Part shown: positions 1 to 64,000 of the stretch, piece after piece
Layout: every line of letters begins with the position of its first letter
How positions within the stretch are numbered: the stretch's first letter is position 1
From: Bacteroidia bacterium
Lineage (GTDB): Bacteria > Bacteroidota > Bacteroidia > AKYH767-A > OLB10
NCBI GenBank assembly: GCA_039931675.1
Contig: JBDTRM010000046.1
Location: forward strand, 310-64,309
Length of the DNA: 64,000 nucleotides
Direction of reading: 5' to 3'
Notes under the pieces: model-generated
What the model saw: the letters and a program-made list of their open reading frames with translations, nothing else
Told to the model about the DNA's origin: nothing
Databases searched by the model: none
Program-made: the position numbers and the translations under genes

Positions 1-5
1 TAAAT

Positions 6-281
6 TTGAATCTGCTGTTTAATAAAGCCGGCAGGGTGATTCATAAATACCAGGTAAATGAATTGAGCAAGGCGTTAGCACGCAATCCCGATTTGATTTC
101 AGGTATAGAAACAGTTAAATTTTATCTTAAAAAATTTGAAAGCGACTCACTTTTTCAGTTGTCTGATAAAGGAGATCTTGTTGCTGTAAAATATATTTCA
201 GGATTGAATCCGGCATTATATGCCAATGAGTTTTCAATCATGAGCAAAATAGTTTTCACCGTAACCAGCGCAGGCAAATAA
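6..281 (+). CDS. hypothetical protein (ORF opens at the window edge; may be the 3' part of a longer gene)
   Basis: 91-codon ORF abutting two co-directional genes; no family recognised. Confidence 0.3.
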   Translation: MNLLFNKAGRVIHKYQVNELSKALARNPDLISGIETVKFYLKKFESDSLFQLSDKGDLVAVKYISGLNPALYANEFSIMSKIVFTVTSAGK

Positions 282-285
282 CCCG

Positions 286-1233
286 ATGAGTATTCTCAAA
301 ACCATTTACAACGTATTCCATTCTACTTTTTTCAGACCTGATAAATTTTATTGCCGGGTTGATTTGGGCGGTGGAATAATTTATAAAGTATATGAACGAC
401 CCGGAAAATGGATGAAGGAAAAAGATTTAAAATCACTAACTAATGATATTCACACGATTGCCATTTCAGGTCAGGGGGAAAAAGAAATTCCTGATTATGG
501 TGTGTTAAAAGGAAATACTCACGACCTTAAAAACAGGGTCATCACGATTGGATATGAAAAAAAGACCGGCCGGCCGGTGGGCTTTGCTGCACAGATTTTT
601 TTAGACGTTCCGCTTGGATTACATGTAACAGAAGTGCTTCATTTAGGTTTAGTGTTTGTAGCAAAAGATTATCAGAAAAAATCTGTGCTGGGTATGTTGT
701 ACATATTACCCAATATTCTTTTGCTGATAAAAAGTGGATTCCGCCCTATCTGGATTTCGAATGTATCACAGGTGCCCTCGGTCATTGGTGTAGTTTCTGA
801 TTATTATGCCGAAGTTTATCCTGACCCTATTCATATCACAAAGCAAAGCCTGATGCAAAAAGCGTTAGCCGGTGGCATCATGCAAAATCACCGCAATGCT
901 TTTGGCACCGGTGATGATGCCATTTATGATGAGGAGAAACAAATAATTTACAACTCTTATACAGGAGGCTCTGATAATCTTAAAAAGAGCTTTGATGAGT
1001 CACCCAAATACCGGGTAGAAATTGTAAATGAGTTTTGCAAAGTAAATTTAGACTATGAGCGCGGAGATGATTTTTTGCAGATAGGTATTTTATCGGGAAA
1101 GCTGATTCAGAATTTTTTTGTTAAAAGAGTATCGGGTGTTTCAAGGCTCCAATGGTTTTTATATTTGTTTGTTGCGGGTATATTAACAGTTATGTTACCA
1201 ATTCTACAGTGGCTCACAAGGAAAAATAAATAA
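286..1233 (+). CDS. hypothetical protein with GNAT-like core and C-terminal TM helix
   Basis: 315 aa. The segment HLGLVFVAKDYQKKSVLGMLY resembles acetyltransferase motif A. Hydrophobic C-terminus. The stop is 1 nt before the next start, suggesting an operon. Confidence 0.5.
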   Translation: MSILKTIYNVFHSTFFRPDKFYCRVDLGGGIIYKVYERPGKWMKEKDLKSLTNDIHTIAISGQGEKEIPDYGVLKGNTHDLKNRVITIGYEKKTGRPVGFAAQIFLDVPLGLHVTEVLHLGLVFVAKDYQKKSVLGMLYILPNILLLIKSGFRPIWISNVSQVPSVIGVVSDYYAEVYPDPIHITKQSLMQKALAGGIMQNHRNAFGTGDDAIYDEEKQIIYNSYTGGSDNLKKSFDESPKYRVEIVNEFCKVNLDYERGDDFLQIGILSGKLIQNFFVKRVSGVSRLQWFLYLFVAGILTVMLPILQWLTRKNK

Positions 1234-1234
1234 T

Positions 1235-2104
1235 ATGGAAGCAGTTTTTACGTACGAAGAATTTACCACCCGCAATATTGGTTTTGTATCCGAAGCCGAG
1301 CAAAAGATTTTGAAAAATTTGCGGGTGTTCGTTCCGGGTGTTGGTGGTATGGGTGGTACGGCAGTGGCTTGCCTGGCGCGTGCAGGGGTTGAAAATTTTA
1401 TAATTGCCGATATTGATTATTTTGAAATTTCAAATTTGAACCGCCAGGTTTTTTCTTCAATGAACGTGATCGGAAAAGATAAAGCAACTGTTACAAAGGA
1501 AGTTCTTGAAAGCATCAACCCGCAAATTAAAGCAGAGCTTCGCAATAAAAACTGGGTAAATGAATTGGATGAAATTTTAAAGAAAACCGACATTGTAATT
1601 AATGGTTGTGATGATATAAAATCAACCATTCAACTGATGCGCAAATGCCGCGAATACAAATTGCCTGCAATAGATGCTTTTGCTTCGCCTCTTCCAAACG
1701 TATATGTGATAAGACCGGATGACCAAAGACCCGAAGAGGTTTTCGGTTTTCCCACTGTGAATTTACCGATGGATAAAATCACAAAGGAAATTGAAGGGCA
1801 ATGCCTGTTAAAAGAAGTTGAGCACATTGCAGTATATTCAAGCAGCTTAAATTATGTTGATCTGAAAATTGCAAAGGAAATAATGAACGGAACCCGTAAA
1901 AGAATTTCATTCTCACCAATGGTTTGGACAACAGGTTGCATGATGGCTTATGAAGTGGTAAGATTGGCTCTGAATAAAAAAGGCGGACCGGGAGTAAAAG
2001 GAATGTTCTTTAATCCCTGGACTTGTAATATCGAAAAACCACAAGGCTGGCTTACTTCATCTATACGGAGATTTTTTGTAAAAAGATTTTTGAGCAAAAT
2101 CTGA
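1235..2104 (+). CDS. ThiF/MoeB/HesA-family E1-like adenylyltransferase
   Basis: Rossmann motif VPGVGGMGG, then DxD...SNLNRQ typical of E1-like nucleotide-binding folds. Confidence 0.85.
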   Translation: MEAVFTYEEFTTRNIGFVSEAEQKILKNLRVFVPGVGGMGGTAVACLARAGVENFIIADIDYFEISNLNRQVFSSMNVIGKDKATVTKEVLESINPQIKAELRNKNWVNELDEILKKTDIVINGCDDIKSTIQLMRKCREYKLPAIDAFASPLPNVYVIRPDDQRPEEVFGFPTVNLPMDKITKEIEGQCLLKEVEHIAVYSSSLNYVDLKIAKEIMNGTRKRISFSPMVWTTGCMMAYEVVRLALNKKGGPGVKGMFFNPWTCNIEKPQGWLTSSIRRFFVKRFLSKI

Positions 2105-2211
2105 TATCATAATCATTACTTACTGGTTAAAAATGAGAATACATTTTTTATGTCATGCAACACGCAATGATAAAACTTTACATTTCCACTAAAAAAATTA
2201 ATCATTCAAAA

Positions 2212-3159
2212 ATGAAACATATCATTTTGATATTGTCCATTTTTTATTTTCAAAATGGAATTGGTCAGAATTTAATTTTAAACTATTCGTTTGAGGATAC
2301 AATACCGAAGGTAATAAATCCAAATTTAGGAGGACCTGAAGGTGCGCCCCCTTGGTTTACGCCTACATGTGGTTCATCGCCTGATTATTTAAGCGAAACT
2401 TATTATTATGGCATCACACCTAATGTGCCAATGAATGATTTTGGCTATCAATTTGCCAAAACAGGAGTTGCGTATTGTGGCTTTGTAACATTCGTTCCCT
2501 CTAATCCAGGGCACAGAGAAAAAATTTCTTACAAATTGGCTTCCCCATTAATTCAAAACCACAATTATTATTTTGGATTTTATGTAAGCTGTGGTGATTC
2601 TGAAAAGTATGCTACTGATAAGATGGGCGGATACTTTTCAGTGGACACTCCAGACTTTTGTCTGGGGTTTATATTTACTCCGCAAATTAATAATCCACCA
2701 GGAAATATTTTATCCGATACAGCTAATTGGGTTTTAGTTTCAGGTCAGTTTATTGCTCAAGGAGGAGAGCGTGTAATTTCAATCGGAAACTTTTTTCCTG
2801 ATAGTCAAACGCAATATGTAATCATTAATCCTAATGCTCCACCTAATTATTCTTTTGCATATTATTACATAGATGATGTTTCATTAATTGATTGCACAGC
2901 AGTGGGCATAAAAGAAAATGAACCATTGGCGTTTTCTTTTTCTCCAAACCCCTGTAATGGTTATTTGCTCTTAAGCACGATAGCGCAATTAAAAACATAC
3001 AACGTTTATAACACGTTAGGCGAAGAAATCCTTAGCGGTAGGTTTTCAGAAAATGTAAATTATAAAATAGATGTGGTTACCTTGCCAAAAGGTTTATATT
3101 TTTTAGTGGTAGAGGATAAGAATAAAATAAGAGGCATAAGAAAGTTTATAAAACAATAG
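2212..3159 (+). CDS. secreted protein with T9SS C-terminal sorting domain
   Basis: Signal peptide MKHIILILSIFYFQNGIGQ (internal Met chosen as start). C-terminus LPKGLYFLVVEDKNKIRGIRKFIKQ is typical of Por/T9SS type A tails. Confidence 0.7.
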   Translation: MKHIILILSIFYFQNGIGQNLILNYSFEDTIPKVINPNLGGPEGAPPWFTPTCGSSPDYLSETYYYGITPNVPMNDFGYQFAKTGVAYCGFVTFVPSNPGHREKISYKLASPLIQNHNYYFGFYVSCGDSEKYATDKMGGYFSVDTPDFCLGFIFTPQINNPPGNILSDTANWVLVSGQFIAQGGERVISIGNFFPDSQTQYVIINPNAPPNYSFAYYYIDDVSLIDCTAVGIKENEPLAFSFSPNPCNGYLLLSTIAQLKTYNVYNTLGEEILSGRFSENVNYKIDVVTLPKGLYFLVVEDKNKIRGIRKFIKQ

Positions 3160-3269
3160 AAGTTAATCCTATAAATCATGGTTCAGACAATTTTATTCTA
3201 AAAGCTGTGCTAATTTTATGGCTTTGCTAACGGTTTAATTATTTTTTGCAATTCAGTTAAATTTCAATG

Positions 3270-3452
3270 TCAGGCCAATTTTGTTGGATAAATATAACCA
3301 GTAGTTTCTTCCATCATTTTTAACGGACGTACTTCAATTCTCGCTATTGTGCTATTATATTCAAATTCAAGATTTCCTTTTGCAATCTCAATTGCTTCAT
3401 CAAGGCTGTTAGCAAGAATGTGGTAATAACCACCAATGATTTCAGTTGTTTC
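3270..3452 (-). pseudogene. start-less C-terminal fragment of a YciI-like protein
   Basis: Open frame ETTEIIGGYYHILANSLDEAIEIAKGNLEFEYNSTIARIEVRPL... with no start codon, out of frame with the upstream DUF190 gene. Confidence 0.3.
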
Positions 3453-3804
3453 ATTTTCCGGCTTTATACCTGATCACTTCTGCCTTCTCAATTGTAATAA
3501 GACCTCCTGATTTTGTTTGCTCAAATAAATGTTCAACAGTTTTACAGAACTCCCTGATTTTTTCTTCGGTGTCAACAATTTCAACAACTAAAGGCATGTC
3601 AGAAGAAATTTCAAAGAGCTTTGCTGTGTGAACTTTTGAGTTTGCACCAAATCCCATAATTCCTCTTGTAACTGTTGCACCTGAAAGCCCTTGTTTTTTG
3701 GCTTCAAACACTATAGTTTCATACAAAGGTTGTTGCCCTGCTTTATCATTCTCACCAATAAAGATGCGAAGGAGTTTTGCATTTAGATTGTTTTCCATTT
3801 TCAA
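3451..3804 (-). CDS. DUF190 domain protein (CrcB-associated)
   Basis: LRIFIGENDK...PLYE...GATVTRGIMGFG pattern; overlaps the crcB stop by 4 nt. Confidence 0.8.
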   Translation of the reverse strand: MKMENNLNAKLLRIFIGENDKAGQQPLYETIVFEAKKQGLSGATVTRGIMGFGANSKVHTAKLFEISSDMPLVVEIVDTEEKIREFCKTVEHLFEQTKSGGLITIEKAEVIRYKAGK

Positions 3805-4217
3805 AGAAATTTAATGATTGTGATGCCGGTTAATGTTGCAAGAAGTCCAAGCAAAATACTTGAGACAATGTAAATGGATGCATACCAGAATTGTCCATCG
3901 CGAAGCAACCCGACTGTTTCATTAGAGAATGCAGAGAAAGTGGTAAAGCCTCCAAGAACACCGGTGGCAAGAAAAAGCCGCCACTCCTGTGTCATATTAC
4001 CTCTTTCACTAATTGCAAATACAACACCGATCAGGAAACAACCGATGATGTTTACTCCTAAAGTGCCGAAAGGAAAAGTTGATAGAAACTTTGTTTGAAT
4101 GAATTGGGAAAGCAGGTACCTGGAAATTCCCCCGATAAAACTCCCTGTGCCGATTGCTAATATTAGTTTCATTTCTTTTTTTGAAGTTACATGATTTGCT
4201 GAATTAGCCTGCAACAT
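3801..4217 (-). CDS. crcB: fluoride ion channel CrcB/FluC
   Basis: Four-TM small protein with the GGFTTFSAFS motif. The true start may be the internal MKLILAIGTG at about 4172. Confidence 0.9.
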   Translation of the reverse strand: MLQANSANHVTSKKEMKLILAIGTGSFIGGISRYLLSQFIQTKFLSTFPFGTLGVNIIGCFLIGVVFAISERGNMTQEWRLFLATGVLGGFTTFSAFSNETVGLLRDGQFWYASIYIVSSILLGLLATLTGITIIKFL

Positions 4218-4330
4218 AAAAATTAATTTTTAGTTTTTTGATTTCATATCTTCAAAATGAAAAAACACGAGGATGTAACCCAATTTATAATACATTCGCG
4301 CCTCGAAAAAAAAGCTAAAAACAAATCACA

Positions 4331-4747
4331 ATGAGTAACATCACATTTACAATGCTAAAGCCCGATGCTATAGCGAACGGCCATCTGGGTAACATTTTGA
4401 ACGACATTATTAAAGACGGATTTAAAGTCAAAGCCATGAAATATTTATGGTTAACAACCGACCAGGCAGGAAAATTTTATGAGATTCATAAAGAGCGTCC
4501 ATTTTATAAAGACCTGGTAGCATACATGAGTTCAGGACCAATTGTGGCAGCTATTCTTGAAAAAGAAAATGCGGTGGAAGCATTTCGCAAACTGATTGGT
4601 GCAACTGATCCCACTAAAGCTCAGGAAGGAACCATTCGTAAAAAATATGCAAAATCAATAGAAGCCAATGCTATGCATGGCAGCGATAGCGATGCCAATG
4701 CAATTATAGAAGGAGGATTTTTCTTCTCGCAGTTTGAGCGATTTTAA
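4331..4747 (+). CDS. ndk: nucleoside diphosphate kinase
   Basis: TFTMLKPDA...GATDP...NAMHGSDS, canonical Ndk. Confidence 0.95.
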
Positions 4748-4774
4748 AAACAGTACAGTCATTGAAAATAGGAA

Positions 4775-4828
4775 TGTCATCCTGAGCGAAGAGGCCGAGA
4801 GAACTGTCATCCTGAGCGAAGCGAAGGA
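4775..4828. repeat. direct repeat of TGTCATCCTGAGCGAAG (REP-like word)
   Basis: Two copies 30 bp apart (4775-4791, 4805-4821) between the convergent ndk and mntH. Confidence 0.8.
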
Positions 4829-4909
4829 ACTTTCTATGTAGGTAGTAAGTACTTCATTTGAAGAAAGATGTTTCGTTTCACTCAACAGGACAACTTTGTA
4901 AGCCACCTC

Positions 4910-6793
4910 TCATCTTACTATCAACACCGGAATATTTACTGCATGACGCACGGCATCCACTGTAGTGCCAAACACCATATCTTTTAATCCGCGGTGACCA
5001 TGCGCACCCATTACTAAAAGTTGAGCATTAAATTCTTTAACGAATTGCGGAATTACTTTTTTCGGATTTCCATAACCGATTGTTGATTCGCATTGGTAAC
5101 CTTTTGATATAAGGTAGTCGGCATATTTTTTAACGTTGGCTTTATCTGTGGCAGTTTCAAGGTCTTCAATATCCTTTCCCATTACCATTGCACCAACAGT
5201 TTCAACTGCATGTATAATTAAATAAACTGCCTGCTTACCTCCTGACTGCAATGCATGTTCAATTGTCTTTTCATCTGCTGCACTAAAATCAATAGCAATG
5301 GCAATGCGTTTATAAGCAGGTGAAATGGCTAATTCAAATTCTTTAAACCCGCCATGAGGCACAGTACTTTGTTTTTGTTTTGCCTTTGATATAAATGGTT
5401 TAAGCGAAATTGTAAGCAACATTATTCCTGCAAATATTAAAATCGGAATTACAATAAACTCAACAATGTATTTATACTCACCTGCTATTGCGAGCCACTC
5501 AATTGTTTGAGCATACACTAATTTAATATTGAGGCTTACAATGATCAGGGCACTTAGCCATGCCAGGATTTTTAATGCTGCACCTATTTTAAACTCGCCC
5601 ATTTTTTCTTTATCGCTTACAAAATGTATTAATGGTATTACAGCAAAGCCTAATTGCATACTAAGCAATACCTGTGAAAAAATTAGTAGCTTACCGGTAT
5701 AACTTTCGCCAAAATAATTAATGCAGATAAGTGCAGGAACAATGGCAATAATACGGGTAATCAATCTCCGTATCCACGGCTGTATGCGCAGGTTAAGATA
5801 TCCTTCCATCACAATTTGTCCTGCAAGCGTGCCGGTGATGGTAGAACTTTGTCCGGCCGCAATCAATGCAATTGCAAATAATATCGGTGCATATTGGGCA
5901 CCAAGCAATGGTGCTAATAGTTTATGTGCATCCTGAATTTCGGCAACTCCAAAAAGCCCGTTGGAGAAAAATGCTGCTGCTGCCAATATTAATATTGCTG
6001 CATTTACGAACAACGCAAGATTTAGTGCAATGGCAGAGTCAATAACATTATAGCGTATAGCGGCCCAGATAGATTTTGGCGTGCGCTCGAAGATTCGTGT
6101 TTGCACTAAAGATGAATGTAAATAAAGATTATGCGGCATTACTGTGGCTCCTATAATTCCTATAGCAATATAAAGCGCTTCATCATTTAGTTTGGAAGGA
6201 ATAAAACCCAATGCCACATCGCCAATAACCGGCTGAGCATACCACAGTTCAGCAACGAAGGCCAATCCTATAATAGTGATAAGGCCAATGATAAATGCTT
6301 CCATTTTACGAATGCCGAAGTTGAGCATGAATAAAAGCAAAAAGGTATCCAATACAGATATGGTTACACCCCACGTTAGCGGAATGTGGAACAGCAACTG
6401 CAATCCTATTGCCATGCCCAGCACCTCGGCAAGATCGCATGCGGCTATGGCAATTTCGGCAAGTATGTAGAGGAACATATTCGTAAATGGATGATACAAC
6501 TCACGCGAGGCCTGTGCAAGATCGCGGCCACGCACAATGCCTAAGCGCGCGCTTAAACTTTGCAGCAGCAGTGCCATCAGGTTTGACATAAGTAATACCC
6601 AAAGCAAGGTGTAACCGAATTTGCTTCCACCGGCAAGATCGGTGGCCCAGTTACCGGGATCCATATAACCAACGCTTACTAAATATGCCGGCCCGAAAAA
6701 TGCAAATATGCGTTTCCATTTACTGCCCGGTAATTTTGTTTCCACAGAAGCATTTACTTCTGCAAGGGATATTGATTTGCTTTGTGATTTCAT
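4910..6793 (-). CDS. mntH: Nramp-family divalent metal (Mn2+) transporter fused to a C-terminal universal stress protein domain
   Basis: N-terminal GPAYLVSVGYMDPGNWATDL Nramp signature and multi-TM body. The last ~140 aa (IAIAIDFS...LLVMGAHGHRGLKDMVFGTTVDAVRH) form a UspA fold. Confidence 0.9.
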   Translation of the reverse strand: MKSQSKSISLAEVNASVETKLPGSKWKRIFAFFGPAYLVSVGYMDPGNWATDLAGGSKFGYTLLWVLLMSNLMALLLQSLSARLGIVRGRDLAQASRELYHPFTNMFLYILAEIAIAACDLAEVLGMAIGLQLLFHIPLTWGVTISVLDTFLLLFMLNFGIRKMEAFIIGLITIIGLAFVAELWYAQPVIGDVALGFIPSKLNDEALYIAIGIIGATVMPHNLYLHSSLVQTRIFERTPKSIWAAIRYNVIDSAIALNLALFVNAAILILAAAAFFSNGLFGVAEIQDAHKLLAPLLGAQYAPILFAIALIAAGQSSTITGTLAGQIVMEGYLNLRIQPWIRRLITRIIAIVPALICINYFGESYTGKLLIFSQVLLSMQLGFAVIPLIHFVSDKEKMGEFKIGAALKILAWLSALIIVSLNIKLVYAQTIEWLAIAGEYKYIVEFIVIPILIFAGIMLLTISLKPFISKAKQKQSTVPHGGFKEFELAISPAYKRIAIAIDFSAADEKTIEHALQSGGKQAVYLIIHAVETVGAMVMGKDIEDLETATDKANVKKYADYLISKGYQCESTIGYGNPKKVIPQFVKEFNAQLLVMGAHGHRGLKDMVFGTTVDAVRHAVNIPVLIVR

Positions 6794-6794
6794 G

Positions 6795-7457
6795 CTATTG
6801 TATTTTAATCAGCAGGTTTGCAGCTACAGTGCTGCTTACATGCAGGGTTTGATTTTTATTTATGGAGAGGTTTAAAGAATTGTCGTATTCATTCCTGTCA
6901 ATCACTTTCAGTTTACAACCGATGTTAAGCTGATGTTTTTCAAGATATTTAAGAAAAGCGTCTGAGTGATCAACTACGGCAGTTACGGTTCCGCTTTGTC
7001 CCTTCTTTAGTTCCTCTAAAGGTATAAGGGGCAACTTTTGTATTTTACCATTTGCATCAGGTATGGGATCGCCATGCGGATCAAATTTAGGGTAGCCTAA
7101 AAAATGATCTAACCTGTTTATGAGATCATCAGAAACCACGTGCTCCATTTGCTCAGCAATTACGTGTACCTCATTCCATTTAAAACCTAATGTTTTAACT
7201 AAGAAGAGTTCCCACAGCCTGTGCCTCCTGATTACATTAAGCGCTACTTTATTTCCCTTGTCAGTCATTTGCACACCGCGATACTTTTCATGCTTCAGGT
7301 ATTTCTTCAGTGCGAGTTTCCTTATCATGTCATTGGCCGATGAAGCCTTGGTGCTTAGTGCCGCTGCAATATCATTGGTGGTAACGGTATCAGTTGTTTT
7401 TTCTGACAGTTTGTAAATAGCTTTAAGATAATTCTCTATAGTATAGGAATTTTCCAT
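6795..7457 (-). CDS. mntR: DtxR/MntR-family metal-dependent transcriptional repressor with C-terminal FeoA/SH3-like domain
   Basis: N-terminal winged helix (ENYLKAIYKL...), metal-binding/dimerisation region (RRHRLWELFL...EQMEHV); immediately upstream of mntH (1-nt gap). Confidence 0.75.
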   Translation of the reverse strand: MENSYTIENYLKAIYKLSEKTTDTVTTNDIAAALSTKASSANDMIRKLALKKYLKHEKYRGVQMTDKGNKVALNVIRRHRLWELFLVKTLGFKWNEVHVIAEQMEHVVSDDLINRLDHFLGYPKFDPHGDPIPDANGKIQKLPLIPLEELKKGQSGTVTAVVDHSDAFLKYLEKHQLNIGCKLKVIDRNEYDNSLNLSINKNQTLHVSSTVAANLLIKIQ

Positions 7458-7495
7458 GATGGGTATAAAATATTTTCGGCAAATATAATTTTAAA

Positions 7496-7511
7496 TTTAG
7501 ATTAGTCTAAA
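7496..7511. promoter_or_regulatory. candidate DtxR/MntR operator (palindrome TTTAGAttagTCTAAA)
   Basis: Perfect 6-4-6 inverted repeat about 40 bp upstream of the mntR start. The core TTAGTCTAA resembles the centre of the DtxR box (TTAGCCTAA). Confidence 0.4.
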
Positions 7512-7648
7512 ATAAATTTAAGATTTATAATTTGTGTCTAAGCACATTTCAAAAGCGGGTTGTTTATAAATTGAGAAAAGTATTTTAATGATAAAGCGAA
7601 ATTTTATAAATTTAGCAACCGGATTATTAACCACAAACAGAATTTATT

Positions 7649-8605
7649 ATGAAGAAATTACTTAAAGTTTTATTAGGAATTATTATTGTAATTGTTGTAT
7701 TGGCGGGCACAGCCGCTGCTGTTATTGCTATTCGCGGCATTCCACATTATGAACCGCAAAAGGTTGAAGTTAAAGTGGAGATAACACCTCAACGTGTGGA
7801 GCAAGGCTTAAAGTTAGCCACGCATCTTTGCCTTGCCTGTCATGTACCACTGAATGGGGTGCAAATGAGTGGCCGCGAATTAAATGACGTGCCTGAAGAA
7901 TTTGGTACTGCATATTCTTCCAACATCACCAAAGATCCTGATCATGGAATTGGCAAATGGACTGACGGAGAACTCATTTATTTTTTACGGACGGGAGTAA
8001 AGCCAAACGGAGATTTTGCTCCTCCCTGGATGCCAAAATTTGCTCACATGAGTGAAGAAGATTTATTTTCAATCATATCCTACCTGAGGTCAGATCACCC
8101 AACAGTGCAACCTTCAACAGCTGTTTCTGTTAAATGCGAACCGTCTTTCTTAACCAAGTTTCTTTGCCAGTTTGCATTCAAGCCGTTGGCTTATCCTAAA
8201 GAAGAGATTAAAACTCCTGATACTACAGATCTTGCAGTTTACGGCCATTATCTTGTTGCCGGGCGTTACGATTGCTATCCATGCCATAGTGCGAATTTTA
8301 AAACCATCAATATAAATGAACCTGACAAGACGCCCGGATTTCTTGGTGGTGGTAATACGCTGATGGATAACGAGAGAAGAAAAATTCATTCCGCTAATAT
8401 TACTACGGACCAGGAAACCGGAATAGGCAGTTGGACATTCGAACAATTTTCAGATGCTTTGCGTTACGGTAAAAAAGGTGAAACAGGTTTGCGTTATCCA
8501 ATGATGCCTTATACTCGCTTAGACGATACTGAAGTAAAAGCAATATGGGCTTATCTTCAAACAGTATCTAAGATTAAGAATAAAGTTGACAGGACGCTTT
8601 TTTAA
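7649..8605 (+). CDS. membrane-anchored dihaem c-type cytochrome
   Basis: N-terminal TM helix; two CxxCH motifs (CLACH, CYPCH). Confidence 0.75.
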   Translation: MKKLLKVLLGIIIVIVVLAGTAAAVIAIRGIPHYEPQKVEVKVEITPQRVEQGLKLATHLCLACHVPLNGVQMSGRELNDVPEEFGTAYSSNITKDPDHGIGKWTDGELIYFLRTGVKPNGDFAPPWMPKFAHMSEEDLFSIISYLRSDHPTVQPSTAVSVKCEPSFLTKFLCQFAFKPLAYPKEEIKTPDTTDLAVYGHYLVAGRYDCYPCHSANFKTININEPDKTPGFLGGGNTLMDNERRKIHSANITTDQETGIGSWTFEQFSDALRYGKKGETGLRYPMMPYTRLDDTEVKAIWAYLQTVSKIKNKVDRTLF

Positions 8606-8693
8606 TTGAATGTTTAATGTTGAATTTCGAATAATGACAAATGAAATACCATAGACTTCAAAATTGGCTATTCATCATTTGAATTTTTTAATA

Positions 8694-9596
8694 ATGAATA
8701 AAAAAATCTTGATTATTATTTGCGGACCCACTGCTGTTGGTAAAACAGATGTTAGCATTGCTGTTGCAAAACATCTTGGTGCGGAAATAATTTCATTTGA
8801 CTCACGACAATTTTTTGTTGAAACTAATATAGGCACAGCTAAGCCTGATGCAGAGCAGCTTGCCGCAGTGAAACATCATTTCATTAACTCGCATCATGTG
8901 TGGGAACATTTCAGCGCAGGCGAATTTGCTGATGCCTGTTTGGCTTTGCTCAATGCATCTGAAAATAAACAGCAACAATTTGTTATGGTTGGTGGTTCAG
9001 GATTATACATTGATGCATTGGTAAATGGCATGGATGATTTGCCCGGCAAGGATGAACCTATACGCCAACAGTTAGACCAACTGTATGATGAAAAGGGGAT
9101 AGGAGCGCTACAGGAAAAATTAAAAGCGTTTGATGAAAAATATTATAACACAGTTGATCTTAATAATAAGCAACGGCTGATGCGTGCATTAGAAGTGATA
9201 CAATTAAGCGGCAAACCTTATTCATCATTTCTTGGTAACAGCCAACATGCATTTAATTTTATACCGGTTTACATCGCGCTTGATCTCAATCGCGATGAGT
9301 TGTATAAAAGAATTAATAACAGGGTGGACACCATGATGCAAGGCGGGCTTAAAGAAGAATGTATTCGCTTAATGGAATACAAAACATGCAATGCTTTGAA
9401 GACGGTTGGTTACAAGGAAATGTTCGAACACATTGAAGGAAAATATTCTCTTGATGAAGCAGTTACATTAATCAAGCAACATACCCGCAACTATGCAAAG
9501 CGACAGCTAACCTGGTTCAGAAAAAATAAAAACTTCAAGTGGTTTAACCCTGATGATTTGAATGCGATTATTAGTCATGTTGATAGTAACCCATAA
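8694..9596 (+). CDS. miaA: tRNA dimethylallyltransferase
   Basis: P-loop ICGPTAVGKT, ...SRQ..., QLTWFRK; start placed at MNKKILII. Confidence 0.9.
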   Translation: MNKKILIIICGPTAVGKTDVSIAVAKHLGAEIISFDSRQFFVETNIGTAKPDAEQLAAVKHHFINSHHVWEHFSAGEFADACLALLNASENKQQQFVMVGGSGLYIDALVNGMDDLPGKDEPIRQQLDQLYDEKGIGALQEKLKAFDEKYYNTVDLNNKQRLMRALEVIQLSGKPYSSFLGNSQHAFNFIPVYIALDLNRDELYKRINNRVDTMMQGGLKEECIRLMEYKTCNALKTVGYKEMFEHIEGKYSLDEAVTLIKQHTRNYAKRQLTWFRKNKNFKWFNPDDLNAIISHVDSNP

Positions 9597-9776
9597 TGCT
9601 TGTTCTGTTCCGGGATGGTATCCCGTTTTACACGTATAGACCAACAAGGCAAATATTTCCAGATAATAGTTCACACCATAAACATTATGGTTATTGATGC
9701 ATGTATATTTGATAACTTTTCGATTATGTTTGTGATTAAAATAAGATGTTAGCGGATTTACAAAACAACTACGGCA

Positions 9777-10676
9777 ATGAAACAAACAATCATTTTTACA
9801 ATCTTGCTCGCAGGACTATTTCAGAGTGCAGCGGGACAAGACTTCAAACAACAGTTCGATGATTTATGCAAAAAAAAAGACACTGCCGGAGAAGAGAAAT
9901 TACTTGCTCAATGGCAGGACAAAAAACCTAACGATCCTGAACTGTATGTTGCATATTATAACTTTTATGTTCAGAAAAGCATGAAAGAAATGATTGGACT
10001 TGAACAACAACAGAAAGGTGAAAATTCTCTTGAGTTAAAAGACTCAGCCGGAAAAGTTGCCGGCTACATGAATGACATGGTTGTGTATGATGACAAGTAT
10101 TTAAGAAAGGGATTTGAATATATTGATAAGGGCATTGCAATGTTTCCAAACAGGCTTGACATGCGATTCGGTAAAATTTATATTCTTGGGAAAAATGAAA
10201 ATTACAAAGATTTTACGGACGAAATAATTAAGACGATTGAATATTCAAACAAAAATAAAAATGCCTGGCTGTGGACAGACAATAAGCCACAAGATGAACC
10301 GAAACAATTTATGTTGAGTGCAATTCAGGATTATATCCTGCAATTATACGACACCGGAGATGATACGTTACTTGACAACATGAAAGGAATTTCGGAGGCA
10401 GTTCTTAAATATTATCCCGACCATGTTGAAAGTCTTTCAGACTTATCAATTGTTTACATGTTAAACAAAGAGTATGACAAAGCTCTTGAACAATTATTAA
10501 AAGCTGAAAAAATTGCACCAACTGACTGTATTGTTCTTAATAACATTGCAGAAGCCTATAAGAGAAAAGGCGACAATGCAAATGCTATAACTTATTACGA
10601 AAAAATTTTGAAGCATGGTGATAAAGAAGCCAAAGCAGCAGCACAAAAACAGATAGACAAACTGGATAAGAAATGA
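9777..10676 (+). CDS. secreted TPR-repeat protein
   Basis: Signal peptide; C-terminal TPR-like helices (NNIAEAYKRKGDNANAITYYEKIL). Confidence 0.65.
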   Translation: MKQTIIFTILLAGLFQSAAGQDFKQQFDDLCKKKDTAGEEKLLAQWQDKKPNDPELYVAYYNFYVQKSMKEMIGLEQQQKGENSLELKDSAGKVAGYMNDMVVYDDKYLRKGFEYIDKGIAMFPNRLDMRFGKIYILGKNENYKDFTDEIIKTIEYSNKNKNAWLWTDNKPQDEPKQFMLSAIQDYILQLYDTGDDTLLDNMKGISEAVLKYYPDHVESLSDLSIVYMLNKEYDKALEQLLKAEKIAPTDCIVLNNIAEAYKRKGDNANAITYYEKILKHGDKEAKAAAQKQIDKLDKK

Positions 10677-10711
10677 CTATACATGCCACCTCGCTCAAGC
10701 AATCCTTCTGC

Positions 10712-10782
10712 CATTTCACAAAACCCTCAAACCTTTAACTTAAGCCTGTTGCAATGATGAAAGTATTGATTGATTTGTTAGG
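10712..10782 (+). repeat. array-1 element copy R1 (long form)
   Basis: catttcacaaaaccctcaaacctttaac...TTGCAaTGATGAAAGTATTGATtGATTTGTTaGG; near-identical long form at R8. Confidence 0.9.
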
Positions 10783-10791
10783 AACAGTAAC

Positions 10792-10824
10792 AGATTTGAT
10801 AACTTTTAGAAAGTTGTCAAATCT
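10792..10824. repeat. 15-bp-stem palindrome AGATTTGATAACTTT-tag-AAAGTTGTCAAATCT
   Basis: Inverted repeat with one G-T position; a closely related palindrome lies at 37204-37237. Confidence 0.7.
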
Positions 10825-10866
10825 ATCATACAATAAAGACATTGCAGTTTTTGATGCAAGCATATA

Positions 10867-10896
10867 TTGTATATAAGAACCTTTCGATTATGTTTG
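10867..10896 (+). promoter_or_regulatory. candidate Bacteroidota promoter (TTG-N19-TATGTTTG)
   Basis: Matches the -33 TTG / -7 TAnnTTTG architecture, 16 nt before the 10912 start. The 16-mer TTTCGATTATGTTTGT is also present at 9718-9733 upstream of the TPR gene. Confidence 0.45.
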
Positions 10897-10911
10897 TTCG
10901 GGTAATAACAT

Positions 10912-12219
10912 GTGATATACTATTTTAAACAACCAACAGTGCGACTGATAACGTACACATTAATTCTAACCTTTTTAATTACTATGACTTTGTCCGGACA
11001 GACAAAGACAGTGAAGACCGGCGTGTATTTTGATACCGACAAGTTTGACCTTAGGGGTGAAGGCAAACAAACTATTGATAACACATTCGACACTTTACAA
11101 AATGTTGTGCTTACTAAAATTGTTTTGACAGGCAACACTGATAATTCAGCAGACAGTTTGTATAACCTCAAACTTTCTGACAACAGAGTTGAGGCAGTTA
11201 ATACTTACCTGCTGACAAAAGGAATAAATCAATCTATTATTTCAACGGATTATTTCGGAGAAGAAAAACCAAAAGCTACGAATGAAACAGGTGAAGGGAA
11301 ACAAATAAACCGAAGAGTTGACATTTTAATTTTCTATAAGACGGAAGTAATTCCCAAACAAACCATTGCAGTTGACACAATTCCTAAACAGATTTTGAAA
11401 ACCGACACCTGTAAAAGCGACACTACAATTATACTTCCCGAGGGAACGCAGGTAGTTTTTAATCGCTGTGAGTATTTTGAAATAAAAGAGTGCGTTGAGT
11501 TTACCGAAACAAATAATCCGCAAGCGATTTTAGTTAACGGACTTTCATTAATGGACACCAGCGGTTTTCCGATTGCAAGTTGCGGCATGTTAAGGGTTAC
11601 TCTAAAGCCGGGTTGCACAAACAGGGAATGTTTTAAAGTTCCTGTAAAAGTCCGCTTCCCTGTTCCTGAAGATAAAGAATGTGATTATTGCGGGCGGGAT
11701 GCAAACCTGTATGATATTACAAATAATGGTTTGTGGGTTCAAACTCCGCAAAGCAAAAAAACAGAAGTGAAACTGGTGAAAGTACGTGGACAAATGTTTT
11801 ATCAATTTGAATTGTTTTGCCCTAACGGTTGGAATAATTGTGACTGTAAAATCAAATGGAAAAAGGTAAAATTTAAAACTAAACATTCTTCCCGGATTAT
11901 AACTTTAAAAGTAACCAATGACTGCCCTGCCACTGTTTTTGAGTTTAAGCCAAAAGCAAGAAAGAATATTGCAATTGCAAAAATACCCTGTAGGAAAGGA
12001 AATAAAACAGTAATCGCAACAATCGTCAACAGCAAAGGAGATACTTTGATTTTAAAGCAACAACTATTGAATGACCTACCAAAGCGAACTGCATTTTCCA
12101 AGTGTGAAAAAATAAAAGGTGAAACAATCGGCAAATGGCTTGGTGTTTTCCCGATTGCAAAACGGGAACTATATCGCAAGTATATTATCAAAACTAACCT
12201 GCTTACAAAACAAGAATGA
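10912..12219 (+). CDS. OmpA-like domain protein with Cys-rich C-terminal region
   Basis: VYFDTDKFDL...LTGNTDNSADSLYNLKLSDNRVEAV...INRRVDILI is an OmpA C-terminal-like fold. GTG start is uncertain. Confidence 0.7.
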   Translation: MIYYFKQPTVRLITYTLILTFLITMTLSGQTKTVKTGVYFDTDKFDLRGEGKQTIDNTFDTLQNVVLTKIVLTGNTDNSADSLYNLKLSDNRVEAVNTYLLTKGINQSIISTDYFGEEKPKATNETGEGKQINRRVDILIFYKTEVIPKQTIAVDTIPKQILKTDTCKSDTTIILPEGTQVVFNRCEYFEIKECVEFTETNNPQAILVNGLSLMDTSGFPIASCGMLRVTLKPGCTNRECFKVPVKVRFPVPEDKECDYCGRDANLYDITNNGLWVQTPQSKKTEVKLVKVRGQMFYQFELFCPNGWNNCDCKIKWKKVKFKTKHSSRIITLKVTNDCPATVFEFKPKARKNIAIAKIPCRKGNKTVIATIVNSKGDTLILKQQLLNDLPKRTAFSKCEKIKGETIGKWLGVFPIAKRELYRKYIIKTNLLTKQE

Positions 12220-12262
12220 ACCCAGTTGCATTGAGGAAAGTATTGATAGATTTGTTCGTGGG
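12219..12262 (+). repeat. array-1 element copy R2
   Basis: TTGCATTGAgGAAAGTATTGATAGATTTGTTcGtGGG, starting at the stop codon of the preceding gene. Confidence 0.9.
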
Positions 12263-12282
12263 ATTTAATATTATAGAATAAC

Positions 12283-12888
12283 GTGCAACAAAAAATAAAC
12301 ATAAGACTTATTGATAAGATAAAAAAACCTGCGGTGGGAAATAATGTTTCAAGTAAAATTATCAGATTCATTCTTTACCCCATTTATATTATAATTGGAA
12401 TAATTTATCTCTTTTTAGTTATGATTTTTGGTTTGTTTCAAAAGCTCGTAATCACAATTATAGGCAGAAATAAAAAGGAAAGTGATAACAATACAATCTC
12501 TAATGAAATGCAATGGGTAACCTGGACAAAGATTAACGAGATATTGATAGATAGAAAATACATGGGAGAGTTAAGCATGTCAGGCCCGATATGTTTTAGC
12601 ATAAAAACAAAACCAAGAATAATAGATTTAGAAAACATTGCTTTTGGAGATTGGTTCTTTCCTCATAACAATGGAATATTTTTACAAAAATGGAATTCTA
12701 CAGATAAAGCAGATTCAGATTTACTTTTTTTTAATGCTGAAAGTTTTAAGATTAGAACAGTCGAAAAAAACATATCATCTGTAAGTTGGAACATAGTTGA
12801 ATTGGAAGATAAATCATTACAATTAAATTGTGAGACAGACGAAAACATCTTGATTTTTAAAATTGAAATGACAACCCCATTGCATTGA
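12283..12888 (+). CDS. hypothetical membrane-anchored protein
   Basis: 201-codon ORF with one N-terminal TM segment; start (GTG) uncertain. Confidence 0.5.
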   Translation: MQQKINIRLIDKIKKPAVGNNVSSKIIRFILYPIYIIIGIIYLFLVMIFGLFQKLVITIIGRNKKESDNNTISNEMQWVTWTKINEILIDRKYMGELSMSGPICFSIKTKPRIIDLENIAFGDWFFPHNNGIFLQKWNSTDKADSDLLFFNAESFKIRTVEKNISSVSWNIVELEDKSLQLNCETDENILIFKIEMTTPLH

Positions 12889-12915
12889 TGAAAGTATTGA
12901 TAGATTTGTTGGGGG
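12870..12915 (+). repeat. array-1 element copy R3
   Basis: TTGCATTGATGAAAGTATTGATAGATTTGTTGGGGGG, overlapping the stop of the preceding ORF. Confidence 0.9.
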
Positions 12916-12953
12916 GAAATAAAGATATTAAGCACTATTTTAAAAAAACGAAT

Positions 12954-13406
12954 ATGACAGACCAAATAATAATTACAAAACCAAATCTTGGAAAACGCAT
13001 TACCGCAGGGTTCATTGACTATGGAATAATTTTTTTGCTATTTTTTGTACTGATTTATTTTTTTGGAGTACATACTGAAGATAAAGGTTATACTTTAACC
13101 GGACTACCTGCAATTGGACTGATGCTATTTTGGTTTCTATATACAATTGGTGCAGAACAATTATTTGGAGCCACACTTGGTAATTACCTTGAAAATCTTG
13201 AAGTAATTTCTATACTTGACAATCAACCTTCGCTTACATTTGGACAATCATTTAAGCGTCATTTGCTTGATTTAATTGATATTTGGCTATTTGGTGTTTT
13301 GGCAATTTTGTTCATTAAAAACACAAAATATAACCAACGACTTGGCGACATTTGGGCAAGGACAATTGTAGTTGACACTATGGACCAGTCACAAGGGTTT
13401 CAATAA
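12954..13406 (+). CDS. RDD-family membrane protein
   Basis: KRITAGFIDYGIIFLLFF... plus C-terminal RLGDIWARTIVV is typical of the RDD domain. Start placed at MTDQ, downstream of the repeat-encoded ATG. Confidence 0.65.
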   Translation: MTDQIIITKPNLGKRITAGFIDYGIIFLLFFVLIYFFGVHTEDKGYTLTGLPAIGLMLFWFLYTIGAEQLFGATLGNYLENLEVISILDNQPSLTFGQSFKRHLLDLIDIWLFGVLAILFIKNTKYNQRLGDIWARTIVVDTMDQSQGFQ

Positions 13407-13430
13407 AATAATCATTTTTAATCAACCTTG

Positions 13431-13504
13431 CTCTTTCCAAAACTCTCAACCCTATAACCTAACCCTATTGCATTGATGATAGTATTGATAGATTTGTTGG
13501 GAGG
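13431..13504 (+). repeat. array-1 element copy R4 (long form)
   Basis: ctctttccaaaactctcaaccctataacc...TTGCATTGATGAtAGTATTGATAGATTTGTTGGGAGG. Confidence 0.9.
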
Positions 13505-13562
13505 AATAAATTAAGTTTATCTTATTTAATAAATTATAAAAGGTAGCACAAATTAAAATACA

Positions 13563-14378
13563 ATGGTGATAATTACTAGACATTCCTTGTGCAGTTTTTC
13601 GGTTATGCTTCTATTGCTACTAAATAATTGTTTCGCACAATCAGGTATTTATAAAATCAGTGGAACGGTTTATAATAAGGCTGAGGGGCCAAATGCAGTA
13701 TTGGAGAATGCGAGTGTTGAATTATTAGTTTCAGATAGTGTCCATTATGAAACAAAAACGGATTCTATTGGACATTATACATTGGAGCATCTAAAACTAC
13801 TGCCGAATAAAATTTATTCTTTGGCATGCACCTACATAGGCTATCTCACTTATTACGAAAAGATTAATGTCGAAGAAAATAATCTTTTTGATGAATTTAA
13901 AGTTGACTTTAACACTCACCTAATAATTTGCAAATGGCATATGGGTTTGTCAGAACATCTTCCTAAAAGAATGTTTTCAAAATCTTCTTACAAACCAACA
14001 AATGCCTTGAAGAAAGGCTTAAAGAAAGAAGCAGGTGAACTGGACGAAAATCCAACTTTGACGATTCTAATAAGTGGACATATAGATTATGATGAAACAA
14101 TTCAAGGAGATACAATGTTGGCTTACAACCGAGCATTGGCAGTTAAAAAAATTTTAATTGGTTATGGCATTGAAGAAAAAAGATTAGCCGTCAGGAGTTT
14201 GGGAATTACCAAACCTTATACCATGTCGGAAGATACGCTTGAATTAAAAAAAGGAATGGTTTTAAATTATGAACTTATACAATCTCTTCATTCCCAAAAA
14301 AATGTTGATTTAGGTCATCAGCTAAACCGAAGAATTTCTTTTGAAATTGTAAGAACTGACTACGTGCCTTATGAATAA
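13563..14378 (+). CDS. CarboxypepD_reg-like plus OmpA-like domain protein
   Basis: Signal peptide; YKISGTVYNK...ASVELL beta-sandwich start; C-terminal LISGHIDYDE...AYNRALAVKKIL...NRRISFEIV OmpA-like. Confidence 0.65.
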   Translation: MVIITRHSLCSFSVMLLLLLNNCFAQSGIYKISGTVYNKAEGPNAVLENASVELLVSDSVHYETKTDSIGHYTLEHLKLLPNKIYSLACTYIGYLTYYEKINVEENNLFDEFKVDFNTHLIICKWHMGLSEHLPKRMFSKSSYKPTNALKKGLKKEAGELDENPTLTILISGHIDYDETIQGDTMLAYNRALAVKKILIGYGIEEKRLAVRSLGITKPYTMSEDTLELKKGMVLNYELIQSLHSQKNVDLGHQLNRRISFEIVRTDYVPYE

Positions 14379-14385
14379 AAAGCCG

Positions 14386-14436
14386 CTTTAACCCAACCCT
14401 GCTGCATTAATGAAAGTATTGATAGATTTGTTGGGA
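14386..14436 (+). repeat. array-1 element copy R5
   Basis: cTGCATTaATGAAAGTATTGATAGATTTGTTGGGAG. Confidence 0.9.
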
Positions 14437-14480
14437 GAAATAAATATATGAACCTAAAATAGAATAGTATTAAACAATAC

Positions 14481-15200
14481 ATGAGGATACAAATTTTTAT
14501 TCTTACTCATTTATTTTCTGTGACATCGCTTTTCGGTCAGGCACAACAAACGAAAACATTTGAGACGGAAGTTTTATCTCATGACAAAACAAAAGAAATC
14601 TTCAATGATAAGGTAAAGACAAAATTCAATATCAGCTACCCTATCTTCAAAGTTTACAGCTACAAAGACAAGTCAGGTGAATTTTATTTAGTGCTTACAG
14701 AAAGTAATGATAGCATCACAATTGACAAAGACACGCTTCATAGCAATATCAAAGCATTTAATCTTATTAAGTCAAATACAGGTCTTGTAAAAAAGTGGGA
14801 GATAAATGACTTTAAGATAAAACAAATTAATAATGAAGGTCTTGAAACATCAATTTCGTTCTTGACAAAATATTGCGAGTTTCAGGATATTGATAACGAC
14901 AATATAATTGACCCCATTTTAGTTTACGGCTCAGCGGGTATAAATGGATATGGTGACGGAAGAATTAAAATATTGATTTTCTATAAAGAACAAAAGATTA
15001 CCATTCGTCATCAAAATGGTATTCTTGACTTTTGGAGAAATACTAAAGTTGATAAAGCATTTTACTCTTTACCTTTAGTATTGCAAAATCATGTAAAAGA
15101 CTTAATGCAAAAAATGGTTGGCAGCGACCTTACTAATTTTCCTGATGGTTGGCAGGATGCAATGAGTAAACACAAACTATATTTTGACGAGAACAAATAA
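14481..15200 (+). CDS. hypothetical secreted protein
   Basis: 239-codon ORF with signal peptide (LFSVTSLFGQA). Confidence 0.55.
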   Translation: MRIQIFILTHLFSVTSLFGQAQQTKTFETEVLSHDKTKEIFNDKVKTKFNISYPIFKVYSYKDKSGEFYLVLTESNDSITIDKDTLHSNIKAFNLIKSNTGLVKKWEINDFKIKQINNEGLETSISFLTKYCEFQDIDNDNIIDPILVYGSAGINGYGDGRIKILIFYKEQKITIRHQNGILDFWRNTKVDKAFYSLPLVLQNHVKDLMQKMVGSDLTNFPDGWQDAMSKHKLYFDENK

Positions 15201-15222
15201 AAACCCCGATAACGGATCGGTG

Positions 15223-15594
15223 ATGGTGACTGACAAATACAACTTCTTATCTTACGATGAGTTATTTGATGCAATTGAAAATGATTTATCAGACAATAAA
15301 TTCAAAGCATTAGCTCAACTTTTAATGAGTGCAGTTACCGACTGGCATGCATTGAATTTACGAGAACCCAAAAACCTAATCATAGAATTAAAAAAAGAAA
15401 TCAATAACAAATTAACCTTTGACAGTATTGAAGGTTATTTAAAAAAACTTAAACCCTCTCATCACGCATGGAAAATGGAAGCAATTAGTGCATTACTTGA
15501 AATGTTTGACTTTGAAAGGAAAAACTTATTTGACATGAATATTGAACTTCCTGAAATTATCGAGCGCGTAACGCAACATTATAGGCAGAAATAA
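15223..15594 (+). CDS. hypothetical cytoplasmic protein
   Basis: ORF 15184..15594 trimmed to the internal Met MVTDKY to remove overlap with the upstream gene. Confidence 0.45.
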   Translation: MVTDKYNFLSYDELFDAIENDLSDNKFKALAQLLMSAVTDWHALNLREPKNLIIELKKEINNKLTFDSIEGYLKKLKPSHHAWKMEAISALLEMFDFERKNLFDMNIELPEIIERVTQHYRQK

Positions 15595-15610
15595 AATAGA
15601 ATTTATCTTC

Positions 15611-15686
15611 TCTTTTCCCAAATACCATCAAACCCTTAACGCAAGCTTGTTGCATTAATGAAAGTATTGATAGATTTGTTGGGGAG
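15611..15686 (+). repeat. array-1 element copy R6 (long form)
   Basis: tcttttcccaaataccatcaaacccttaac...TTGCATTaATGAAAGTATTGATAGATTTGTTGGGGAG. Confidence 0.9.
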
Positions 15687-15747
15687 AAACCTACTAACCC
15701 AAATTCAGAAAACTTTTTCGCTACCTTTGACTTATAAAAATTATATC

Positions 15748-15951
15748 ATGTTGATAGAAAGAACATCAAGCGAAGTGATCATCCGGCTTCCATCTTATGT
15801 GGACACAGAAGGCTTACAGCAGCTTGTAGATTATTTGAGCTACAAGGAAGCAACTGCAAAGTCAAAGGCAAAGCAATCTGATGTTGACAAACTTGCTAAG
15901 GAAGTAAAGAAAGGTTGGTGGACTAAAAACCGTAGCCGGTTTATAAAATGA
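15748..15951 (+). CDS. putative antitoxin partner of the PIN-domain toxin
   Basis: 67-aa protein (MLIERTSSEVIIRLP...) 6 nt upstream of a PIN gene. Start placed downstream of the repeat-encoded ATG. Confidence 0.5.
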   Translation: MLIERTSSEVIIRLPSYVDTEGLQQLVDYLSYKEATAKSKAKQSDVDKLAKEVKKGWWTKNRSRFIK

Positions 15952-15957
15952 TGGCTG

Positions 15958-16431
15958 ATGGCAACCAAAAGGAAAAAACATAAAGTCATTAAAATAATAA
16001 TTGACACCAATATTATTTTCAGTGCACTGCTTAACACCAACGGAACCATAGGCGATCTGCTTTTCAACTCATATAACCATTTTGAATTTTACAGTTGCAG
16101 TTACATGCGATACGAAATAGAAAAGCATCGCGAAAAACTAAAACGCATTTCTAAATTATCAGACACTGAACTTGAAGAAGCAAGATTTAAAATTTTTGAC
16201 CAAATCAATTTTATTAACGAAGAACTTATTCCCGCAAAAACCTGGCTTGCAGCAGAAGAAATAACAAAGGAAATTGATATTGATGATTCAGATTTTGTTG
16301 CATTGACAAAATATCTTAAAGGTTATTTATGGACAGGTGATAAAGAACTTTACAACGGACTAACAAAGAAAAACTTTAAAAGCGTTTTCAATACATCAGA
16401 ACTTATTGCTTTAAGGAAGGCAAAAAAATAA
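15958..16431 (+). CDS. PIN-domain (VapC-like) toxin
   Basis: IIIDTNIIFSALL N-terminal acidic motif, later D/E residues (DDSDFVAL...TGDKEL). Confidence 0.7.
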   Translation: MATKRKKHKVIKIIIDTNIIFSALLNTNGTIGDLLFNSYNHFEFYSCSYMRYEIEKHREKLKRISKLSDTELEEARFKIFDQINFINEELIPAKTWLAAEEITKEIDIDDSDFVALTKYLKGYLWTGDKELYNGLTKKNFKSVFNTSELIALRKAKK

Positions 16432-16437
16432 ATTGAA

Positions 16438-16483
16438 CGTAAGCCTGTTGCATTGATGAAAGTATTGATAGATTTATTGGGGG
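16438..16483 (+). repeat. array-1 element copy R7
   Basis: TTGCATTGATGAAAGTATTGATAGATTTaTTGGGGGG. Confidence 0.9.
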
Positions 16484-16516
16484 GATTAATCATGCAAATC
16501 TTATTATCAAAATAAC

Positions 16517-16942
16517 ATGAAAACATCGTATCTGATATTCTTAAATTTTCTAATATTTTTTAAAATAACGAATGGTCAAAATATATCCAATCAAAAAAAG
16601 AACATAAAATCACATTATAAAAAAGAGAATATTATTGATGTAAGAAAAGCATTACAAGGAAAATGGGTTTTATCAGATAACAATGTTAATGAGTTGAATT
16701 TTTCAGGTGATACATTAATTGAAAAAACAGAATTGGGAATAGCGTATAATTTATATGCTTTAAGAAAAAAAATAGTCTTAGATGGAGATACTATCAAATT
16801 GGCAAACTACGAAACAGCTTTATATTATGGTCCTCAAAATAAAGAATTACAATTGGTTTATATAATAGAAAATGTTACTGACAGTGTTTTGTCATTAACC
16901 TCTCCATATAGTAACCAGAATGCACTTTATGTTAGGAAGTAA
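16517..16942 (+). CDS. hypothetical small secreted protein
   Basis: 141-codon ORF with signal peptide. Confidence 0.5.
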   Translation: MKTSYLIFLNFLIFFKITNGQNISNQKKNIKSHYKKENIIDVRKALQGKWVLSDNNVNELNFSGDTLIEKTELGIAYNLYALRKKIVLDGDTIKLANYETALYYGPQNKELQLVYIIENVTDSVLSLTSPYSNQNALYVRK

Positions 16943-16967
16943 AATGAATAGCCCTTTGCTCAACGCG

Positions 16968-17035
16968 CATTTCACAAAACCGTCAAACCTTTAACTAACC
17001 TGTTGCATTGATGAAAGTATTGATAAATTTGATGG
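16968..17035 (+). repeat. array-1 element copy R8 (long form, terminal, no gene after it)
   Basis: catttcacaaaaccgtcaaacctttaac...TTGCATTGATGAAAGTATTGATAaATTTGaTGG. Confidence 0.9.
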
Positions 17036-17051
17036 AAATACTGCTCGCGCC

Positions 17052-17088
17052 AAACCTTATAGGTTTCTAAAAACCTATAAGGTTTTTG
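17052..17088. terminator. bidirectional stem-loop terminator
   Basis: Perfect 15-bp stem AAACCTTATAGGTTT/AAACCTATAAGGTTT, 4-nt loop, T-run; lies between the array 1 end and the convergent gene. Confidence 0.7.
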
Positions 17089-17129
17089 CGGACGAAAACA
17101 GATTTGGAATCTTTGTAAAAGTTTAAAAA

Positions 17130-19775
17130 CTAATATTGAAACTTCTCTTTCAACACAACTCCATCACTCTCTACAATTAAAAAGTACATTCCCTGCGAAA
17201 AGTTGTAAAGATTAAGATGATTAGTTGTGTTAAGTTGTATCTGTTCATCAAAAACCAGCTTGCCTAATGTGTTGAAAATTTTTACGTGTGCTGATGTGTT
17301 TTCACAACATGGTGTAATTGAAAAGTCAATGCCTCCGTTGTTTGCCACTATTACTAATTGTTGTTTAATATCTTTCTTAAAGATAACGGTTTTCCATTCT
17401 GTATAAGTGCTGCTGCCGTTTATATCAGTTTGTTTTAACCGGTAATAAGAAGTTCCTTGATATGGTTCGTAGTCTCTCTCATTATATGATGCACCTGCAT
17501 TTGCATTACCTTTAGCAGCTATCACGCTTACAACATTTTTATCCTTTGTATCTTTTGATTTTTCTATGGTAAAGAAATGATTGAATGGCTCATTTAATGT
17601 TACCCATTTTATATCAACATAATTGTTTACAGCCTTTGCATCAAAACTTATCAAATTAACGGGCAACGGATTCAATAAATTAATTGATGCCAATGTGTAA
17701 GGACAATATTGTGTAGAGATTAAACTTGAAGTTATAGTTCCCGCAGCGGTTGTGCCTGTAAGCAATCCCGTGTTGTTACCATGATCGCGCCAGATGTTTC
17801 CGCCTGCATCATAACGCGCCACGCGCAAATCATTCATTGAAGTAACACCGCAACTGAAATTATCCCACGAAAGTGTAACCTGGCGGTTAGTAATTCCGGT
17901 AAGCCGGGTAAGATCCCAATACTCGCAATAACTTATGTGATCGAGTGTAGGCTCCAGGTTATTACCAAAAAGTGATTGCGGGTTAACAGGGAAATATTCA
18001 GCGCTAAATGATTCTGTTACAGGTGATGATAAACTTATATCATCAACAGCAAACGAAGGATCAGTGCCGGCATTATCATTATTATTTTCCCATTTGAAAG
18101 CAATTTTTATTCCTGGATTATTGTTCGCACTCACCGGAAGAACTATTGAATAATTAGTCCATTGACCTTGTCCGCTTACGCAAATTGGGCTTTTTAAAGA
18201 TGTATTTAAAACGCTCCATGCGGAACCATCATAATACCAAAGTGAAGCATTATCTAACAATGCTTGTCCATTACCTATATAATTAAATGATAAAGTTATG
18301 CTCGATTTCCCTGTACAATTTATCAATGGTGATTCGGCCCTTCTATTAGTCATGCTAATGCTACTGGCAAGATAAGCAGCACCCCCGGCAGGATTAAAAA
18401 CGCTTGTAACATGCAAAGTTTTGTTTCCATTGTTGGCAACACCGCAACCGGGAGGGGCAATACCACCCTCATCATCCGTAATTTGGAAAAAGTTAGGAAA
18501 ACTTCCTTCAGCACCTAAAATATTTGCGAGTGACCATCCGGAAAGAGCGCTGAAATTTTCAGTCCAGAATGGCGGAGGCAAACCCGCAGCTCCCACGCTC
18601 ATTCCTAATGGCTGCACATTATTTCCTTTACCTATCGGATAAGTAAAACCATTCGTTCCGGTTTTAATGCAAGGTCCACTCACAAAACTTGTATTATTAT
18701 AACCTGATGCTGTTGCAAGGTCTCCAAACGTAATTGGGTATGTGGCAGAAGTTATAAATCGCCCTACTATAAAATTCGCATTGCCATCAACTGTAAATGT
18801 TTTATTTACCAAAACATCATTTGCAGATTTATTAATCTCCAAGTTATAAACTGAAAGGATGCCGGGAGCAATAACAATGGTTTGTGCTATTGCACCTGCA
18901 AATAAAATTTTAGGAGTGCCTGTATAACTCAGTGTTCCGTTTACCGTAAGGTTTGATTCAAATTGAATCCCTGTGCCGCTGTTGCTTAGCGTATTGCCTG
19001 TCCTTATTAACATGTTCCCGATAACACGGGTAGGAGTGCCGTTTGTTTGAGCATTTGAAAAATTAACAGTGCCTATTCCGCTTCCGCCAATATCAAAATT
19101 GCCTTTAATGGTTGGAAATCCTGTTGAGCCAGTGAATATGCTCCCACCTGATGTAATCCAGTTGCCCGCTGTGGCATTTTCAATGGTGAGGTTTCCATAA
19201 AAAGCGCCACCACCTGCTGTTGTTGTAATTACAGGACTTCCGCCTGCTGTCTTTCTCAATATCCAATTTGAGTTAGCAGGGATTGTTGAAACACCACCGT
19301 TATATGCAGTTTGCCAGGTGTTGCTTGCCGATCCCGTGGTTTTTATCAGTGTCGCTCCTGATGACATGCTCCATTTGGCTCCTGCTGAAAAAGTGAGAGT
19401 GCCTCCAACTGTTGTAAGATTATCGGTAATAGTACCATTGTTAATAAGATCAATGCCAACTCCATTATTAATTGTAAGTGTAATTACTCCGCTTATTGTA
19501 AGTGATCCTCCAAGGTTTACCGTCACCTCATCAATCGTAACTGTTGCATTTATTGTAACTGTGTTGGGACTTTGAATAGTAATTGCAAGATCAGCACTTG
19601 TTGGTGTAGTTGCAGCAGGTACCCATCCTCCCACACCCGTAGGTGAACTCTCCCAGGTACTGATTGCATTCCAGTTACCCGTTGCCACTGAACGATAATA
19701 ATTCTGCGCGATGCAATCGGTTGCAGCAGCGAAAATTATCAGCATCAGAACAAAATATTTGTAAAACTTTTTCAA
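17130..19775 (-). CDS. large secreted adhesin-like protein with T9SS C-terminal sorting domain
   Basis: Signal peptide, T/G/N-rich beta-helix-like repeats, C-terminus GMYFLIVESDGVVLKEKFQY. Confidence 0.75.
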   Translation of the reverse strand: MKKFYKYFVLMLIIFAAATDCIAQNYYRSVATGNWNAISTWESSPTGVGGWVPAATTPTSADLAITIQSPNTVTINATVTIDEVTVNLGGSLTISGVITLTINNGVGIDLINNGTITDNLTTVGGTLTFSAGAKWSMSSGATLIKTTGSASNTWQTAYNGGVSTIPANSNWILRKTAGGSPVITTTAGGGAFYGNLTIENATAGNWITSGGSIFTGSTGFPTIKGNFDIGGSGIGTVNFSNAQTNGTPTRVIGNMLIRTGNTLSNSGTGIQFESNLTVNGTLSYTGTPKILFAGAIAQTIVIAPGILSVYNLEINKSANDVLVNKTFTVDGNANFIVGRFITSATYPITFGDLATASGYNNTSFVSGPCIKTGTNGFTYPIGKGNNVQPLGMSVGAAGLPPPFWTENFSALSGWSLANILGAEGSFPNFFQITDDEGGIAPPGCGVANNGNKTLHVTSVFNPAGGAAYLASSISMTNRRAESPLINCTGKSSITLSFNYIGNGQALLDNASLWYYDGSAWSVLNTSLKSPICVSGQGQWTNYSIVLPVSANNNPGIKIAFKWENNNDNAGTDPSFAVDDISLSSPVTESFSAEYFPVNPQSLFGNNLEPTLDHISYCEYWDLTRLTGITNRQVTLSWDNFSCGVTSMNDLRVARYDAGGNIWRDHGNNTGLLTGTTAAGTITSSLISTQYCPYTLASINLLNPLPVNLISFDAKAVNNYVDIKWVTLNEPFNHFFTIEKSKDTKDKNVVSVIAAKGNANAGASYNERDYEPYQGTSYYRLKQTDINGSSTYTEWKTVIFKKDIKQQLVIVANNGGIDFSITPCCENTSAHVKIFNTLGKLVFDEQIQLNTTNHLNLYNFSQGMYFLIVESDGVVLKEKFQY

Positions 19776-20012
19776 CGGATAGATATTGGGTTATTTGTTA
19801 TTCTCTTGCCTTTTGCAACTTGCCTCTTATTTTCCAGCATTATTCAAAGATAAAAATTAAATCCAGCTATTTATATTCATTCACCCAACAAATATGAACA
19901 GGCTGTGAATTAGATACAACAAATGTGCCTTGATAAAATTATCGGTACGGTGATTGATTTAAATGTACCTGTTATCGCAGATATGTTTAATTTTGGCCAA
20001 AATTTAAAAGAG

Positions 20013-20303
20013 ATGATCACAACTAAAATGTCAACATATACCGAAACCGATTTGGATGATGTATTAATTGAAGAATTAATAGATGAAAAACAAATCATAC
20101 TATATAATGATGATGTGAATACATTTGATTGGGTGATAGAGTCGCTCATTAAAGTTTGCAAACATGAAGTGCAACAGGCAGAGCAGTGTGCGCATTTAGT
20201 TCATTACACCGGCAAGTGTGCAGTTAAGGAAGGCAGCTACGACAGGTTAGTACCTATGTGTACTGCTTTGTTAGATCGCGGGCTATCTGCCACTATTGAG
20301 TAA
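20013..20303 (+). CDS. clpS: ATP-dependent Clp protease adaptor ClpS
   Basis: ILYNDDVNTFDWVIESLIKVCKH...AEQCAHLVHYTGKCAV; start trimmed to an internal Met. Confidence 0.85.
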   Translation: MITTKMSTYTETDLDDVLIEELIDEKQIILYNDDVNTFDWVIESLIKVCKHEVQQAEQCAHLVHYTGKCAVKEGSYDRLVPMCTALLDRGLSATIE

Positions 20304-20328
20304 AAAACATTTCTTAAATTTTATTACC

Positions 20329-21153
20329 ATGTTAAAAAAATCAGTATTGATTATAGCAGTTGCTACGTTTATTTTTAATGCATGCAGCAAGGTTCCCATT
20401 ACGGGACGCAAGCAGTTGCATTTATTACCCGAAAGCGAAATGGTGTCAATGGGGTTTGCATCTTACGGAGCTTTTCTCAAAGAAAATCCTCCTGCACCTG
20501 CTACCGATCCTAATGCTGAATTAGTAAAACGTGTAGGCAACAAGTTATCGCAGTCAGTAATTAAATTTCTTGCACAGCAAAAACTAAGCAGCCGCATCTC
20601 CGGTTATAAATGGGAATTTAATTTAGTGAACAGTCCCGAAGCTAACGCCTGGTGTATGCCTGGTGGTAAAGTGGTGGTGTATTCAGGATTGTTGCCCATT
20701 ACAAAAGATGAAAACAGCCTCGCATTTGTTATGGGACATGAAATAGCACATGCTGTGGCGCAACATGGTAACGAAAGAATGAGTCAGCAAATGAGCGTAC
20801 AGGCCGGTGGAATGGCTTTAGATATGTATATGTCACAAAAGCCTGCAGAAACAAGGCTGCTTTATAATACAGCTTATGGTATAGGATCGCAGGTGGGTGT
20901 CATGTTACCATTCTCACGCCTGCATGAAGGCGAAGCAGATAAATTAGGAATGGTGTTTATGGCTTTGGCAGGATATGATCCCCGGCCTACTCCTGATATC
21001 TGGAAACGCATGGCAGCAGCAGGCGGAGCCAAACCGCCTGAAATATTAAGCACGCACCCAAGCGATGCAAACCGTGCTGCCGAAATGCGCAAGTATATGT
21101 CGCAAGCCATGAAGTATTATACAGGCACAGCAAACACTACCGGTGGAAAATAA
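20329..21153 (+). CDS. M48-family zinc metallopeptidase lipoprotein
   Basis: Lipobox FIFNAC, HEIAH zinc motif, downstream EGEADKLG. Confidence 0.8.
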   Translation: MLKKSVLIIAVATFIFNACSKVPITGRKQLHLLPESEMVSMGFASYGAFLKENPPAPATDPNAELVKRVGNKLSQSVIKFLAQQKLSSRISGYKWEFNLVNSPEANAWCMPGGKVVVYSGLLPITKDENSLAFVMGHEIAHAVAQHGNERMSQQMSVQAGGMALDMYMSQKPAETRLLYNTAYGIGSQVGVMLPFSRLHEGEADKLGMVFMALAGYDPRPTPDIWKRMAAAGGAKPPEILSTHPSDANRAAEMRKYMSQAMKYYTGTANTTGGK

Positions 21154-21215
21154 ATATCAGGTATAACTTTTATCGGGATTGTTATTTAATTTGGTGCAAA
21201 TTTGCGAACATAAAT

Positions 21216-21293
21216 AAGTCATAAGTCATAAGGTATAAGGAATAAGACAACATACGATTTACCGCTAACTACTTATGCCTTACAACTTACGAC
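21216..21293. repeat. imperfect inverted repeat built from ATAAG/GTATAAGG words
   Basis: aagtcataagtcataaggtataaggaataag ... cttatgccttacaacttacgact. Confidence 0.5.
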
Positions 21294-21321
21294 TAATGAT
21301 TTACCCAATAACAAAACTCCA

Positions 21322-21786
21322 ATGCTTCTCGCATCCATTATTGCAATTATTCTTTTCGGTATTATATTGATTGTACTTGAAATATTGGTTCTGCCCGGAT
21401 TAATTGCCGGTATTATTGGTGCTATCTTTATGATTATGGGTTTAGTGATGATGTATAAAAACTATGGTGATGTTTATGGCAACATAACTTTAATTGCTAC
21501 CATTGTGCTCACAGCGTCAGCGTTAATTTATGCACTAAAATCAAAAGCCTGGAGGCGTTTCGGATTAAAAGATACTATTGATTCAAAAGTAATTGATTTA
21601 CAAAAAGAGCATATCGAACCAGGAACCATTGCTATCACAACATCAGCATTAAGACCAATGGGAACCGTGATAATCGGGATGAACAAATACGAAGCACAAA
21701 CAAGCGGAGCGTACATTGAAGCTAACAGCGAAGTAGTAGTTTTAAAAGTTCTTACCAATAAATTATTAGTAGAATTGAAAAGTTGA
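21322..21786 (+). CDS. NfeD-family membrane protein
   Basis: Three N-terminal TM helices plus a C-terminal OB-like domain; precedes floA as in yqeZ-yqfA pairs. Confidence 0.75.
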   Translation: MLLASIIAIILFGIILIVLEILVLPGLIAGIIGAIFMIMGLVMMYKNYGDVYGNITLIATIVLTASALIYALKSKAWRRFGLKDTIDSKVIDLQKEHIEPGTIAITTSALRPMGTVIIGMNKYEAQTSGAYIEANSEVVVLKVLTNKLLVELKS

Positions 21787-21792
21787 TCAGTT

Positions 21793-21826
21793 AAACTTTC
21801 GGAAAGTTGAAGGAACTTTCCGAAAA
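21793..21826. repeat. hairpin ACTTTCGGAAAGT-N-ACTTTCCGAAA (terminator-like; same arms as 60995-61026)
   Basis: Inverted repeat directly after the nfeD stop. Confidence 0.7.
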
Positions 21827-21936
21827 TAAAATATTCCTCTCACTCCATCATTTCTTCCGATACATCGGAATCCATCATTCCAGTTATCCCAACATTCAAT
21901 CATTCAACATTCAAAAATTCAAAACTTCAAACAAAT

Positions 21937-22917
21937 ATGAGCACATTACCGGTTACCATTTTTGCAATTATAGGAGGTATTATTCTCCTTTTTATGTTTC
22001 TTTATTTTGTTCCTGTTGGATTGTGGATCACAGCAGTATTTTCAAATGTGCGCATCAGCATTTTTGATTTGATAACGATGCGCCTTCGCAAGGTGCCACC
22101 TGCAATAGTTGTTAATGCATTAATCAATTCTACTAAAGCAGGATTAGCAGTAACAAAAAACGAAATTGAAACGCATTACCTCGCAGGTGGTCATGTTAAC
22201 AACGTTATGAAAGCTATGATATCAGCCGACAAGGCAAACATTCCTTTAACCTTTAAATTGGCTACAGCAATTGACCTTGCAGGACGTGATGTTGCTGATG
22301 CCGTGCAGTTGTCAGTTAACCCGCGTGTGATTGATACACCGCCTGTTTCTGCTGTTGCAAAAAACGGAATTCAGTTAATGGTGAAAGCACGAGTGACTGT
22401 TCGCGCCAACATTAACCAGTTGGTAGGTGGTGCAGGTGAGGAAACAATATTGGCCCGTGTAGGCGAAGGTATAGTTACCACGATAGGCTCAGCACACGAT
22501 CATAAAACAGTGCTCGAAAATCCTGACCAGATCAGTAAAACGGTTTTGAATAAAGGACTTGATGCAGGCACAGCTTTCGAAATTTTATCAATTGATATTG
22601 CCGATATTGATGTGGGTGAAAACATTGGCGCGAAATTGCAAACTGACCAGGCATCGGCCGATTTAAAAGTGGCACAGGCAAAAGCCGAAGAGCGCAGGGC
22701 AATGGCCGTAGCTTACGAGCAGGAGATGAAAGCCAAAGCACAGGAAGCACGCGCTAAGGTAATAGAAGCCGAAGCGCAGATACCAATGGCAATGGCCGAA
22801 GCTTTTCGTTCGGGTAATTTAGGAATTATGGATTACTATAAAATGCAAAATATACAGGCTGATACCACCATGCGCGAATCATTTGGTAAAGGTGGAGGAA
22901 CACAAGAGAAAAAGTAA
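21937..22917 (+). CDS. floA: flotillin-like protein FloA (SPFH family, YqfA-like)
   Basis: Very close in pattern to B. subtilis FloA as I recall it: GMRLR..., [62 protein letters not shown]. Confidence 0.9.
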
Positions 22918-22976
22918 GCGTGTTTTAAAATATTTGGGTTGCAAAAAGGATGGTGCAATAATAAGGGTGATTCTTT

Positions 22977-23507
22977 TTAAGTGTCAATTGTTACTATGCC
23001 ATTTATTTCATACTTATTTAAATCCTCAGTCAAAATTCTTTTTCCTTTTCTTTTTTTATAAAATCTTATTTGGCAACCATTGTAATGCTCATCATTCGCC
23101 CATTTCATTTTTTTATCAAATTGTTGACCTAATTCAACTGTCTCAAATGACAGGACAAATTGCAATTTCGTTTTACCTGCATTTTGAAACTTCTCAACTA
23201 ATAGTTTTAAAGTTGTTAATCCTGCCGAAATAATTTTTCTTAAATTTTCTTTGTCAGCAGTTTTTAAATAATCCTCAACATGAAAATGATTTATTAAACT
23301 TTCGGTTCCGGTTTTATCAACTAATGTTTTTGGAAAAGGGTTTTTTTCATTTGTTAATGTTGTCATAGTGATACAATCGTTCTGCTCTAAAATTTCTCCT
23401 GAAATAAGTTTGCTTAATTTTTGGGGAATTGCAAAGTCAACAGTCTTGAAGTCAATATCAAGCTGTTTTAAATATCTGTCAAAAATCTTATTGGTTTTTA
23501 TTTTCAC
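22977..23507 (-). CDS. hypothetical cytoplasmic protein preceded by a solo array-2 element
   Basis: 176-codon ORF (GTG start) 25 nt downstream of element copy 23533-23573. Confidence 0.55.
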   Translation of the reverse strand: MKIKTNKIFDRYLKQLDIDFKTVDFAIPQKLSKLISGEILEQNDCITMTTLTNEKNPFPKTLVDKTGTESLINHFHVEDYLKTADKENLRKIISAGLTTLKLLVEKFQNAGKTKLQFVLSFETVELGQQFDKKMKWANDEHYNGCQIRFYKKRKGKRILTEDLNKYEINGIVTIDT

Positions 23508-23532
23508 GTCAGTTGTAAAGAGTTCGACATTT

Positions 23533-23573
23533 CATTTTAAAACTATTTGGTTTGCGAAAAGTAGGGAATAAAT
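23533..23573 (-). repeat. array-2 element, solo copy
   Basis: + strand cattttaaaactatttggtttgcgaaaagtagggaataaat. Confidence 0.9.
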
Positions 23574-23624
23574 GACAGGACTATCATTGTTTTGTTGAGA
23601 AGGAAAGAAACTTGTAAGCTGATA

Positions 23625-24092
23625 TTATTCACATTCATAAAACCCACTGAAATTTATTGAATCCTTTAAAACAGGAAATATTCTTAAATAACATTTATCT
23701 ACTTTTAGTAGGACTGAATCTGATGAACAACTTACATCAACAAAATAAATGTAGTTATAACTATTATTTACCATTGAAATTGAGTCACCGATAATTAAAT
23801 TAGGATCTCCTAAATAATGCTTCAGCTCTTTGCTATCTTGAAATTTGTAAATCTGATTTAAAATATCCCTCCATAATTTAATTCTTTTCCCTTTGCACCC
23901 TAAACTATCTTCTTTCCATTTCATAAAAAGATAAGCAAGACTATCGTCAATTAATATTGACTTTTCAATTTTATTAGTTTGGCATTTACATTTATTACTA
24001 CCAGAAAACGCCAAGTTTGCTGTGGCAATAAAAATAACAACAAAAATACGTTTAGATATTCTCTTCACACCGCTTTCAATTTCATATTTCAT
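23625..24092 (-). CDS. hypothetical secreted protein
   Basis: 155-codon ORF with N-terminal hydrophobic segment. Confidence 0.5.
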   Translation of the reverse strand: MKYEIESGVKRISKRIFVVIFIATANLAFSGSNKCKCQTNKIEKSILIDDSLAYLFMKWKEDSLGCKGKRIKLWRDILNQIYKFQDSKELKHYLGDPNLIIGDSISMVNNSYNYIYFVDVSCSSDSVLLKVDKCYLRIFPVLKDSINFSGFYECE

Positions 24093-24146
24093 TTGTCAGT
24101 TATTTGGTTGGCCTTATGTTTTTGAAAATGGAATGTGCTTCTGTTA

Positions 24147-24659
24147 TCAATTCATCTTTAGATTTTCATCTATCCATGCATCTAACTTTCCGTCCGCATC
24201 ACTCTTTATGAGCTTATCCATATTTTTATCTTTCTGGATTCCTTTGCCCGTCTTATAAACGCTTATCATATCATGGAGAGCGGCCTTCTGCTTAGGTCGT
24301 ATATCTTTTGAGTAATTGTTTTCGAGAACATATTTTGCAGATGATGCCATAAAGAGCACTAACATCCCTTCATTTTTTTTGTCAAAGTTCATAATAGTCT
24401 CATTGATTTCTACGCTTACCGAAGGACTTCCGTTTATCCATTTTACAACAAATGCCGATACATCTTTTCGTTTTTCAATCTGCTCATTGGATGGAGTTTC
24501 TTTAAGCCATTTAGCCGCTTCGATAATACTTTTTTCATACTGGGCATAATCTTCGGCCAATACAAACTGGTAGTCTTTAGGAACTTCGAAACTCTGAGCG
24601 CAAAGATTTTTTGCGGTTAGGATAAATAAGCTGACAAGAATTAAATTGATTGTTTTCAT
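24147..24659 (-). CDS. hypothetical secreted protein
   Basis: 170-codon ORF with signal peptide (LTAKNLCAQS). Confidence 0.55.
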   Translation of the reverse strand: MKTINLILVSLFILTAKNLCAQSFEVPKDYQFVLAEDYAQYEKSIIEAAKWLKETPSNEQIEKRKDVSAFVVKWINGSPSVSVEINETIMNFDKKNEGMLVLFMASSAKYVLENNYSKDIRPKQKAALHDMISVYKTGKGIQKDKNMDKLIKSDADGKLDAWIDENLKMN

Positions 24660-24698
24660 AATTTTTGATTTTAATTTATTTGAGATTGTAATTGCTGA

Positions 24699-26813
24699 CT
24701 ATAAAGTTTTTTCGAGCACAAGCGTTACCTTGTTAAAATCGGCAGATGCATTTATAACTTTCCTGAACTGATCATATTGATTAACAGGATAAGTTAGATT
24801 ATTATAGAACTCATGAATTTTTATTTCGATTTTATTTTCGCTTTGCGTGTAGCTGGAAATAAATCCCATAGTGGGCGAACCGGTTTCGCCACCGGTAATG
24901 TTCATATTGATTGCATCAAGTCCTTTGGCAACATAACCTGTAGGAACTGTAATGGTAATAGTGCGGTCGAGATTATGGGGGAAGTTAATTTCCATTGGTT
25001 TCTGGCGTGGCTTATCCTGGTACATTTCTACCTGCGGACCTATAACCGCTCCAACTTTGAAGAGGTATGTTTTATCAGCTTTTTCGAGCAATGATGAATA
25101 AGTGATATCGGCATTAATTATAAAATCTTTATCAGCTTCATTAGTATTGAGGTTATAATTTGAAGCATCTATATTAACCACTTTGGCGCCTTCAACTCCC
25201 ATTTTCATTACCTCATCCAATAGCTCTTTCTTTTTGTCGGGCTGGGCATAAAAATAATAAGGACGCACGCCAATGGCTGCAAAACCAGCCATGCTGCGAT
25301 GCGTATGCTGCACCACCTGGAGCATATCCTGCGAAAACCTGATTGCAATTTCCATATTGTCGTGGCTGGTTGCTGCGGTGGCATCGGGTAATTTCTTTAT
25401 AGTAGTCACGCCTGAAACAATGTCGCCCAGCCCCACTTCTTTTATAAACAGTGCATAGCAGCCGCTGTATTGCGCAGGCGGATCGCCCACCCTTGAAACA
25501 AAGTTTGCCGGCATTACATATTTATTAATTGAAGGATAAAAAAACATCACATCTTCAAGATAATTCCATGATTCAAAATCGGGATCAAACCGCCTCGAGT
25601 ATCTGCTTGAGGTTACAACTATCTCCAGTTTTAAACCGGCAATCTTAGACAAGGCAAAACATAATTTATTGGCACCAAATTCATCTGCTATCTCTTTTTT
25701 AATTACGGTAGCAAGGTTGTCACCATCAGCATTTTCGCGAATATCAAAAGAGGTTTTAATGCAGCTTTCAATGGCTCTTACTTTATCCTCGTCTGTTTTG
25801 CTTTTCAGGTCAAGCTTTGAAGCCAATTTTTCAACAGCCTTTGTTTCATCTTTTTCCATTGTGCTGAGGCGCTGATAAAATTTATTACCGGCATCAGCGA
25901 AAGACATCAGGTTCGTTTTACCTGTTGAAGTGTTTTGCGAAAGCTTATATTCTATCCTGGTAAGATTTGCATCTTCTATTGCATATTTTTCATCATTAGA
26001 TGGTGCAACATTATTAAACACTGCTGTAACAAAGCGTTTTTTACCGATAAGTGTATCCGGCATGTTACAAGTACCGTTATATACTTTGGCTTTCATAATA
26101 AGATTTTCAGGGCTTATAATATCCAATTCAAACTGGCGCGTCAACACACCTGATTGAACAAATTCACTGCTGCCTGAATAAGTAGTATAGCGCTTAGTGG
26201 TATAATAATATTCAAGCTCGCTCCCTTTTTCAAGACCATCCACTGCAAGCGACATATAAACCTGCCCCTTCTCGGTAACAGGTTTCATTTCGCCAAGCAG
26301 CATTTCTTTTGATTTGCCTCCGCTGTTTACCGATCTTGCTTTAAAGGATATCAGCATGTCAGGGTTCCTCACAGGGATATATATTTTATTATACTCATCT
26401 ACTGATTTACTTTCATTAATATGAACGATGCGATGCCGGAAATAATATTGCTCAATTTCACCATCTTTATTATAGATGTATTCAATTACACGCTTATCTG
26501 TAATAACCACCACAGGCTCGGCTGCTTCAGTTGCACTGAGCTGGTGAATTGCCGAACTGCCTTCCCATTCGTAGTTTCTCATTTCAATACTCTGCGACCA
26601 TGCGCAGAAGGGAAGAAAGATTGCGATTAATAATACTTTACTTTTAAAATGGATAAATAATCCGGCAGAATATTTTGAATTAAAGATATCGAACAAACGA
26701 ATTAAGAATTTAGAAGTACACCGTTTTAAACTTCTAAATTCCATTGTTCTAATGTTCTGAATTCTTAATTCATTTTGATCTTGGATTGTCCATGTCAGAG
26801 ATTTACTTTTCAT
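24699..26813 (-). CDS. DUF3857-like / degenerate transglutaminase-like protein
   Basis: Paralogous in layout to 26878..28806. The segment FGANKLCFALSKIAGLKLEIV resembles a transglutaminase core. The true start is probably an internal Met near 26744. Confidence 0.55.
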   Translation of the reverse strand: MKSKSLTWTIQDQNELRIQNIRTMEFRSLKRCTSKFLIRLFDIFNSKYSAGLFIHFKSKVLLIAIFLPFCAWSQSIEMRNYEWEGSSAIHQLSATEAAEPVVVITDKRVIEYIYNKDGEIEQYYFRHRIVHINESKSVDEYNKIYIPVRNPDMLISFKARSVNSGGKSKEMLLGEMKPVTEKGQVYMSLAVDGLEKGSELEYYYTTKRYTTYSGSSEFVQSGVLTRQFELDIISPENLIMKAKVYNGTCNMPDTLIGKKRFVTAVFNNVAPSNDEKYAIEDANLTRIEYKLSQNTSTGKTNLMSFADAGNKFYQRLSTMEKDETKAVEKLASKLDLKSKTDEDKVRAIESCIKTSFDIRENADGDNLATVIKKEIADEFGANKLCFALSKIAGLKLEIVVTSSRYSRRFDPDFESWNYLEDVMFFYPSINKYVMPANFVSRVGDPPAQYSGCYALFIKEVGLGDIVSGVTTIKKLPDATAATSHDNMEIAIRFSQDMLQVVQHTHRSMAGFAAIGVRPYYFYAQPDKKKELLDEVMKMGVEGAKVVNIDASNYNLNTNEADKDFIINADITYSSLLEKADKTYLFKVGAVIGPQVEMYQDKPRQKPMEINFPHNLDRTITITVPTGYVAKGLDAINMNITGGETGSPTMGFISSYTQSENKIEIKIHEFYNNLTYPVNQYDQFRKVINASADFNKVTLVLEKTL

Positions 26814-26825
26814 TGATGTAATTTT

Positions 26826-26878
26826 GAATGATGAATGACGAATAACCTTATACCCTATACCCCAATACCCTTATACCC
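26826..26878. repeat. tandem word repeats (GAATGA xN; CCTTATACC / CTATACCCC / AATACCC)
   Basis: tgaatgatgaatgacgaataaccttataccctataccccaatacccttataccc. Confidence 0.7.
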
Positions 26879-28806
26879 TAATTCTGCTGAAGCACCACTA
26901 CCTGCGAGTAAGCATCGTTTAATTTATTGATCATTTTGTTCCAGTCGTCAAATTGATTTGTCTCTTTCACAAGTGTATCAAATGAAATTGTTTTTTCCAT
27001 CCAAACTTTATTTCCCGCGGTATGATAAACAATATTGTATCCGAAAAAGCCTGATTTGTATTCACTGTTTTCAGGCACCTTGAATAAATTATATCCTGAA
27101 GGAATTGTAAGTACAGTTATCTGCCTGAGAATATATTTGTAATCGTACTGCTTTTCCTTTTTAGTTTTACTTGTCTCAATCAGCTCACCCTGCAGCGATT
27201 TTTTCAAATGCATATTTACATACATTTTATTGTCTATCTGCTTGGTGTAAACCGGAATCGTCACGTTATAATTAAAAATTGCTGTGTCGCTGTAATCGTT
27301 CACACCTTTCCAGGTGATGGAATCAATTTTACACTTGTTATTGCCGAATTCAAAACTCTGAGCCATGCCCTCCTGCTTATCTTTTTCTGAAACATCAGAA
27401 AATGCATTTGAAATCATATAATTAAAAAAACCGCCATAGCTTGAGTGCCCCGTGCCTTTAATAGTAGTGCCGTCAAAAGTTATATCAAGAGAATCTGTTT
27501 TGAAATTTTTTTCCTTTTCAATAACCGGCACTTTTGCAATTACAAATGAATCGGCATTGATAGCAATCAGCGCTTCTTTACACTGGATAAAAGAAGAGGG
27601 ATAGCCGAAGGCAAGACCTGATGCAGTGCCATCAAGGAAACACCATTGATCATGATAGCGCAATGAAATAATCATGTGATTGTCCACTACAGGCGTGGGT
27701 AATTCATGGTAAGAATAAGGAATGCTCCTGGTGCCTATCCAGGTAAAATAAGCAGGAATGCCGGCTGACTTGAAGAGCGCATACAATAAACTGGATTTGT
27801 CTTTACAATCTCCATAACGCCTGGCATAAACCAACTCAGCATCGCGGGGAATAAAACCGCCCAGGCCATATTCGAATGCAATGTATTTTGTATGGTCCTG
27901 CACCCAGTAATATATTGACTTGATTTTTTGCTTTTCATCGGTGATGCCCCGCGTAAGCGAATCAGCTAATAGCTGAATGGCGTCTGAGTTAGCTGTTACA
28001 AGCTGACTGATATGAGCATAATACCAGGTATATAATTGCTTAACATCACTCAGAACAGGTATCGTTTTATCATTAACGGTATATTTATCTACATACAAAA
28101 TAACATGCGGTGCATGCAGGCGCCAGTTGTCTTCTTCATCCTCATCATCGTAAGCCGGCCGGTTATTAGCCTGCCAGGTATAGGTAATGCTGTTTTTCAT
28201 TTCCTTTTTTGAAAATTCAATTCCGGCAGTATCGCCCTTCAAAAGATATTTAAGGCTTACATTTTTAGGAAACGTAACTGAGTATTCCATTTTTGATGAC
28301 GGAGAATAAGCGGCAAGAAAAAAAGGGGCAATGAAATGCGGATCCTTATATTGCTCATGGTAAGAATAAGAAGCTACTGCGCCTTGTTTCAATGAAGGAT
28401 AATCGAAATAGATTTGTTTAAGATCATCATAAAACACACCTCTCTTCCGGGGTTTGTCAACAAATGTTTCTTCCACTTCTATTTTCCTAAGCCTGCCATT
28501 ACTTTGCGGTACATAGCTCTGCGCTTTCAGATTACTTATGGCCTCGTTCTCTTCATAATAATAAATTGACCTGCGCTTGTAAAGATTAGCCTTGTCATTT
28601 AAAAAAAGCAGATCGCTTGTATAATCAGTTCCTATTTCGAGCTTATCATCTTTAATGCTGATATTAATTGCCGCCTTGTTAGTAAGAAAAAAAGCATCAG
28701 CATAAGGGTACCTTTCCCTGATCCTTTCGGTATTAAAATCAGGCTGGGCAAATACGACCAGCGTACAGCATAAAAAATAAAGTGTTGATATAAATATTTT
28801 CATCAT
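26878..28806 (-). CDS. DUF3857-like N-terminal domain plus transglutaminase-like cysteine protease domain protein
   Basis: Signal peptide; core RRYGDCKDKSSLLYALFKSAGIPAYF; start overlaps the upstream gene's stop by 4 nt. Confidence 0.7.
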   Translation of the reverse strand: MMKIFISTLYFLCCTLVVFAQPDFNTERIRERYPYADAFFLTNKAAINISIKDDKLEIGTDYTSDLLFLNDKANLYKRRSIYYYEENEAISNLKAQSYVPQSNGRLRKIEVEETFVDKPRKRGVFYDDLKQIYFDYPSLKQGAVASYSYHEQYKDPHFIAPFFLAAYSPSSKMEYSVTFPKNVSLKYLLKGDTAGIEFSKKEMKNSITYTWQANNRPAYDDEDEEDNWRLHAPHVILYVDKYTVNDKTIPVLSDVKQLYTWYYAHISQLVTANSDAIQLLADSLTRGITDEKQKIKSIYYWVQDHTKYIAFEYGLGGFIPRDAELVYARRYGDCKDKSSLLYALFKSAGIPAYFTWIGTRSIPYSYHELPTPVVDNHMIISLRYHDQWCFLDGTASGLAFGYPSSFIQCKEALIAINADSFVIAKVPVIEKEKNFKTDSLDITFDGTTIKGTGHSSYGGFFNYMISNAFSDVSEKDKQEGMAQSFEFGNNKCKIDSITWKGVNDYSDTAIFNYNVTIPVYTKQIDNKMYVNMHLKKSLQGELIETSKTKKEKQYDYKYILRQITVLTIPSGYNLFKVPENSEYKSGFFGYNIVYHTAGNKVWMEKTISFDTLVKETNQFDDWNKMINKLNDAYSQVVVLQQN

Positions 28807-31800
28807 TCATAAGGGATATCGTTAACGTAACGCAATTTCTTTTTCTGCTTTCCTGTAACATCATCATAGGTAATGAGCAAACCTTCCTTTGATCCGTTTA
28901 AATAATTTTCCTGTTTTACAAGAATGCCTTTTTCATTATAGTATTTGCTGCTGCCATACAGATTGCCTCCTAAATAGTTCTTTTCGTTTTTAGTTTGCCC
29001 GTTATCGTAATATTCTTTGGACAATCCACTCTCATCACCAGCTATAAAAACTTCTGTTGATTCAATTTTTCCATTCATATAATAATAAGTTCTCTTGCCT
29101 TCGTTGAATCCATCCATTACATTAATTTCGGCTGATTTGTTTCCGTTTGGGTAATATGAAGTAAAACTTACTGTTTGCTTTATCACAGGAACGTCTTCAA
29201 TATACTTTCCATTTTTGTCCAGGTAGCTATAGGCAATAATATTTCCATCACTGTATTTTAACCTGTAACGGGGAGTAATACCATCTGCTGCATAGTAAAC
29301 GAAATAACCTTCACGCTCATCACGCTTATATTTTCCGGTCAGCGAAAGTTTTCCTTTATCATCGTACCAGAACGCGCTGTCTTCAACATCGCCCTGCCTG
29401 TAATGAAAAACTGAAGATATGGTTCCGTTTTCATTATAGTTTTTTGAAATACTGTCAATGAGGTTGTTTTTGTAAAAATCTTCATCCTTCACTTTCCCAT
29501 TATAATAATATTCCACACGCTTGCCATTGCGCTGGCCGTTGGCAAAGGATTGTACAATCCTTTTTTCTCCGTTAGGGAAAAACCAGGTTCCCTCTCCGTC
29601 TTTTTCCCCGTTTTTAAAAGTTACTTTCTGGTCAACTGACTTATTTAAATGCAGCGATTTGAAATCAAGAGCTCCCTTGATAAATTCCTGGCGACATATT
29701 ATATGATTAGCAGTATCATACGATGAAGATACTGCCAGCAAGTCATTTTCATCAAAGCAGTTTTCATATTGCAGCCTTCCTGATTCATCAAACTGTTGCT
29801 GACAGCCATAACTTTTGTCGTTAAGGTAATAATTGATTTCTGAAATGGTTTTGTCAGGATAATACTCATGCCATTCGCCCTGCGCCATATCATCCGCATA
29901 CCAGCCCTCTTTTTGAATATTGCCGTTTTTATAATAATAAATTAAATATCCGTCAACCTTGCCATCTTTATAAGCCGCCTTTTCTTTCACATTGCCGTTT
30001 TTAAAATAATAAGTTGCCTCCCCGTTTTTAAGCCCATCTTTATAATTGATCTCATTAACTTTTTTACCTGTTTTGTGATATGAAGTCCACAAGCCTTCAA
30101 CTTTACCATCCACCAATTTGCCTTCAGTATTTTTACACGAGCCAGCAGGAAACCACGATACGAAATCAAGCTTTCCGCCCTTCTCCTCTCCCTGCGAAAT
30201 AATTTTACCGGTTTTATCCATGTACTTGTACTTCTTCATATTACCATTCTTATATTGAATTTCGGCATATTGAATTCCATCATCATCATCAAACAGTTTA
30301 TTTAATCCATCTATTGTTCCGTTATTCATTTCGCTTTCTGAGTATAGCTTTCCGTTTTCATGAAACTCTTTCCATATACCGGTTTCTTTGCCGCCTTTAA
30401 ACGAACCTGTTCTTTTCAAAATCCCATTATCAAAATAAACCTTCCACTCTCCTTCATAAAGATCATTAACCACTTTGCCTTCGCTCATTAGTGTTCCGTC
30501 AGGGTTGTATTTTTTCTGGGTTCCGTTTTCTTTTCCGTTTATATAAGTTGTTTCGATGTACAGTGTGCCGTCACTGTAATACTCGTGATAGCTTCCATCG
30601 TTCAGGTTATTTTTACTTGAATACTTCTTTTTTAATTTTCCGTTTTCATGATTAATGATTATTTCGCCTTCGGTTTTTCCATCTTTAAAAGTTCCTTTTG
30701 CGCTCATTACACCTGTTGAATAGTAGTACTCAACTACACCCTGGTAAATCTCATTTTGATAAGTTCCTTTTTCGCTTAACTGGCCGTTTTTGTAAAACGA
30801 CTGCGATAACCCGCTTACTTTATCATTATCATAATTTACAATCTTACGAAGCCCGCCTTCAGGATAATAATATTTCCACTCACCCTGTACCAGGCCTTTA
30901 TCATTATAATTTCCAAAGCTTTTTACACCACCTGAAGGATGAAAGTAAACCCATGGCCCTTTATTAATTTTTGCTTTTGTATCATAATCGCCCACTGATT
31001 TTATATTCTTGTTGTTATAAAGATTAATATAACCTGTGAATTCGTTGCCATTAACTTTTATCTTTTCCCTGTTCATTTTAAAGGCAACATAATCGCCTGC
31101 AAAGTCAACCATCTTATCAATTTTTGATTTATTGTCTTTATAAGCTTTTTGCACAGCATCTTCTTTCACTCCTCCAAATGACAGATACATAAGCGCATCG
31201 AAATAGTTGTTCTTCCATAGCTCGCTGAAAAGCGGAACATAAGTCTGCATCCAGAAACCCTTATCGGCTGCATTGTACTGTAGCTTTTCGTTTAAGGCTT
31301 GCATCGTTTTTACAATTTTAAGATAGGTGAGTTTTACATTTGTTTTGTATTTATCATCAAGAGCTGTTTTTGAGCGTATAATTTCATCAATATCTTCAAA
31401 GTGATCATTGCCATAAACAATATCAATTACCGAGTCTTTGTTTACTTTGTATTCACCACCGGCAATTTTTTCAATATTGCCTAATGCGCTAACCGATCGC
31501 TTCGAGGTGTTTTCAATAAGCAAAAACATTTGGAAAGACAACAAAGCCTCTACAAACTTATTATTTCGCATAGCGAGCACTGCAAGTTGAAAATGACTGC
31601 CGGCATGCAATGGATTAAGGCGGATTGCTTTTTGAAAACATTGCACAGCCAGGCTGTCTTTATTATGCACGGCATAAGCCACACCCTTTTCAAAATAATA
31701 CTTGTAGTGATAAGGAAACCGCTTTATTCCCTCATCGTAGCTGGCGATGGCCTTATCAAGACTATCAGCTATATCATAAGCATTGCCCAGTAAAAGGTAA

Positions 31801-32114
31801 AAGTTTATCGAGTATTCAGAATTAAGAGCTATTCCTTTTTTACAGGTTTCAATGGCTTTTATTGAATCGCCAGATGCCAGGTAACTCGTCACCAGTTCTG
31901 AAAGCGCATAAGCGTAGTTAGTATCATTCCTGTTAATGCTCAGGTACTTTGCTATGGCTTCTTTAAACTTGCCATCATCATGCAATTTCACGCCTTCGGT
32001 AATTGCTTCACCTGAATTTACGAGCGGAATACGTTGATGATCCTGCGCCTGCAGCTGAATTAAATTAATAAAAATTAATGCTGCTGTTAACAGCGCTGAT
32101 AAGATTGTTCGCAT
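28803..32114 (-). CDS. giant TPR plus MORN-variant (YwqK-like) repeat protein
   Basis: Signal peptide MRTILSALL...LQAQ, about 200 aa of TPR, then more than 20 repeats of the G.W..Y..NG.L...G.Y.NG..(D/E)G type. Confidence 0.75.
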   Translation of the reverse strand: MRTILSALLTAALIFINLIQLQAQDHQRIPLVNSGEAITEGVKLHDDGKFKEAIAKYLSINRNDTNYAYALSELVTSYLASGDSIKAIETCKKGIALNSEYSINFYLLLGNAYDIADSLDKAIASYDEGIKRFPYHYKYYFEKGVAYAVHNKDSLAVQCFQKAIRLNPLHAGSHFQLAVLAMRNNKFVEALLSFQMFLLIENTSKRSVSALGNIEKIAGGEYKVNKDSVIDIVYGNDHFEDIDEIIRSKTALDDKYKTNVKLTYLKIVKTMQALNEKLQYNAADKGFWMQTYVPLFSELWKNNYFDALMYLSFGGVKEDAVQKAYKDNKSKIDKMVDFAGDYVAFKMNREKIKVNGNEFTGYINLYNNKNIKSVGDYDTKAKINKGPWVYFHPSGGVKSFGNYNDKGLVQGEWKYYYPEGGLRKIVNYDNDKVSGLSQSFYKNGQLSEKGTYQNEIYQGVVEYYYSTGVMSAKGTFKDGKTEGEIIINHENGKLKKKYSSKNNLNDGSYHEYYSDGTLYIETTYINGKENGTQKKYNPDGTLMSEGKVVNDLYEGEWKVYFDNGILKRTGSFKGGKETGIWKEFHENGKLYSESEMNNGTIDGLNKLFDDDDGIQYAEIQYKNGNMKKYKYMDKTGKIISQGEEKGGKLDFVSWFPAGSCKNTEGKLVDGKVEGLWTSYHKTGKKVNEINYKDGLKNGEATYYFKNGNVKEKAAYKDGKVDGYLIYYYKNGNIQKEGWYADDMAQGEWHEYYPDKTISEINYYLNDKSYGCQQQFDESGRLQYENCFDENDLLAVSSSYDTANHIICRQEFIKGALDFKSLHLNKSVDQKVTFKNGEKDGEGTWFFPNGEKRIVQSFANGQRNGKRVEYYYNGKVKDEDFYKNNLIDSISKNYNENGTISSVFHYRQGDVEDSAFWYDDKGKLSLTGKYKRDEREGYFVYYAADGITPRYRLKYSDGNIIAYSYLDKNGKYIEDVPVIKQTVSFTSYYPNGNKSAEINVMDGFNEGKRTYYYMNGKIESTEVFIAGDESGLSKEYYDNGQTKNEKNYLGGNLYGSSKYYNEKGILVKQENYLNGSKEGLLITYDDVTGKQKKKLRYVNDIPYE

Positions 32115-32317
32115 GAGTTTAAGAAAATTTAAGAGGGCGCACAATGTAAATAAATGAGATGAAAACGATATAATTTTTTAAAAATTATTGCCTTCACTGT
32201 TCCCGTTTAAATTAGGGATTGTCTGCCTTGCTTTAAAAGGTTAATTGTTTTTATGAAAATAAATGTTCTGATAAGAATTAATCAGCAACCCTAAGAAATT
32301 TTTTTTTGATTATCCTG

Positions 32318-33259
32318 TTATTTGATTTTGCAATTCTTATCAATAAGATCATTTACCTCATCTCCATACATATCTGTAAATCCTTTTTTAATAGCGGTAT
32401 TTAAATCTTCGCATGCACTTTTTGTATCACCCTGCTCAATAAATATCAGGGCACGGTTACGGTAGGCATACGAATTAGAGGGAAGCAATTTAATGGATTG
32501 ATTAATGTTTTTCATAGCATCTTTTACATTGCCGAGCTTTAGCTGCACGTACGCTAAATTGCTAAGAATATAGGGCAGCTTAGGATCAAGACTGAGTGCT
32601 TTATTAAGATAAATCAGGGCGCTGTCATATTTTTCCATGCCTGAATAAATAAAGCCGATATTCTGCAATGCCATGGTGTCTTTAGGATTATCCCGTACCA
32701 CTTTAAAAAGTATTTCAAGCGCCTCTGGTTTTTCATCCAGATGCATTTTAGACATTGCCATGTTTATCATCGCTTTTCTGTTGGTGGTATCAGCATCGTA
32801 AACCGCTTTACTGTCATTATACGCTCCTTTATAATTTCTTGTAGCAAGATACTCTCCGCTCCGGCCTAACATCGAATTAAGCCTGATGGTATCATTTGGG
32901 GCGTATTTTATTGCCATGTCGAGATCGTTGATAGCTTCGCGGAACATATTGGTAACAGAAAAAACCCGCGCACGCATTTCATAAGCTTCGGCATAATTGT
33001 TATTGAGCTTTATAGCCTGCGTGAGATCATTATATGCCAACTGCAACTCATCATTTTCGGAATAAGCCTCGCCACGTTTCAAAAAATAAACTTCTTTGCT
33101 GTTATCCTTTTCAATGGCTTGTGTAAAAAGCTTTATCGCTTCTTTATATTTTCCTTTTTCAATTAAGCGGTTGCCTTCAACCAGGAAATTGTCAGGTTGC
33201 TGAGCGATTGAATACAAGCCGGTAAACAAACCAATAGTTATGAGTATGAATTTTTTCAT
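32318..33259 (-). CDS. secreted TPR-repeat protein
   Basis: Signal peptide MKKFILITIGLFTGLYSIAQ; eight or so TPR units. Confidence 0.7.
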   Translation of the reverse strand: MKKFILITIGLFTGLYSIAQQPDNFLVEGNRLIEKGKYKEAIKLFTQAIEKDNSKEVYFLKRGEAYSENDELQLAYNDLTQAIKLNNNYAEAYEMRARVFSVTNMFREAINDLDMAIKYAPNDTIRLNSMLGRSGEYLATRNYKGAYNDSKAVYDADTTNRKAMINMAMSKMHLDEKPEALEILFKVVRDNPKDTMALQNIGFIYSGMEKYDSALIYLNKALSLDPKLPYILSNLAYVQLKLGNVKDAMKNINQSIKLLPSNSYAYRNRALIFIEQGDTKSACEDLNTAIKKGFTDMYGDEVNDLIDKNCKIK

Positions 33260-33410
33260 CTTATTAAAATACGAAAGCAAATAAAATTTATTGTTTTAAA
33301 TATAAGGGTAGCTTCTTTATGATTGATGCAGCTTAATCGAATTAGAAAGGCGCAAGATACAACAAAATAATAAGGTTGTAGGGGACTTGGCAGAAGGAGG
33401 ATTGGATAAT

Positions 33411-33450
33411 TTGTTTTAGAATATTTGGATTGGTAAAGTAGCGAATAAAT
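33411..33450 (-). repeat. array-2 element, degenerate copy without ORF
   Basis: + strand ttgttttagaatatttggattggtaaagtagcgaataaat; the ATG is lost. Confidence 0.6.
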
Positions 33451-33640
33451 GGGTGGATTGTTGCCTGCCTTCGCTCACCCAGCCCTTAAAGGGCACTGCC
33501 ACACAAGTGTTTAGCATCTTAATCATTCACTTTTGATTTTATTTCTTTTTTCTTTCCATCATAAAAAAAAATCATCATTAGAAACATAAGCGGGCTGAGC
33601 TCTTTAGCGCTCGGGGGAGCGCGGGAGTAAGAGTTATTTT

Positions 33641-33694
33641 TCAATTCCAGACTCATTTTATAAATATTTGGTTTACGCTAAGTAGGGAATAAAT
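33641..33694 (-). repeat. array-2 element copy b (only a 45-codon ORF follows it)
   Basis: + strand tcaattccagactcattttataaatatttggtttacgctaagtagggaataaat. Confidence 0.85.
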
Positions 33695-33791
33695 AGCTAC
33701 GGAACGAGCTACAAGGACACTTATGAAATTGCAGGAAAGAAACGGAACAGAAAAAGATTTGAGGTTTTTGTGAAAAGGGGTGGCACGGGTT

Positions 33792-34454
33792 TTATTTTAT
33801 CAATTTCCCTTTATTATATTTTTCTATTCTTATCAACTGATTATTCTCATCAAAATAAAACCAGTCACTGTCTTTGACCTGGCAACAAGTAACACTATCG
33901 TATGATAGATAAGGGGGAAAAGTGTCGCGAACAGAAATTGTATCACAAATACTTTCAGGGAAATATTTGCCAATAGCTTTTAATGTTTTTGTTGAATCTT
34001 TATCCTCCCATACACCATAATATCCAGCACCATTGACAGAAAAGCCCCCACTTTTTTGTTTTCCATTTTCGTATTGCATACTATAAATCAAAGTATCATT
34101 AATTGTAACATTAGTATAAATTGAATTGTCTTCCCAGGTTGTTGATCTAATCTTCTTATCATGATAAAAGAATACTTCATACCTTAAGCTATCATAAGTG
34201 TAATTTTTCCAAACTCCTTCTTTGAGTTTATTGATAATGTTGCCTTCAGCCTTTAAGGTTTCTTTATTGTACATTTTAACATAGTACTTTGAAGTATCAT
34301 CGCAATTATAATATTTCCTCCTTTCCAAATTGCTCCAAAAATTATTATGTGAAGGTTGAACATTTACTATGCGTTCACATGGCTTATCGGATTCGGTAAA
34401 TGTCAATGAAAATGAACTCAGGAAAATTAACCAAAATGTTTGTCTGTAAGTCAT
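33792..34454 (-). CDS. MORN-variant/YwqK-like repeat protein with signal peptide
   Basis: KAEGNIINKLKEGVWKNYTY..., GVWEDKD... repeats; ATGA overlap with the upstream gene. Confidence 0.6.
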   Translation of the reverse strand: MTYRQTFWLIFLSSFSLTFTESDKPCERIVNVQPSHNNFWSNLERRKYYNCDDTSKYYVKMYNKETLKAEGNIINKLKEGVWKNYTYDSLRYEVFFYHDKKIRSTTWEDNSIYTNVTINDTLIYSMQYENGKQKSGGFSVNGAGYYGVWEDKDSTKTLKAIGKYFPESICDTISVRDTFPPYLSYDSVTCCQVKDSDWFYFDENNQLIRIEKYNKGKLIK

Positions 34455-35029
34455 TTGATAATTGAGTAAACGTTTATTCTATCAATACTTTCAACAATCC
34501 CTGCATTGCGCAAAGGATGGGACTCTGAATTAACTTCGCTTGATTCCATAAATTCAAATGTTTCTATCCAGAAAAATAAACACCATCTATAATTTACTCT
34601 TCTTTCGTAACGTTGTTTTTTATCAATTAATAAAACTTCTGTTTGCCTTGCCCAAAACAAACCAAAATCTTTAGGTCTTTCAACGCATGTAAAATAAACT
34701 AAGTTGAACTTGCTTTGTAAAGAATCAGTTGACCTCCAATTTTCTTTTGTCTGAAAATAGATGTAATGAACATTCAATTTCTTTTTCAATACATCTTTAT
34801 CATCTTTAAGGTTATGGGACAAATAGATATTTAAATCGTTACCACATTCAGAAACAACAAAATCCTGAACAAAAACACTATCAGCATGATGAGTAAGCGT
34901 AGCAAAATAATCAGGAAGCAATTTATCTTTCAATCCATGTTGCCCAACAAAATGATATGACAAAATTTGAATAGCAAGAAGCGACAGAATAATTATCAGC
35001 CACTCTCTTATTCTGTTTTTAAAAATCAT
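34451..35029 (-). CDS. hypothetical membrane-anchored protein
   Basis: 192-codon ORF with one N-terminal TM helix. Confidence 0.5.
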   Translation of the reverse strand: MIFKNRIREWLIIILSLLAIQILSYHFVGQHGLKDKLLPDYFATLTHHADSVFVQDFVVSECGNDLNIYLSHNLKDDKDVLKKKLNVHYIYFQTKENWRSTDSLQSKFNLVYFTCVERPKDFGLFWARQTEVLLIDKKQRYERRVNYRWCLFFWIETFEFMESSEVNSESHPLRNAGIVESIDRINVYSIIK

Positions 35030-35078
35030 TCTATTGTTTATTTCTCATTAACAAATCTAATGGTAGTAGTTTCACATT

Positions 35079-35657
35079 CTAATTATCAGCCCATATAATG
35101 TTTTTAACATTATCACTCCTGTGATGAATTTTTGTAATACTAACCTTATTTAAGTCAAATGATTTATCCACTTCATAAAAGTCAAAACCTAACTTAATTT
35201 TTTCAATCATCTTAATTTTTTTGACGGACATAAAGTTTGCTTCAAAGTCTATTTTACCATTTGGTGAAATTTCTTCTATTACCGGAACATCTAAATAACA
35301 GTAACGAGTGTTCCATAATTTAAAGACAGCGGTGTCATATTGCAAACTATACTGCATTCCATCACATGAAGATGATAAGAAATAAACTGTATCCAAATTG
35401 TTATTGAATAAAGTCCCCTGAATTTTTAAAATCTCTATTTGAAACTTTGGAATAACTGATGATTTTTCAAGTTCCATATTATTTGGTTTTATAAATTCAA
35501 TATTTTCTGCTTTGAAATCAAACCTGATGTTTTTGTGATTAATAGAATTGGAAATTTTTTCTTCGTCAAATTGTATTGCAGGAAATTTTTTTTGCACGCC
35601 CTCATTACAAGAAAATGCAAATGAAATTGTCAACAGGAATAGCATTACCCGCAACAT
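35079..35657 (-). CDS. hypothetical lipoprotein
   Basis: Lipobox ISFAFSC after the internal Met MLRVMLFLL (ORF track start 35735 trimmed). Confidence 0.5.
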   Translation of the reverse strand: MLRVMLFLLTISFAFSCNEGVQKKFPAIQFDEEKISNSINHKNIRFDFKAENIEFIKPNNMELEKSSVIPKFQIEILKIQGTLFNNNLDTVYFLSSSCDGMQYSLQYDTAVFKLWNTRYCYLDVPVIEEISPNGKIDFEANFMSVKKIKMIEKIKLGFDFYEVDKSFDLNKVSITKIHHRSDNVKNIIWADN

Positions 35658-35769
35658 TTTTCGGATGCCATTTACAATTATAATAGCATTTATTTTCTCT
35701 GCGCTTTGTGAAAAGTGATAATTATTCATCATCATAATTTGGATTTTCTATTTCATCATCTGAAGGTAA

Positions 35770-36243
35770 TCATCCATTATTGATCTTTTCAATCAAGGAT
35801 TTCAGATAACCGAGTACACCTCTCTTAGTGCAATCTATGCAAACGACCTTATTTGTTTCAACGTCTTTGTCATCAATTGTTGCACCGGCTACTTCAGTTG
35901 CAAACCAAAATCCTTTTGCAAAATTTTTATGTGATGTTGTCATAGGTGTTTTATCATAGTCTTGCGGTTCACCTGTTTTTTCTTCCTTTTGAACTTCTCT
36001 CCAAACAATTTCCTCGTCAAAGTAATCTTCCGTTTTGGATGAAAGTTGCCCGGCACTGCAAGTATAACAAACACCTTTATCAAGGCATCTGATAATTACT
36101 TCATTTAATAGCTCACTGTCTTCATTATCAGCAATAGTAAAAGCAATCCAATTATTTGTTGGAAGTTTCTCAAACTATTTATTGTCAGTGCGGACATTGC
36201 AATAAAGAATTTGCCGGTTATTTATTTCTCCTAAAATTTCCAA
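35770..36243 (-). pseudogene. cassette gene disrupted by an in-frame TAG and lacking a start codon
   Basis: Continuous frame LEILGEINNRQILYCNVRTDNK*FEKLPTNNWIAFTIADNEDSELLNEVIIRCLDKGVCYTCSAG...GYLKSLIEKINNG; TAG at 36175-36177. Confidence 0.45.
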
Positions 36244-36282
36244 TAGAGTAATTTAATTATTTACAACTTATTCCAACCAACA

Positions 36283-36996
36283 TTAATTGTACTTCTTTCT
36301 TCTAATTAAAATTCCATTTTTGAATTCTTCTTCTAAACGTAAATCCCCGTTCATCCTCCAATATTTCCAAACTCCATTCTTTGGAGGTAAATAAGTGGTA
36401 CGAACTTGTGTTATGAATAATGTGTCAGTTTTATTGACACCGTTTTCATTCATGTCAAATTTATTGATGTAAATATTATCTTGTCCGTACCTTATGGTGT
36501 CAAAATAAATTTGTTTTTTCATAGGAGGGGTAGGGTCATTTGAAAAAGCACAACTGTTAATGGAATCCCTTTTTGACATTTGATAACTTCCCTGGCTCTT
36601 TTTTGTTCCATCATCAAAATATTCTATCCATTCTCCGGTTCTGAAATCCTTGAAGTATTTGCCTTTCCTTTTAATATTTCCATTGTAATAATATTCAACA
36701 AATGGACCTTCAAAATTTGCATTAGTGTTGGAGGTAATAGTATAAACCGGTTTACCATTTAAAAAATAGGCGGTTTCAGTTGCAATTGTCAGCGTTGAAT
36801 CAACAATAATTATCCTTTCTACAACATCTCCACCTTCATAATTACACCTAAATATATATTGCCCGGTTACTGAATCATGTTCGTGACTGAAATAGTCGGG
36901 ATTCATATAGTAATTAAAAAAGGCAACAGTATCCTGGGCAACTACTTCACTGCAACATACAACCAGAAAAATATAAATTAAACAGAAGGATTTCAT
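36283..36996 (-). CDS. MORN-variant/YwqK-like repeat protein with signal peptide
   Basis: FEGPFVEYYYNGNIKRKGKYFKDFRTGEWIEYFDDGTKKSQGSY and KNGVWKYWRMNGDLRLEEEFKNG. Confidence 0.65.
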   Translation of the reverse strand: MKSFCLIYIFLVVCCSEVVAQDTVAFFNYYMNPDYFSHEHDSVTGQYIFRCNYEGGDVVERIIIVDSTLTIATETAYFLNGKPVYTITSNTNANFEGPFVEYYYNGNIKRKGKYFKDFRTGEWIEYFDDGTKKSQGSYQMSKRDSINSCAFSNDPTPPMKKQIYFDTIRYGQDNIYINKFDMNENGVNKTDTLFITQVRTTYLPPKNGVWKYWRMNGDLRLEEEFKNGILIRRKKYN

Positions 36997-37203
36997 TTAA
37001 TAAGATTTTTGTTTTACGTTTTGAACTATTCAATTGGTATGCATTGACGCGTACTAAGCCGAAACTGTTTATTGAATGTTCGTCAGTTTGATGTTAGCAC
37101 TGTTTCTGCAAAATGGCAGCTCACATGTTATTATCCTAACAAACATAATCGAAAGGTTCTTATATCCAATATGTTTATATCACGGCAATGTTTATACTGA
37201 GAT

Positions 37204-37237
37204 AAATTTGACAACTTTCAAAAAAGTTGTCAAATTT
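37204..37237 (-). terminator. perfect 15-bp stem-loop AAATTTGACAACTTT-caaa-AAAGTTGTCAAATTT
   Basis: 10 nt downstream of the stop of 37247..37798; related to the palindrome at 10792-10824. Confidence 0.6.
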
Positions 37238-37246
37238 CTTGTCGCA

Positions 37247-37798
37247 TTAATTGACATACACAAAGCGACTAAATAATTGAAAGTCTATTCCCAAAGTTAA
37301 ATAAGTCTGATTCGAAAATGTTTCCGTTGTTTTTATCGGCACCAAAACTCCGAGGAATAAATATTTATTTGAATTCACTGTATAACCAATGTGTAAGTCA
37401 GCAAATTGGTTTAGTTCATTTTTTCCAAAAAAAACATCATAAAAAAAACCGATTTTAAGTTTTACTTGTGTTCGGGGAAGAATTTTAAAGATATCTCCGA
37501 TTTTTAGTTTAAGGAGGTTTTCCTGATTTAAATTGGCATACCCAATGGAAAAATTAATATCGTTATCATAAACTCTTTTACAATTGCTTGTTCGGGTATA
37601 TAGCCAGTATCTGAAAGTTAGATTAGCATTATAAACAAAAGGACTTGGGAACATAAATTCTGGTCCGACATACAAAGACGGTCCAAAATCAGCAAAATAA
37701 CACGTCTTTTTAACTGAATCAACAGGTACTATGTCTTGAGCGAAAAGATTTTGCGATAGAAAAAAAAATAGAATAAGCATTCTACCTGTTTTCGTCAT
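37247..37798 (-). CDS. hypothetical secreted protein (possibly small beta-barrel)
   Basis: Signal peptide LSQNLFAQD; alternating hydrophobic pattern; C-terminal aromatic-rich end. Confidence 0.5.
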   Translation of the reverse strand: MTKTGRMLILFFFLSQNLFAQDIVPVDSVKKTCYFADFGPSLYVGPEFMFPSPFVYNANLTFRYWLYTRTSNCKRVYDNDINFSIGYANLNQENLLKLKIGDIFKILPRTQVKLKIGFFYDVFFGKNELNQFADLHIGYTVNSNKYLFLGVLVPIKTTETFSNQTYLTLGIDFQLFSRFVYVN

Positions 37799-37914
37799 TC
37801 CCTGAAAAATTGAATCAACATATTAATATCCATATATCTTTTTATTCATGATTTGTCCCTTGTTTAGCTTTACCTGATACTTCAGTCACAGGAAATAGGA
37901 ATTGTTCAGTTCCA

Positions 37915-38466
37915 CTAATTAAATAATACAATGAGTAATAAAATCACAGCTATAACAATCAATGTCACCTTAATTTCAAAACCGAAAAAAGGCTTAATAT
38001 CTGTATATGGGGCTGTTACCAAACCTAAATCTTTTGTGATTTTATCCACTGCTTTAGCGTCTTTACTTTTGAAGAAATAGGTTTGGGTAGGATAGGTGTC
38101 AAGCTGAACGCCAACATTTTTATCTTCACGGTAAAACTCAATATTCCTGCGCGAAAGCAACGCTTCAAATTTTGGTATATCTGCAATCCTCACTTGAAAT
38201 GAGTTGTCCTGATTTTTAAACTCAACTACATTTTTATAGTATGCTGCTTTCTCTTTAACTTCCTGTTCATAGAATTTTTCTTCCTCTGTTTCTTTCTGAT
38301 CTCTTTCTTCCAGCTTTTTATTAAGATCATCTGTCCATTTTCTTTCCGCAATAATCTGCTTTGCTGCAATTACTGCATCGGGTTGATAGTCGTCAGGTGA
38401 CAGAACAATTTTAAACAGTTCGTCTTTGTTGAAACTTTTATAGGTGTCGTAAAACTTTGTTGTCAT
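37915..38466 (-). CDS. hypothetical tail-anchored protein
   Basis: 183 aa with a C-terminal TM helix; its ATG overlaps the stop of the element-encoded uORF (ATGA). Confidence 0.55.
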   Translation of the reverse strand: MTTKFYDTYKSFNKDELFKIVLSPDDYQPDAVIAAKQIIAERKWTDDLNKKLEERDQKETEEEKFYEQEVKEKAAYYKNVVEFKNQDNSFQVRIADIPKFEALLSRRNIEFYREDKNVGVQLDTYPTQTYFFKSKDAKAVDKITKDLGLVTAPYTDIKPFFGFEIKVTLIVIAVILLLIVLFN

Positions 38467-38515
38467 AAAATACCTTCATAATTCATTTTAAAAATATTTG
38501 GTTCGCGAAAAGTAA
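38467..38515 (-). repeat. array-2 element copy c (distal end diverged)
   Basis: + strand aaaataccttcataattcattttaaaaatatttggttcgcgaaaagtaatc. Confidence 0.8.
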
Positions 38516-38529
38516 TCATATCAATTTTT

Positions 38530-39042
38530 TTAAACTTTGTTCAATGCGGAGAGAAATTGTTTAGCATCATGAACTATTTTGTCTTTATACAAGTCAACTT
38601 TTTTTAATTTCTCTTTGAGCATTTGGCTATCCCATTGATGGTATTCTGATGGTATTGGCAAATCGTCCAATTCACTTTCGTAACCGATACCAAGTTTAAC
38701 CGGAATAAAACTTTCTCCTGTATCAAAATAAAGTTCGCGAAGTTTACGTGTTGCTTCAACTAAATCAATTTTTTGTTCGATAATGTCTGTCAGGAGTTTT
38801 TTTGCTCTCCAAATATTAAACTCATCATTGTCAATGTATGGTTTTATTTTCTCTTTAATTTTTGAAAAACTGCCCCTTTGATTGTAGTCAAAAGAGATTA
38901 GGTCAAAATGTAGTTCGGCTTGTAAATCTGTTTCAAGAATATCTGAGTATTTATAAACCCATTGTTCAAAATCTTTGACAGATAAATCAAGGTTAAGGAG
39001 TTGAAAAAATATCTGCTTCGTAGTTTCGGTTAATTTGTTCAT
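38530..39042 (-). CDS. hypothetical 170-aa cytoplasmic protein, paralog A
   Basis: Near-identical to 42311..42823 over about 350 nt. Confidence 0.6.
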   Translation of the reverse strand: MNKLTETTKQIFFQLLNLDLSVKDFEQWVYKYSDILETDLQAELHFDLISFDYNQRGSFSKIKEKIKPYIDNDEFNIWRAKKLLTDIIEQKIDLVEATRKLRELYFDTGESFIPVKLGIGYESELDDLPIPSEYHQWDSQMLKEKLKKVDLYKDKIVHDAKQFLSALNKV

Positions 39043-39054
39043 TTAAAATTGATG

Positions 39055-39354
39055 TTAATCTCTCTTATGCCCGCAAGCAGCACAAAATGAAGCTTGGGGT
39101 GTTCGATATGGCTTGCCACAGTTTTCACAAGGCGGTCCGTATATAGAAATACGATGATGCATAATCGCATTTGGCTCCGTTTCTTCAAATCCCGTTATCT
39201 CAAAATAATAATCAAGTATTTTTTTAAATCGTTCTTGTCTATTATGCTTTAAGTTTTTAAATTCCTCAGAATAATAAAGACGAGCTTGTTCATATTCAGC
39301 TTCATCAAGCATCGGAATTTCCATTTTACATCGCCAGCACCAAAGAGCCTTCAT
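39055..39354 (-). CDS. small zinc-ribbon protein
   Basis: CWRC ... CENC ... CAAC cysteine pairs. Confidence 0.5.
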   Translation of the reverse strand: MKALWCWRCKMEIPMLDEAEYEQARLYYSEEFKNLKHNRQERFKKILDYYFEITGFEETEPNAIMHHRISIYGPPCENCGKPYRTPQASFCAACGHKRD

Positions 39355-39411
39355 TTATTTATTAATTTTATTTATTCAACTTGAGTATGGATAATTGCAA
39401 AAAGTAAAATT

Positions 39412-40065
39412 TTATTTAAGGGGCAATATTAACCGTTTGCCATTTGTGAAATTAACTACTATTTCAATTTCTTTTACTTCTGTCATTCCAATAGTATCAT
39501 CTTGAAATTCTTTTGGCAGAGAAATCATTTTAATTGCCTTATTGTTTTCTGAAAAAAGGTTTCTCTCTTTTTTTAAATTAAAAGCTCCTTTTGCGAATAA
39601 CTTTGTTTTATCCGAAGCAATCTTATAAATAAAAATATCTCTATTAGATTCTGCTGAACGTTCCATTCGATAACTATCCATTTTCATTTGACCATTTATC
39701 AATTCGCATATTGTTATTTCACCATCATTAGGACTTGAACATACAACTAAATAAATCGAATTACTGTCATTGTAAAAAAATTTCGGAACGTATTTATGAG
39801 GTGAACGGCAATCAAATTGATAACCAAGAATTGTATCCTTCCCTTGAATACTTACCTCCACGGTATAAAAACTGTCAACAACTATATATTTCACAAAAGT
39901 TCCTTCAGAAATTATAGTGTCCCATTTATACATGCATTGATAAATGCTGCTATCCCTTTCCTTTGCTTTTGCTGCTATATCATCATGCGATTTCTTCTCA
40001 ACGTTAGAACAACCTGAATACAAAAAAGCAAGAAATAAAATTCTTAATGAATAAACACGGAACAT
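39412..40065 (-). CDS. hypothetical lipoprotein
   Basis: Lipobox FLYSGC after MFRVYSLRILFLA. Confidence 0.5.
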   Translation of the reverse strand: MFRVYSLRILFLAFLYSGCSNVEKKSHDDIAAKAKERDSSIYQCMYKWDTIISEGTFVKYIVVDSFYTVEVSIQGKDTILGYQFDCRSPHKYVPKFFYNDSNSIYLVVCSSPNDGEITICELINGQMKMDSYRMERSAESNRDIFIYKIASDKTKLFAKGAFNLKKERNLFSENNKAIKMISLPKEFQDDTIGMTEVKEIEIVVNFTNGKRLILPLK

Positions 40066-40124
40066 AGAACCATTTTTCAATTCGATTCAAAAGTCATAAG
40101 TTAAATAAAAACATTCAAGTCTGA

Positions 40125-40586
40125 TTAATTTTTGACAGAATCGCATAATGATCTATTAAAAAGTACTATCTTATATAAATCTGGTGAATAATCTTCCTCT
40201 CTGTCAGGCTTTATTATTTTATTATTCCGATAAATATAAATCGAGTTAATATTTTCAAGTAGTAACGAATCTATATTATAACGTTCCACAAAGTATTTGT
40301 TGTTATGGAGAGGATTTTCTATTTGAAAAAAAACACTAATTGAATCTTCGAAATGGAAACATGCTCCGGAAATTATATCCATATCAAGAACCAAAGGTTT
40401 TATACAGTAATATTTAAACGGGATGTTATTTAATATGGAGTCACAGCGTCTATTTAAATTATCTGCAATATTAAAATCGTTAACAAAATAATTTTCAATT
40501 TTGGAAAACTTCAAAACCTTATTTTTTTGACCTGATGCGGATGCCAGGCAAAATGTAACAAGAGAAAGAAAAATAATATATTTCAT
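40125..40586 (-). CDS. hypothetical secreted protein
   Basis: Signal peptide MKYIIFLSLVTFCLASASG. Confidence 0.5.
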   Translation of the reverse strand: MKYIIFLSLVTFCLASASGQKNKVLKFSKIENYFVNDFNIADNLNRRCDSILNNIPFKYYCIKPLVLDMDIISGACFHFEDSISVFFQIENPLHNNKYFVERYNIDSLLLENINSIYIYRNNKIIKPDREEDYSPDLYKIVLFNRSLCDSVKN

Positions 40587-40637
40587 TTCGTTACTTCTTA
40601 AAATTCAATTCTCTTTATTATTGAAAAGTTAACTTGA

Positions 40638-40961
40638 TTAAAATTGCTCAAACTTTCTCAATTTAATTTTCCATTGTTTTTCTTTTTTAATGACATAAAC
40701 ACAAGCATTGTAGGAATACCAAACTATAACGACTGCATATTTCTTTTTTACTATTAAAGGATAACTGCACGAAACAAGTTCCCTAGGACGTTCTGTTTCT
40801 TCTGATAGCGTTGCTAATCGAAATGGAATATTTAAACGACAGTTTTCTAAGTTAATTTGATAAGATGTATTTGGCACAATGTCTTTAAACTTAAAATATT
40901 TTTTCATGTCTTTATATTCCAATTCAAAAAGTGTTTTTGTAACTTTAAACTGAGGTCGCAA
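40638..40961 (-). CDS. hypothetical protein
   Basis: 107-codon ORF, co-directional, non-overlapping. Confidence 0.4.
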   Translation of the reverse strand: MRPQFKVTKTLFELEYKDMKKYFKFKDIVPNTSYQINLENCRLNIPFRLATLSEETERPRELVSCSYPLIVKKKYAVVIVWYSYNACVYVIKKEKQWKIKLRKFEQF

Positions 40962-41099
40962 TTGTGTCTTGATTTTTAGACATACTTCAAATCCATATTT
41001 CCATTTGGTTTACCGGATTAAAACCCACCTTTAAAAATTTCTCTTCTAAATATAATTTTCATCCCTTATGTGCGTGAAGGTATTTCATAGTGCTTGTAT

Positions 41100-41735
41100 T
41101 TATCTTTTTATTGCGCGTTCGTTATTTAATTCGATTCGTAAATATCTTAATGTTTTATCCGTTGAACATTCATAGTCGTAACCGAATATTGTCACTTGAT
41201 TGTCCACGGTATTAACGCTGTCTATTGAATAGTTGTCTGGAATAAATTCTTCGTTTGTAATTATATATCCTTTGTCTGTGTCTATTATTATTGCTTTATG
41301 TGGTTGCCAGCAGTGTCCATTTGCATACGGTGGAGTGAGCCAATAGGTAATTACTGCGTCTGCATATTTATTATTGTTGAAGTCTGCAGTGAAAATTGTA
41401 TCGTAGGCAACGCTTAGTTTATTGTTGTCTGCTTCGGTCATTTTACCAAGGTCAGGTAAGTTGTCCGAATTATAACAGCCCTTCTTTTTAAAATGTTCAT
41501 ATAAGATTTTCTTAGCCAAACCATGAGTCAAGTTCAAACCATTATATTTTGAAACATTAAATTTCGAAACAGTAATTGTCGTGTCCAACTTTTGATATGT
41601 CATTGCAGCCAAATCATTATTGTTAGATGCTTTTGCATCGGCTAAATTGTCTTTGTTAGCTTGTTTAATTCTATTGTTACAAGAAGCAAGAAGCAAAAAG
41701 GTCAAGATTAAAGTATTTAATATCTGTCTTTTCAT
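41100..41735 (-). CDS. hypothetical lipoprotein
   Basis: Lipobox LLLASC after MKRQILNTLILTF. Confidence 0.5.
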   Translation of the reverse strand: MKRQILNTLILTFLLLASCNNRIKQANKDNLADAKASNNNDLAAMTYQKLDTTITVSKFNVSKYNGLNLTHGLAKKILYEHFKKKGCYNSDNLPDLGKMTEADNNKLSVAYDTIFTADFNNNKYADAVITYWLTPPYANGHCWQPHKAIIIDTDKGYIITNEEFIPDNYSIDSVNTVDNQVTIFGYDYECSTDKTLRYLRIELNNERAIKR

Positions 41736-41754
41736 AATGACGTACAACATTTTA

Positions 41755-42294
41755 TTACCTGCCGTTTTTCATTTCTTTTCTCCAGGTTTCCAGGTTAATT
41801 ATTGTATCATTTACGGTGTCGTAATATTTTATTTCAAAATTATCAGGATAAACAAAAAAGTTAAAGTGCGAAACAAAGTTTGTTCCGTTGTCCTCTCCGG
41901 CTTTCACCCAATAATATTTTTCGCCTGTTTCATTTGGTGTCTGGTAAATCCAAACTCTTAAATGTCGCGCTCCTTTCGTATGCCTTTCAATATAATTTGC
42001 TCGTTCTTTTACTTCGGGGAGAGCCAAGATAATTTCATATATTTTTTTCTCGTTTTTATCAGATTCAATTATTGAATCTGTTTTCAGGGTATCGCTTAGA
42101 TTTATATTTTTATTTATTCCACTGTAGGTCTTTGATAATACCTGTGTTGAATCACGTTTGGCTTCACTCACTTGTTGAATGTCTGATTTTTTATTTTGTC
42201 CGCATGAAATAAACAATATTGAAAAAATGATAGACAAGAATCTCATTCGTTCAATACTCAGAACAATTCTTTTAAAAAGTTTGTTTATCTGCAT
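41755..42294 (-). CDS. hypothetical lipoprotein
   Basis: Lipobox ILFISC; start trimmed to remove overlap with 42311..42823. Confidence 0.5.
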   Translation of the reverse strand: MQINKLFKRIVLSIERMRFLSIIFSILFISCGQNKKSDIQQVSEAKRDSTQVLSKTYSGINKNINLSDTLKTDSIIESDKNEKKIYEIILALPEVKERANYIERHTKGARHLRVWIYQTPNETGEKYYWVKAGEDNGTNFVSHFNFFVYPDNFEIKYYDTVNDTIINLETWRKEMKNGR

Positions 42295-42310
42295 GTTATG
42301 CCGTTTTTTT

Positions 42311-42823
42311 TTATTCTTTGTCCAATGTAGCAAGAAATTGTTTTGCATCTCGAATCAGTTTGTCTTTATACAGGTCAACCTTTTTTAATTTCTCTTTCAG
42401 CATTCTGCTGTCCCATTGATGATATTCTGAAGGTATTGGTAAATCATCCAATTCACTTTCGTAACCGATACCAAGTTTAACCGGAATAAAACTTTCTCCA
42501 GTATCAAAATAAAGTTCGCGAAGTTTACGTGTTGCTTCAACTAAATCAATTTTTTGTTCGATAATGTCTGTCAGGAGTTTTTTTGCTCTCCAAATATTAA
42601 ACTCATCATTGTCAATGTATGGTTTTATTTTCTCTTTAATTTTTGAAAAACTGCCCCTTTGATTGTAGTCAAAAGAGATTAGGTCAAAATGTAGTTCGGC
42701 TTGTAAATCTGTTTCAAGAATATCTGAGTATTTATAAACCCATTGTTCAAAATCTTTGACAGATAAATCAAGGTTAAGGAGTTGAAAAAATATCTGCTTC
42801 GTTATGTGACTCAAGTTGCTCAT
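42311..42823 (-). CDS. hypothetical 170-aa cytoplasmic protein, paralog B
   Basis: Duplicate of 38530..39042; first gene after element copy d. Confidence 0.6.
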   Translation of the reverse strand: MSNLSHITKQIFFQLLNLDLSVKDFEQWVYKYSDILETDLQAELHFDLISFDYNQRGSFSKIKEKIKPYIDNDEFNIWRAKKLLTDIIEQKIDLVEATRKLRELYFDTGESFIPVKLGIGYESELDDLPIPSEYHQWDSRMLKEKLKKVDLYKDKLIRDAKQFLATLDKE

Positions 42824-42851
42824 TTAAATTGCATCTGCAATATTTTACTTC

Positions 42852-42892
42852 CATTTTAAAAATATTTGGTTTGTGAAAAGTAGGGAATAAAT
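42852..42892 (-). repeat. array-2 element copy d
   Basis: + strand cattttaaaaatatttggtttgtgaaaagtagggaataaat; its distal end touches the stop codon of 42892..43314. Confidence 0.9.
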
Positions 42893-43314
42893 TAACCAGA
42901 ATTTCGAATCACATCTGCTAAATGAGATATATCTGCAATGGCATCGTCAATAATTTTCTTATATACTTCTTCTGTTAATTCTTTAATGTAATATTTCTCA
43001 TTGTAAAAATTACTATCCAAAATATACATTTCAAAAAGTGTTGGAATAATGATATAATTTTTTGTGGCTTCTTTTGTGACCATATCCCATTTTAAATTTC
43101 CTCTAAATGTCTTGATATTTCCTCTTAATTTATAATAAATAGGATTTCCCTTTTCAATGTTCTTAAATCTAAATCTAAGACATGGTGGACGAGCATACAC
43201 ATCATTAACTGCAAACATGGAAACCTTAGCTGTTTCAACTTCCTGTACGCTTTGCAAAGCTTCAAAGATTTCAGAATTAACTTTATCACTTACCAATTTC
43301 ATTTGCAATTCCAT
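42892..43314 (-). CDS. hypothetical cytoplasmic protein
   Basis: 140 aa; its ATG is the second ATG of the element consensus (ATGGAATTGCAA). Confidence 0.5.
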   Translation of the reverse strand: MELQMKLVSDKVNSEIFEALQSVQEVETAKVSMFAVNDVYARPPCLRFRFKNIEKGNPIYYKLRGNIKTFRGNLKWDMVTKEATKNYIIIPTLFEMYILDSNFYNEKYYIKELTEEVYKKIIDDAIADISHLADVIRNSG

Positions 43315-43360
43315 TTTCGTTTTTAAAATATTTGGTTTGCGAAAACCAAGGTAATAAACG
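43301..43360 (-). repeat. array-2 element copy e
   Basis: + strand catttgcaattccattttcgtttttaaaatatttggtttgcgaaaaccaaggtaataaac. Confidence 0.85.
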
Positions 43361-43377
43361 ACTTACTGAAATCCCTA

Positions 43378-45459
43378 TTATTTTGAATGACTATTATAAT
43401 CATCTATGTAACAGAATATGTCGTAAATCTCTCCATCACTTAAATTTTGTGCCGGCTGCTGCATCTTATTAAATTCTTCAAAAATTCTAACAGCATCTTT
43501 ATCCCCGCTTTTAATTAATGCCGAAGAATTTCTTGTCCATTTTATAATCCAATCCATAGAATATTTTTTAGTTGCGTCAGCCAGGCCTGGCCCTATTACT
43601 TGTTCTTTACCCTGACTGTGGCAAGACCGGCAATTGGAGTTGAAAAGATTTCTTGCTGGCAAAAGATCGTTGCGACATGGATTGGCAATGTGCCAAAGAC
43701 GAGCTAAGAATTTTATTTCTTCTCCATATTCCTTTAGCCATTGTTCTTCTTTATAAAACTTATCCATGAACTCAAGGTCTTTGCTTATCTTATTTTCCTT
43801 CGCATATTTTTCATAAGGCGTTATTGCTTCTTTTACTTTGTCTAAGGTTGATGTTGATAAAGACAAAGTAAATCTTGGTTCTGAACCTGTTATAAATTCT
43901 TTAACGGCTAATGAAGGCGTTTCTCCTTTATAACCAATGGCAATGGCAACTGCAGGTTTTTGCTTAGGCATCAGCATTTCTTTATCCTCATCATTGCCTG
44001 CATAAAATTCCAGGTTGTCGCTGGTGTTGAGCCTGTATAAACTTTTAATTGAAGTGTAAACAACATAAGTATAAACCCTGTCAAACTGTTTTCCATTTTC
44101 AACTGTGATTTCAAGAGGTTGCTTGCTCCAAACTTTAGGAAGTGTTCCGTTGTCAATGTTTATCCAGCCTGTTTCGGTCCATTCAAAACTGTAAGCTTCC
44201 ATCCTGTATTTTTCTCTTTTCCAAAGAAGCTTTTTATAATCATCAGCAACCTTGTCAAATGCTTCGTTTTTTTTATTCAATGCTTTCCTTACCTTATCAC
44301 TGTTTTTTTCTAACTCTGCTTTTACTTTTGAAAGTTGTTTTTCATAATATCCTTTCAGCAATGCTGAATATTTATTCGCTTCTTTAACATTGGTCAGTCG
44401 TTGCTGAGAGAATTGGTAAAAGTCATCAGCGCATTTGTCTCCATGCATCAGCTTTGCAGCCATGCTGTCGAGCTCATATAAATTTTTATTAAGATTGTTG
44501 ATGTAAGTTTCAAGTACTGCTTTGTTGCATGTTTTAAAAATCACTTTTAACCGCGCCTCAAACTCTCTTGTTGCAATAAGTGTGTTTTGATATTTTTCTG
44601 ATTTGATAACTTTAATTACCGCAGGGTCAATTCCATGTGGGTCAATTGAACCGGTAGTATCACATATCGCAGTATCTGATTTTATAACTACAAAAGATTC
44701 TTTCGTGTATTTTCCGTTCACAATCTTTTTGTTCTTGTTATAATATGGTTCGTTATAGTTGGTAGCTTGTTGTTGCTTTGCTTGTATTTGTGACACTGCA
44801 AGGCTATAATATAAACTGTCTGTTAACTCCTCTGTTGCAATCTTATGATTTTTAAAAGGCATTCCCTTGTCAACTTCATTCTGAAAACCTTCAGGAAGAA
44901 AGTCAAGCAAATTAATATCAACCGGAACAAGAAAATTATCTAACTCCTTTGGTTCCATCCAATTCATATTTCCTTTTTCATCTCTTACGCCTTTGTAAGC
45001 CATCATCCCCGGCTTTTTCTCATTTGTCGGAATTTCAATGTGTATTGGAATGTCTTTGTTGATTGACAGTTGCGCTCCGTTTGCAGTGGCATTAAAATAA
45101 ATCATTCCATCAGTTTCAAGCTGCTTTCCATTTGATGTAGTTGTAAGATTTGATAAAATCATTTGGTCAAGCGTAAGCGCTTCCGATAATTCTACTTTCA
45201 CATTCTCTTCCACAATTTCTCCTTTTGAATTTTTGAAACAGCCTTTCGGAAAAACTAAAACAGTTCCATTGTTTCCTTCAACTACATTGTCTTTTTTCGC
45301 GTCAATATCAAAAGACTCGCTCGGAACAATCGTGTTTTTGAAAGGGTCGTTAGGTTGAAGCTTAACGGTATCAGTCAAACTTGTTTTGTTGTTATTGCAA
45401 TTTGTAAGTATTAGCATTAAAAATATTGTTAAAATCGCATGTGTGATTTGTTTTGTCAT
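43378..45459 (-). CDS. large lipoprotein with C-terminal class I cytochrome c domain
   Basis: Lipobox LILTNC; C-terminal CRSCH haem motif followed by ...FNKMQQPAQNLSDGEIYDIFCYI. Confidence 0.65.
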   Translation of the reverse strand: MTKQITHAILTIFLMLILTNCNNNKTSLTDTVKLQPNDPFKNTIVPSESFDIDAKKDNVVEGNNGTVLVFPKGCFKNSKGEIVEENVKVELSEALTLDQMILSNLTTTSNGKQLETDGMIYFNATANGAQLSINKDIPIHIEIPTNEKKPGMMAYKGVRDEKGNMNWMEPKELDNFLVPVDINLLDFLPEGFQNEVDKGMPFKNHKIATEELTDSLYYSLAVSQIQAKQQQATNYNEPYYNKNKKIVNGKYTKESFVVIKSDTAICDTTGSIDPHGIDPAVIKVIKSEKYQNTLIATREFEARLKVIFKTCNKAVLETYINNLNKNLYELDSMAAKLMHGDKCADDFYQFSQQRLTNVKEANKYSALLKGYYEKQLSKVKAELEKNSDKVRKALNKKNEAFDKVADDYKKLLWKREKYRMEAYSFEWTETGWINIDNGTLPKVWSKQPLEITVENGKQFDRVYTYVVYTSIKSLYRLNTSDNLEFYAGNDEDKEMLMPKQKPAVAIAIGYKGETPSLAVKEFITGSEPRFTLSLSTSTLDKVKEAITPYEKYAKENKISKDLEFMDKFYKEEQWLKEYGEEIKFLARLWHIANPCRNDLLPARNLFNSNCRSCHSQGKEQVIGPGLADATKKYSMDWIIKWTRNSSALIKSGDKDAVRIFEEFNKMQQPAQNLSDGEIYDIFCYIDDYNSHSK

Positions 45460-45500
45460 GATGTTGTTTTAAAGTGTTTGATTCATACTAAAACGATTCC

Positions 45501-45555
45501 CTGATTGCAATATCATATTTCATTTTAAAAATATTTGGTTTGTGAAAAGTAAAAC
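45501..45555 (-). repeat. array-2 element copy f (encodes separate uORF MKYDIAIRESF)
   Basis: + strand ctgattgcaatatcatatttcattttaaaaatatttggtttgtgaaaagtaaaac. Confidence 0.85.
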
Positions 45556-45598
45556 TATGAATAAGAAGATGAATAAATTATTTACACTTCAATACATA

Positions 45599-47065
45599 TT
45601 ATTTACATTTTAAAGCGGCCTTCCATTTTCTTATATCATTTTTATAATCATCAAGCGAAAGATATGTCATACCTGCTGTTCCCAGGTTAACGCTGGATGG
45701 AATTTTTGTAATCCTACACATATCCGTTACAATTGAGTCTATAAAAAAACCATAATCTTTATGGTTCGCAAGTATGTCAAGTTTTTCGCAGGGTGACATA
45801 TTTTTGTATTTGTTCCATGATACATTTTCTCTATCAAAAAACATGTTATTAGTTTTATCAATAACATATTGATAACTGTTATAACCCGTTTCCAGGTTAA
45901 AGTAAAGAAATCCATATTTCTTTGAAAAAAGAAACTCAGAAATATAATATGACCCGTGACTTAACTCACCATAATCTGAGAAACTTACAAAATTGATATA
46001 ATCATCCAAAAATTTCTCTTTCAATACATAAGATACCATTATGCCGAATGGGTTATTTTTATAAAACAAACTATTCATTTTAATAGTGGGACCGATATCA
46101 TTCACTAAATAATATTGATACTTTTTTTTAAACATAAGAGACTCATAAATCACTGCGTTCCTTTTAACAATTAAAAAGTCGTCAGGTTGCGAAAAATATG
46201 AATGATCGTTTATTAAAACCTTGCACCTGAATCGCCCTGTTTCAAATTTATTTTCCTTTGATAAAATAATTTTCAAAGGAACATTTTGCCCGTCTTCATA
46301 GTATTTAGAAATTAATCTATAGTTGGTGGTATCACTCATTAGACACAAATCATTCTTTAATTTTGTTTCAGGCTCTTTGAGTAAAATCAAATGATTTAAT
46401 GTGTCAATAACCTGGGATATTGGCAATTCAGTATTTGCCCGTTTTGTTGGGTTTTTATAAGAAGTACTATAAGTCAAATCAGGGTTTTTAAAATATTTTC
46501 TCTTTTTTAATTCCTCCAACAGCCATTTATTTAGAATGGTTGAATGTGATTTTAATGTATCAATTATTGATGGCAGATGTTTTTCAATTGCTTTTTGCTC
46601 GTCCTCATATAGGTAAGTAATTTTATCACAGGCATAAACATGTACTTCAAAAATCCGATTTTTACTTTTAATAAATAAAACAGAAAATGGCAGCCAACTG
46701 CCACCCATATCGTATGAACATTCAATACAATGTTGACCATTTGAATGAACAAAACGAGGATTAAACACTAAAGTATCTGAGGCTGGGTTAAGGTAGCGTA
46801 ACATATTATTACTCTCCCAATAAGCGGTGTCATGTTGATTAATCGTATCAAAAGATAAATCCATTGAAGGAACATAGACATTTACCTGGCTTCTGTTTTC
46901 TAAAGCTTTACAGTATGAATTATAATGCAAAAGGTAGAGTTGCCACTTGATTTCATTTTTATAGGGAAGCAAGGTATCTACCGGAATATTCGGTCTATCA
47001 TTTTTGGTTAATGGCGCATTGCATGAAAACAGCAATACAATGACAACTACAATTCCATATTTCAT
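45599..47065 (-). CDS. hypothetical lipoprotein
   Basis: MKYGIVVVIVLLFSC: the element-encoded MKYGI is fused in frame to the lipoprotein signal peptide. Confidence 0.55.
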   Translation of the reverse strand: MKYGIVVVIVLLFSCNAPLTKNDRPNIPVDTLLPYKNEIKWQLYLLHYNSYCKALENRSQVNVYVPSMDLSFDTINQHDTAYWESNNMLRYLNPASDTLVFNPRFVHSNGQHCIECSYDMGGSWLPFSVLFIKSKNRIFEVHVYACDKITYLYEDEQKAIEKHLPSIIDTLKSHSTILNKWLLEELKKRKYFKNPDLTYSTSYKNPTKRANTELPISQVIDTLNHLILLKEPETKLKNDLCLMSDTTNYRLISKYYEDGQNVPLKIILSKENKFETGRFRCKVLINDHSYFSQPDDFLIVKRNAVIYESLMFKKKYQYYLVNDIGPTIKMNSLFYKNNPFGIMVSYVLKEKFLDDYINFVSFSDYGELSHGSYYISEFLFSKKYGFLYFNLETGYNSYQYVIDKTNNMFFDRENVSWNKYKNMSPCEKLDILANHKDYGFFIDSIVTDMCRITKIPSSVNLGTAGMTYLSLDDYKNDIRKWKAALKCK

Positions 47066-47103
47066 TTTTAAAATATTTGGTTTGCGAAAAGTAGGTAATA
47101 AAT
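47051..47103 (-). repeat. array-2 element copy g
   Basis: + strand aattccatatttcatttttaaaatatttggtttgcgaaaagtaggtaataaat. Confidence 0.9.
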
Positions 47104-47169
47104 AATCTGCAATATTGCGCTATAATTTAAAGTGAGCTATTATTCGGTTATCTATTCAAAAAGTCGAAT

Positions 47170-47337
47170 ATGAAAAAAAAGGATTTGATAATTTATGTAC
47201 CCATTTTTATAATTTTTTTACTTGAAATTTTTTGGAAAGATGGAATGGTTACAATATTTGGACATTTTGGATTAGTTATTTTGTACAGTGTCTCTGCATT
47301 GATCCTCATGATTAAAGTGATTTTTTTTAGAAAATAA
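47170..47337 (+). CDS. possible 55-aa two-TM mini-protein
   Basis: MKKKDLIIYVPIFIIFLLEIFWKDGMVTIFGHFGLVILYSVSALILMIKVIFFRK, found by hand; its stop is 1 nt before the next ATG. Confidence 0.3.
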   Translation: MKKKDLIIYVPIFIIFLLEIFWKDGMVTIFGHFGLVILYSVSALILMIKVIFFRK

Positions 47338-47338
47338 A

Positions 47339-47560
47339 ATGAGAACATTCGAACGCATAATTTTTACTTATTGTTATAAAATAACCAAAGTTTTTTTTAT
47401 ATGTATGCTTTTTATAATTAGCGTTATCGACTTATGGCCATTTAATTTAGAAAAAATGCCTCCGATCATAGCTTACCTTTTTTGGCTTTCATTAGGATTA
47501 GTGTTAGGTTGCTATTGGGCAATAGAATCTGTCAAATATTTAAATAAATATAAGGACTAA
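47339..47560 (+). CDS. possible 73-aa two-TM mini-protein
   Basis: ORF track entry; two hydrophobic helices; one of only two + strand ORFs inside array 2. Confidence 0.35.
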   Translation: MRTFERIIFTYCYKITKVFFICMLFIISVIDLWPFNLEKMPPIIAYLFWLSLGLVLGCYWAIESVKYLNKYKD

Positions 47561-47590
47561 AACGCATTCCACAGCCAGGATACTGAGGGG

Positions 47591-48259
47591 TTACCAATAG
47601 ACATTGATCTCGAATGCATTTTCAAAAGTATAATCTGTCTTTTGGATTTCTGTTATGAAATTACCTGTTAAAATGAATTTATTTTGGAAATTATAAATGC
47701 GGAAATTATTAAAATGATTATTTAATATTTTTAATTCATCCATATCTCTCGTTTCAAAAATCTTATTGTAAATAACTTTATTACCAGCTTTTGTTTGTAT
47801 GATGAATTCTCCCTGGAAACTTTGCAATGTATCCTTATCAACATTAACAGGTTTAGGATTCTCTTTAATATTCTTAAAAGAAAAAATCAGGTAATTCTTA
47901 AATCCCAAAGTTGGGGAAACAACCTCACTAAGATTAAATGCCTTCAAGAATGACTTGAATTCAACTGAATCAATTATATAGTCTCTGAAGTTACCATCGT
48001 ATATTTTAAAATCATTGGTGGAATCAGCATTTAACTTAAAAAAATAATTATTAAACATATAAAACATTTGAGTTTTATTATTTACAAAATCATGTAGATA
48101 GTATAAATTTTGCTTTCTTATATCATTTAAGGGGTCATTAAGCTTATACAATCCCATGTTCCCCTCTGGTGTAAAGTACGCTACATTACCCTCAAAGGTT
48201 TCCTGACAACCATTAAAAATTAATATTGAAAAGAATATTGCGAAATAGTAGTGTTTCAT
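47591..48259 (-). CDS. hypothetical lipoprotein
   Basis: Lipobox LIFNGC after the internal Met MKHYYFAIFFSI. Confidence 0.5.
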   Translation of the reverse strand: MKHYYFAIFFSILIFNGCQETFEGNVAYFTPEGNMGLYKLNDPLNDIRKQNLYYLHDFVNNKTQMFYMFNNYFFKLNADSTNDFKIYDGNFRDYIIDSVEFKSFLKAFNLSEVVSPTLGFKNYLIFSFKNIKENPKPVNVDKDTLQSFQGEFIIQTKAGNKVIYNKIFETRDMDELKILNNHFNNFRIYNFQNKFILTGNFITEIQKTDYTFENAFEINVYW

Positions 48260-48261
48260 AA

Positions 48262-48579
48262 TCAGATAGTTTTTATATGAAAATGCAGGAGACACATTAT
48301 TGTTAAAACGCAATTCATCACAAGAGTTAAGGCAAGTATTATTTTATAGAACAAAGATTCTGTAATCGAGGTCCTTTTTAAAAACATCTGATAAAAAAAC
48401 CACATGACGAGGTAGAATATATTTAATCCAACCAAGTAAATCAATGCATCAGGAATCAAGAAGAAAAAATAGATTGGTTTGCTTAAAAAATACATAACAA
48501 CCAAACCAATAAAACCTGTTGATATGGCAAAAAGATTAAAAGATAATCTCTTGTTTCTTAAGTAATCAGTTATTCCCAT
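48262..48579 (-). CDS. hypothetical small multi-TM protein
   Basis: 105 aa with three hydrophobic helices. Confidence 0.45.
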   Translation of the reverse strand: MGITDYLRNKRLSFNLFAISTGFIGLVVMYFLSKPIYFFFLIPDALIYLVGLNIFYLVMWFFYQMFLKRTSITESLFYKIILALTLVMNCVLTIMCLLHFHIKTI

Positions 48580-48624
48580 TATTCATTTCAAAAATATTTG
48601 GTTTGCTAAAAGTAGGAAATAAAA
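48571..48624 (-). repeat. array-2 element copy h
   Basis: + strand attcccattattcatttcaaaaatatttggtttgctaaaagtaggaaataaaaat. Confidence 0.85.
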
Positions 48625-48681
48625 ATACTGAAGCGATAAGAGTTATAAATGTATTGTGATTGGCAGAATTAAATTTTAATA

Positions 48682-49653
48682 TCAGCGAACAACAAATGCA
48701 GGAACAACATTAAAATTTCCGTCTCTTTCAAAGTAATATAATGAATCATTTTCAAACTCTTTTACTTTCATAAAAAAATGTCCCGTCCAAAATTCTTTAT
48801 CCAAAGGACTAAATTCAAAAGTAACTGTGCCGCTATAATTTTGGCCAAAAACAGTCTCTCTCATTTGAATAAAATACGTATTTCTTAACTGCGTTCTGCA
48901 TTCATCAATTTTACTGTACTCTGCAGTTCCGGAAGTGTATTGCAGTGGAAACACATTAAGCAAGGTATCCGCAACTGTCCTATAGCCTATAAAACCTATC
49001 CCGAAATACTGATCGAATTTAGTTTGATAAATAATTGTCACAAAACATTTTAAACACGAGGTGTCATAAATAATTGTGTCAACCTTGATATTTGCAATGC
49101 TATCAAGAAAGTCTTTAACAAATCTTCCGAAATAATTTTCATTTGGGTTAAATTCATTTATTGGATAGTTTTTTCTTGTTAAGGTATCAAGGTAATTTTT
49201 AAACGCATGTTCAATTTCTGTTTTATCTTTTGAGTAAGAAAGACAAATTGTGTGTTTGTTACTCGAATTTCTTATGGCTTCTTCAACATCTTTTTCCGAC
49301 TTCTCAATTATATCTCTATAAGACATATCAGGGAACCTGCTATGAAAAGGGAAGTTATTTATTCCGAAAGTGGTAAAAACAGTTATTGATAAAACAGAAA
49401 CCAAAATTATAAATGGCCTTGAAATTTTTCGGAAAAGCATTATTAAAAGTTTTGTGGAACCGAATAAAATGAAAATCTCAATTATCCAAAAAGCCCAAAA
49501 GAACATTAGACCATCGTCCCTCGTGACAAAAATTAAAAGAAAATAAATGATTGGGAAAAACGGAATATATATAAAGTATAGAATAGGAATTGTAAGGAGA
49601 ACAGAATTCAAAAATGCTGTTAGTACAAGAATAATATTACGCAGTCTGTTCAA
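48682..49653 (-). CDS. hypothetical membrane protein
   Basis: 323 aa with an N-terminal multi-TM region. The TTG start sits at the position of the element ATG. Confidence 0.5.
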   Translation of the reverse strand: MNRLRNIILVLTAFLNSVLLTIPILYFIYIPFFPIIYFLLIFVTRDDGLMFFWAFWIIEIFILFGSTKLLIMLFRKISRPFIILVSVLSITVFTTFGINNFPFHSRFPDMSYRDIIEKSEKDVEEAIRNSSNKHTICLSYSKDKTEIEHAFKNYLDTLTRKNYPINEFNPNENYFGRFVKDFLDSIANIKVDTIIYDTSCLKCFVTIIYQTKFDQYFGIGFIGYRTVADTLLNVFPLQYTSGTAEYSKIDECRTQLRNTYFIQMRETVFGQNYSGTVTFEFSPLDKEFWTGHFFMKVKEFENDSLYYFERDGNFNVVPAFVVR

Positions 49654-49692
49654 TTTTTAAATATTTTGTTTTGCGAAAAGTAGGGAATAAAT
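49651..49692 (-). repeat. array-2 element copy i
   Basis: + strand caatttttaaatattttgttttgcgaaaagtagggaataaat. Confidence 0.85.
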
Positions 49693-49768
49693 GGGTGATT
49701 AAAATATTGAGGAAGAAGGAAGCAATCAATATTTCAGAGGCACTTTCTACTTGATAATATGATCAAAT

Positions 49769-50269
49769 TCAATTTTTAAATTCAATTTCCACTACCGTTG
49801 AACCATTTAATATTTCTTTAGTTGTTCCATCTTCATTCATTTGTCTTGCTGGAATCCATCTCGGCATTTTTCTAATAATTCTAAGAGCTTCTTTGGAGCA
49901 ATCAGGGCACTTACGAAGCGGAGTAATTAAAATTGCTTTCGTTATTCTTCCCTTTTTATTTATCTCTAATTTAAAATCAACTGTGCCGTTTAGGTTAAAC
50001 ATTTTGACCTGTTCAGGTATTTTAATGTTTGCAGCAATAAATTTATTCAAAGAATCTTCACCCCCTGCAAAGTCAGGACCAAGGAATGTGCTATCTATTC
50101 CAACTCCTACATCATAAAATACTGTGTCACTGCTCTTATGCATATTTGAATCAGAAACAGGATTAATAGTATCCGCTGATAAATTACTATTGCTTTTTTT
50201 ACTTCTATCTTTTTCGGTACATGAAAAAAAGAAGAGACAACAAATAAAAATCAGTTGAAGTTTTTTCAT
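49769..50269 (-). CDS. lipoprotein with TonB C-terminal-like domain
   Basis: Lipobox FFFSC; GGEDSLNKFIAANIKIP...NGTVDFKLEINKKGRITKA...RKMPRWIPA pattern. Confidence 0.55.
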   Translation of the reverse strand: MKKLQLIFICCLFFFSCTEKDRSKKSNSNLSADTINPVSDSNMHKSSDTVFYDVGVGIDSTFLGPDFAGGEDSLNKFIAANIKIPEQVKMFNLNGTVDFKLEINKKGRITKAILITPLRKCPDCSKEALRIIRKMPRWIPARQMNEDGTTKEILNGSTVVEIEFKN

Positions 50270-50313
50270 CTTTTATTTTAAAAATATTTGGTTTATAAAA
50301 GTAGAGAATAAAA
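50270..50313 (-). repeat. array-2 element copy j
   Basis: + strand cttttattttaaaaatatttggtttataaaagtagagaataaaaat. Confidence 0.8.
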
Positions 50314-50337
50314 ATATGCACATAAAGAACTATCGGG

Positions 50338-50985
50338 TCACATGCTGAATAAGCGAGTTGTTTTGTAGATGCTCTTAATTTTCAAAAAGTCTGAAAAACA
50401 ATAATAACAAAGACTCTTAACATAAATCCCATCAGAATTAATTCTGGTGATAGTTATTAAATTATCAGTTATTCCAGCATTGGCACTGGCACACTTCATA
50501 TTTGGAATGTTTTCAGCTATTGAAATATAATTTTCATAATCAAGTTTTGATATTTTAACTTTTTTATTTTCTAATGGAAGTCCTTTAAAGTATCCATTTT
50601 TTGAATTAAATATCACGAGATCATAGAGAATATTATGACCACCACCTTCCACAGATGTTTCAACAATATCAATTCGTAAAAGGCTATCACCCTTATTCTT
50701 TTCAATAAAGTCAGCAATCCAAATTGATATCCCAAATTGAACAATGCTATCTGAAATGATTGAGTCAAAGCTACATTCAACCCCTTTTTTATACACTTCC
50801 CTTGAATCATTCGAATCTAAACCGATACATTTTAGTTCATTGAGTGAAGTAAGTTTTTTTTCTTTCCAATCTTTAAGGAACAAAGTTTTATCAAAATTAA
50901 TTGGCTTCAGATTTATCTTATGGCCCGATTTATTGCAACTAATAGAGCAGCATGAAATCAAAATAGAAATGAAGATGGCTTTCAT
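50338..50985 (-). CDS. hypothetical lipoprotein
   Basis: MKAIFISILISCCSISC; the element-encoded 20-codon uORF stops 2 nt before this ATG. Confidence 0.5.
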   Translation of the reverse strand: MKAIFISILISCCSISCNKSGHKINLKPINFDKTLFLKDWKEKKLTSLNELKCIGLDSNDSREVYKKGVECSFDSIISDSIVQFGISIWIADFIEKNKGDSLLRIDIVETSVEGGGHNILYDLVIFNSKNGYFKGLPLENKKVKISKLDYENYISIAENIPNMKCASANAGITDNLITITRINSDGIYVKSLCYYCFSDFLKIKSIYKTTRLFSM

Positions 50986-51030
50986 ATTTAGTTTACAAGT
51001 GTAAAACAAGCACTGATTTGATACTTTTTA

Positions 51031-51080
51031 CTGACAATTCCATAATTCATTTTAAAAATATTCGGATCGAAACGCACAAG
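51031..51080 (-). repeat. array-2 element copy k (distal half diverged)
   Basis: + strand tgacaattccataattcattttaaaaatattcggatcgaaacgcacaag. Confidence 0.75.
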
Positions 51081-51115
51081 ATTGTTTCAAGAATGTATTT
51101 GATGATAACTTCAAC

Positions 51116-51616
51116 TTATTTTATTATTTCTGGTTTTGGATTAGTCTTTAAATATTTTTCAAGTTTAATTGTATCGCTTATAAAATCAGTTGTAACGTAT
51201 CTTAAATGATTAAAAGTAATACCATAATATTCTATGTAATCAACAACATCATGAGTGCCTATACCTCCCTCCCTGTAACAAATTAAATAAACAGAATCAG
51301 ATAGACATACGAAGTTCAATATCCTGTCGAATTTGTAATCACCTAAAGAGGCATCCGAAAAGTTAATCTGTTTAATATCTGAACTGTCACCTATTTTAAA
51401 GGGAGAGTTGTCTAAAATGCTTAAACTATCAATGATAAATATTGGAATTGCAGATTTATCTACAGAATAAGTATATCGCTTTGATATTAAAAATTCTGAT
51501 ACCCGATTTTGTATAGTATTGGCTACTTCTGATTTGGGATTAATACAATCCGAAAAAAGTGATATTAAAAGAATTGCACCTAATACTTTCATAAGCTTTT
51601 CAATTCCATACTGCAT
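51116..51616 (-). CDS. hypothetical lipoprotein
   Basis: MQYGIEKL (element-encoded) fused in frame to MKVLGAILLISLFSDC. Confidence 0.5.
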   Translation of the reverse strand: MQYGIEKLMKVLGAILLISLFSDCINPKSEVANTIQNRVSEFLISKRYTYSVDKSAIPIFIIDSLSILDNSPFKIGDSSDIKQINFSDASLGDYKFDRILNFVCLSDSVYLICYREGGIGTHDVVDYIEYYGITFNHLRYVTTDFISDTIKLEKYLKTNPKPEIIK

Positions 51617-52149
51617 TTTAAAAATATTTGGTTTGCGAAAAGTAGGGAATAAGAGAAACTATTTAGTTTGAAAAAAGACATCTTCACCTGGGCACCAGTT
51701 ACAACTCCAAAAATGACTGACTTAAACTTATCTTCTTCAATGTTTGAATCGGTTACATAATGACCGTAAGTATTTTTTGCTAATTGATAATTTGTATAAT
51801 AGTCAAAGACAAATTTTTTGGGTACATCCCAGTCAAGGACAAATCTCTTTTTAAAATAATTCATGGAATCAGTTAAGTAAGGTAATTCCAAAATATCCAC
51901 TCCAGCATTAATTTGTAATGCCAAAATTGGCCTTATAAAAAGTGTTGTGTCAATAAGTAGTTTTCCCCTTGAAATTGATTTAACAATAGTATCATTTTTG
52001 TAAATAAATTTAATAACATCGTTATTGGAAATTGAAATTGTATCTGTGTTTTTAATAATAATTATATCAACTTCAGGAAAATGTTGCTGTGCATATAAAT
52101 TAGTTGTCAATGCCATAATCAAAACAAAAAAAATAATTCTCACATTCAT
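51589..52149 (-). CDS. hypothetical secreted protein
   Basis: Signal peptide LTTNLYAQQ; its last ~20 codons read through element copy l. Confidence 0.5.
   Translation of the reverse strand: MNVRIIFFVLIMALTTNLYAQQHFPEVDIIIIKNTDTISISNNDVIKFIYKNDTIVKSISRGKLLIDTTLFIRPILALQINAGVDILELPYLTDSMNYFKKRFVLDWDVPKKFVFDYYTNYQLAKNTYGHYVTDSNIEEDKFKSVIFGVVTGAQVKMSFFKLNSFSYSLLFANQIFLKCSMELKSL
51599..51652 (-). repeat. array-2 element copy l
   Basis: + strand ttcaattccatactgcattttaaaaatatttggtttgcgaaaagtagggaataag; lies inside the 3' end of ORF 51589..52149. Confidence 0.9.
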
Positions 52150-52190
52150 TTTTAAATCTTCACAGTTTTATTCCTAATTCAATTTTTATC

Positions 52191-52230
52191 CATTTAAAAT
52201 ATTCAGTATCCCGAATTACGCACAATGCAT
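52191..52230 (-). repeat. array-2 element, degenerate copy
   Basis: + strand catttaaaatattcagtatcccgaattacgcac; resembles the diverged copy k. Confidence 0.4.
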
Positions 52231-52319
52231 CAGACGGCAAATGTATAGCACACATTTAAGCTAGTTATTGTGCATGTATAAAGTTTTTAAAAGAAGTGGC
52301 TGTGAGCCGGGTTACCCCA

Positions 52320-53201
52320 TTATTCTTCAATATATTTCCCAATGTCTGTCGAAAATTTATAATGTCGAGTTTTAATTTGTTTATCATCTACCTCTAAAGT
52401 GCTTAAGTTATAATGAGATTTCGGTTTTACTATAGTCGTATATGAAGGAACCTTATTATTTTCCAAATAGGTTTCACTAAATCCATAGTAAAAGGAAAGT
52501 ATTTCTGTTAAAGCTGAATTTTCTAATCCATTGATGTAATACCGCTCTATTGAAAAGAGACTTTCCCCTCCTTCTAAGTAGCCTCCATTTCCTCCAAGGC
52601 CATAAGATAAACTCAAACAAGTCCATTTGTCTCCTATTTCTTTTAATTCAATTTTTGCTGGAATAAGTCCGGTAGATTTATAAGTACCAAAATATCCTAT
52701 TTCATCAATTTCCTTTTGAAATTTATATAGCTCCCACTTATTGTATTTAGTCTTATAGAATAATGCAACCCCAATTGGAACTCCACAAAAGTGACATCCT
52801 GTAGGCTCAACCTTTTTGTCGTATTCGTGCATCTGAAAATTATAGGTTGAGAAAATAGCAACACCACATTCTGTATTCTTAGTGTCTTTGAAAAACATTA
52901 TTGTGTCTAAAGAAGTATGGAATTGATTGTCATAAGAAAGTGGAATTGGTAATGAAGTCAAATCATAGTAATTTGGTTTCCACACAGCCATTTCCAAACT
53001 ATCAATTTTGGGATTGTCGAAAAGTCGAAGTAATAGTTCTCGCTTGTCAAGTGTTCTAAATGAAATTGCCTCTGTTCGGTTTGTAGCTTCAATATTAGTG
53101 CTTAGGTTATTCTTTCCTGTATTACTTTCCTTTTGTCTTTCACAACCAGGAAAAAATATAGCTAAAACAAATATAGTTAGTAACAAGGTACAATGTGTCA
53201 T
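52320..53201 (-). CDS. hypothetical lipoprotein
   Basis: Lipobox IFFPGC; its ATG overlaps the stop of the element-encoded uORF MNYPIAISEMYNRQ (ATGA). Confidence 0.55.
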   Translation of the reverse strand: MTHCTLLLTIFVLAIFFPGCERQKESNTGKNNLSTNIEATNRTEAISFRTLDKRELLLRLFDNPKIDSLEMAVWKPNYYDLTSLPIPLSYDNQFHTSLDTIMFFKDTKNTECGVAIFSTYNFQMHEYDKKVEPTGCHFCGVPIGVALFYKTKYNKWELYKFQKEIDEIGYFGTYKSTGLIPAKIELKEIGDKWTCLSLSYGLGGNGGYLEGGESLFSIERYYINGLENSALTEILSFYYGFSETYLENNKVPSYTTIVKPKSHYNLSTLEVDDKQIKTRHYKFSTDIGKYIEE

Positions 53202-53220
53202 TGTCTATTATACATTTCGC

Positions 53221-53280
53221 TGATTGCAATTGGATAATTCATTTTAAAAATATTCGGTTTGCGAAAAGTAGGGAGTAAAT
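53221..53280 (-). repeat. array-2 element copy m (promoter-proximal end of array)
   Basis: + strand tgattgcaattggataattcattttaaaaatattcggtttgcgaaaagtagggagtaaat. Confidence 0.9.
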
Positions 53281-53304
53281 GCCTGGGTTGGATAGGAGAA
53301 AATA

Positions 53305-53664
53305 TTAATATTTCGCTATTAAAACTTCGGCAGAAATATTTAACAACTCATGTAATTTGCGAATCATTGTGAGGCTCAATTTTCTTTTTCCTGTAAGCAT
53401 ATCATTGCTTTTACTTTTGTAACCCAACATGGTTTTAAGCTCTTTTTCTTTAATACCTAATTGCAACATGCGGTGCTTAATTGCTTCAATTGGATTTGGT
53501 GCCTCCACAGGATAGTGTTCCCTTTCGTAAACTTCAACCAAAATAGAAAGCAGTTCTAATTCGTCAGCTTCATCTGAGTTTGGCTTCAAATCCTTTTGCA
53601 TCAAGTTATAAATTCTCTCTAAAGCATTTTCGTATTGCTTCTCATTTTTAATGGGCTTTGACAT
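53305..53664 (-). CDS. HigA-like HTH (XRE-family) antitoxin, orphan
   Basis: N-terminal helical extension plus C-terminal HTH (MLGYKSKSNDMLTGKRKLSLTMIRKLHELL). Preceded by an AAAGGAGGT Shine-Dalgarno-like site. No HigB upstream. Confidence 0.6.
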   Translation of the reverse strand: MSKPIKNEKQYENALERIYNLMQKDLKPNSDEADELELLSILVEVYEREHYPVEAPNPIEAIKHRMLQLGIKEKELKTMLGYKSKSNDMLTGKRKLSLTMIRKLHELLNISAEVLIAKY

Positions 53665-53687
53665 ATTTTACCTCCTTTATATTTAAT

Positions 53688-53771
53688 TTATCGTATTGCG
53701 AATGAGTTCCAATCCATACTAACAATTACATCAGCTATTGCTTCCTCCCTTATCTCTAAAGAGTATTTCAT
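53688..53771 (-). pseudogene. truncated RelE/ParE-family toxin remnant (27 codons)
   Basis: MKYSLEIREEAIADVIVSMDWNSFAIR* matches the N-terminal A..D...a..W pattern of ParE-like toxins. Its ATG overlaps the antitoxin stop (ATGA). Confidence 0.5.
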
Positions 53772-54013
53772 TTGCCACGCGCAACTTTTACCTGCTGTTT
53801 TAATTGAGCAAACGAATAGCCTTTGCTTTTACCTGCATCATATCTTTTAATGCGCTCATTGATTTCTTTCCATTGTTCATCTGATAATACAGACTTGCTT
53901 TTATTTTCATTTTCAAAATCATTCATAAGGTTGAAAACAATTCGCAATAACTTTTCGTCATTCGTTTTTTTCATCAACTTATTGATGCCTGATTTTAATT
54001 CTGTTGCACTCAT
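53768..54013 (-). CDS. putative addiction-module antitoxin (small helical, TIGR02574-like)
   Basis: 81 aa; LSDEQWKEINERIKRYDAGKSKGYSFAQLKQQV is typical of this antitoxin family. Confidence 0.55.
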   Translation of the reverse strand: MSATELKSGINKLMKKTNDEKLLRIVFNLMNDFENENKSKSVLSDEQWKEINERIKRYDAGKSKGYSFAQLKQQVKVARGK

Positions 54014-54054
54014 TTTTTTTGTTTGATATTAATGAAAAGTAATTGAGTTATAAG

Positions 54055-55284
54055 TTATGCTGTAAACGCGAGCACACTCTCCTTAATAATCTCCACACAT
54101 TCATAAATCTGATCTTCAGTAATAATTAGTGGCGGTGCAAAGCGGATGGTATGGTCGTGAGTGGGTTTGGCAAGCAAGCCGTTGTCGCGCATTTTTATGC
54201 AAACGTCCCAGGCATTTTTTCCGTTGGTGGGGATGATGTCAATGGCATTGAATAAACCTTTGCCGCGCACTGCGCCAATCATAGGTGATTTAATGTTGCT
54301 TAATTCAGCACGTAAAATTTTTCCAAGGAGTTCGGCATTGTCTGCTAACTTTTCTTCAATGATCACACTCATGGCAGTCATGGCTACTCGGCAGGCAAGC
54401 GGGTTGCCACCGTAAGTGGAGCCATGCTCACCGGGTTTTATGCAAAGCATTATTTCATCATTACACAATACAGCAGACACAGGCAATAATCCACCGCCCA
54501 AAGCTTTGCCGAGAATTAAAATATCACCATGCACATTTTCATGATCGCTCGCTAACATTTTTCCTGTACGTGCAATGCCGGTTTGTATTTCATCGGCAAT
54601 AAATAACACATTATGTTTTTTGCAGAGGTCGAATGCTTTCGCAAGATAGCCTTCATCGGGCACGATAACTCCTGCTTCACCTTGTATCGGCTCCACTAAA
54701 AATCCTGCAACATTTTTATCTCGCAATGCTTCTTCAAGAGCAGCTAAATTATTAAACGGTATTTTAATATAACCTGGTGTAAACGGACCATAGTCTGTAA
54801 ACGCAGTAGGGTCAGTACTTGCAGAAACAATTGAAATGGTGCGGCCATGAAAGTTATCATTGCATACGATAATTTTTGCCTGTCCTGCTTCAACACCTTT
54901 AACCTGGTATGCCCATTTGCGGCATAGTTTCATTGCAGTTTCCACTGCTTCGGCACCTGAGTTCATGGGCAATAATTTATCATAGCCGAATAAAGTAGTC
55001 ATATACTTTTCGTACTCGCCCAATAAATCGTTATGAAATGCGCGGCTGGTTAAAGTAAGTTTTGTAGCCTGCTCCACCAAAGCATTTACAATTCGCGGAT
55101 GGCAATGTCCCTGGTTTAAAGCGGAATAAGCCGAAAGAAAATCGTAATAACGCTTGCCTTCCACATCCCAAACAAAAACACCTTCGCCCCGCGAAAGCAC
55201 TACGGGCAAAGGATGGTAGTTATGCGCTCCATATTTTTCTTCTAATTCAATGGCCAATGCCGATGTCATTTCTTTCATTCTCAT
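54055..55284 (-). CDS. rocD: ornithine aminotransferase
   Basis: [12 protein letters not shown]..., [23 protein letters not shown], class III PLP aminotransferase layout. Confidence 0.85.
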
Positions 55285-55442
55285 GTTAATAAAATTTATG
55301 CGGTTTTATAATGTGAGCGAAGGTAATTAAAGCGGGTTGAAAGAAAAAATGCGGATCATCTAAACAAAGTTTTCATGCTTGGTTTCCCTCAATTCAGTAC
55401 AGTTTAAAGAAAAACAATTCAGAATTGAAAAGCAAAAAAAAA

Positions 55443-57533
55443 TCAATAAGCCCCGCTGCGTTTGCGCAAAAACCACTCAACAGTAAGTAAAGAAATAAGT
55501 AAGAAAAATACCCACTTGAGGTTGATAATATCCTTCAATTGTTTTTGAGTGTAGGATACGGAAGTAATGTCTTTTCGCGCCTTTAGTAGTTCACTAATTT
55601 GATGGAGTTGCTGCGGATATACCATTGCACCGCCACTGCGTTGCGCCACAGCATTGAGCAGTTGATGGTCGGCAAGCGTGGTTGATAATTCAACTTGCAA
55701 AGCGGATACGGTAAATTGACCTGACTGGGAATAAGTTTTATCCCCTAACTTAACATCAGCACGAAAACTATAATTGCCCACAGGAAAATAACCTGCGTTA
55801 AGCGTATAAGCTTTTTCAGTTTTGCTGAAGGTGTATGGAAAAGATTTTTTATCGCTGTTGGTGATTACAATCTTCACATCGGGAGTGTTAACCAGTTCAC
55901 CCGCATCGTTATATAATTCAGCATCAAGCACCACAGCTTCGTTTTCGAAAACATTGTTTTTATACTTAACACGAAAGGGTGTTTTTGATTCTTTTACAGA
56001 AAGGTATTGTGCAATCTTTTGAATAAATTCATTCGTAAGCGTACGGCTGTTTTTTTCAGCATATTCTTTCAATCCCCAGCGCCACAAACCTTCGCCACAG
56101 AGCAGTGCAGTTTTATGTCCTTCTGTTTCATTGAAGAGCATCAGCGGCTCATCGGTGGTAACTGTTCCTATACGCTGATTAAACAACACACCGCTTTCGG
56201 CAGTGGGTTTATAAACTCCAAATGGTGATATCAATGGCGGCAGCGTACTGAAAATGTTTTTCGTTTCTTCACTCAATGTGAAAAGTGAAAAGTTTTTATT
56301 TACATCAGCCTGCACCTGGTTGAGTTTACCATTGGCGTTAGCGATATTTAATCCTGCTTTCAAACTATTAAATGCGGCAATGTTGGTTTGAGAACCGATA
56401 ATGTACCACAGCGATACATCTGTAGTCTTTATCTTGTCGAACAACAGTTGTGAGTTCAACCCTGCTGCAGGCAACTGGTGGAGGATAATAAGATTGTAGT
56501 CCTTAATGTTGTTATCAAAATCTTTGGCATAGGCCACTTTAACTTCATAGTTCTGGCTGGCTTCAATTGCATTTTTTATGGAACCAATATCAGGATGCGG
56601 TGAATATGCCAGCAGTAAAACTTTTTGCTTGCTTTCTAAAACTTCCACAAAAACATTTATACTGTTATTGGCTGTGCTTAACTCACCGGGCAAAACAGCG
56701 AGTGAAATTTTATATTGCTGAATGCCTTTTGTTTTAGCATCAAGATAAACAGGAACTGTAAGATGAAACTTATCATTCGTAATATTTACCTCGCGCTGAA
56801 ATAAAACTGCACTGTCTTTTTCAATAGTAAGTGTTGATTTGCTGCCTCCACATTGGCGTGCATCCACCGTAATCTCCATTGGGAAGCTATTGCCGAGAAA
56901 AGCCACACGGTTATGATTAACGCGCGTAAGCACAAGGTCTTTATGAACTGTTGTATCACCCAACGCAATGGTATAAAAGGGAATCTTGAATTTTTCACTC
57001 AGGTATAACGGGCTGCTTCCTGAATTAAATAAACCATCGCTGGCAATAATTACAGCGCCAAGATTCCTGTTATCGTATTGTACTGATAAGTAATCGAACA
57101 ACTTTGAAAAATCGGTTTGCTTTTGATTGAAATTAAAATCGAGTTGCTCTTTAACCTGGTCACCAAAAGAATAAGAGCGCACTTCGTAATCATCTTTCAA
57201 ATCGTTACTGAGTTTGGTAAGTGCAGCAGCATATCCATTTTTATAGTAAGATGAATCTTTACCAACAGCCACCGACTGCGAATTATCCTGTGCAATAATT
57301 ACGATTGGTTTTTCTACCTGCCTCGTAATTGTTTTAATAAGCGGGCTTAATAAAAGCATCGCTAAAAATGTGACGCATAAAAAACGAAAAGTGGTCATTA
57401 ACCTGCGAAGCCATACATGCACTTCGCTGAATTGTGAATCATTACGGTAAAGGATGAATGAATAAACCGCACCCAGCGCAACACAAAATATAATAAACCA
57501 CCACGGCTTTTCAGTAACTATCTGGAAATTCAA
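55443..57533 (-). CDS. membrane protein with N-terminal double-TM (BatA_N-like) domain
   Basis: PWWFIIFCVALGAVYSFILYR..., large extracytoplasmic body, C-terminal TM; common Bacteroidota architecture. Confidence 0.5.
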   Translation of the reverse strand: MNFQIVTEKPWWFIIFCVALGAVYSFILYRNDSQFSEVHVWLRRLMTTFRFLCVTFLAMLLLSPLIKTITRQVEKPIVIIAQDNSQSVAVGKDSSYYKNGYAAALTKLSNDLKDDYEVRSYSFGDQVKEQLDFNFNQKQTDFSKLFDYLSVQYDNRNLGAVIIASDGLFNSGSSPLYLSEKFKIPFYTIALGDTTVHKDLVLTRVNHNRVAFLGNSFPMEITVDARQCGGSKSTLTIEKDSAVLFQREVNITNDKFHLTVPVYLDAKTKGIQQYKISLAVLPGELSTANNSINVFVEVLESKQKVLLLAYSPHPDIGSIKNAIEASQNYEVKVAYAKDFDNNIKDYNLIILHQLPAAGLNSQLLFDKIKTTDVSLWYIIGSQTNIAAFNSLKAGLNIANANGKLNQVQADVNKNFSLFTLSEETKNIFSTLPPLISPFGVYKPTAESGVLFNQRIGTVTTDEPLMLFNETEGHKTALLCGEGLWRWGLKEYAEKNSRTLTNEFIQKIAQYLSVKESKTPFRVKYKNNVFENEAVVLDAELYNDAGELVNTPDVKIVITNSDKKSFPYTFSKTEKAYTLNAGYFPVGNYSFRADVKLGDKTYSQSGQFTVSALQVELSTTLADHQLLNAVAQRSGGAMVYPQQLHQISELLKARKDITSVSYTQKQLKDIINLKWVFFLLISLLTVEWFLRKRSGAY

Positions 57534-57627
57534 TTTTTATTATTTGATTTAATTATTGGTTATGAAAGTATATAACCTGCTTTAGTCAATGGAGGAAACG
57601 TTGTGTTTATTCAATTGTAAAATTAAG

Positions 57628-57706
57628 ATGTCTGACACCCTTAGAGGCGTCTGACATCTGATTACGCCACCAACGATGTCAGACACCTTTTCGGGTGTCA
57701 GACATC
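57628..57706. terminator. 79-nt nested hairpin built from four GTCAGACA(C/T)C words
   Basis: gatgtctgacaccc pairs perfectly with gggtgtcagacatc. The inner arms pair with one mismatch. It lies directly after the stop of 57732..58388. Confidence 0.65.
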
Positions 57707-57731
57707 TGAGTTACAGCAAACCGAAAACTAT

Positions 57732-58388
57732 TTACACTTTTACGTACGCCCAGCTTTTTCCATTTGCAATACGCGAAATCTGCATTTCACTTATTTTAAA
57801 TTTCTTGGCAAGTTCGCTTTGTAATGAACCTTTTTTAAGGCTTTGCTTAATTTTAACAACCTGGTCTCTCGTTAATTTTGATGATAACGTAACACGTACA
57901 CCAGCTATTGTTAGTTTTTGATTTTGTTTTGCCGTGCGCGTAAATGCTTCATTAGGTTTTGCCCATTGCAGATTTTTTATACGGTTATTTAATTTATTCC
58001 AGTCTAAGTGAATTACCACAGCTTTTTTATAAGCTGGCTTTTTGATGAAATGCTCGGCAGTGATGTAATGGATGTAATGCATCCTGCGCACACCTTTGTT
58101 TACAAGATCCATTGCAAGATAGCCGTTCACGTTTTTACCGTTAACAAGTGTTCCGTTCACATGATCATAGTAATAACTTTTTACACGCCCGTAGCTGCTG
58201 ATCATGTATGGACGGTCGCTTTTCAGCATTTTTTTCCATTGCTCACCCGCAAGGTTAGCAATAGGTTTTCCGGTCGCTTTCTTTGAGCGAACAGCAACAG
58301 ATTTTTTAACAGCAGTCTTTTTTGCAACTGCTTTTTTAGCAGGACTTTTTTTGCCTGCGGCCTTTTTGGTAGTGGATTTTTTTGCCAT
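57732..58388 (-). CDS. NUMOD4/HNH_3 homing-endonuclease-like protein with Lys/Ala-rich H1-like N-terminal tail and C-terminal HTH
   Basis: GEQWKKM...YMISSYGRVKS (NUMOD4); HLDWNKLNNRIKNLQW (HNH); ELAKKFKISEMQISRIANGKSW (HTH). Confidence 0.7.
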   Translation of the reverse strand: MAKKSTTKKAAGKKSPAKKAVAKKTAVKKSVAVRSKKATGKPIANLAGEQWKKMLKSDRPYMISSYGRVKSYYYDHVNGTLVNGKNVNGYLAMDLVNKGVRRMHYIHYITAEHFIKKPAYKKAVVIHLDWNKLNNRIKNLQWAKPNEAFTRTAKQNQKLTIAGVRVTLSSKLTRDQVVKIKQSLKKGSLQSELAKKFKISEMQISRIANGKSWAYVKV

Positions 58389-58475
58389 AATTTAAGAATT
58401 AAAGGAGTTATATTTGATAACTGATACTGTAAACGTAAAAAAAATTCTTTAACTGCAAAACTTTTTGTAAAATAA

Positions 58476-59804
58476 TTATCTTTTCACAGGCATATTTCGC
58501 ATCATATTACGCATATTTCCTCCACTCATCATTTTCATCATTTTGCGCATATCTTCAAATTGCTTGATTAGTTTGTTCACCTCCTGAATGGTGGTGCCGC
58601 TGCCATCTGCTATGCGTTTTCTGCGACTGCCATTGATGATAGCAGGCTCTTCGCGCTCCCTCGGAGTCATTGATTTGATGATGGCTTCAATACCATCAAA
58701 AGACTTGTTGTCAATATCAATATCTTTCATTGCTTTGCCAACCCCGGGTATCATGCTTACAAGGTCCTTCATATTCCCCATCTTTTTGATCTGCTGCAAC
58801 TGCCCCAGGAAATCGTTAAAGTTAAACTGGTTCTTCTGAATTTTTTTCTGCAACTCGGCAGCCTGTTTTTCATCAAACTGCTCCTGCGCACGTTCAACCA
58901 ATGAAACAATATCTCCCATGCCCAATATACGATCGGCCATGCGCGAAGGATGGAACACATCTAATGCATCTAACTTCTCTCCTGTTCCAACAAATTTAAT
59001 GGGCTTATTAACCACAGATTTAATCGAAAGCGCAGCCCCGCCACGGGTATCACCATCTAACTTGGTCAATACCACTCCGTCAAAATTCAAACGTTCGTTA
59101 AAAGTTTTGGCTGTGTTTACAGCATCCTGCCCTGTCATAGCGTCAACCACAAAAAGAGTTTCATGTGGATTGACTGCTTTCTTAATTGCGGCAATTTCAT
59201 CCATCATCACTTCATCAATAGCGAGGCGACCGGCAGTATCTATAATTACTACATTCAGGTTTAATTCCTTTGCTTTGGCAATACCATTCAATGCAATCTG
59301 AACAGGGTTTTTATTTTCAGGCTCACTATATACCTCCACGTTAATCTGCTCACCTAACACTTTCAACTGGTCAATCGCAGCAGGACGGTAAACGTCACAA
59401 GCCACCAAAAGTGGTTGTTTCTGACGTTTTGATTTTAAGTAGTTAGCTAACTTGCCTGATAGGGTAGTTTTACCTGAACCCTGCAAACCCGACATTAAAA
59501 TAATGGTGGGATTATTTTTAAGATTGATCTCAGCCTGTGAGCCACCCATTAATTCGGTTAACTCATCATGCATAATTTTCACCATCAGTTGCGATGGAGA
59601 GACAGCAATCATCACGTTTTGCCCGATGGCTTTTTCCTTAACTGAATCGGTAAAGGTTTTTGCAACCTTATAATTAACGTCAGCATCAAGAAGCGCCTTA
59701 CGCACTTCTTTCATGGTTTCGGCAATGTTGATCTCTGTAATTTTCCCCTGGCCTTTTAATACCTTAAAGGCGCGGTCAAGTTTATCTGATAAATTTTCGA
59801 ACAT
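58476..59804 (-). CDS. ffh: signal recognition particle protein Ffh
   Basis: [20 protein letters not shown] GTPase motifs and a Met-rich C-terminus. Confidence 0.95.
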
Positions 59805-59969
59805 ATTTTTAAATCGTTTGCTGTTTGTGGTTCATTATTTTCAAACCTGATATCCTAATACCCATATTCCCTTATACCTCTTTTCACAGCGCGCAAAATT
59901 AATTTTATTTTGATAGGTTGAATTTGTTGCTTTGCGAAAATATAAAGTGGAAGTTTTTACTAATCATTT

Positions 59970-60025
59970 ACGGATTGCTTTCCCGCGAAGGGGCGGGACA
60001 TGCTGTTACCCGCAATGACGGTTGA
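59970..60025. repeat. REP-like element ACGGATTGCTT...CGCAATGACGGTTGA
   Basis: The same word set recurs at 61065-61136 on the other side of cdaA. Confidence 0.7.
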
Positions 60026-60031
60026 AAACAC

Positions 60032-60066
60032 AAATCGTAAATCGTAAATCCCAAATTGTAAATCAA
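60032..60066. repeat. degenerate 8-bp tandem repeat (AAATCGTA x2, AAATCCCA, AAATTGTA, AAATCA)
   Basis: Immediately upstream of the cdaA start codon. Confidence 0.7.
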
Positions 60067-60070
60067 AAGA

Positions 60071-60865
60071 ATGGAAGTATTTCACATAGGGTTTTTACCG
60101 GTGCGGCTTTTAGATTTGCTCGACATTTTATTGGTGGCGGTAATACTCTATAAGATGTATGACATTTTAAAAGGAGGCGTTGCCACCCGCATTTTTGTGG
60201 GCATATTGTCTATATATCTTTTGTGGTGGTTTTTTGCGAAAGCACTGCACATGCAGTTATTAGGAACTTTATTAGGCCTTTTGATCAATGTGGGCATATT
60301 GGGTTTGATCATAGTTTTTCAACCTGAGATCAGGAAATTCCTGATTATGATTGGCACTAACAGCTTTCTCGCTAAAAACTTATTTACGAAATACATTTTC
60401 AAGATAAATCTTAATGAAGGTGGTAAAATGGAATTGAATTTCGACCCTATTGTTAAAGCATGTGAGAGTTTAAGCAAATCGAAAACAGGCGCATTGATCG
60501 TGATAACACGCAGCAGCGATTTGAAGTATTACATAAACACAGGAGAATCAATAGATGCGGAAATTTCAGCTTCGCTATTAGAAAATATTTTTTTTAAAAA
60601 CTCACCATTACATGATGGAGCAATAATAATAGCAGGTGATAAAATAAAGGCTGCCCGCTGCCTGCTGCCTGTAACTGAAAATGCAAATGTTCCTGCCCAC
60701 TTAGGCACACGTCACCGCGCTGCCATGGGAATAAGTGAACACACTGATGCATTGGCAATTGTTGTATCAGAAGAAACAGGTGCCATAACCGTAGCTGATG
60801 ATGGCGAGTTTAAAAAAAATCTTACAGTTGAAGAGTTGAAGAAGATACTTGAAGAGATTGGGTAG
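60071..60865 (+). CDS. cdaA: diadenylate cyclase CdaA
   Basis: Three N-terminal TM helices; DAC domain GALIVI...HDGAIII...LGTRHRAAMGISE...VVSEETG. Confidence 0.9.
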   Translation: MEVFHIGFLPVRLLDLLDILLVAVILYKMYDILKGGVATRIFVGILSIYLLWWFFAKALHMQLLGTLLGLLINVGILGLIIVFQPEIRKFLIMIGTNSFLAKNLFTKYIFKINLNEGGKMELNFDPIVKACESLSKSKTGALIVITRSSDLKYYINTGESIDAEISASLLENIFFKNSPLHDGAIIIAGDKIKAARCLLPVTENANVPAHLGTRHRAAMGISEHTDALAIVVSEETGAITVADDGEFKKNLTVEELKKILEEIG

Positions 60866-60874
60866 GAAGGGGCG

Positions 60875-60906
60875 AAGAGGCAAGAGGCAAGAGGCAAGAG
60901 GCAAGG
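60875..60906. repeat. 7-bp tandem repeat (AAGAGGC) x4
   Basis: gaagaggcaagaggcaagaggcaagaggcaagg, directly after the cdaA stop. Confidence 0.8.
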
Positions 60907-60994
60907 CGCAATTGGCAAAGCACAATTGAAAAAAAAGCAATAATTCAAATTTCAATTGATGAGAATTTTCAAAAAACCTTAACGACAACATTTT

Positions 60995-61026
60995 ACTTTC
61001 GGAAAGTTACTTCAACTTTCCGAAAG
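60995..61026. repeat. perfect 13-bp-arm hairpin ACTTTCGGAAAGT-tacttca-ACTTTCCGAAAGT
   Basis: Same arms as 21793-21826; lies between convergent genes, so likely a bidirectional terminator. Confidence 0.75.
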
Positions 61027-61064
61027 TTGCTACACGCGAAAAATAAGTGCAATGGAAATCATTG

Positions 61065-61136
61065 ACGGATTGCTTCGTTCCTCGCAATGACGGTTGACCT
61101 GATAGATTCCTTAGTTCCGCGCAATGACGAATTGCC
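61065..61136. repeat. REP-like elements ACGGATTGCTTCGTTCCTCGCAATGACGGTTGA plus partial second unit CGCGCAATGACGAATTGCC
   Basis: Same orientation and words as 59970-60025. Confidence 0.7.
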
Positions 61137-61159
61137 AAATTACCAAATTACCCACTCCC

Positions 61160-63028
61160 TTACTTAGCCGCAGCTTCAATTTGATTTCTATAGTTGGGAT
61201 CTATCTGTGCTCCTAAAGATGTTGCCATTTGTACATCAGCCAAAGCTTCTTTATAACGCTTTAAATAATACATGGCCTGAGAGCGATTTACATAAGCATT
61301 GCCATCATTAGGATTTAATTGAATAGCACGGTTTAAATCCTGCAAACCCTCATTAAATTTCCCAACCTGCAGGTACGTATATCCACGTGCTACATAACTT
61401 TCTTCTTTATCAGGATTTTCACGTATGATGCGGGTAAAATCGGTTATGGCACGATCGAATTGCTTGCTGTTTGCCAATGAAATTGCACGGTTATGAATGG
61501 CTTCCATATAATTTGGCTTTAACCTTATGGCCTGGTCGAAATCTTTAATTGCAAGATCGAATTGCTTACGGATACTGTAAACGATACCACGGTTATTATA
61601 TGCCAACTCATAATTTGGATCGGCTTGTATAGATGCAGTAAGGTCGCGCATGGCTTCATCATATTTCTGCAAATGCTCGCCATAATGCTTGCCGCGATTA
61701 TTTAATGCGGTGGCAACTTTGGGATATTGCTCCAATACATTGTCCCATAGTGTTAGACTGTCATTCCACACCTTACATCTCTGAAATGTTGTGTAAAATA
61801 AAAAACATAAATAGACTCCCAGCACGCCATAAACCAAGTTTTTTAAATCAGGTTTATTTTCGATGAGGTAATAAATTCCTGATGCTAATAAAAATGCAAA
61901 GGCAATGCCCGGCACTAACGAATAACGCTCACTGAACATGGTTGGACCGACCGGCATAAGTTGCAACACCAATGCAATGGTTGAAACAAAAAATCCTCCG
62001 CAAAATAAAAACAGCTTTGTCTTTTTTGCCGACATAAAAAGCAATACAGCAAGTATGACAACTAAAACTCCGCATAAGTAAAACTCCCACGGCAAAGAAG
62101 TTTGAGCTGTCTTTGGAGGGTAAGGATAGAAAGCCGAGAGATTAACAGGAGCTATTAATTTTATCGGATAAAAAATTAAGTTGCGGCAGGCAATGAGAAT
62201 TTTTTCACCAAATGAAAATACATTTGATGTATCAATAGTTCCCGATTCTTTTACAGCACTTACTTGTTTCCATCCCATGTAAAAAGAAAGCAGCACATAA
62301 GGAACTTTTTCTAAAACAAGTTTTACTGAAAATTTTCGTCCGATATAATAGTCAAGCATAATCATGGGGCCAATGATTGATGCTGCCATTACTTTTGAAT
62401 AAATAGATAAGGTGAACAACAAAAAAGAAAAGAGCAGGTATTTATAACTTTCATCCTTTCGGATATAATATAAATATGCAATGAGTGATGCGACAAGAAA
62501 AACAAGATACATCAGGTCTTTGCGTTCTGCTGCCCAGGCTACAGATTCAACACGCATTGCATTTAATCCGTATAAAGATGTGGTTATGGCGGCAATGATT
62601 TTATTGTTGCTCAGTAAGAGAATGAACCAATAAACCAAAGCACATGCCATCACAAACATTATAACACTTGTGGTATGATAACCTTTTGGATTAAGCCCGT
62701 AAAAATGATACTCAATAGCATAAGATAAAATGTGCAACGGCTGATAATTACCAAAATAATTTTCAGTAAAAATCCGCTTAATGCTTGCTCCATCAAGCGT
62801 GCGTATCAGGGGATTTTCGGGAAGATAACTTGGATCGTCCCAATTGGTAAGATCGTTATTGAGGGAAGGGAAAAATGCAATAAAAATTACAGGTAGCAGG
62901 ATAAGTAATGGCAATAATTTCTGAAACCAGCTTTCTGAAGGCAGATTTTTTTTCCTGTCTTCTTTCTTCGGGGTTGATGAAACCTTAGCTGAAGTTACAT
63001 TCTTTCGGGCGGGAATATTTTTTCTCAT
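61160..63028 (-). CDS. multi-TM glycosyltransferase-39-like (PMT/TMTC-like) membrane protein with C-terminal TPR repeats
   Basis: About 10 TM helices, then five or more TPR units (NNRG..Y, AI.DF..AI.L.P). Confidence 0.6.
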   Translation of the reverse strand: MRKNIPARKNVTSAKVSSTPKKEDRKKNLPSESWFQKLLPLLILLPVIFIAFFPSLNNDLTNWDDPSYLPENPLIRTLDGASIKRIFTENYFGNYQPLHILSYAIEYHFYGLNPKGYHTTSVIMFVMACALVYWFILLLSNNKIIAAITTSLYGLNAMRVESVAWAAERKDLMYLVFLVASLIAYLYYIRKDESYKYLLFSFLLFTLSIYSKVMAASIIGPMIMLDYYIGRKFSVKLVLEKVPYVLLSFYMGWKQVSAVKESGTIDTSNVFSFGEKILIACRNLIFYPIKLIAPVNLSAFYPYPPKTAQTSLPWEFYLCGVLVVILAVLLFMSAKKTKLFLFCGGFFVSTIALVLQLMPVGPTMFSERYSLVPGIAFAFLLASGIYYLIENKPDLKNLVYGVLGVYLCFLFYTTFQRCKVWNDSLTLWDNVLEQYPKVATALNNRGKHYGEHLQKYDEAMRDLTASIQADPNYELAYNNRGIVYSIRKQFDLAIKDFDQAIRLKPNYMEAIHNRAISLANSKQFDRAITDFTRIIRENPDKEESYVARGYTYLQVGKFNEGLQDLNRAIQLNPNDGNAYVNRSQAMYYLKRYKEALADVQMATSLGAQIDPNYRNQIEAAAK

Positions 63029-63242
63029 TCAATAATTTTTAAACGCAAATTATATTTAATCAAAAGTGCAATGAATTAAATTTTCAGGTTTCAAATATAA
63101 AATCAATTTTTTTGTGATGTAAAAGCCATGTTATCTGTAATAATATTTCGTCCTATAAGGGACTCTCAAAGTCTTCTGCAATTATTATGTTACCAATATA
63201 TCGTTCCTCAGGAACTTTTCGCCAATTCAAAAATTAAAAGAA

Positions 63243-63674
63243 TCATTCAGGCTTATAAACCATTGTAACATGTTCAATGTTGGCTTCCCAAAAATGATCT
63301 CCTTCCTCCATGAAACCATGCTTTGCATAAAAGCCATAGGCTGACATTTGCGCATGGAGATATATTTTTTTATTCAAAGGAATTACATCATTCAATATGG
63401 CATCCAATAAAGCAAGACCAACATCTTTTGAACGAAAAGGTGCAAGCACTGCAAAGCGTTCTAACTTAATTCCGCTTTCAGTGAAACGCCAGCGCGCTGC
63501 ACCACAGGGGCGATTGCCAAAATACGCAAGATAATGCGAAGCTTCATTTTCATGTTCATCATATTCAAGATCATGATCAACATGCTGCTCAATTACAAAA
63601 ACAGTATTTCTTATTTCAAATAATTGCTTAGCCTCTTCTGACTGAAGATCGCTTATTCTTTTTACGGTTAGCAT
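63243..63674 (-). CDS. GNAT-family N-acetyltransferase (ElaA-like)
   Basis: RNTVFVIEQ...; RSKDVGLALL motif A; 143 aa. Confidence 0.8.
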   Translation of the reverse strand: MLTVKRISDLQSEEAKQLFEIRNTVFVIEQHVDHDLEYDEHENEASHYLAYFGNRPCGAARWRFTESGIKLERFAVLAPFRSKDVGLALLDAILNDVIPLNKKIYLHAQMSAYGFYAKHGFMEEGDHFWEANIEHVTMVYKPE

Positions 63675-63757
63675 AATTAGATTGTGAACGGGATAAATTT
63701 GTAAATTTCTATCAACCCAGTATTTTAAATCAGTTAATACGATTATTCAAAGGAGTT

Positions 63758-63874
63758 AACCTTAGTAGAAAAGATTGACTTTTGTGAAAAACCTTATTAC
63801 CTTATTATTTCGTTGAAAATAAGGTAATAAGGTAATAAGGTAGTCCTTGTTGACAAAGATTTTCTACTAAGGTT
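63758..63874 (-). terminator. nested double hairpin (outer 15-bp arms AACCTTAGTAGAAAA; inner 15-bp arms CCTTATTACCTTATT)
   Basis: Both stems are perfect. On the - strand the inner stem is followed by T5. Located 10 nt after the stop of the T9SS-tail gene. Confidence 0.65.
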
Positions 63875-63883
63875 TTTTTCCAT

Positions 63884-64000
63884 TTATTGAATAACCAGTT
63901 TTTTAATTGTTTCTTTTTTACCTGAAGTAATTTTCACAAAATAGACACCGGGCTTAAGTGATTTGTTTTTGTATTTAAATTGAGATGAATTAATGTTGAA
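63884..64000 (-). CDS. 3' end of a gene encoding a T9SS C-terminal sorting domain (partial, runs off the window)
   Basis: - strand translation ends ...LKPGVYFVKITSGKKETIKKLVIQ*. Confidence 0.6.
   Translation of the reverse strand, partial: FNINSSQFKYKNKSLKPGVYFVKITSGKKETIKKLVIQ

Follow-up and report, generated by a model that had tools for sequence, protein, structure and literature searches.

The window analysed here, a 64-kb stretch of DNA from an uncultured Bacteroidota genome, carries between 10.71 and 17.04 kb eight near-identical elements of ~75 nt (c1 to c8), all on the + strand, which separate seven small, unrelated gene units that are also on the + strand. Each element contains a conserved core, and the cores start at 10749, 12226, 12880, 13468, 14402, 15650, 16448 and 17003, giving start-to-start spacings of 1477, 654, 588, 934, 1248, 798 and 555 nt in the repeat search (bit scores quoted below are those of a sequence-only model built from the eight copies).

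The 5' neighbours of the array are a conserved TPR gene and miaA. Copy c1 (10712..10790; 71.4 bits) lies 36 nt past the stop codon of the TPR gene; its 5' extension is complete, and its core, with TTGATTTG as its -7 box, is the most diverged of the family. Directly 3' of c1 is a 15-bp hairpin (10792..10824, + strand; -15.8 kcal/mol, z -4.3) that lacks a U run and whose right arm, on direct reading, is an inverted partial copy of GATAGATTTG; an independent promoter match, TTG-N19-TATGTTTG (10867..10896, + strand), is predicted to serve unit 1, which encodes a secreted OmpA-C-like protein of 435 aa (10912..12219; the exact start codon is uncertain). The stop codon of unit 1 (12217-12219) falls at the start of c2 (12197..12266; 59.4 bits), at the element edge, and unit 2, a membrane-anchored protein of 201 aa with no known family (12283..12888), ends with a stop codon (12886-12888) inside the core of c3 (12847..12920; 65 bits), which is the consensus core. 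Unit 3 (12954..13406) encodes an RDD-family membrane protein and is followed by c4 (13433..13508; 74.8 bits), with a full 5' extension; unit 4 (13563..14378) encodes a CarboxypepD_reg + OmpA-C protein with weak, PorE-like similarity; and c5 (14368..14442; 67.6 bits) has CTG at its -33 position. Unit 5 comprises two genes, the first for a secreted M949_RS01915-family protein (14481..15200) and the second for a cytosolic protein of 123 aa with no known family (15223..15594). After c6 (15617..15689; 71.7 bits; full 5' extension), unit 6 (15748..16431) pairs a putative antitoxin of 67 aa, so called by position only, with a PIN_2 toxin (15958-16431); c7 (16421..16488; 67 bits) has TAGATTTA as its -7 box, and unit 7 (16517..16942) encodes a secreted protein of 141 aa with a GC content of 0.25, a near-ORFan in the homologue search. 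Copy c8 (16970..17042; 63.9 bits) again has a full 5' extension but no gene after it: the array is closed by a bidirectional intrinsic terminator (17052..17090; -23.7 and -25.5 kcal/mol, z about -5), whose hairpin after c8 (17052-17085; -23.7 kcal/mol, z -5.3) is followed by a U run, and a convergent T9SS-tailed gene ends at 17130.

Pfam and NCBIfam assign OmpA twice, RDD and PIN_2, as the preliminary description had listed, and add the M949_RS01915 family; when PADLOC is included the cargo matches these four families or none, and no immunity-protein family is found. Protein comparisons reveal no paralogues of the cassette proteins within the window, in keeping with the earlier view of the cargo genes as mutually unrelated. 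The nine co-oriented cargo genes have GC contents of 0.25-0.36 (0.40 for the antitoxin) versus 0.37-0.43 in housekeeping genes, and six of the nine products are secreted or lie in the membrane. Synteny with relatives breaks where the array lies: they keep an NDK-Nramp-repressor-cytochrome c-MiaA block and differ after it, while the conserved TPR gene of relatives (72-78% identical) has other neighbours, and these relatives possess neither the array nor the element. Domain scanning of ORFs across the 64-kb window, Phage_integrase included, detected no recombinase or transposase domain, and tblastn with XerD gave no match in the window; within it, the statement that no recombinase is nearby holds. 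As an observation the preliminary description is thus confirmed as a whole, in its copies, its cargo, its junctions at preceding stop codons (c2 and c3), its defined ends (the hairpin after c1, the separate promoter at 10867-10896 and the terminator after c8) and its lack of a recombinase.

Copies and variation of the repeat

All eight copies described previously are found, two of them displaced by a single nucleotide (12880 and 16448, given before as 12879 and 16447). A 35-mer search allowing up to 3 mismatches returns 6 copies and a degenerate 27-mer returns 8 of 8, with 0 expected in either case (100 shuffles for the 35-mer). Building a model from the copies and scanning the window with it, as had been proposed, recovers the eight at 59-75 bits; the sole other match in the window scores 15 bits and lies within a coding region (34478-34498, - strand). 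No further copies exist in the window beyond 10.71-17.04 kb, so that within 64 kb the repeat does not behave as the generic genome-wide promoter that had been considered as a way to refute the idea, and no true match was found in 185,579 species genomes, JGI metagenomes, IMG/VR, plasmids or phages.

Over 48 nt the copies have a mean pairwise identity of 81%; interior copies are 81-90% identical, and the edge copies are 73-85% identical to the others. Copies c1 and c8 are homologous to each other over about 95 nt. The 5' extension, reported earlier in four copies, is indeed clear in c1, c4, c6 and c8, and is degenerate in c5 and c7 and a trace in c2. Homology is fuzzy at both edges of the element, with no sharp crossover cut; duplicated promoters under selection would be expected to look no different. 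On reading of the copy alignment, neighbouring copies have variants in common, and the four-gamete test shows pairwise incompatibility among three informative sites.

Promoter-bearing miniature elements are known (e.g. Correia and ERIC, cited in PMC3575422), and the copies vary at their 5' edge, as might suit a selfish miniature mobile element (MITE, REP or Correia type) that entered gaps already present between genes and carries an outward promoter by chance. However, terminal inverted repeats and target-site duplications are absent, 8 of 8 copies share one orientation and cluster within 6.3 kb of the 64-kb window with none dispersed (both unlike MITE/REP repeats), and public collections hold no copy, all of which makes this origin very improbable.

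Promoter match within the element

The conserved 3' half of the module matches a Bacteroidota primary-sigma promoter, with TTG at -33, an 18-nt spacer and TAGATTTG at -7. The full consensus (TAnnTTTG at -7 and TTG ~17-20 nt upstream) is found intact in five of the eight copies and with one mismatch in each of the remaining three, which agrees at the sequence level with the near-consensus promoter (TTG-N18-TAGATTTG) ascribed to the copies before. TTG-N17-20-TAnnTTTG occurs just 7 times in 128 kb (both strands), five of these within copies, and is present in only 0.09% of composition-matched shuffles of the 79-nt consensus. The -7 motif is ~3.5-fold enriched 5' of genes in the window, suggesting that the organism uses this promoter type. 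The conserved half lies 28-69 nt before 6 of the 7 next starts, and 23-64 nt separate the end of a core from the start codon that follows; the predicted UTRs, roughly 20-60 nt, fit the 5'-UTR lengths reported along with the Bacteroidota promoter consensus (PMC7366714, PMC2483708). From the consensus match we infer promoter activity for each copy: transcription would start ~7 nt 3' of the -7 box of every module, and each following unit would receive its own, essentially identical promoter. Six copies are predicted to act in this way, and the end copies, c1 and c8, are followed at once by strong hairpins and would drive none. Copy c1 has a weakened -7 box, and it is odd for a pure promoter role that neither c1 nor c8 would drive a gene.

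Could a short leader ORF (ATG AAA GTA TTG ATA GAT TTG TTG GGG, MKVLIDLLG) instead begin in the core and exert translational control of the downstream genes? The ATG is kept in seven copies, the frame continues into the downstream gene in c3 and c6, and by our own count about 6 of 13 substitutions are synonymous. Yet the ATG is lost in c2, the sequence 5' of it is unlike the A-rich leader at the real starts of the window, and the frames differ in length (12 to 40 codons) and end in unrelated sequences; if the element is indeed a promoter, moreover, the core ATG lies upstream of the transcription start. There is little reason to credit such a leader.

A static cluster of co-regulated, mostly envelope genes deserves more weight, though it too is unlikely. 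Here one strong or regulated promoter-operator would have been copied locally, its copies staying similar through selection and gene conversion, without cassette mobility. The secreted or membrane nature of most cargo proteins (6 of 9), the fuzzy homology boundaries and the direct ATTGAT repeats that can be read between the -33 and -7 boxes of the core at a distance of 12 nt, a fitting target for a regulator, are consistent with it. So is the presence in the window of two further families of reused promoter modules, one of them 5' of the conserved TPR gene, because of which promoter reuse looks like a general habit of this genome; the promoter at 10867-10896 belongs to the third promoter-module family, whose other members lie at 9706 (+) and 37140 (-). 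Both further families fit the phenomenon of putative mobile promoters (Matus-Garcia, Nijveen and van Passel 2012; PMC3575422), which are common in prokaryotes, and as a wider pattern they also count in favour of the reading preferred below. Against a static cluster, conservation of spacer and flank (about 93% over 35 nt, 81% over 48 nt) extends well past operator needs; the units are compositionally uneven, low in GC and include an ORFan and a toxin-antitoxin pair; relatives lack the locus and the array lies at the synteny break; and c8 drives no gene.

The repeat itself resembles putative mobile promoters, described as stretches of ~50 nt with at least about 80% identity 5' of non-homologous genes in one genome, in its 81% identity over 48 nt and in the absence of mobile-element hallmarks. 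Those promoters are, however, mostly scattered pairs, whereas the window has eight contiguous same-strand copies with capped ends, and in the window the similarity covers the core promoter itself.

Junction sites and the comparison with integrons

Integrons have been reported in Bacteroidota (PMC8618304), and the array could be an integron-derived cassette cluster (CALIN), the repeat then being an attC of short, atypical or decayed form, the integrase elsewhere in the genome or lost, and the promoter match secondary or coincidental. As in integron arrays and CALINs, the units are short, closely packed and co-oriented, have unrelated or unknown functions and include a toxin-antitoxin unit and an ORFan; the array is chromosomal, sedentary and low in GC; and its conserved junction site begins at or inside the preceding stop codon, the last site having no gene after it. 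At the 3' edge of the junction site is an R'-like GTTGGGR: GTTGGGG, GTTGGGA or GTTAGGA ends 6 of 8 copies and, set against the R' consensus GTTRRRY, agrees at 6 of 7 positions. An attC would have RYYYAAC at its 5' end; YAAC motifs occur upstream (CTTTAAC, ACCCAAC or CCTAAC in 5 copies), albeit with spacing and pairing that are not attC-like. On our reading, 13 of 18 positions of the 5' extension can pair with the right half of the core, of which it would be an imperfect inverted copy. In addition, the M949 cargo family is found in a Lacibacter array (L078) with a co-oriented tyrosine recombinase and inverted-arm modules.

Folding of the element nevertheless speaks against this origin. DNA folds of the 8 copies on both strands have minimum free energies of -0.9 to -10 kcal/mol with z mostly +0.5 to +1.3, and so give no attC-type hairpin; 0 of 8 top strands fold better than shuffles, and on the bottom strand only c6 does so (z -2.35), whereas an L078 module used as positive control folds at -38.9 kcal/mol (z -3.5). 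The alignment fold of the copies (-0.2 kcal/mol) shows no covariation, no DNA or RNA structure in the element fits a terminator, riboswitch or attC, and an Rfam search of the element matched no family. The left arm is wanting in half of the copies and is altogether missing from c2 and c3, and it is the middle of the element, rather than paired arms, that is most conserved. The element therefore differs from integron and CALIN sites in lacking the R''/L''-L'/R' hairpin fold, in having a sigma-factor promoter as its conserved centre and in exceeding the number of units by one site; a complete integron would also have an attI site and an IntI-type tyrosine recombinase next to the array, and no IntI was found in the 64 kb. 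An origin as a CALIN is thus distinctly doubtful. A classical attC is ruled out by the failure to fold as DNA or RNA, by the half of the copies that lack a left arm and by the absence of a recombinase from the window.

A putative recombination-built array

The reading that we favour, tentatively and with a probability of about 0.4, is that the copies are per-cassette promoter modules in an accessory array built by recombination, both mobility and transcription being putative and drawn from sequence comparison. The region from 10.7 to 17.05 kb would then be a compact array of seven co-oriented, compositionally foreign units, with one copy of a ~75-nt module, apparently private to the lineage, at each junction; recombination at the module copies may have put it together, and may still shuffle it, one unit at a time. 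Recombination is suggested by the occurrence of identical modules upstream of unrelated genes, by stop codons that abut or enter the module, by the low and uneven GC content and by the mosaic of variants among copies. Without an attC-type hairpin in the module or a recombinase in the window, exchange would proceed either by RecA-type recombination or gene conversion between homologous copies of 35-70 nt, or through an unlinked recombinase. The interpretation offered in the preliminary description is accordingly upheld in part: its repeat family, promoter match, unrelated cargo, capped ends and missing recombinase stand at the sequence level, but the integron-like mechanism that it implied needs qualification. 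With an integron-like layout whose junctions are not folded recombination sites, the array may represent another way to capture and express accessory genes, akin to integron, CALIN and rAID arrays, of which it would be a novel form.

The rAID-1 (recombinase-associated acquired interbacterial defence) arrays of Bacteroidales (Ross et al., bioRxiv 10.1101/471110; PMC12247911), whose intergenic motifs were called integron-like by their authors, share with the window a Bacteroidota host, co-directional short low-GC genes and repetitive intergenic motifs (here nine genes and 8 junction repeats). Unlike them, the window array has no XerD-like recombinase at its 5' side, where the TPR gene and miaA lie instead, and no immunity-protein families among its cargo; the intergenic motif of rAID-1 was compared by description only.

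The M949_RS01915 family also occurs in four comparable co-oriented arrays of other Bacteroidota, each with its own repeated junction modules: CP158860.1 (L010), Marinoscillum pacificum (L102), Maribacter sp. (L114) and Lacibacter luteus (L078). Co-oriented assorted cargo, repeated junction modules and this family are common to them and the window. The modules of these arrays show no sequence similarity to that of the window and are longer (110-250 nt), with strong hairpins or, in L078, long inverted arms ending ..CAAC / GTTG.. in modules of ~215 nt; L078 also adjoins a co-oriented tyrosine recombinase, unlike the window array. The M949 homologues that were looked at lie mostly outside arrays, and the shared cargo family is for that reason weak evidence. 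Like the window's element, the M. pacificum module has a near-consensus promoter at its end, TTG-N20-TAGATTAG, and the next start follows after 23-47 nt.

The repeat module and its predicted promoter role

The repeat family claimed in the preliminary description is real: a 35-mer with up to three mismatches finds six sites on the + strand and none in shuffled sequence, a degenerate 27-mer derived from the alignment of the copies matches all eight copies (0 expected), and a repeat finder returns eight in-register copies of 50–72 nt each. The copies (c1–c8 in order, 10712–17042, + strand) start 1477, 654, 588, 934, 1248, 798 and 555 nt apart, and with a sequence-only covariance model (R1) built from the alignment of the eight copies (A5) they score 59–75 bits in the 64-kb window. 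The sole further match of this model there (15 bits, E 0.003) lies inside a coding region at 34478–34498 on the - strand. It contains 17 nt, TGAAAGTATTGATAGA, identical to the repeat core at the 3' end of an ORF belonging to a second array, and this stretch could be a relic or chance.

The module, of ~75 nt, consists of a variable 5' part, CACAAAACCnTCAAACCTTTAAC, an almost invariant core, TTGCATTGATGAAAGTATTGATAGATTTGTTGGGG, and ~12 weakly conserved nt behind it; the consensus box at -7 is TAGATTTG. The 5' extension attributed earlier to four copies is clear in c1, c4, c6 and c8, with eroded remnants in c5, c7 and c2; on this side c1 and c8 are mutually the closest match, their homology extending over ~95 nt from GCTCAA on. 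Stop codons do lie at the module edges or within the module: TGA at 12217–12219 touches c2, TGA at 12886–12888 falls within the c3 core, and the stops ahead of c5 and c7 fall in the eroded 5' part of those copies. The distance from the end of the core to the next start codon is 23–64 nt.

The core had been described as a Bacteroidota promoter and, as judged from its sequence, agrees with the primary-sigma consensus of this phylum, TAnnTTTG at -7 and TTG near -33 (PMC7366714, PMC2483708). Both strands of the window together contain seven instances of TTG-N17-20-TAnnTTTG; five fall in module copies, and the remaining three copies are one base short of the pattern. In random 79-mers of equal composition its frequency is 0.0009. 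The -7 motif is enriched ~3.5-fold within 150 nt upstream of genes in the window, so the organism appears to use a TAnnTTTG-type promoter. The next start codon lies 28–69 nt from the -7 box, and if the start site is taken as ~7 nt past the box, the predicted leaders are ~20–60 nt, which falls within the range measured in B. thetaiotaomicron (median 32 nt, mean 52 nt; 5'-UTR lengths from PMC7366714, PMC2483708).

A structural role finds little to recommend it. Neither DNA strand of the eight copies folds better than dinucleotide shuffles, the one exception being the bottom strand of c6, and a folded site was therefore rejected; the RNA consensus fold of the copies amounts to -0.2 kcal/mol with no covariation, and an Rfam search with the module matched no family. 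Given the strong consensus match, the sensible spacing and this lack of a competing structural role, the module copies probably act as promoters. A short leader ORF beginning at the core ATG (frame MKVLIDLLG), which in c3 and c6 continues into the downstream gene, ranks low as an identity of the module, since real starts show A-rich leaders, the frames end in unrelated tails and the ATG is lost in c2. A dispersed miniature element is very unlikely, as all copies in the 64 kb lie on a single strand and within 6.3 kb.

Genes and ends of the array

The seven units, each comprising the gene or genes between neighbouring copies, hold nine genes, all on the + strand. In order they encode an OmpA-C-like protein (interval 1); a 201-aa membrane protein of no known family (interval 2); an RDD protein (interval 3); a CarboxypepD_reg + OmpA-C protein (interval 4); a secreted protein of the M949_RS01915 family (hereafter M949), followed by a 123-aa protein of no known family (interval 5); a 67-aa antitoxin-like protein followed by a PIN_2 protein (interval 6); and a 141-aa secreted protein (interval 7). 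The description of this cargo as unrelated holds, as there are no paralogues among the cargo proteins within the window, and identity between the two OmpA-C domains is only 23%. Among 1.84 billion representative proteins, five are weak relatives of the 141-aa protein. For the M949 protein (14481–15200), which NCBIfam names a surface polysaccharide biosynthesis protein, the AF2 model is confident and beta-rich (pLDDT 85), and comparison with the PDB gives no significant fold match and no sequence match. The GC content of the array genes is 0.25–0.36 (0.40 in the small antitoxin-like gene) versus 0.37–0.43 in the flanking housekeeping genes, and GC3 is shifted in the same direction.

The array has distinct edges. 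On its 5' side c1 lies 36 nt past the stop codon of the TPR gene, a conserved core gene with 57–78% identity across Bacteroidota, and is followed, as noted previously, by a palindrome and an independent promoter, here resolved as a 15-bp hairpin and then a different promoter match at 10867 that would serve the first unit. On the 3' side c8 runs into the strong terminator already reported, which is bidirectional and common to the array and a convergent gene with a T9SS sorting tail. Thus genes directly follow six copies, and a hairpin or terminator caps each of the two at the edges. The absence of a nearby recombinase extends to the entire 64 kb (Pfam on essentially all ORFs of at least 140 aa; tblastn with XerD), and no dif/Xer-type site above chance was found in the window.

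Another reused promoter module, the third such family in the window (..ATATAAGAACCTTTCGATTATGTTTGTT..TAATAACATGTGA), precedes the conserved TPR gene at 9706–9749 (+), the first OmpA-like gene at 10834–10913 (+) and a MORN_2 gene at 37140–37210 (-); its copies at 10834 and 37140 are ~85% alike over 60 nt.

Distribution, synteny and signs of exchange between copies

The exact 21-mer of the core is absent from GTDB genomes (one per species, 185,579 species), the degenerate 27-mer is absent from IMG/VR, and the whole array has no blastn match among plasmids and phages. Two matches of the degenerate 27-mer were dismissed as chance, one in GTDB (inside a coding region) and one in a JGI metagenome (in a eukaryotic kinase gene). 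By these sequence searches the module is private to this lineage. Exact matches to proteins of the window are confined to short Logan contigs of a single run, SRR26386622. Two such contigs (same organism, independent, short-read) end exactly inside c3 and c5; repeats break de Bruijn assemblies, and metagenome bins therefore probably under-represent such arrays.

The organism is an uncultured Bacteroidota bacterium whose MiaA has at most 67% identity to any recorded protein. Its MiaA relatives (62–67% identity) lack both array and module, and the closest TPR homologues (72–78%) have different neighbours, again with neither array nor module. The upstream block NDK-Nramp-repressor-cytochrome c-MiaA is kept in relatives with different genes behind it: DUF4340, ABC_transp_aux and ABC2 membrane genes directly follow miaA at two of these loci (L006 and L008), and the TPR gene, the array and the T9SS-tailed gene occupy that place in the window (9596–17130). 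Since the upstream block is kept while the following genes and the TPR neighbours differ, the array sits at a synteny break.

Interior copies are mutually 81–90% alike, versus 73–85% for c1, c2 and c8 against the others, which is the pattern expected from an array homogenised from within. In the four-gamete test three informative sites of the copy alignment are pairwise incompatible (AAG vs AAC in the left flank, TTGATG vs TTAATG in the core and GGGG vs GGGA on the right), and variants at these sites are common to the neighbour pairs c3/c4, c4/c5, c5/c6 and c6/c7. This incompatibility points to recombination or gene conversion within the module; the sites are few, and recurrent mutation is the alternative.

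Comparable arrays and the proposed assembly of units

M949 homologues occur in many Bacteroidota at 41–59% identity. Most of those examined have ordinary gene contexts, and four lie in co-oriented arrays of unrelated genes with repeated junction modules that are each array's own. The array in CP158860.1 (L010, 1–17650) has at least 18 genes, and its modules comprise two terminator hairpins plus further repeats; used as a scan query, its terminator-like module returned only generic terminators. In Marinoscillum pacificum (L102, 1100–10700) the cargo includes Barstar, an AraC regulator, an SDR and an oxidoreductase, and the modules, of ~115 nt, contain a GC hairpin, with TTG-N20-TAGATTAG at the module end, 23–47 nt ahead of the next start. 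Modules of ~250 nt separate the cargo in Maribacter sp. MMG018 (L114, 1–16900), which includes a beta-lactamase fold, DUF1203, MORN_2, UPF0167 and an ABC ATPase. The junction modules of these three arrays have terminator hairpins and promoter-like ends. In Lacibacter luteus (L078, NZ_SDHW01000002.1, 1–13100) a co-oriented Phage_integrase gene (tyrosine recombinase) heads a series that runs from MerB and Vsr through an HTH protein, two C5 methylases and genes without known function to M949; its ~215-nt modules have long, imperfectly inverted arms that pair at long range (..CAACATGCAGTTTTGCGGCAGCGGGGGC / GCCCCGCCGACCGCAAAGCTGTGAACGTTG..), one copy folds at z -3.5, and the locus may be an integron-like or rAID-like system.

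Four such arrays imply cassette-type arrays in several Bacteroidota families with M949 as recurrent cargo, which offers a handle for systematic survey. The remaining cargo proteins of the window have no homologue in any of the fetched loci. Unlike the modules of these four arrays, that of the window is short and hairpin-free, and its sequence homology to the L102 module is not significant by shuffling.

Taken together, architecture, composition, mosaicism, synteny break and parallels suggest that the array was put together one unit at a time at the module copies and that units are still being exchanged there, a reading whose chances fall somewhat short of even; for its combination with the promoter role we estimate a probability of roughly 0.4. 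Chief among the rivals is a static regulon in which local duplication produced the promoters, an account that is rather unlikely. Derivation from an integron, as a CALIN whose attC sites have decayed or are atypical, would accommodate unrelated cargo between repeats and is improbable: attC sites form hairpins, which the window module lacks.

Among known kinds, the array shows the features by which putative mobile promoters are described (PMC3575422). It also shares with rAID-1 the array-level features of co-directional low-GC genes and repetitive intergenic motifs (10.1101/471110), the motifs being compared by description only. It differs from rAID-1 and from complete integrons in having no recombinase within the 64 kb, and from rAID-1 also in lacking immunity cargo. 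With recombinase, immunity cargo and hairpin all missing, we therefore class it as a variant of the cassette-array kind outside every named family.

If units are exchanged at the modules, the array would represent a second gene-capture architecture, one without hairpin sites or a neighbouring integrase, and would link cassette arrays with mobile promoters, so far treated apart. Promoters of other phyla work poorly in Bacteroidota, which raises an expression barrier for newly acquired genes; an identical consensus promoter before each unrelated accessory gene would lift that barrier unit by unit. An integron relies on one promoter at the array start. Its promoter-per-cassette counterpart, set apart from both integrons and rAID, would be a cassette platform with a linear, double-stranded junction site that doubles as a consensus promoter; we regard this as improbable. 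Each gene, on capture, would either bring a Bacteroidota-type promoter of its own or insert downstream of one, and exchange would depend on short-homology recombination or on a recombinase from outside the folded-attC pathway.

A second, larger family of ~11–15 conserved upstream modules (ATTTATTCCCTACTTTTCGCAAACCAAATATTTTTAAAATGAA..), the other array of the preliminary description, occupies 22923–53286 on the - strand. These run into the start codons of small low-GC genes, mostly of unknown function, in a layout that reads as -7-like box, ~20-nt leader, start codon. Cumulative GC skew has its maximum near 23 kb, where gene orientation also flips from + (1–23 kb) to - (23–60 kb), and the two arrays may thus converge, at about 17–23 kb, on a replication terminus. 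An ORF at 57732–58388 (-), which lies between housekeeping genes and adjoins ffh, combines an HNH_3 with a NUMOD4 domain, as is typical for homing endonucleases.

Follow-up and report, generated by a model that had tools for sequence, protein, structure and literature searches.

Why should a run of unrelated orphan genes, nearly all pointing the same way, be preceded again and again by the same ~60-base sequence? The question is raised by 64 kb (hereafter the window) of one metagenome-assembled genome from an uncultured member of the Bacteroidales, where an earlier note had described what looked like an array of joined cassettes that begin with a repeated 5' element and hinted at orphan-immunity content. 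The 5' expression-module anatomy in that interpretation was upheld; mobile joined cassettes and immunity content were not. On balance, our results favor reading the ~60-nt repeat as a portable expression module, propagated ahead of unrelated, horizontally acquired genes.

Distribution of the element in two AT-rich islands

The region had been described as AT-rich, and this was confirmed, with 31.0% GC in the main island (33400-53300) and 30.4% in a small second island versus ~37% elsewhere. The two are separated by 8.6 kb of normal-GC genes (37.2% GC), and the GC content of the remaining window is 36.9%. Both islands were probably acquired horizontally. The claim that the array runs in one direction held for the ORFs of at least 90 aa that look real, all of which are on the - strand, and failed for two small membrane ORFs. 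The regions are as follows.

33400..53283, - strand: main low-GC island (31.0% GC); at least 12 units headed by the element, with ~30 co-oriented genes in all
22920..24690, - strand: small second low-GC island (30.4% GC); three genes (22977-23507, 23625-24092 and 24147-24659)
47170-47337 and 47339-47560, + strand: two small membrane ORFs, the exceptions to the array direction
53305..54013, - strand: 5' border of the island; a 119-aa HTH_3 (XRE-type) gene and an 81-aa gene resembling PF09720, 'addiction module component' (both Pfam matches slightly under the curated cut-off)

Exact and near-exact searches found the core of the element 8 times, where shuffled sequences predict 0. A profile made from aligned copies (nhmmer) gave 14 matches in the window at E<1e-6, every one on the - strand. 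Of 14 positions listed previously, 13 were recovered, while that at ~52191 had no match to the profile. The profile also brought to light one unreported full copy (23519-23576) and two weak remnants (24075-24112 and 22923-22948), all outside the interval 33411-53280. Copies are confined to the two low-GC islands, with 0 among the ~35 genes outside them. Together the islands comprise at least 13 units of 1-8 genes, each opening with a ~60-base module of promoter, leader and start codon; cargo-less copies are found at the distal ends of both islands. The individual copies are listed below.

53222..53283, - strand: E1, full; ATG at 53242 opens a 14-codon upstream ORF (uORF) ending in a TGA that overlaps the start codon of cargo 52320-53201 (ATGA)
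51598..51655, - strand: E2, full; ATG continues in frame into lipoprotein 51116-51616; ORF 51589-52149, from upstream, runs through E2
51032..51069, - strand: E3, 3' half only (leader, ATG and first codons); stop of 20-codon uORF 2 nt before cargo ATG at 50985
50262..50313, - strand: E4, ATG mutated to ATA; cargo 49769-50269 (TonB_C lipoprotein) begins 6 nt downstream
49641..49694, - strand: E5, ATG lost; cargo 48682-49653 (multi-TM protein) begins at a TTG within E5
48563..48624, - strand: E6, out-of-frame 6-codon uORF overlaps the start of cargo 48262-48579
47042..47104, - strand: E7, ATG serves as start codon for 488-aa lipoprotein 45599-47065 (MKYGIV...)
45503..45562, - strand: E8, lacks the 5' ATTTATTCCC block; 11-codon uORF ends 29 nt before cargo 43378-45459
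43299..43361, - strand: E9, first ATG changed to ACG; the element's second ATG starts cargo 42892-43314, whose stop abuts E10
42832..42893, - strand: E10, 26-codon uORF overlaps the start of cargo 42311-42823; heads an 8-gene unit down to 38530
38462..38523, - strand: E11, lacks the 5' block; TGA of 7-codon uORF overlaps the ATG of cargo 37915-38466; heads a 7-gene unit to 33792
33634..33697, - strand: E12, full; no substantial cargo, just a 45-codon ORF after it
33400..33451, - strand: E13, degenerate, lacks the ATG; ~120 nt upstream of TPR gene 32318-33280, at the distal end of the main island
23519..23576, - strand: E14, full; cargo 22977-23507 starts at a GTG, 1 nt after the stop of an 8-codon uORF
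24075..24112, - strand: weak remnant (E 0.03) covering the start of 23625-24092 (MKYEIE...)
22923..22948, - strand: weak remnant (E 0.002), not followed by a gene

The last of these remnants adjoins the 3' end of a convergent floA gene.

Anatomy of the element and geometry of its start codon

The conserved core of the element consists of a -7 box, TACTTTTC, 29 nt before an ATG, followed by an unstructured A/U-rich leader (~20 nt) and the ATG itself. The box is of the Bacteroidetes type with one mismatch to TAnnTTTG, the final, usually conserved G being absent. The one-mismatch box, the A/T-rich leader and the ATG had been described previously. No conserved -33 TTTG was present upstream of the box in the copies. 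TAnnTTTG boxes lie 23-97 nt upstream of the core genes of the window, so the position of the element box at -29 matches the spacing of ordinary genes. The same TACTTTTC box is found at -28 of the 81-aa border gene, which does not carry the element.

Copies are 0.81-0.85 identical to each other over the 42-nt core and only 0.27-0.29 identical in the 40 nt on either side, where the flanks cannot be aligned. Box, leader and ATG form the best-conserved block, and outer blocks are missing on the 5' side from E3, E8 and E11 and on the 3' side from E4, E5 and E14, which is the pattern expected under selection for the expression core. The 5' limit of homology is sharp (ATTTATT) and common to 11 copies, while the 3' limit differs among copies, from +0 to ~+35 after the ATG. 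Conservation extends ~20-35 nt beyond the ATG in nucleotides rather than peptide, the frame changing between copies. Conservation after the ATG is something that a plain promoter does not need.

In three copies the element ATG forms an in-frame fusion with the cargo, and in seven others it opens a uORF of 6-26 codons. In 4/7 of the latter the uORF stop lies no more than 3 nt from the cargo start (-3 to +3); the stop positions gave P = 0.0014 against a Markov null for a window of -3 to +5 nt that was picked after viewing the data.

These features suggest how the module might work. Placed at least 13 times before unrelated genes within the two AT-rich islands, a TACTTTTC promoter box, a ~20-nt unstructured A/U-rich leader, a start codon and a few codons would provide every unit (1-8 genes) with a separate start for transcription and for translation. 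If the cargo has retained a start codon, the uORF of the module ends at or beside it, so that ribosomes loaded on the module could re-initiate on the cargo (translational coupling). At in-frame junctions, the first signal-peptide residues of the cargo would come from the module.

Cargo, recombination and alternative explanations

Most cargo genes appear to encode envelope proteins, with signal-peptide, lipoprotein or TM N-termini in ~19/25. All-against-all BLASTP showed the cargo proteins to be unrelated except for one duplicate pair, and their domains differ (TonB_C, cytochrome c, MORN_2, multi-TM and cytoplasmic proteins). The cargo at 43378-45459, for example, is a 693-aa lipoprotein with a C-terminal cytochrome c domain. 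Where cargo homologues occur elsewhere, they stand singly among ordinary genes, which suggests that the cargo was gathered from diverse sources. The duplicate pair is the following.

38530..39042, - strand: 170-aa cargo gene, copy A; copy B is 42311-42823

The two copies are 100% identical over the central ~320 nt and about 85% identical at the ends, and we conclude that gene conversion has occurred within the array. Further signs of active recombination are the ORF reading through E2 and the truncated and cargo-less copies. As direct repeats, the copies could be spread and kept alike by such events; propagation by homologous or illegitimate recombination and gene conversion, and not by a dedicated site-specific recombinase, is most likely.

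The element could instead be the recombination site of a cassette-capture system analogous to integrons or rAID-1, with cassettes inserting at the ATTTATT boundary, expression signals traveling along and the recombinase encoded elsewhere. The sharp 5' limit in 11 copies could be such a recombination junction. A stop abutting E10 and an ORF truncated or read through at E2, both as noted earlier, would fit this reading, as would the cargo-less copies at the distal ends, the scattered single homologues of the cargo and the general layout of co-oriented short, low-GC genes with a repeated intergenic element. However, no recombinase was found anywhere in the 64 kb, which extends the earlier claim of none within 10 kb, and tblastn of the window with a genuine rAID-1 recombinase gave a best E of 0.89. 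Known tyrosine-recombinase sites all show dyad symmetry, whereas the element contains no inverted repeat, hairpin or crossover site, and its 14 aligned copies show no conserved pairing or covarying helix, folding no better than shuffled sequences (z = 0.34). Nor did the 3' ends of units share a conserved motif, and the 3' homology limit varies from copy to copy. The proposal of cassettes joined at the element boundary thus found no support, and we consider a capture site quite unlikely. Three negative assignments made previously did stand: the repeat is not CRISPR, it is not an IS or MITE (no associated terminal inverted repeats, target duplications or transposase), and it is not attC-like, attC-like repeats being absent from the window as well. 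A miniature transposable element, an assembly chimera joined through a shared k-mer, or a conserved N-terminus shared by a single family of paralogous lipoproteins would each make the repeat trivial. The contig does derive from assembled metagenome reads, and in run SRR26386622 the independent Logan assembly breaks inside E2, as expected if E2 is a true repeat; assembly across repeats could in principle affect cassette order. That same assembly matched 51623-57704 at 100%, in exact agreement over E1 and the edge of E2. Copies vary in sequence and have unique flanks, and what the non-paralogous cargo proteins share is conserved as DNA across frame shifts. With these findings an artefact or one of the trivial origins is very improbable indeed. 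Scans of GTDB representatives, JGI metagenomes, IMG/VR and 15 billion proteins, in line with an earlier proposal, turned up no related strain or species with the array.

Two further explanations concern what the units do. The leader and first codons might be a post-transcriptional control region (for an sRNA, an RNA-binding protein or a uORF peptide) that subjects all units to one signal and is conserved for that reason and not through promoter propagation. Frame-independent conservation beyond the ATG, the non-random uORF stops and the XRE-type gene immediately 5' of the array are all consistent with this. Against it, the element matched no Rfam family and showed no conserved structure, the uORF peptide (6 to 26 codons) is not conserved, and the ATG is lost in E4, E5, E9 and E13. 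A regulator site alone cannot account for 60 nt at ~85% identity before unrelated genes, since copying would still be needed. Such control, which is compatible with a portable module, seems distinctly improbable. Alternatively, the array may be an orphan-immunity (polyimmunity) island in the rAID/AID sense, whose genes neutralize incoming interbacterial toxins and whose repeat merely secures constitutive expression. Small co-oriented genes in a low-GC island, antitoxin-like genes at the border and an exported or lipoprotein fraction of about three quarters, as expected against toxins acting in the periplasm, point this way, as does a MORN_2 protein, MORN_2 being the YwqK-type family that is counted among the predicted immunity families. 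That match was the only one of its kind among ~30 cargo proteins, none of which belonged to a Pfam Imm, SUKH or other known immunity family or gave a hit of this type in NCBIfam. Homologues of three cargo genes had no toxin neighbors, two confident AF2 models matched no solved immunity fold, and the cytochrome c lipoprotein and multi-TM proteins are also at odds with this role. An immunity function of the cargo, hinted at previously, is therefore unsupported, and we regard the island interpretation as doubtful.

Comparison with known systems

The array resembles integron-like and rAID arrays, yet every test of membership placed it outside them. The rAID-1 loci (recombinase-associated acquired interbacterial defence) are arrays found in gut Bacteroidales (Ross et al.; bioRxiv 10.1101/471110; PMC12247911). 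The window shares with them the order Bacteroidales, co-oriented short genes, a GC content below that of the host, an intergenic repeat and many genes of unassigned function. In 15 genuine rAID-1 loci, the repeats are attC-like units of 45-56 nt (TAACAA...AACATTA) with a covarying inner palindrome; there are 6-18 per locus and they end 5-26 nt ahead of the next ATG. In contrast, the array strand of the window contains none of these repeats, and its own repeat lacks a palindrome and contains a -7 box, a leader and an ATG. A tyrosine recombinase lies directly 5' of a rAID array (L107) and is absent from the window, and the cargo of the 15 loci shares no homology with that of the window.

Cassettes of integrons carry no promoter and terminate in a 3' attC hairpin, and a short ORF in attI1 (ORF-11) enhances translation of the first cassette. 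Integron/CALIN arrays likewise consist of unrelated small genes in one direction, and in both cases a short ORF upstream of the cargo start could hand over ribosomes. The window differs in that its repeat is 5', unstructured and promoter-like, with neither attC nor IntI. Conserved 5' expression regions also precede lipoprotein multigene families, as in the upstream homology box of Borrelia (erp/ospE/F) and in Mycoplasma vlp/vsp, families whose coding sequences are paralogous to one another and often show phase or antigenic variation. Here too, one block of promoter, leader and first codons precedes several genes for surface or exported lipoproteins, with recombination among copies, but the cargo is unrelated and no switching device (homopolymer tract or inversion site) was seen in the window. 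Putative mobile promoters are closely similar upstream sequences before non-homologous genes of one genome; most of their families are pairs, and the interval used to define them was -150 to -50 (Matus-Garcia, Nijveen & van Passel 2012; PMC3575422). Like the element described here, they have no known mobile element attached. Compared with them, the family in the window is larger (14-16 members), extends from ~-40 to +25 so that it includes the start codon, and is confined to two islands within 30 kb.

Copies of the element and their surroundings

The array with its recurrent 5' element is real, though with corrections to the copy list, as judged from core searches against shuffled sequence and from nhmmer. 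Element cores of 22-31 nt each occurred eight times in the window at no more than three mismatches, compared to none in 100 shuffles, and a repeat finder placed 12 copies, each of 55 nt, in one group. With 13 copies as input, an nhmmer profile recovered 14 sites (E1-E14) at E<1e-6, all of them on the minus strand.

Copies of the ~60-nt element (E1-E14, each at nhmmer E<1e-6) and weak remnants in the window
53222-53283, minus strand, E1
51598-51655, minus strand, E2
51032-51069, minus strand, E3, 3' half only
50262-50313, minus strand, E4
49641-49694, minus strand, E5
48563-48624, minus strand, E6
47042-47104, minus strand, E7
45503-45562, minus strand, E8
43299-43361, minus strand, E9
42832-42893, minus strand, E10
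38462-38523, minus strand, E11
33634-33697, minus strand, E12
33400-33451, minus strand, E13
23519-23576, minus strand, E14, outside 33411-53280
24075-24112 and 22923-22948, weak element remnants, outside 33411-53280

The earlier note had placed 14 copies within 33411-53280. Thirteen of these positions were recovered and one, near 52191, had no match to the profile; E14 and the two remnants were missing from that list. Over a 42-nt core the mean identity between copies was 0.81-0.85 (up to 0.95) and total homology extended over 52-64 nt, while in the 40 nt on either side identity fell to 0.27-0.29, the random level. The array is known from one metagenome-assembled contig. Run SRR26386622, assembled independently in Logan, gave a sequence that was 100% identical to 51623-57704 and terminated within E2, so that the repeat was not invented by assembly.

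The copies are restricted to two AT-rich stretches, and none of the ~35 genes outside these islands carries one. The AT-richness of the array, which the earlier note had stated without computing it, was borne out: GC content was 31.0% in the main island (33400-53300) and 30.4% in the mini-island (22920-24690), compared to 37.2% in the 8.6 kb that separate them and 36.9% in the remaining window. All genes from 22977 to 59804 lie on the minus strand, as claimed for the array, with the exception of two small hydrophobic ORFs that occupy a 485-nt gap in the minus-strand coding.

Other features inside and at the border of the main island
47170-47337 and 47339-47560, plus strand, two small hydrophobic membrane ORFs of 55 and 73 aa, inside the array
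53305-54013, minus strand, HTH_3/XRE gene (119 aa) and PF09720 'addiction module component' gene (81 aa), exactly at the island 5' border

Both Pfam matches of this antitoxin-like pair are just under the curated cut-off and no toxin partner is evident; an ornithine aminotransferase gene lies beyond it. A free-standing HNH_3 + NUMOD4 gene of homing-endonuclease type (57732-58388, minus strand), with a Lys/Ala-rich, histone-H1-like N-terminal tail, is found in otherwise core DNA, with a 696-aa membrane protein gene on one side and ffh on the other. Between the islands, the normal-GC block (24699-32144, minus strand) codes for a 1113-aa TPR + MORN_2 protein, whose MORN repeats resemble those of the island gene 36283-36996, and for two DUF3857/transglutaminase-like paralogues. 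Upstream of gene 24699-26813 there is a degenerate GGGTAT(A/T)(A/G)GG repeat run (26814-26880; …agggtataagggtattggggtatagggtataagg…).

Anatomy of the element and position of its ATG

The coding-strand consensus reads ATTTATTCCC-TACTTTTC-GCAAACCAAATATTTTTAAA-ATG-AAWTATGGAATTGCAATCAG, with strongest conservation from TACTTTTC through the ATG. The 5' block ATTTATTCCC is missing from E3, E8 and E11, and the part after the ATG is absent or diverged in E4, E5, E13 and E14. Homology begins at a 5' limit common to 11 copies within 2-3 nt; on the 3' side it ends anywhere between +0 and ~+35 after the ATG. TACTTTTC begins 29 nt 5' of the ATG and has one mismatch to the Bacteroidetes -7 consensus TAnnTTTG, which was also found 23-97 nt upstream of core genes in the window; an identical TACTTTTC is present at -28 of the non-element gene 53768-54013. 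No conserved -33 motif was seen in the copies, and a sigma-70 promoter scan, uninformative for Bacteroidota, gave 112 promoters against 103 expected.

RNAalifold predicted no pairs across the 14 copies, the consensus folded no better than shuffles (z = 0.34), and nothing in the window, the element included, matched Rfam 15 at the gathering score. The island holds no recurrent inverted repeats, and the 3' ends of units and the sequences upstream of the elements share no motif beyond the AT-rich background. The spacer between E12 and E13, two copies without cargo (33452-33633, minus strand), contains GC-rich hairpins (CGCGCTCCCCCGAGCGC; GCCCTTTAAGGGC) amid AT-rich sequence that are unique in the window; as a whole it folded no better than shuffles (z = -0.95).

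Three relations between the ATG of the element and the cargo occur. In E7, where MKYGIVVVIVLLFSC is a lipoprotein signal, and in E2 it is the in-frame start codon of the cargo gene, an in-frame fusion; in E9 the cargo starts in frame at the second ATG of the element. In E4, E5 and E13 the ATG is lost and the cargo start lies a few nt away. In seven copies a short ORF (uORF), 6-26 codons long, begins at the ATG. In E1 and E11 its stop and the cargo ATG overlap (ATGA); in E14 the stop lies 1 nt 5' of a cargo GTG, and in E3 it lies 2 nt 5' of the cargo ATG. The uORFs of E6 and E10 overlap the cargo start out of frame, and that of E8 ends 29 nt upstream. The stop thus falls at -3 to +3 nt from the cargo start in four of seven copies. 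Placement near the start appeared non-random under a dinucleotide Markov null (P = 0.0014), which is only suggestive because the range tested, -3 to +5 nt, was picked after inspection of the data. Sequence after the ATG is conserved at the DNA level even where the frame changes, and not at the peptide level. The cargo genes thus have no protein N-terminus in common, which rules out a paralogous N-terminus as the source of the repeat.

Cargo genes and the origin of the array

The cargo comprises ~30 minus-strand genes in units of 1-8; since the units between repeats are genes, the array is not a CRISPR, as the earlier note had argued. About 19 of 25 cargo proteins checked have a signal-peptide, lipoprotein or TM N-terminus. 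In an all-against-all BLASTP no paralogy was detected apart from MORN repeat similarity and a duplicated 170-aa gene.

Duplicated cargo gene
38530-39042 and 42311-42823, minus strand, 170-aa gene, all-alpha, no Pfam family, no PDB fold match

Identity within this pair is 100% over the central ~320 nt and ~85% at both ends, a pattern that, at the level of sequence, indicates gene conversion within the array. Pfam matched the cargo only at MORN_2 (36283-36996), TonB_C (49769-50269) and a C-terminal cytochrome c (43378-45459); NCBIfam added nothing, and a PDB sequence search gave no function beyond these three. Two confident AF2 models (pLDDT 95 and 87) matched no solved fold in Foldseek. All 10 island proteins looked up were singleton clusters at 90% identity. 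Gene 42892-43314 had one homologue among 5.8 billion proteins. For 52320-53201 there is an uncharacterised family of 118 clusters, in which the closest member occurs singly among housekeeping genes. Homologues of the 170-aa gene number ~35; in the six contexts fetched they were single genes in Fluviicola, soil and other metagenomes, with no toxin neighbours and no arrays. It is possible that the cargo are immunity genes, as small, exported proteins encoded in a low-GC array might suggest, but no homology, structure or context result supports this: toxin neighbours or similar arrays were sought around cargo homologues and none were found. Nor did the cargo resemble anti-phage defence, as PADLOC run on 10 proteins returned a single weak match (HEC-01B, E 0.004).

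The DNA comes from an environmental member of the Bacteroidales that encodes T9SS cargo (Por_Secre_tail). Exact 21-23-mers of the element had no match in 185,579 GTDB species genomes or in IMG/VR, and the only two matches in JGI metagenomes were 21-nt chance matches. Neither 80 loci of relatives nor 10 loci with cargo homologues gave a match to the element profile. The best GTDB relatives had 73-75% aminotransferase identity and no synteny, the nearest aminotransferases among 5.8 billion proteins (88% and 83% identical) had different neighbours, and Logan recovered the same strain alone.

The most economical reading of these sequence data is that the ~60-nt repeat is a portable expression module, which combines a putative -7 box with an open A/U-rich leader and either a start codon or a short uORF, and which on at least 13 occasions would have come to head genes that are unrelated and probably of horizontal origin. 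A conserved core with eroded edges fits selection on expression signals, and the geometry of the uORFs fits a hand-over of translation to a cargo gene that retains its own start. The interpretation in the earlier note is partly supported, namely as to the place of the repeat at the 5' end of units and its promoter-like content. The module may have spread by ordinary recombination between direct repeats. Support for this is indirect and comes from the apparent gene conversion, an ORF that reads through E2, the truncated copies, and copies without cargo at the distal end of each island. Alternatively, though less probably, a dedicated mechanism, with a recombinase encoded elsewhere in the genome, may have captured the genes. 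The sharp 5' boundary common to the copies is the best argument for such capture, but the element has no dyad symmetry and its 3' boundary is ragged. In its boldest form, which we consider improbable, the array would be the product of an undescribed gene-capture process, a 'promoter-first' counterpart of the integron in which newly acquired genes are joined downstream of a portable promoter-leader-uORF module, either by a recombinase encoded elsewhere or independently of one. Each captured gene would then be expressed at once, whatever its own signals.

Comparison with known systems

The earlier note had named integron/CALIN arrays and the rAID-1 interbacterial defence arrays of gut Bacteroidales as the closest architectures. 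For rAID-1, 15 gut Bacteroidales loci were fetched with the BF9343 Orf5 sequence from the PMC12247911 supplement as query, among them Paraprevotella clara YIT 11840 and Parabacteroides gordonii MS-1, which are named rAID-1 hosts (bioRxiv 10.1101/471110). Their intergenic repeats are 45-56-nt units, TAACAA...AACATTA, that end 5-26 nt before the next ATG; the unit [AT]AACAA-N25-60-[AG]ACATTA occurs 6-18 times per locus in most of the fetched loci holding at least 6 kb. In 13 units the inner inverted repeat showed compensatory changes in two of three predicted pairs and no broken pairs, and is thus attC-like, in agreement with the description by the rAID-1 authors. Across these loci the unit frame is fixed, TAACAA-N-(GGA/GGC/AGC)...(TCC/GCC/GCT)-N-AACATTA, with compensatory changes in the inner helix, and at least three stem classes recur within one array. 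Apart from rAID-1, a soil contig (L089:13713-14255) has five copies of a ~28-nt motif (CGAAGTATCTCTT..TACG.CA), ~100-145 nt apart; flanked as they are by RtcB and a TROVE (Ro60-like) gene, they may be tandem Y-RNA-like genes.

Like rAID-1, defined in part by at least two co-directional short downstream genes at GC ≤41%, the window array has ~30 co-directional genes at 31.0% GC. Unlike rAID-1, it has no rAID units on the array strand, and where those units have a covarying helix our element has no predicted pairs. The definition of rAID-1 further includes a XerD-like tyrosine recombinase at the array 5' end with >44% identity to BF9343_RS08045. In one fetched locus the array is immediately preceded at its 5' end by a Phage_integrase gene (L107:5183-6313), which has homologues at 68-98% identity in six others. 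By Pfam no window ORF of at least 150 aa contains Phage_integrase, and the best tblastn match of the L107 recombinase in the window, 17 aa long, had an E of 0.89. The 64 kb hold no recombinase, transposase, tRNA or tmRNA, which extends to the whole window the absence of a recombinase that had been noted within 10 kb of the array. The cargo homology to T6SS/polymorphic-toxin immunity genes that is expected of rAID-1 was not seen beyond a single MORN_2 match, and no Imm or SUKH family was present. Our element profile found nothing in the 15 rAID loci (best E 2.7), and tblastn of the cargo against rAID cargo gave no significant match. We conclude that the layout is alike but that, in the absence of rAID units, a recombinase match and cargo homology, the array belongs to neither rAID-1 nor the integron/CALIN class.

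The array also lacks attC sites at cassette 3' ends, with no recurrent inverted repeat, no shared motif upstream of the elements and no structure in the repeat, and with no tyrosine recombinase in the window there is no IntI with attI and Pc to make a complete integron. In agreement with the earlier note, the element is not attC-like, having no palindrome, and is not a MITE or IS, since it has no terminal inverted repeats or flanking target duplications and no scanned ORF has a transposase domain. A phase-variation shufflon is ruled out as all copies are direct and have no inverted partner. Putative mobile promoters (PMPs) are defined by ≥80% identity over at least 50 nt upstream of non-homologous coding sequences. 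Here the cargo is non-homologous, but the identity of 0.81-0.85 holds over the 42-nt core only, within 52-64 nt of homology, and unlike the published PMP search region of -150 to -50 (PMC3575422) the element spans -40 to +25.

The arrangement is clean and out of the ordinary. Should the inferred function of the module hold, this would be an unusually large and tight case of promoter reuse, with 14-16 copies within 30 kb, all heading unrelated acquired genes. It would also mean that a Bacteroidota genome without Shine-Dalgarno-driven initiation can supply foreign genes with ready-made starts of transcription and translation, including a hand-over from a short uORF. With the array, a concrete question can be put to the test, namely whether islands of this kind expand through a dedicated capture mechanism or through ordinary recombination of one promoter copy with another. 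As an array without the hallmarks of rAID-1, it indicates that low-GC co-oriented arrays with intergenic repeats are not one kind of system in Bacteroidales. In practice, attC-like TAACAA...AACATTA units and an adjoining tyrosine recombinase distinguish real rAID-1 from the window array, which has neither. We regard the array as related to promoter reuse families and to Bacteroidales accessory arrays with intergenic repeats, and as neither rAID-1 nor an integron.

Follow-up and report, generated by a model that had tools for sequence, protein, structure and literature searches.

A Repeated Leader-plus-Start Element as a Candidate Portable Expression Module in a Low-GC Gene Array of an Uncultured Bacteroidales Genome

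Introduction

In class 1 integrons a short open reading frame (ORF) inside an array element, ORF-11/ORF-18 in attI1, can drive cassettes by translational coupling (Hanau-Bercot 2002; reviewed in PMC8876359). [quoted passage not shown] By the criteria adopted here, these arrays have a XerD-like tyrosine recombinase at the 5' end with 44% or more identity to BF9343_RS08045, at least two co-directional downstream genes with a GC content of at most 41%, and orphan immunity genes (Ross 2019, bioRxiv 10.1101/471110; PMC12247911). In F. johnsoniae, A at -3, -12, and -13 together with low structure were measured as positive determinants of initiation, and extra AUGs near starts are depleted because the ribosomes ignore SD sequences (Baez 2019, PMC6847099). 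Since initiation in Bacteroidota proceeds without SD pairing, how acquired genes become translatable is a practical question.

Here we describe a repeat that carries an ATG to the junctions of a gene array in an uncultured Bacteroidales genome. The DNA read was a 64-kb stretch, referred to as the window. Coordinates refer to the plus strand, and each copy of the repeat is located by the A of its element ATG.

Results

The element is a direct repeat of about 55 nt, present in 13 good and 2 degenerate copies (the latter at 33413 and 22922), all on the minus strand between 23.5 and 53.3 kb. Its near-invariant core comprises 24 nt (CAAACCAAATATTTTTAAAATGAA). A pattern search with TTTTCGCAAACCAAATATTTTTAAAATG and up to three mismatches returned nine matches, exclusively on the minus strand, at an expectation of 0 from 100 shuffles; a looser core search and nhmmer extended these nine to the total of 13. 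The repeat itself is clearly beyond chance. Ten of the 13 good copies have ATG at the element start position, and 12 sit 0–66 nt upstream of a gene start, the exception being 33656. Conservation is maximal at -19 to +4 and falls off on both sides, with the ATG conserved no more highly than the 20 adjoining bases. The 3' edge of similarity differs between copies (+5 to +25), which fits variable junctions or gene-conversion tracts rather than a single fixed crossover point. A leader would not need so many invariant bases; their number suggests that the element was recently copied, underwent gene conversion, or serves as a DNA- or RNA-binding site. None of the collections searched contained further copies; the element is known from one genome only.

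Most copies punctuate an array of small genes. Most of these genes match no known family (Pfam, NCBIfam), and at least six encode lipoproteins. One or two are MORN_2/YwqK-like (the Pfam/NCBIfam match is 36283–36996), and a 170-aa family has a confident predicted fold with no match in the PDB. Besides the TA-like pair that heads the array, the genes upstream encode an aminotransferase, an uncharacterized 696-aa protein, and an HNH protein, and include ffh. Two stretches within the array, 42.8–38.5 and 38.4–33.7 kb, are free of copies. In a duplicated cassette pair the element is neither part of the gene unit nor one of the ends of the duplicate. Other Bacteroidota contigs with homologous cassettes have intergenic repeats of their own. 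Pfam scans of large ORFs (≥90 aa) in the window minus its first 7.6 kb, including 10 kb upstream of the array, gave no recombinase or integrase; the source contig holds about 14.8 kb more than the window. The array and the copies are as follows.

33300..53300, minus strand: array of about 27 co-oriented small genes punctuated by the element; GC 0.29–0.33, flanks 0.37–0.41
53227..53282, minus strand: copy 1; ATG 53242 opens a 14-codon uORF (53198–53242) that overlaps the gene ATG at 53201 as ATGA
51601..51656, minus strand: copy 2, the only one whose core matches without a mismatch; ATG 51616 precedes the MKVLG lipoprotein start (51592) by 8 codons, in frame with it; read through by the upstream ORF 51589–52149
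51035..51072, minus strand: copy 3, only the 3' half of the element; ATG 51050; 20-codon uORF
50261..50315, minus strand: copy 4; ATA at 50276 instead of ATG; lipoprotein gene start at +7 (ATG 50269)
49640..49694, minus strand: copy 5; TTG 49653 at the start position opens the 323-aa membrane ORF 48682–49653
48571..48626, minus strand: copy 6; ATG 48586; 6-codon uORF overlapping an ORF that has its start at the second ATG (48579)
47050..47105, minus strand: copy 7; ATG 47065 begins the 488-aa lipoprotein gene 45599–47065 (MKYGIVVVIVLLFSC)
45508..45578, minus strand: copy 8; ATG 45523; 11-codon uORF; downstream 693-aa lipoprotein gene (ATG 45459)
43306..43361, minus strand: copy 9; ACG at 43320 instead of ATG; gene start ATG 43314
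42838..42894, minus strand: copy 10; ATG 42854; 26-codon uORF overlapping the homology-verified start 42823 out of frame
38471..38527, minus strand: copy 11; ATG 38486; 7-codon uORF overlapping the homology-verified ATG 38466 as ATGA
33642..33696, minus strand: copy 12, marking the array end; ATG 33656 begins an orphan ORF of 45 codons that has no gene behind it; a GC hairpin follows
33400..33452, minus strand: degenerate copy; CAA in place of ATG, 154 nt upstream of a TPR gene start
23520..23575, minus strand: outlying copy, 10 kb past the array; ATG 23535; 8-codon uORF; ORF 22977–23507 (GTG 23507)

At two or three junctions the start position of the element coincides with the beginning of a gene. 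The ATG at 47065 is the sole start that gives gene 45599–47065 a complete lipoprotein signal peptide. The ORF 48682–49653 is open for 323 codons from exactly element position 0; its first 109 codons hold no stop in DNA of 30% GC, and the frame is closed one codon upstream of the TTG. The first-pass annotation had proposed that 45599..47065 and 51116..51616 are fused in frame to the element ATG and that 42892..43314 uses a second ATG. Both in-frame readings were confirmed (they read MKYGIVVVIVLLFSC and MQYGIEKLMKVLG), and the third gene does start at the second ATG because its first position is ACG. Genes 48579 and 50269 also begin at this "second ATG" position (+7). The use of position 0 at 47065, 49653, and 51616 argues for a start that is shared by, and portable between, unrelated ORFs: judged from these reading frames, the element start codon does appear to act in this way for two or three unrelated genes.

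The context of the element ATG is one favored in Bacteroidota, with A at -1, -2, -3, -12, and -13 (criteria of Baez 2019, PMC6847099). Most copies have the adenines at -3, -12, and -13, compared with one or two of four favored adenines at the cassettes' own starts; at the 38466 start, for instance, position -3 is U. The element has no conserved structure, either as RNA or as DNA (RNAalifold predicts 0 pairs across 12 copies). The folding z-scores of individual copies range from -1.6 to +1.6 and are mostly positive, accessibility around the element resembles that of ordinary gene starts, and Rfam covariance models gave no match at E ≤ 1 in the 22–56 kb region.

In seven copies the element ATG opens a uORF of 6–26 codons that ends in cassette-specific sequence. 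The distances from stop to gene start are heterogeneous (-4, -4, +1, +2, +28, -14, and -50 nt). The details reported by the first-pass annotation, ten in all, were correct within one base. MNYEGIL* overlaps ATG 38466 as ATGA (its span with the stop is 38463–38486, the earlier 38464 being one base off), MNYPIAISEMYNRQ* overlaps ATG 53201 in the same manner (53198–53242), the 20-codon uORF from 51050 stops at TAA 50990–50988, 2 nt before ATG 50985, and MKYDIAIRESF* stops 28 nt before ATG 45459. The uORF from 23535 has its stop 1 nt before GTG 23507.

The further claim that these uORFs are placed for termination–reinitiation was not supported. Four of the seven uORFs have their stop at most 4 nt before or beyond the gene start, for which spacer shuffling gave P = 0.08–0.11, with or without frame jitter. 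The same closeness occurs at 10 of 45 upstream ATGs of other genes in the window; with this empirical background (22% per upstream ATG), P is therefore about 0.05. The proximity of the stops to the gene starts does not exceed chance. An ATGA overlap arises automatically once the two ATGs are separated by a distance of 2 mod 3 and position +4 of the gene is A, as in 24 of 39 other genes of the window. Two uORFs, from 48586 and 42854, continue past the gene start in another frame, for 14 and 50 nt, an overlap that would impede rather than aid translation. For the second of these (cassette 42311–42823), 11 homologues establish the true start. Elsewhere, members of two cassette families (homologues of the genes here) are preceded by leaders of their own that contain no uORF of this kind.

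Discussion

These observations would be explained by a lineage-specific, propagated leader-plus-start (5' expression) module in a low-GC accessory array resembling rAID arrays, a reading to which we assign a probability of about 0.5. The module would be an unstructured A/U-rich leader ending in an AUG with good Bacteroidota initiation context, copied in front of unrelated small genes of the array. Heterologous ORFs would have been joined to it at distances that vary from 0 to 66 nt past the AUG. If the junction fell inside an ORF or in frame, the module AUG would have become the gene start (47065, 49653, possibly 51616); this may be tolerated because the added residues fall in a cleaved lipoprotein signal peptide. 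Where a gene kept its own start, the module AUG would open a short uORF ending at the first stop in the AT-rich spacer or at the gene's ATGA. Such uORFs would be side products of the joining. In four cassettes ribosomes may plausibly reinitiate after them, though this would not be a selected, uniform device. The start-site usage and adenine context lead us to infer that the element AUG is present on the mRNA and used by ribosomes. The element is separable from the genes, since it is no part of the gene unit in the duplicated cassette pair and homologues of two families elsewhere do without it.

The presence of the AUG on the mRNA depends on where transcription begins. We judged promoters by the Bacteroidota -7 box, TAHHTTTG, with the transcription start site (TSS) 4–5 nt downstream. 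The element has two -7-like boxes, TACTTTTC at -28..-21 and TATTTTTA at -10..-3. If the second were the true box, the TSS would fall at +2/+3 and the core would be a sigma-A-like promoter and nothing else: the ATG would be off the mRNA, the uORFs would not exist in RNA, and the cassettes would use the +7 ATG or their own start behind leaders of 5–63 nt. This is unlikely in our estimation, even though no part of the element is better conserved than TATTTTTA, the starts of three genes lie at +6/+7, and the implied leaders are of typical length (the F. johnsoniae mean is 33 nt; very short leaders are known in relatives, L055 and L014). Copy 48586 alone has a canonical box at -10..-3 (TATTTTTG), and its gene uses the +7 ATG. 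A sister repeat in array 1 has a perfect -7 box with its own ATG upstream of the box and thus certainly untranslated. However, a canonical box is absent from 12 of 13 copies, in which neither TACTTTTC nor TATTTTTA has the near-invariant G; a promoter is therefore unproven for either box. Moreover, the long ORFs at 47065 and 49653 begin at position 0 and would be untranslatable from such a transcript. The region that precedes the predicted TSS by 18 nt (CAAACC) is not rich in A and T, and the TACTTTTC box has CATTTATT in that place. The 5' half also contains CATTTATTCCCTACTTTTCG, which closely resembles canonical promoters of relatives (e.g., CATTTATTTACTACTTTTG), and it may harbor a weak non-canonical promoter, in which case the TSS would lie about 16 nt upstream of the AUG.

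The first-pass annotation favored selected translational coupling, in which the AUG loads ribosomes, uORF stops are kept close to the cassette start, and reinitiation serves ORFs with poor initiation regions of their own. The four uORFs that end within 4 nt of a gene start, the poorer adenine context of those cassettes' own starts (U at -3 for 38466), and the attI1 precedent speak for this proposal. We nevertheless consider it distinctly improbable, given the non-significant proximity, the forced ATGA overlaps, the three of seven uORFs that end 28 nt before or 14 and 50 nt past the start, and the expression of the same gene families elsewhere without the element. What survives of the proposed shared initiation region that hands ribosomes to cassettes is the portable start and its favorable context; the stop placement is not supported, and the idea was already known from ORF-11/ORF-18. 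More improbable yet is that the repeat serves an integron- or rAID-like system for attachment or crossover, with the recombinase outside the window and the ATG and its context incidental. Such a site would account for a co-oriented low-GC array with a repeated intergenic motif headed by a TA-like pair, for the distinct intergenic repeats next to homologous cassettes on other contigs, and for an invariant core of typical recombinase core-site size; some copies have an imperfect 8-bp inverted repeat (ATTCCCTA..N31..TATGGAAT). But the core lacks dyad symmetry, the element forms no attC-like hairpin, and no recombinase was detected among the ORFs of at least 90 aa beyond the first 7.6 kb of the window. 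Similarity between copies fades at differing points instead of ending sharply, the duplicated cassette is not bounded by the element, and long stretches of the array are copy-free.

If the leader-plus-start reading is true, a short, copyable leader-plus-AUG in front of arbitrary ORFs would answer the question of translatability, could serve as a compact expression tool for Bacteroidota, and would give the poorly understood "conserved intergenic motifs" of rAID-like arrays an added role in translation. The case rests on the sequence of one uncultured genome, and engineered termination–reinitiation, its most attractive part, is statistically unsupported. A bolder version, which we regard as unlikely, is that the array repeats one SD-independent AUG site, A-rich and unstructured in its surroundings and perhaps equipped with a weak promoter, at every junction for the expression of foreign ORFs, as a start or as a reinitiation feeder; this per-cassette, SD-free counterpart of ORF-11 might also mark the junctions of an undescribed recombinase-driven cassette system of Bacteroidota.

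Compared with rAID-1, the locus has the gene arrangement (about 27 minus-strand ORFs at 33.3–53.3 kb, GC 0.29–0.33), whereas no XerD-like recombinase was detected at the array 5' end or among the other ORFs scanned (≥90 aa, beyond the first 7.6 kb of the window). The rAID-1 arrays have a conserved intergenic motif, published as a figure; the repeat here is a strong motif and a candidate counterpart. The rAID-1 genes encode orphan immunity proteins, and their hosts live in the gut; the genes here mostly lack a known family, and the host belongs to an environmental lineage. An integron was considered and rejected, as the copies form no attC-type hairpins (0 RNAalifold pairs, 12 copies) and the ORFs scanned in the window include no IntI. 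Like reused or "mobile" promoters, which are near-identical over at least 50 nt upstream of non-homologous genes in one genome (Nijveen, Matus-Garcia and van Passel 2012, PMC3575422), the element places near-identical sequence before non-homologous genes. Unlike them, it runs through the start codon and first codons, has no canonical promoter motif, and is clustered rather than dispersed. It resembles sites of SD-independent, Kozak-like initiation (Baez 2019, PMC6847099) in its low structure and its adenines at -3, -12, and -13; however, initiation regions in that study are gene-specific and extra AUGs are depleted, whereas here an extra AUG is retained 7–65 nt upstream of the real starts.

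The nearest mechanistic precedent is ORF-11 of the class 1 integron attI1 site, so that the idea is not new in kind. Both are short ORFs with their own initiation region whose stop is supplied by the downstream cassette: the element has seven uORFs from a conserved ATG, cassette-supplied stops, and a favorable adenine context. In both systems, some cassettes are fused to the upstream start codon. The present array differs from a class 1 integron in showing neither attC hairpins nor, in the ORFs scanned, an integrase, and ORF-11 can act by translational coupling, whereas coupling here is hypothetical. Finally, ORF-11 is SD-dependent and occurs once per integron, at the first cassette, while the element is A-rich and SD-independent and recurs at about 13 junctions.

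Copies, Conservation, and Setting of the Element

The repeat that recurs in the low-GC gene array (consensus CATTTATTCCCTACTTTTCGCAAACCAAATATTTTTAAAATGAATTATGGAATTG; the element) is a direct repeat of about 55 nt. Its many copies lie on the minus strand, from 23.5 to 53.3 kb. Nine sites match a 28-nt pattern of the element with at most three mismatches, against none expected in shuffles. Once the core search was relaxed and an nhmmer profile applied, we could assign 13 good and two degenerate copies, all on the minus strand. Copies are named by the plus-strand coordinate of the A of the ATG position, which we number 0. A near-invariant block extends from −19 to +4 (CAAACCAAATATTTTTAAAATGAA), with most columns identical in 12 or 13 of the 13 copies (per-column counts). 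The 5′ flank (−40 to −20) is moderately conserved and the 3′ flank weakly so, with similarity ending anywhere between +5 and +25. Position 0 carries ATG in 10 of the 13 copies and TTG, ATA, and ACG in one each; the ATG is no better conserved than its 20 surrounding bases. The 45-codon ORF that begins at copy 33656 is not followed by a gene. Two copies lie in conspicuous surroundings:

33519–33696 (minus strand): final array copy, then the orphan ORF of 45 codons and a GC hairpin without mismatches (GCGCTC-CCCC-GAGCGC), the surrounding DNA having 30% GC; a decayed element copy lies 240 nt beyond.
51589–52149 (minus strand): ORF of 186 aa that crosses copy 51616 in another frame, its last 21 codons being repeat-encoded; its TGA and the MKVLG start at 51592 share an ATGA, and its own start is preceded at 88 nt by a canonical −7 box (TACATTTG).

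The host array spans 20 kb and holds about 27 small genes in one orientation, the cassettes; its GC content is 0.29–0.33 versus 0.37–0.41 in the flanks. Searches against Pfam and NCBIfam gave almost no assignments and left most genes without a family; the domains found were MORN_2 repeats, TonB_C, and cytochrome c, in one gene each. The fused 488-aa protein of gene 45599–47065 has no homologue whatsoever. The paralogous 170-aa genes at 38530–39042 and 42311–42823 (minus strand) belong to a family widespread in Bacteroidota, for which a confident all-alpha AlphaFold model (pLDDT 94) found no fold match in the PDB. The 340-nt centre of the two genes is 100% identical, and their first seven codons and 3′ ends have diverged. 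The identical centre implies that gene conversion probably occurred recently inside the array. Since the element precedes one paralogue and follows the other, it does not belong to the gene unit. Other features in and near the array are:

53305–54013 (minus strand), head of the array: toxin–antitoxin-like pair, one gene being HTH_3 (HigA-like) and the other a TIGR02574 addiction-module component; the HTH_3 gene has a perfect Shine–Dalgarno sequence (AAGGAGGT) 5 nt before its ATG.
47106–47590: array stretch of 485 nt without a minus-strand gene, holding only short plus-strand ORFs (47170–47337 and 47339–47560), one of which is called by the Logan gene caller.
57732–58388 (minus strand): HNH/NUMOD4 homing-endonuclease-like gene with a lysine-rich N-terminus, between ffh and a 696-aa gene of unknown function.

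A perfect Shine–Dalgarno sequence before a gene is unusual for Bacteroidota, and the one found here hints at a recent foreign origin of the HTH_3 gene.

Start Codons at the Element

The first-pass annotation had described the element ATG either as fused in frame to the cassette gene or as the opening of a short upstream ORF (uORF). These sequence claims were reproduced throughout, apart from one coordinate (38464) that was one base off. The ATG is in frame for 47065 and 51616, and gene 42892–43314 does start at the second ATG because its first codon is ACG. The uORFs, including those that we added, are as follows.

uORFs opened by the element ATG (all minus strand)
38463–38486, including the stop: overlaps the ATG of 38466 as ATGA
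uORF before 53201: overlaps the ATG as ATGA
Copy 23535: 8 codons, ends 1 nt before GTG 23507
uORF before 50985: 20 codons, ends 2 nt before the ATG
uORF before 45459: 11 codons, ends 28 nt before the ATG
Copy 48586: extends 14 nt beyond the gene start, out of frame
Copy 42854: extends 50 nt beyond the gene start, out of frame

The second ATG of the element, at +7, is the start of genes 48579 and 50269. In copy 49653, the element start position is a TTG; the membrane-protein ORF that begins there runs for 323 codons, with its frame closed one codon upstream. Textbook lipoprotein signal peptides open six cassettes; for gene 45599–47065, an n-region, h-region, and lipobox (MKYGIVVVIVLLFSC) are obtained from the element ATG and from no other start. 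When genes 42311–42823 and 37915–38466 were each aligned to 11 homologues, all from other Bacteroidota, their N-terminal methionines fell exactly on the predicted ATGs. Therefore, the 26-codon ORF of the element overlaps the true start at 42823 out of frame, and the seven-codon uORF ends on the true start at 38466. Since two long ORFs begin exactly at position 0, this position is, in those copies at least, probably on the mRNA and used as a start.

Stop-to-Start Distances

The uORFs had also been proposed to be placed for termination–reinitiation, and the distances do not support this proposal. In four of seven uORFs, the stop lies no more than 4 nt from the gene start. When the element (to +16) and the gene were held fixed and the spacer was shuffled, at least four close stops in seven occurred with P = 0.11, or 0.08 with random frame jitter added. 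Upstream ATGs before 39 other genes of the window number 45, and 10 of these (22%) have a stop within 4 nt of the start; against this background the observed closeness has P ~0.05. Closeness is common by chance because of geometry: distances are short, and the AT-rich spacer has a stop about every 12 codons. Moreover, if the ATG-to-ATG distance is 2 mod 3 and the second codon starts with A, as in 24 of the 39 other genes, the gene's ATGA necessarily ends the uORF. All three cassettes with such a forced stop belong to the close set. Of the portable initiation region as first described, the shared start position for unrelated ORFs thus stands, and the device for handing over ribosomes lacks statistical support.

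Promoter Boxes, Structure, and Other Repeats

The Bacteroidota −7 box TAHHTTTG is not present in the element; its look-alikes TACTTTTC (−28 to −21) and TATTTTTA (−10 to −3) lack the near-invariant G, and TATTTTTG occurs in copy 48586 only. The 5′ half of the element (CATTTATTCCCTACTTTTCG) resembles promoters of the canonical type in relatives, for example CATTTATTTACTACTTTTG in locus L055. A sigma-70 promoter and terminator scan was uninformative and gave no terminators between cassettes. The element matches no known RNA in Rfam; nor is it a structured RNA or attC-like hairpin, as its consensus folds with zero pairs and most single copies fold worse than their own shuffles. An orphan-toxin/homology-arm reading (CDI/Rhs type) was rejected since the frame stays open for only 1–41 codons upstream of the ATG.

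A second repeat family (array 1) comprises eight copies of about 60 nt at 10759–17036 on the plus strand (...AAGCCTGTTGCATTGATGAAAGTATTGATAGATTTGTTGGG), each 22–66 nt upstream of a small gene, and degenerate minus-strand copies near 34470 and 35050. This repeat has a perfect −7 box (TAGATTTG) and looks like a propagated promoter module. Its own ATG (MKVLIDLLG) lies upstream of the box and therefore cannot be translated, a caution against giving meaning to any ATG in an AT-rich repeat.

ATG-free patterns of the element had no match in 185,579 species genomes, only one chance match, in unrelated higher-GC DNA, in JGI metagenomes, and none in IMG/VR. By nhmmer, the element is absent from 80 loci of relatives that encode an aminotransferase homologue (65–75% identical), and no comparable repeat arrays were seen among them. 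The source is an uncultured Bacteroidales bacterium that encodes T9SS-type proteins and whose closest aminotransferase homologues are 73–75% identical; the only other DNA of this organism is two identical Logan contigs (SRR26386622). Two cassette families have homologues elsewhere in Bacteroidota, mostly in ordinary contexts. Two of the homologues lie in clusters of small co-oriented genes with unrelated intergenic repeats of their own, in three copies each: 143–170 nt in L084 (1–3375) and 45–105 nt in L094/L095 (8870–10690). One L094 copy ends directly on the ATG of a lipoprotein gene, and gene callers begin ORFs inside this repeat. We did not adopt homology between the L094 repeat and the element since the likeness is marginal (P = 0.04–0.16). 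In relatives, canonical −7 boxes (TACTTTTG) stand just 4–6 nt before the ATG at L055 4579 and L014 7778 (both minus strand), which implies that environmental Bacteroidales may produce leaderless or near-leaderless mRNAs.

Proposed Mechanism and Alternatives

We propose, at about even odds (0.5), that the element is a leader-plus-start module that has been copied and may include a weak promoter, and that its AUG would be transcribed and translated. The AUG lies in unstructured sequence and has A at −1, −2, −3, −12, and −13. The same features raise initiation in F. johnsoniae, where ribosomes work without Shine–Dalgarno pairing and additional AUGs close to starts are usually depleted (PMC6847099). 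Of the four favoured adenines, one or two are present at the cassettes' own starts; predicted accessibility does not separate these starts from the element AUG. A promoter in the 5′ half would start transcription about 16 nt before the AUG, and foreign ORFs would have been joined to the element at variable points. In-frame fusions would be harmless because the extra residues lie in cleaved signal peptides. The uORFs would be by-products of the junctions: reinitiation could follow in the four whose gaps are −4, −4, +1, and +2 nt, and competition with the true start is to be expected in the two at −14 and −50 nt.

The alternatives are not all mutually exclusive. A promoter alone, with transcription starting at +2/+3, would account for the best-conserved box and for gene starts at +7; we consider it unlikely given the two ORFs that begin at position 0 and a −7-like box without its G. 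That the element was selected as a coupling device appears quite improbable in view of the closeness statistics and the heterogeneous gaps. The array architecture would suit a recombination site of a rAID- or integron-like system, but this reading is very doubtful: the element has no hairpin, dyad symmetry, or sharp boundaries, and Pfam scans of ORFs of at least 90 aa from 7.6 kb to the end of the window found no recombinase. The first-pass interpretation is partly supported, in that unrelated ORFs appear to share a start position in the one genome from which the element is known.

Comparison with Known Systems

In architecture, the closest system is rAID-1; its defining recombinase was not encountered in the window, and an immunity function of the cassettes is putative. 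With reused promoters (PMC3575422), the array has in common that the same upstream sequence stands before unrelated genes. The closest mechanism is that of ORF-11/ORF-18 in the attI1 site of class 1 integrons, where the conserved site contains a short ORF together with an initiation region for it, the cassette supplies the stop, and translation is coupled to cassettes without initiation regions (PMC8876359). In contrast to attI1, the site described here would be independent of Shine–Dalgarno pairing and repeated at every junction.
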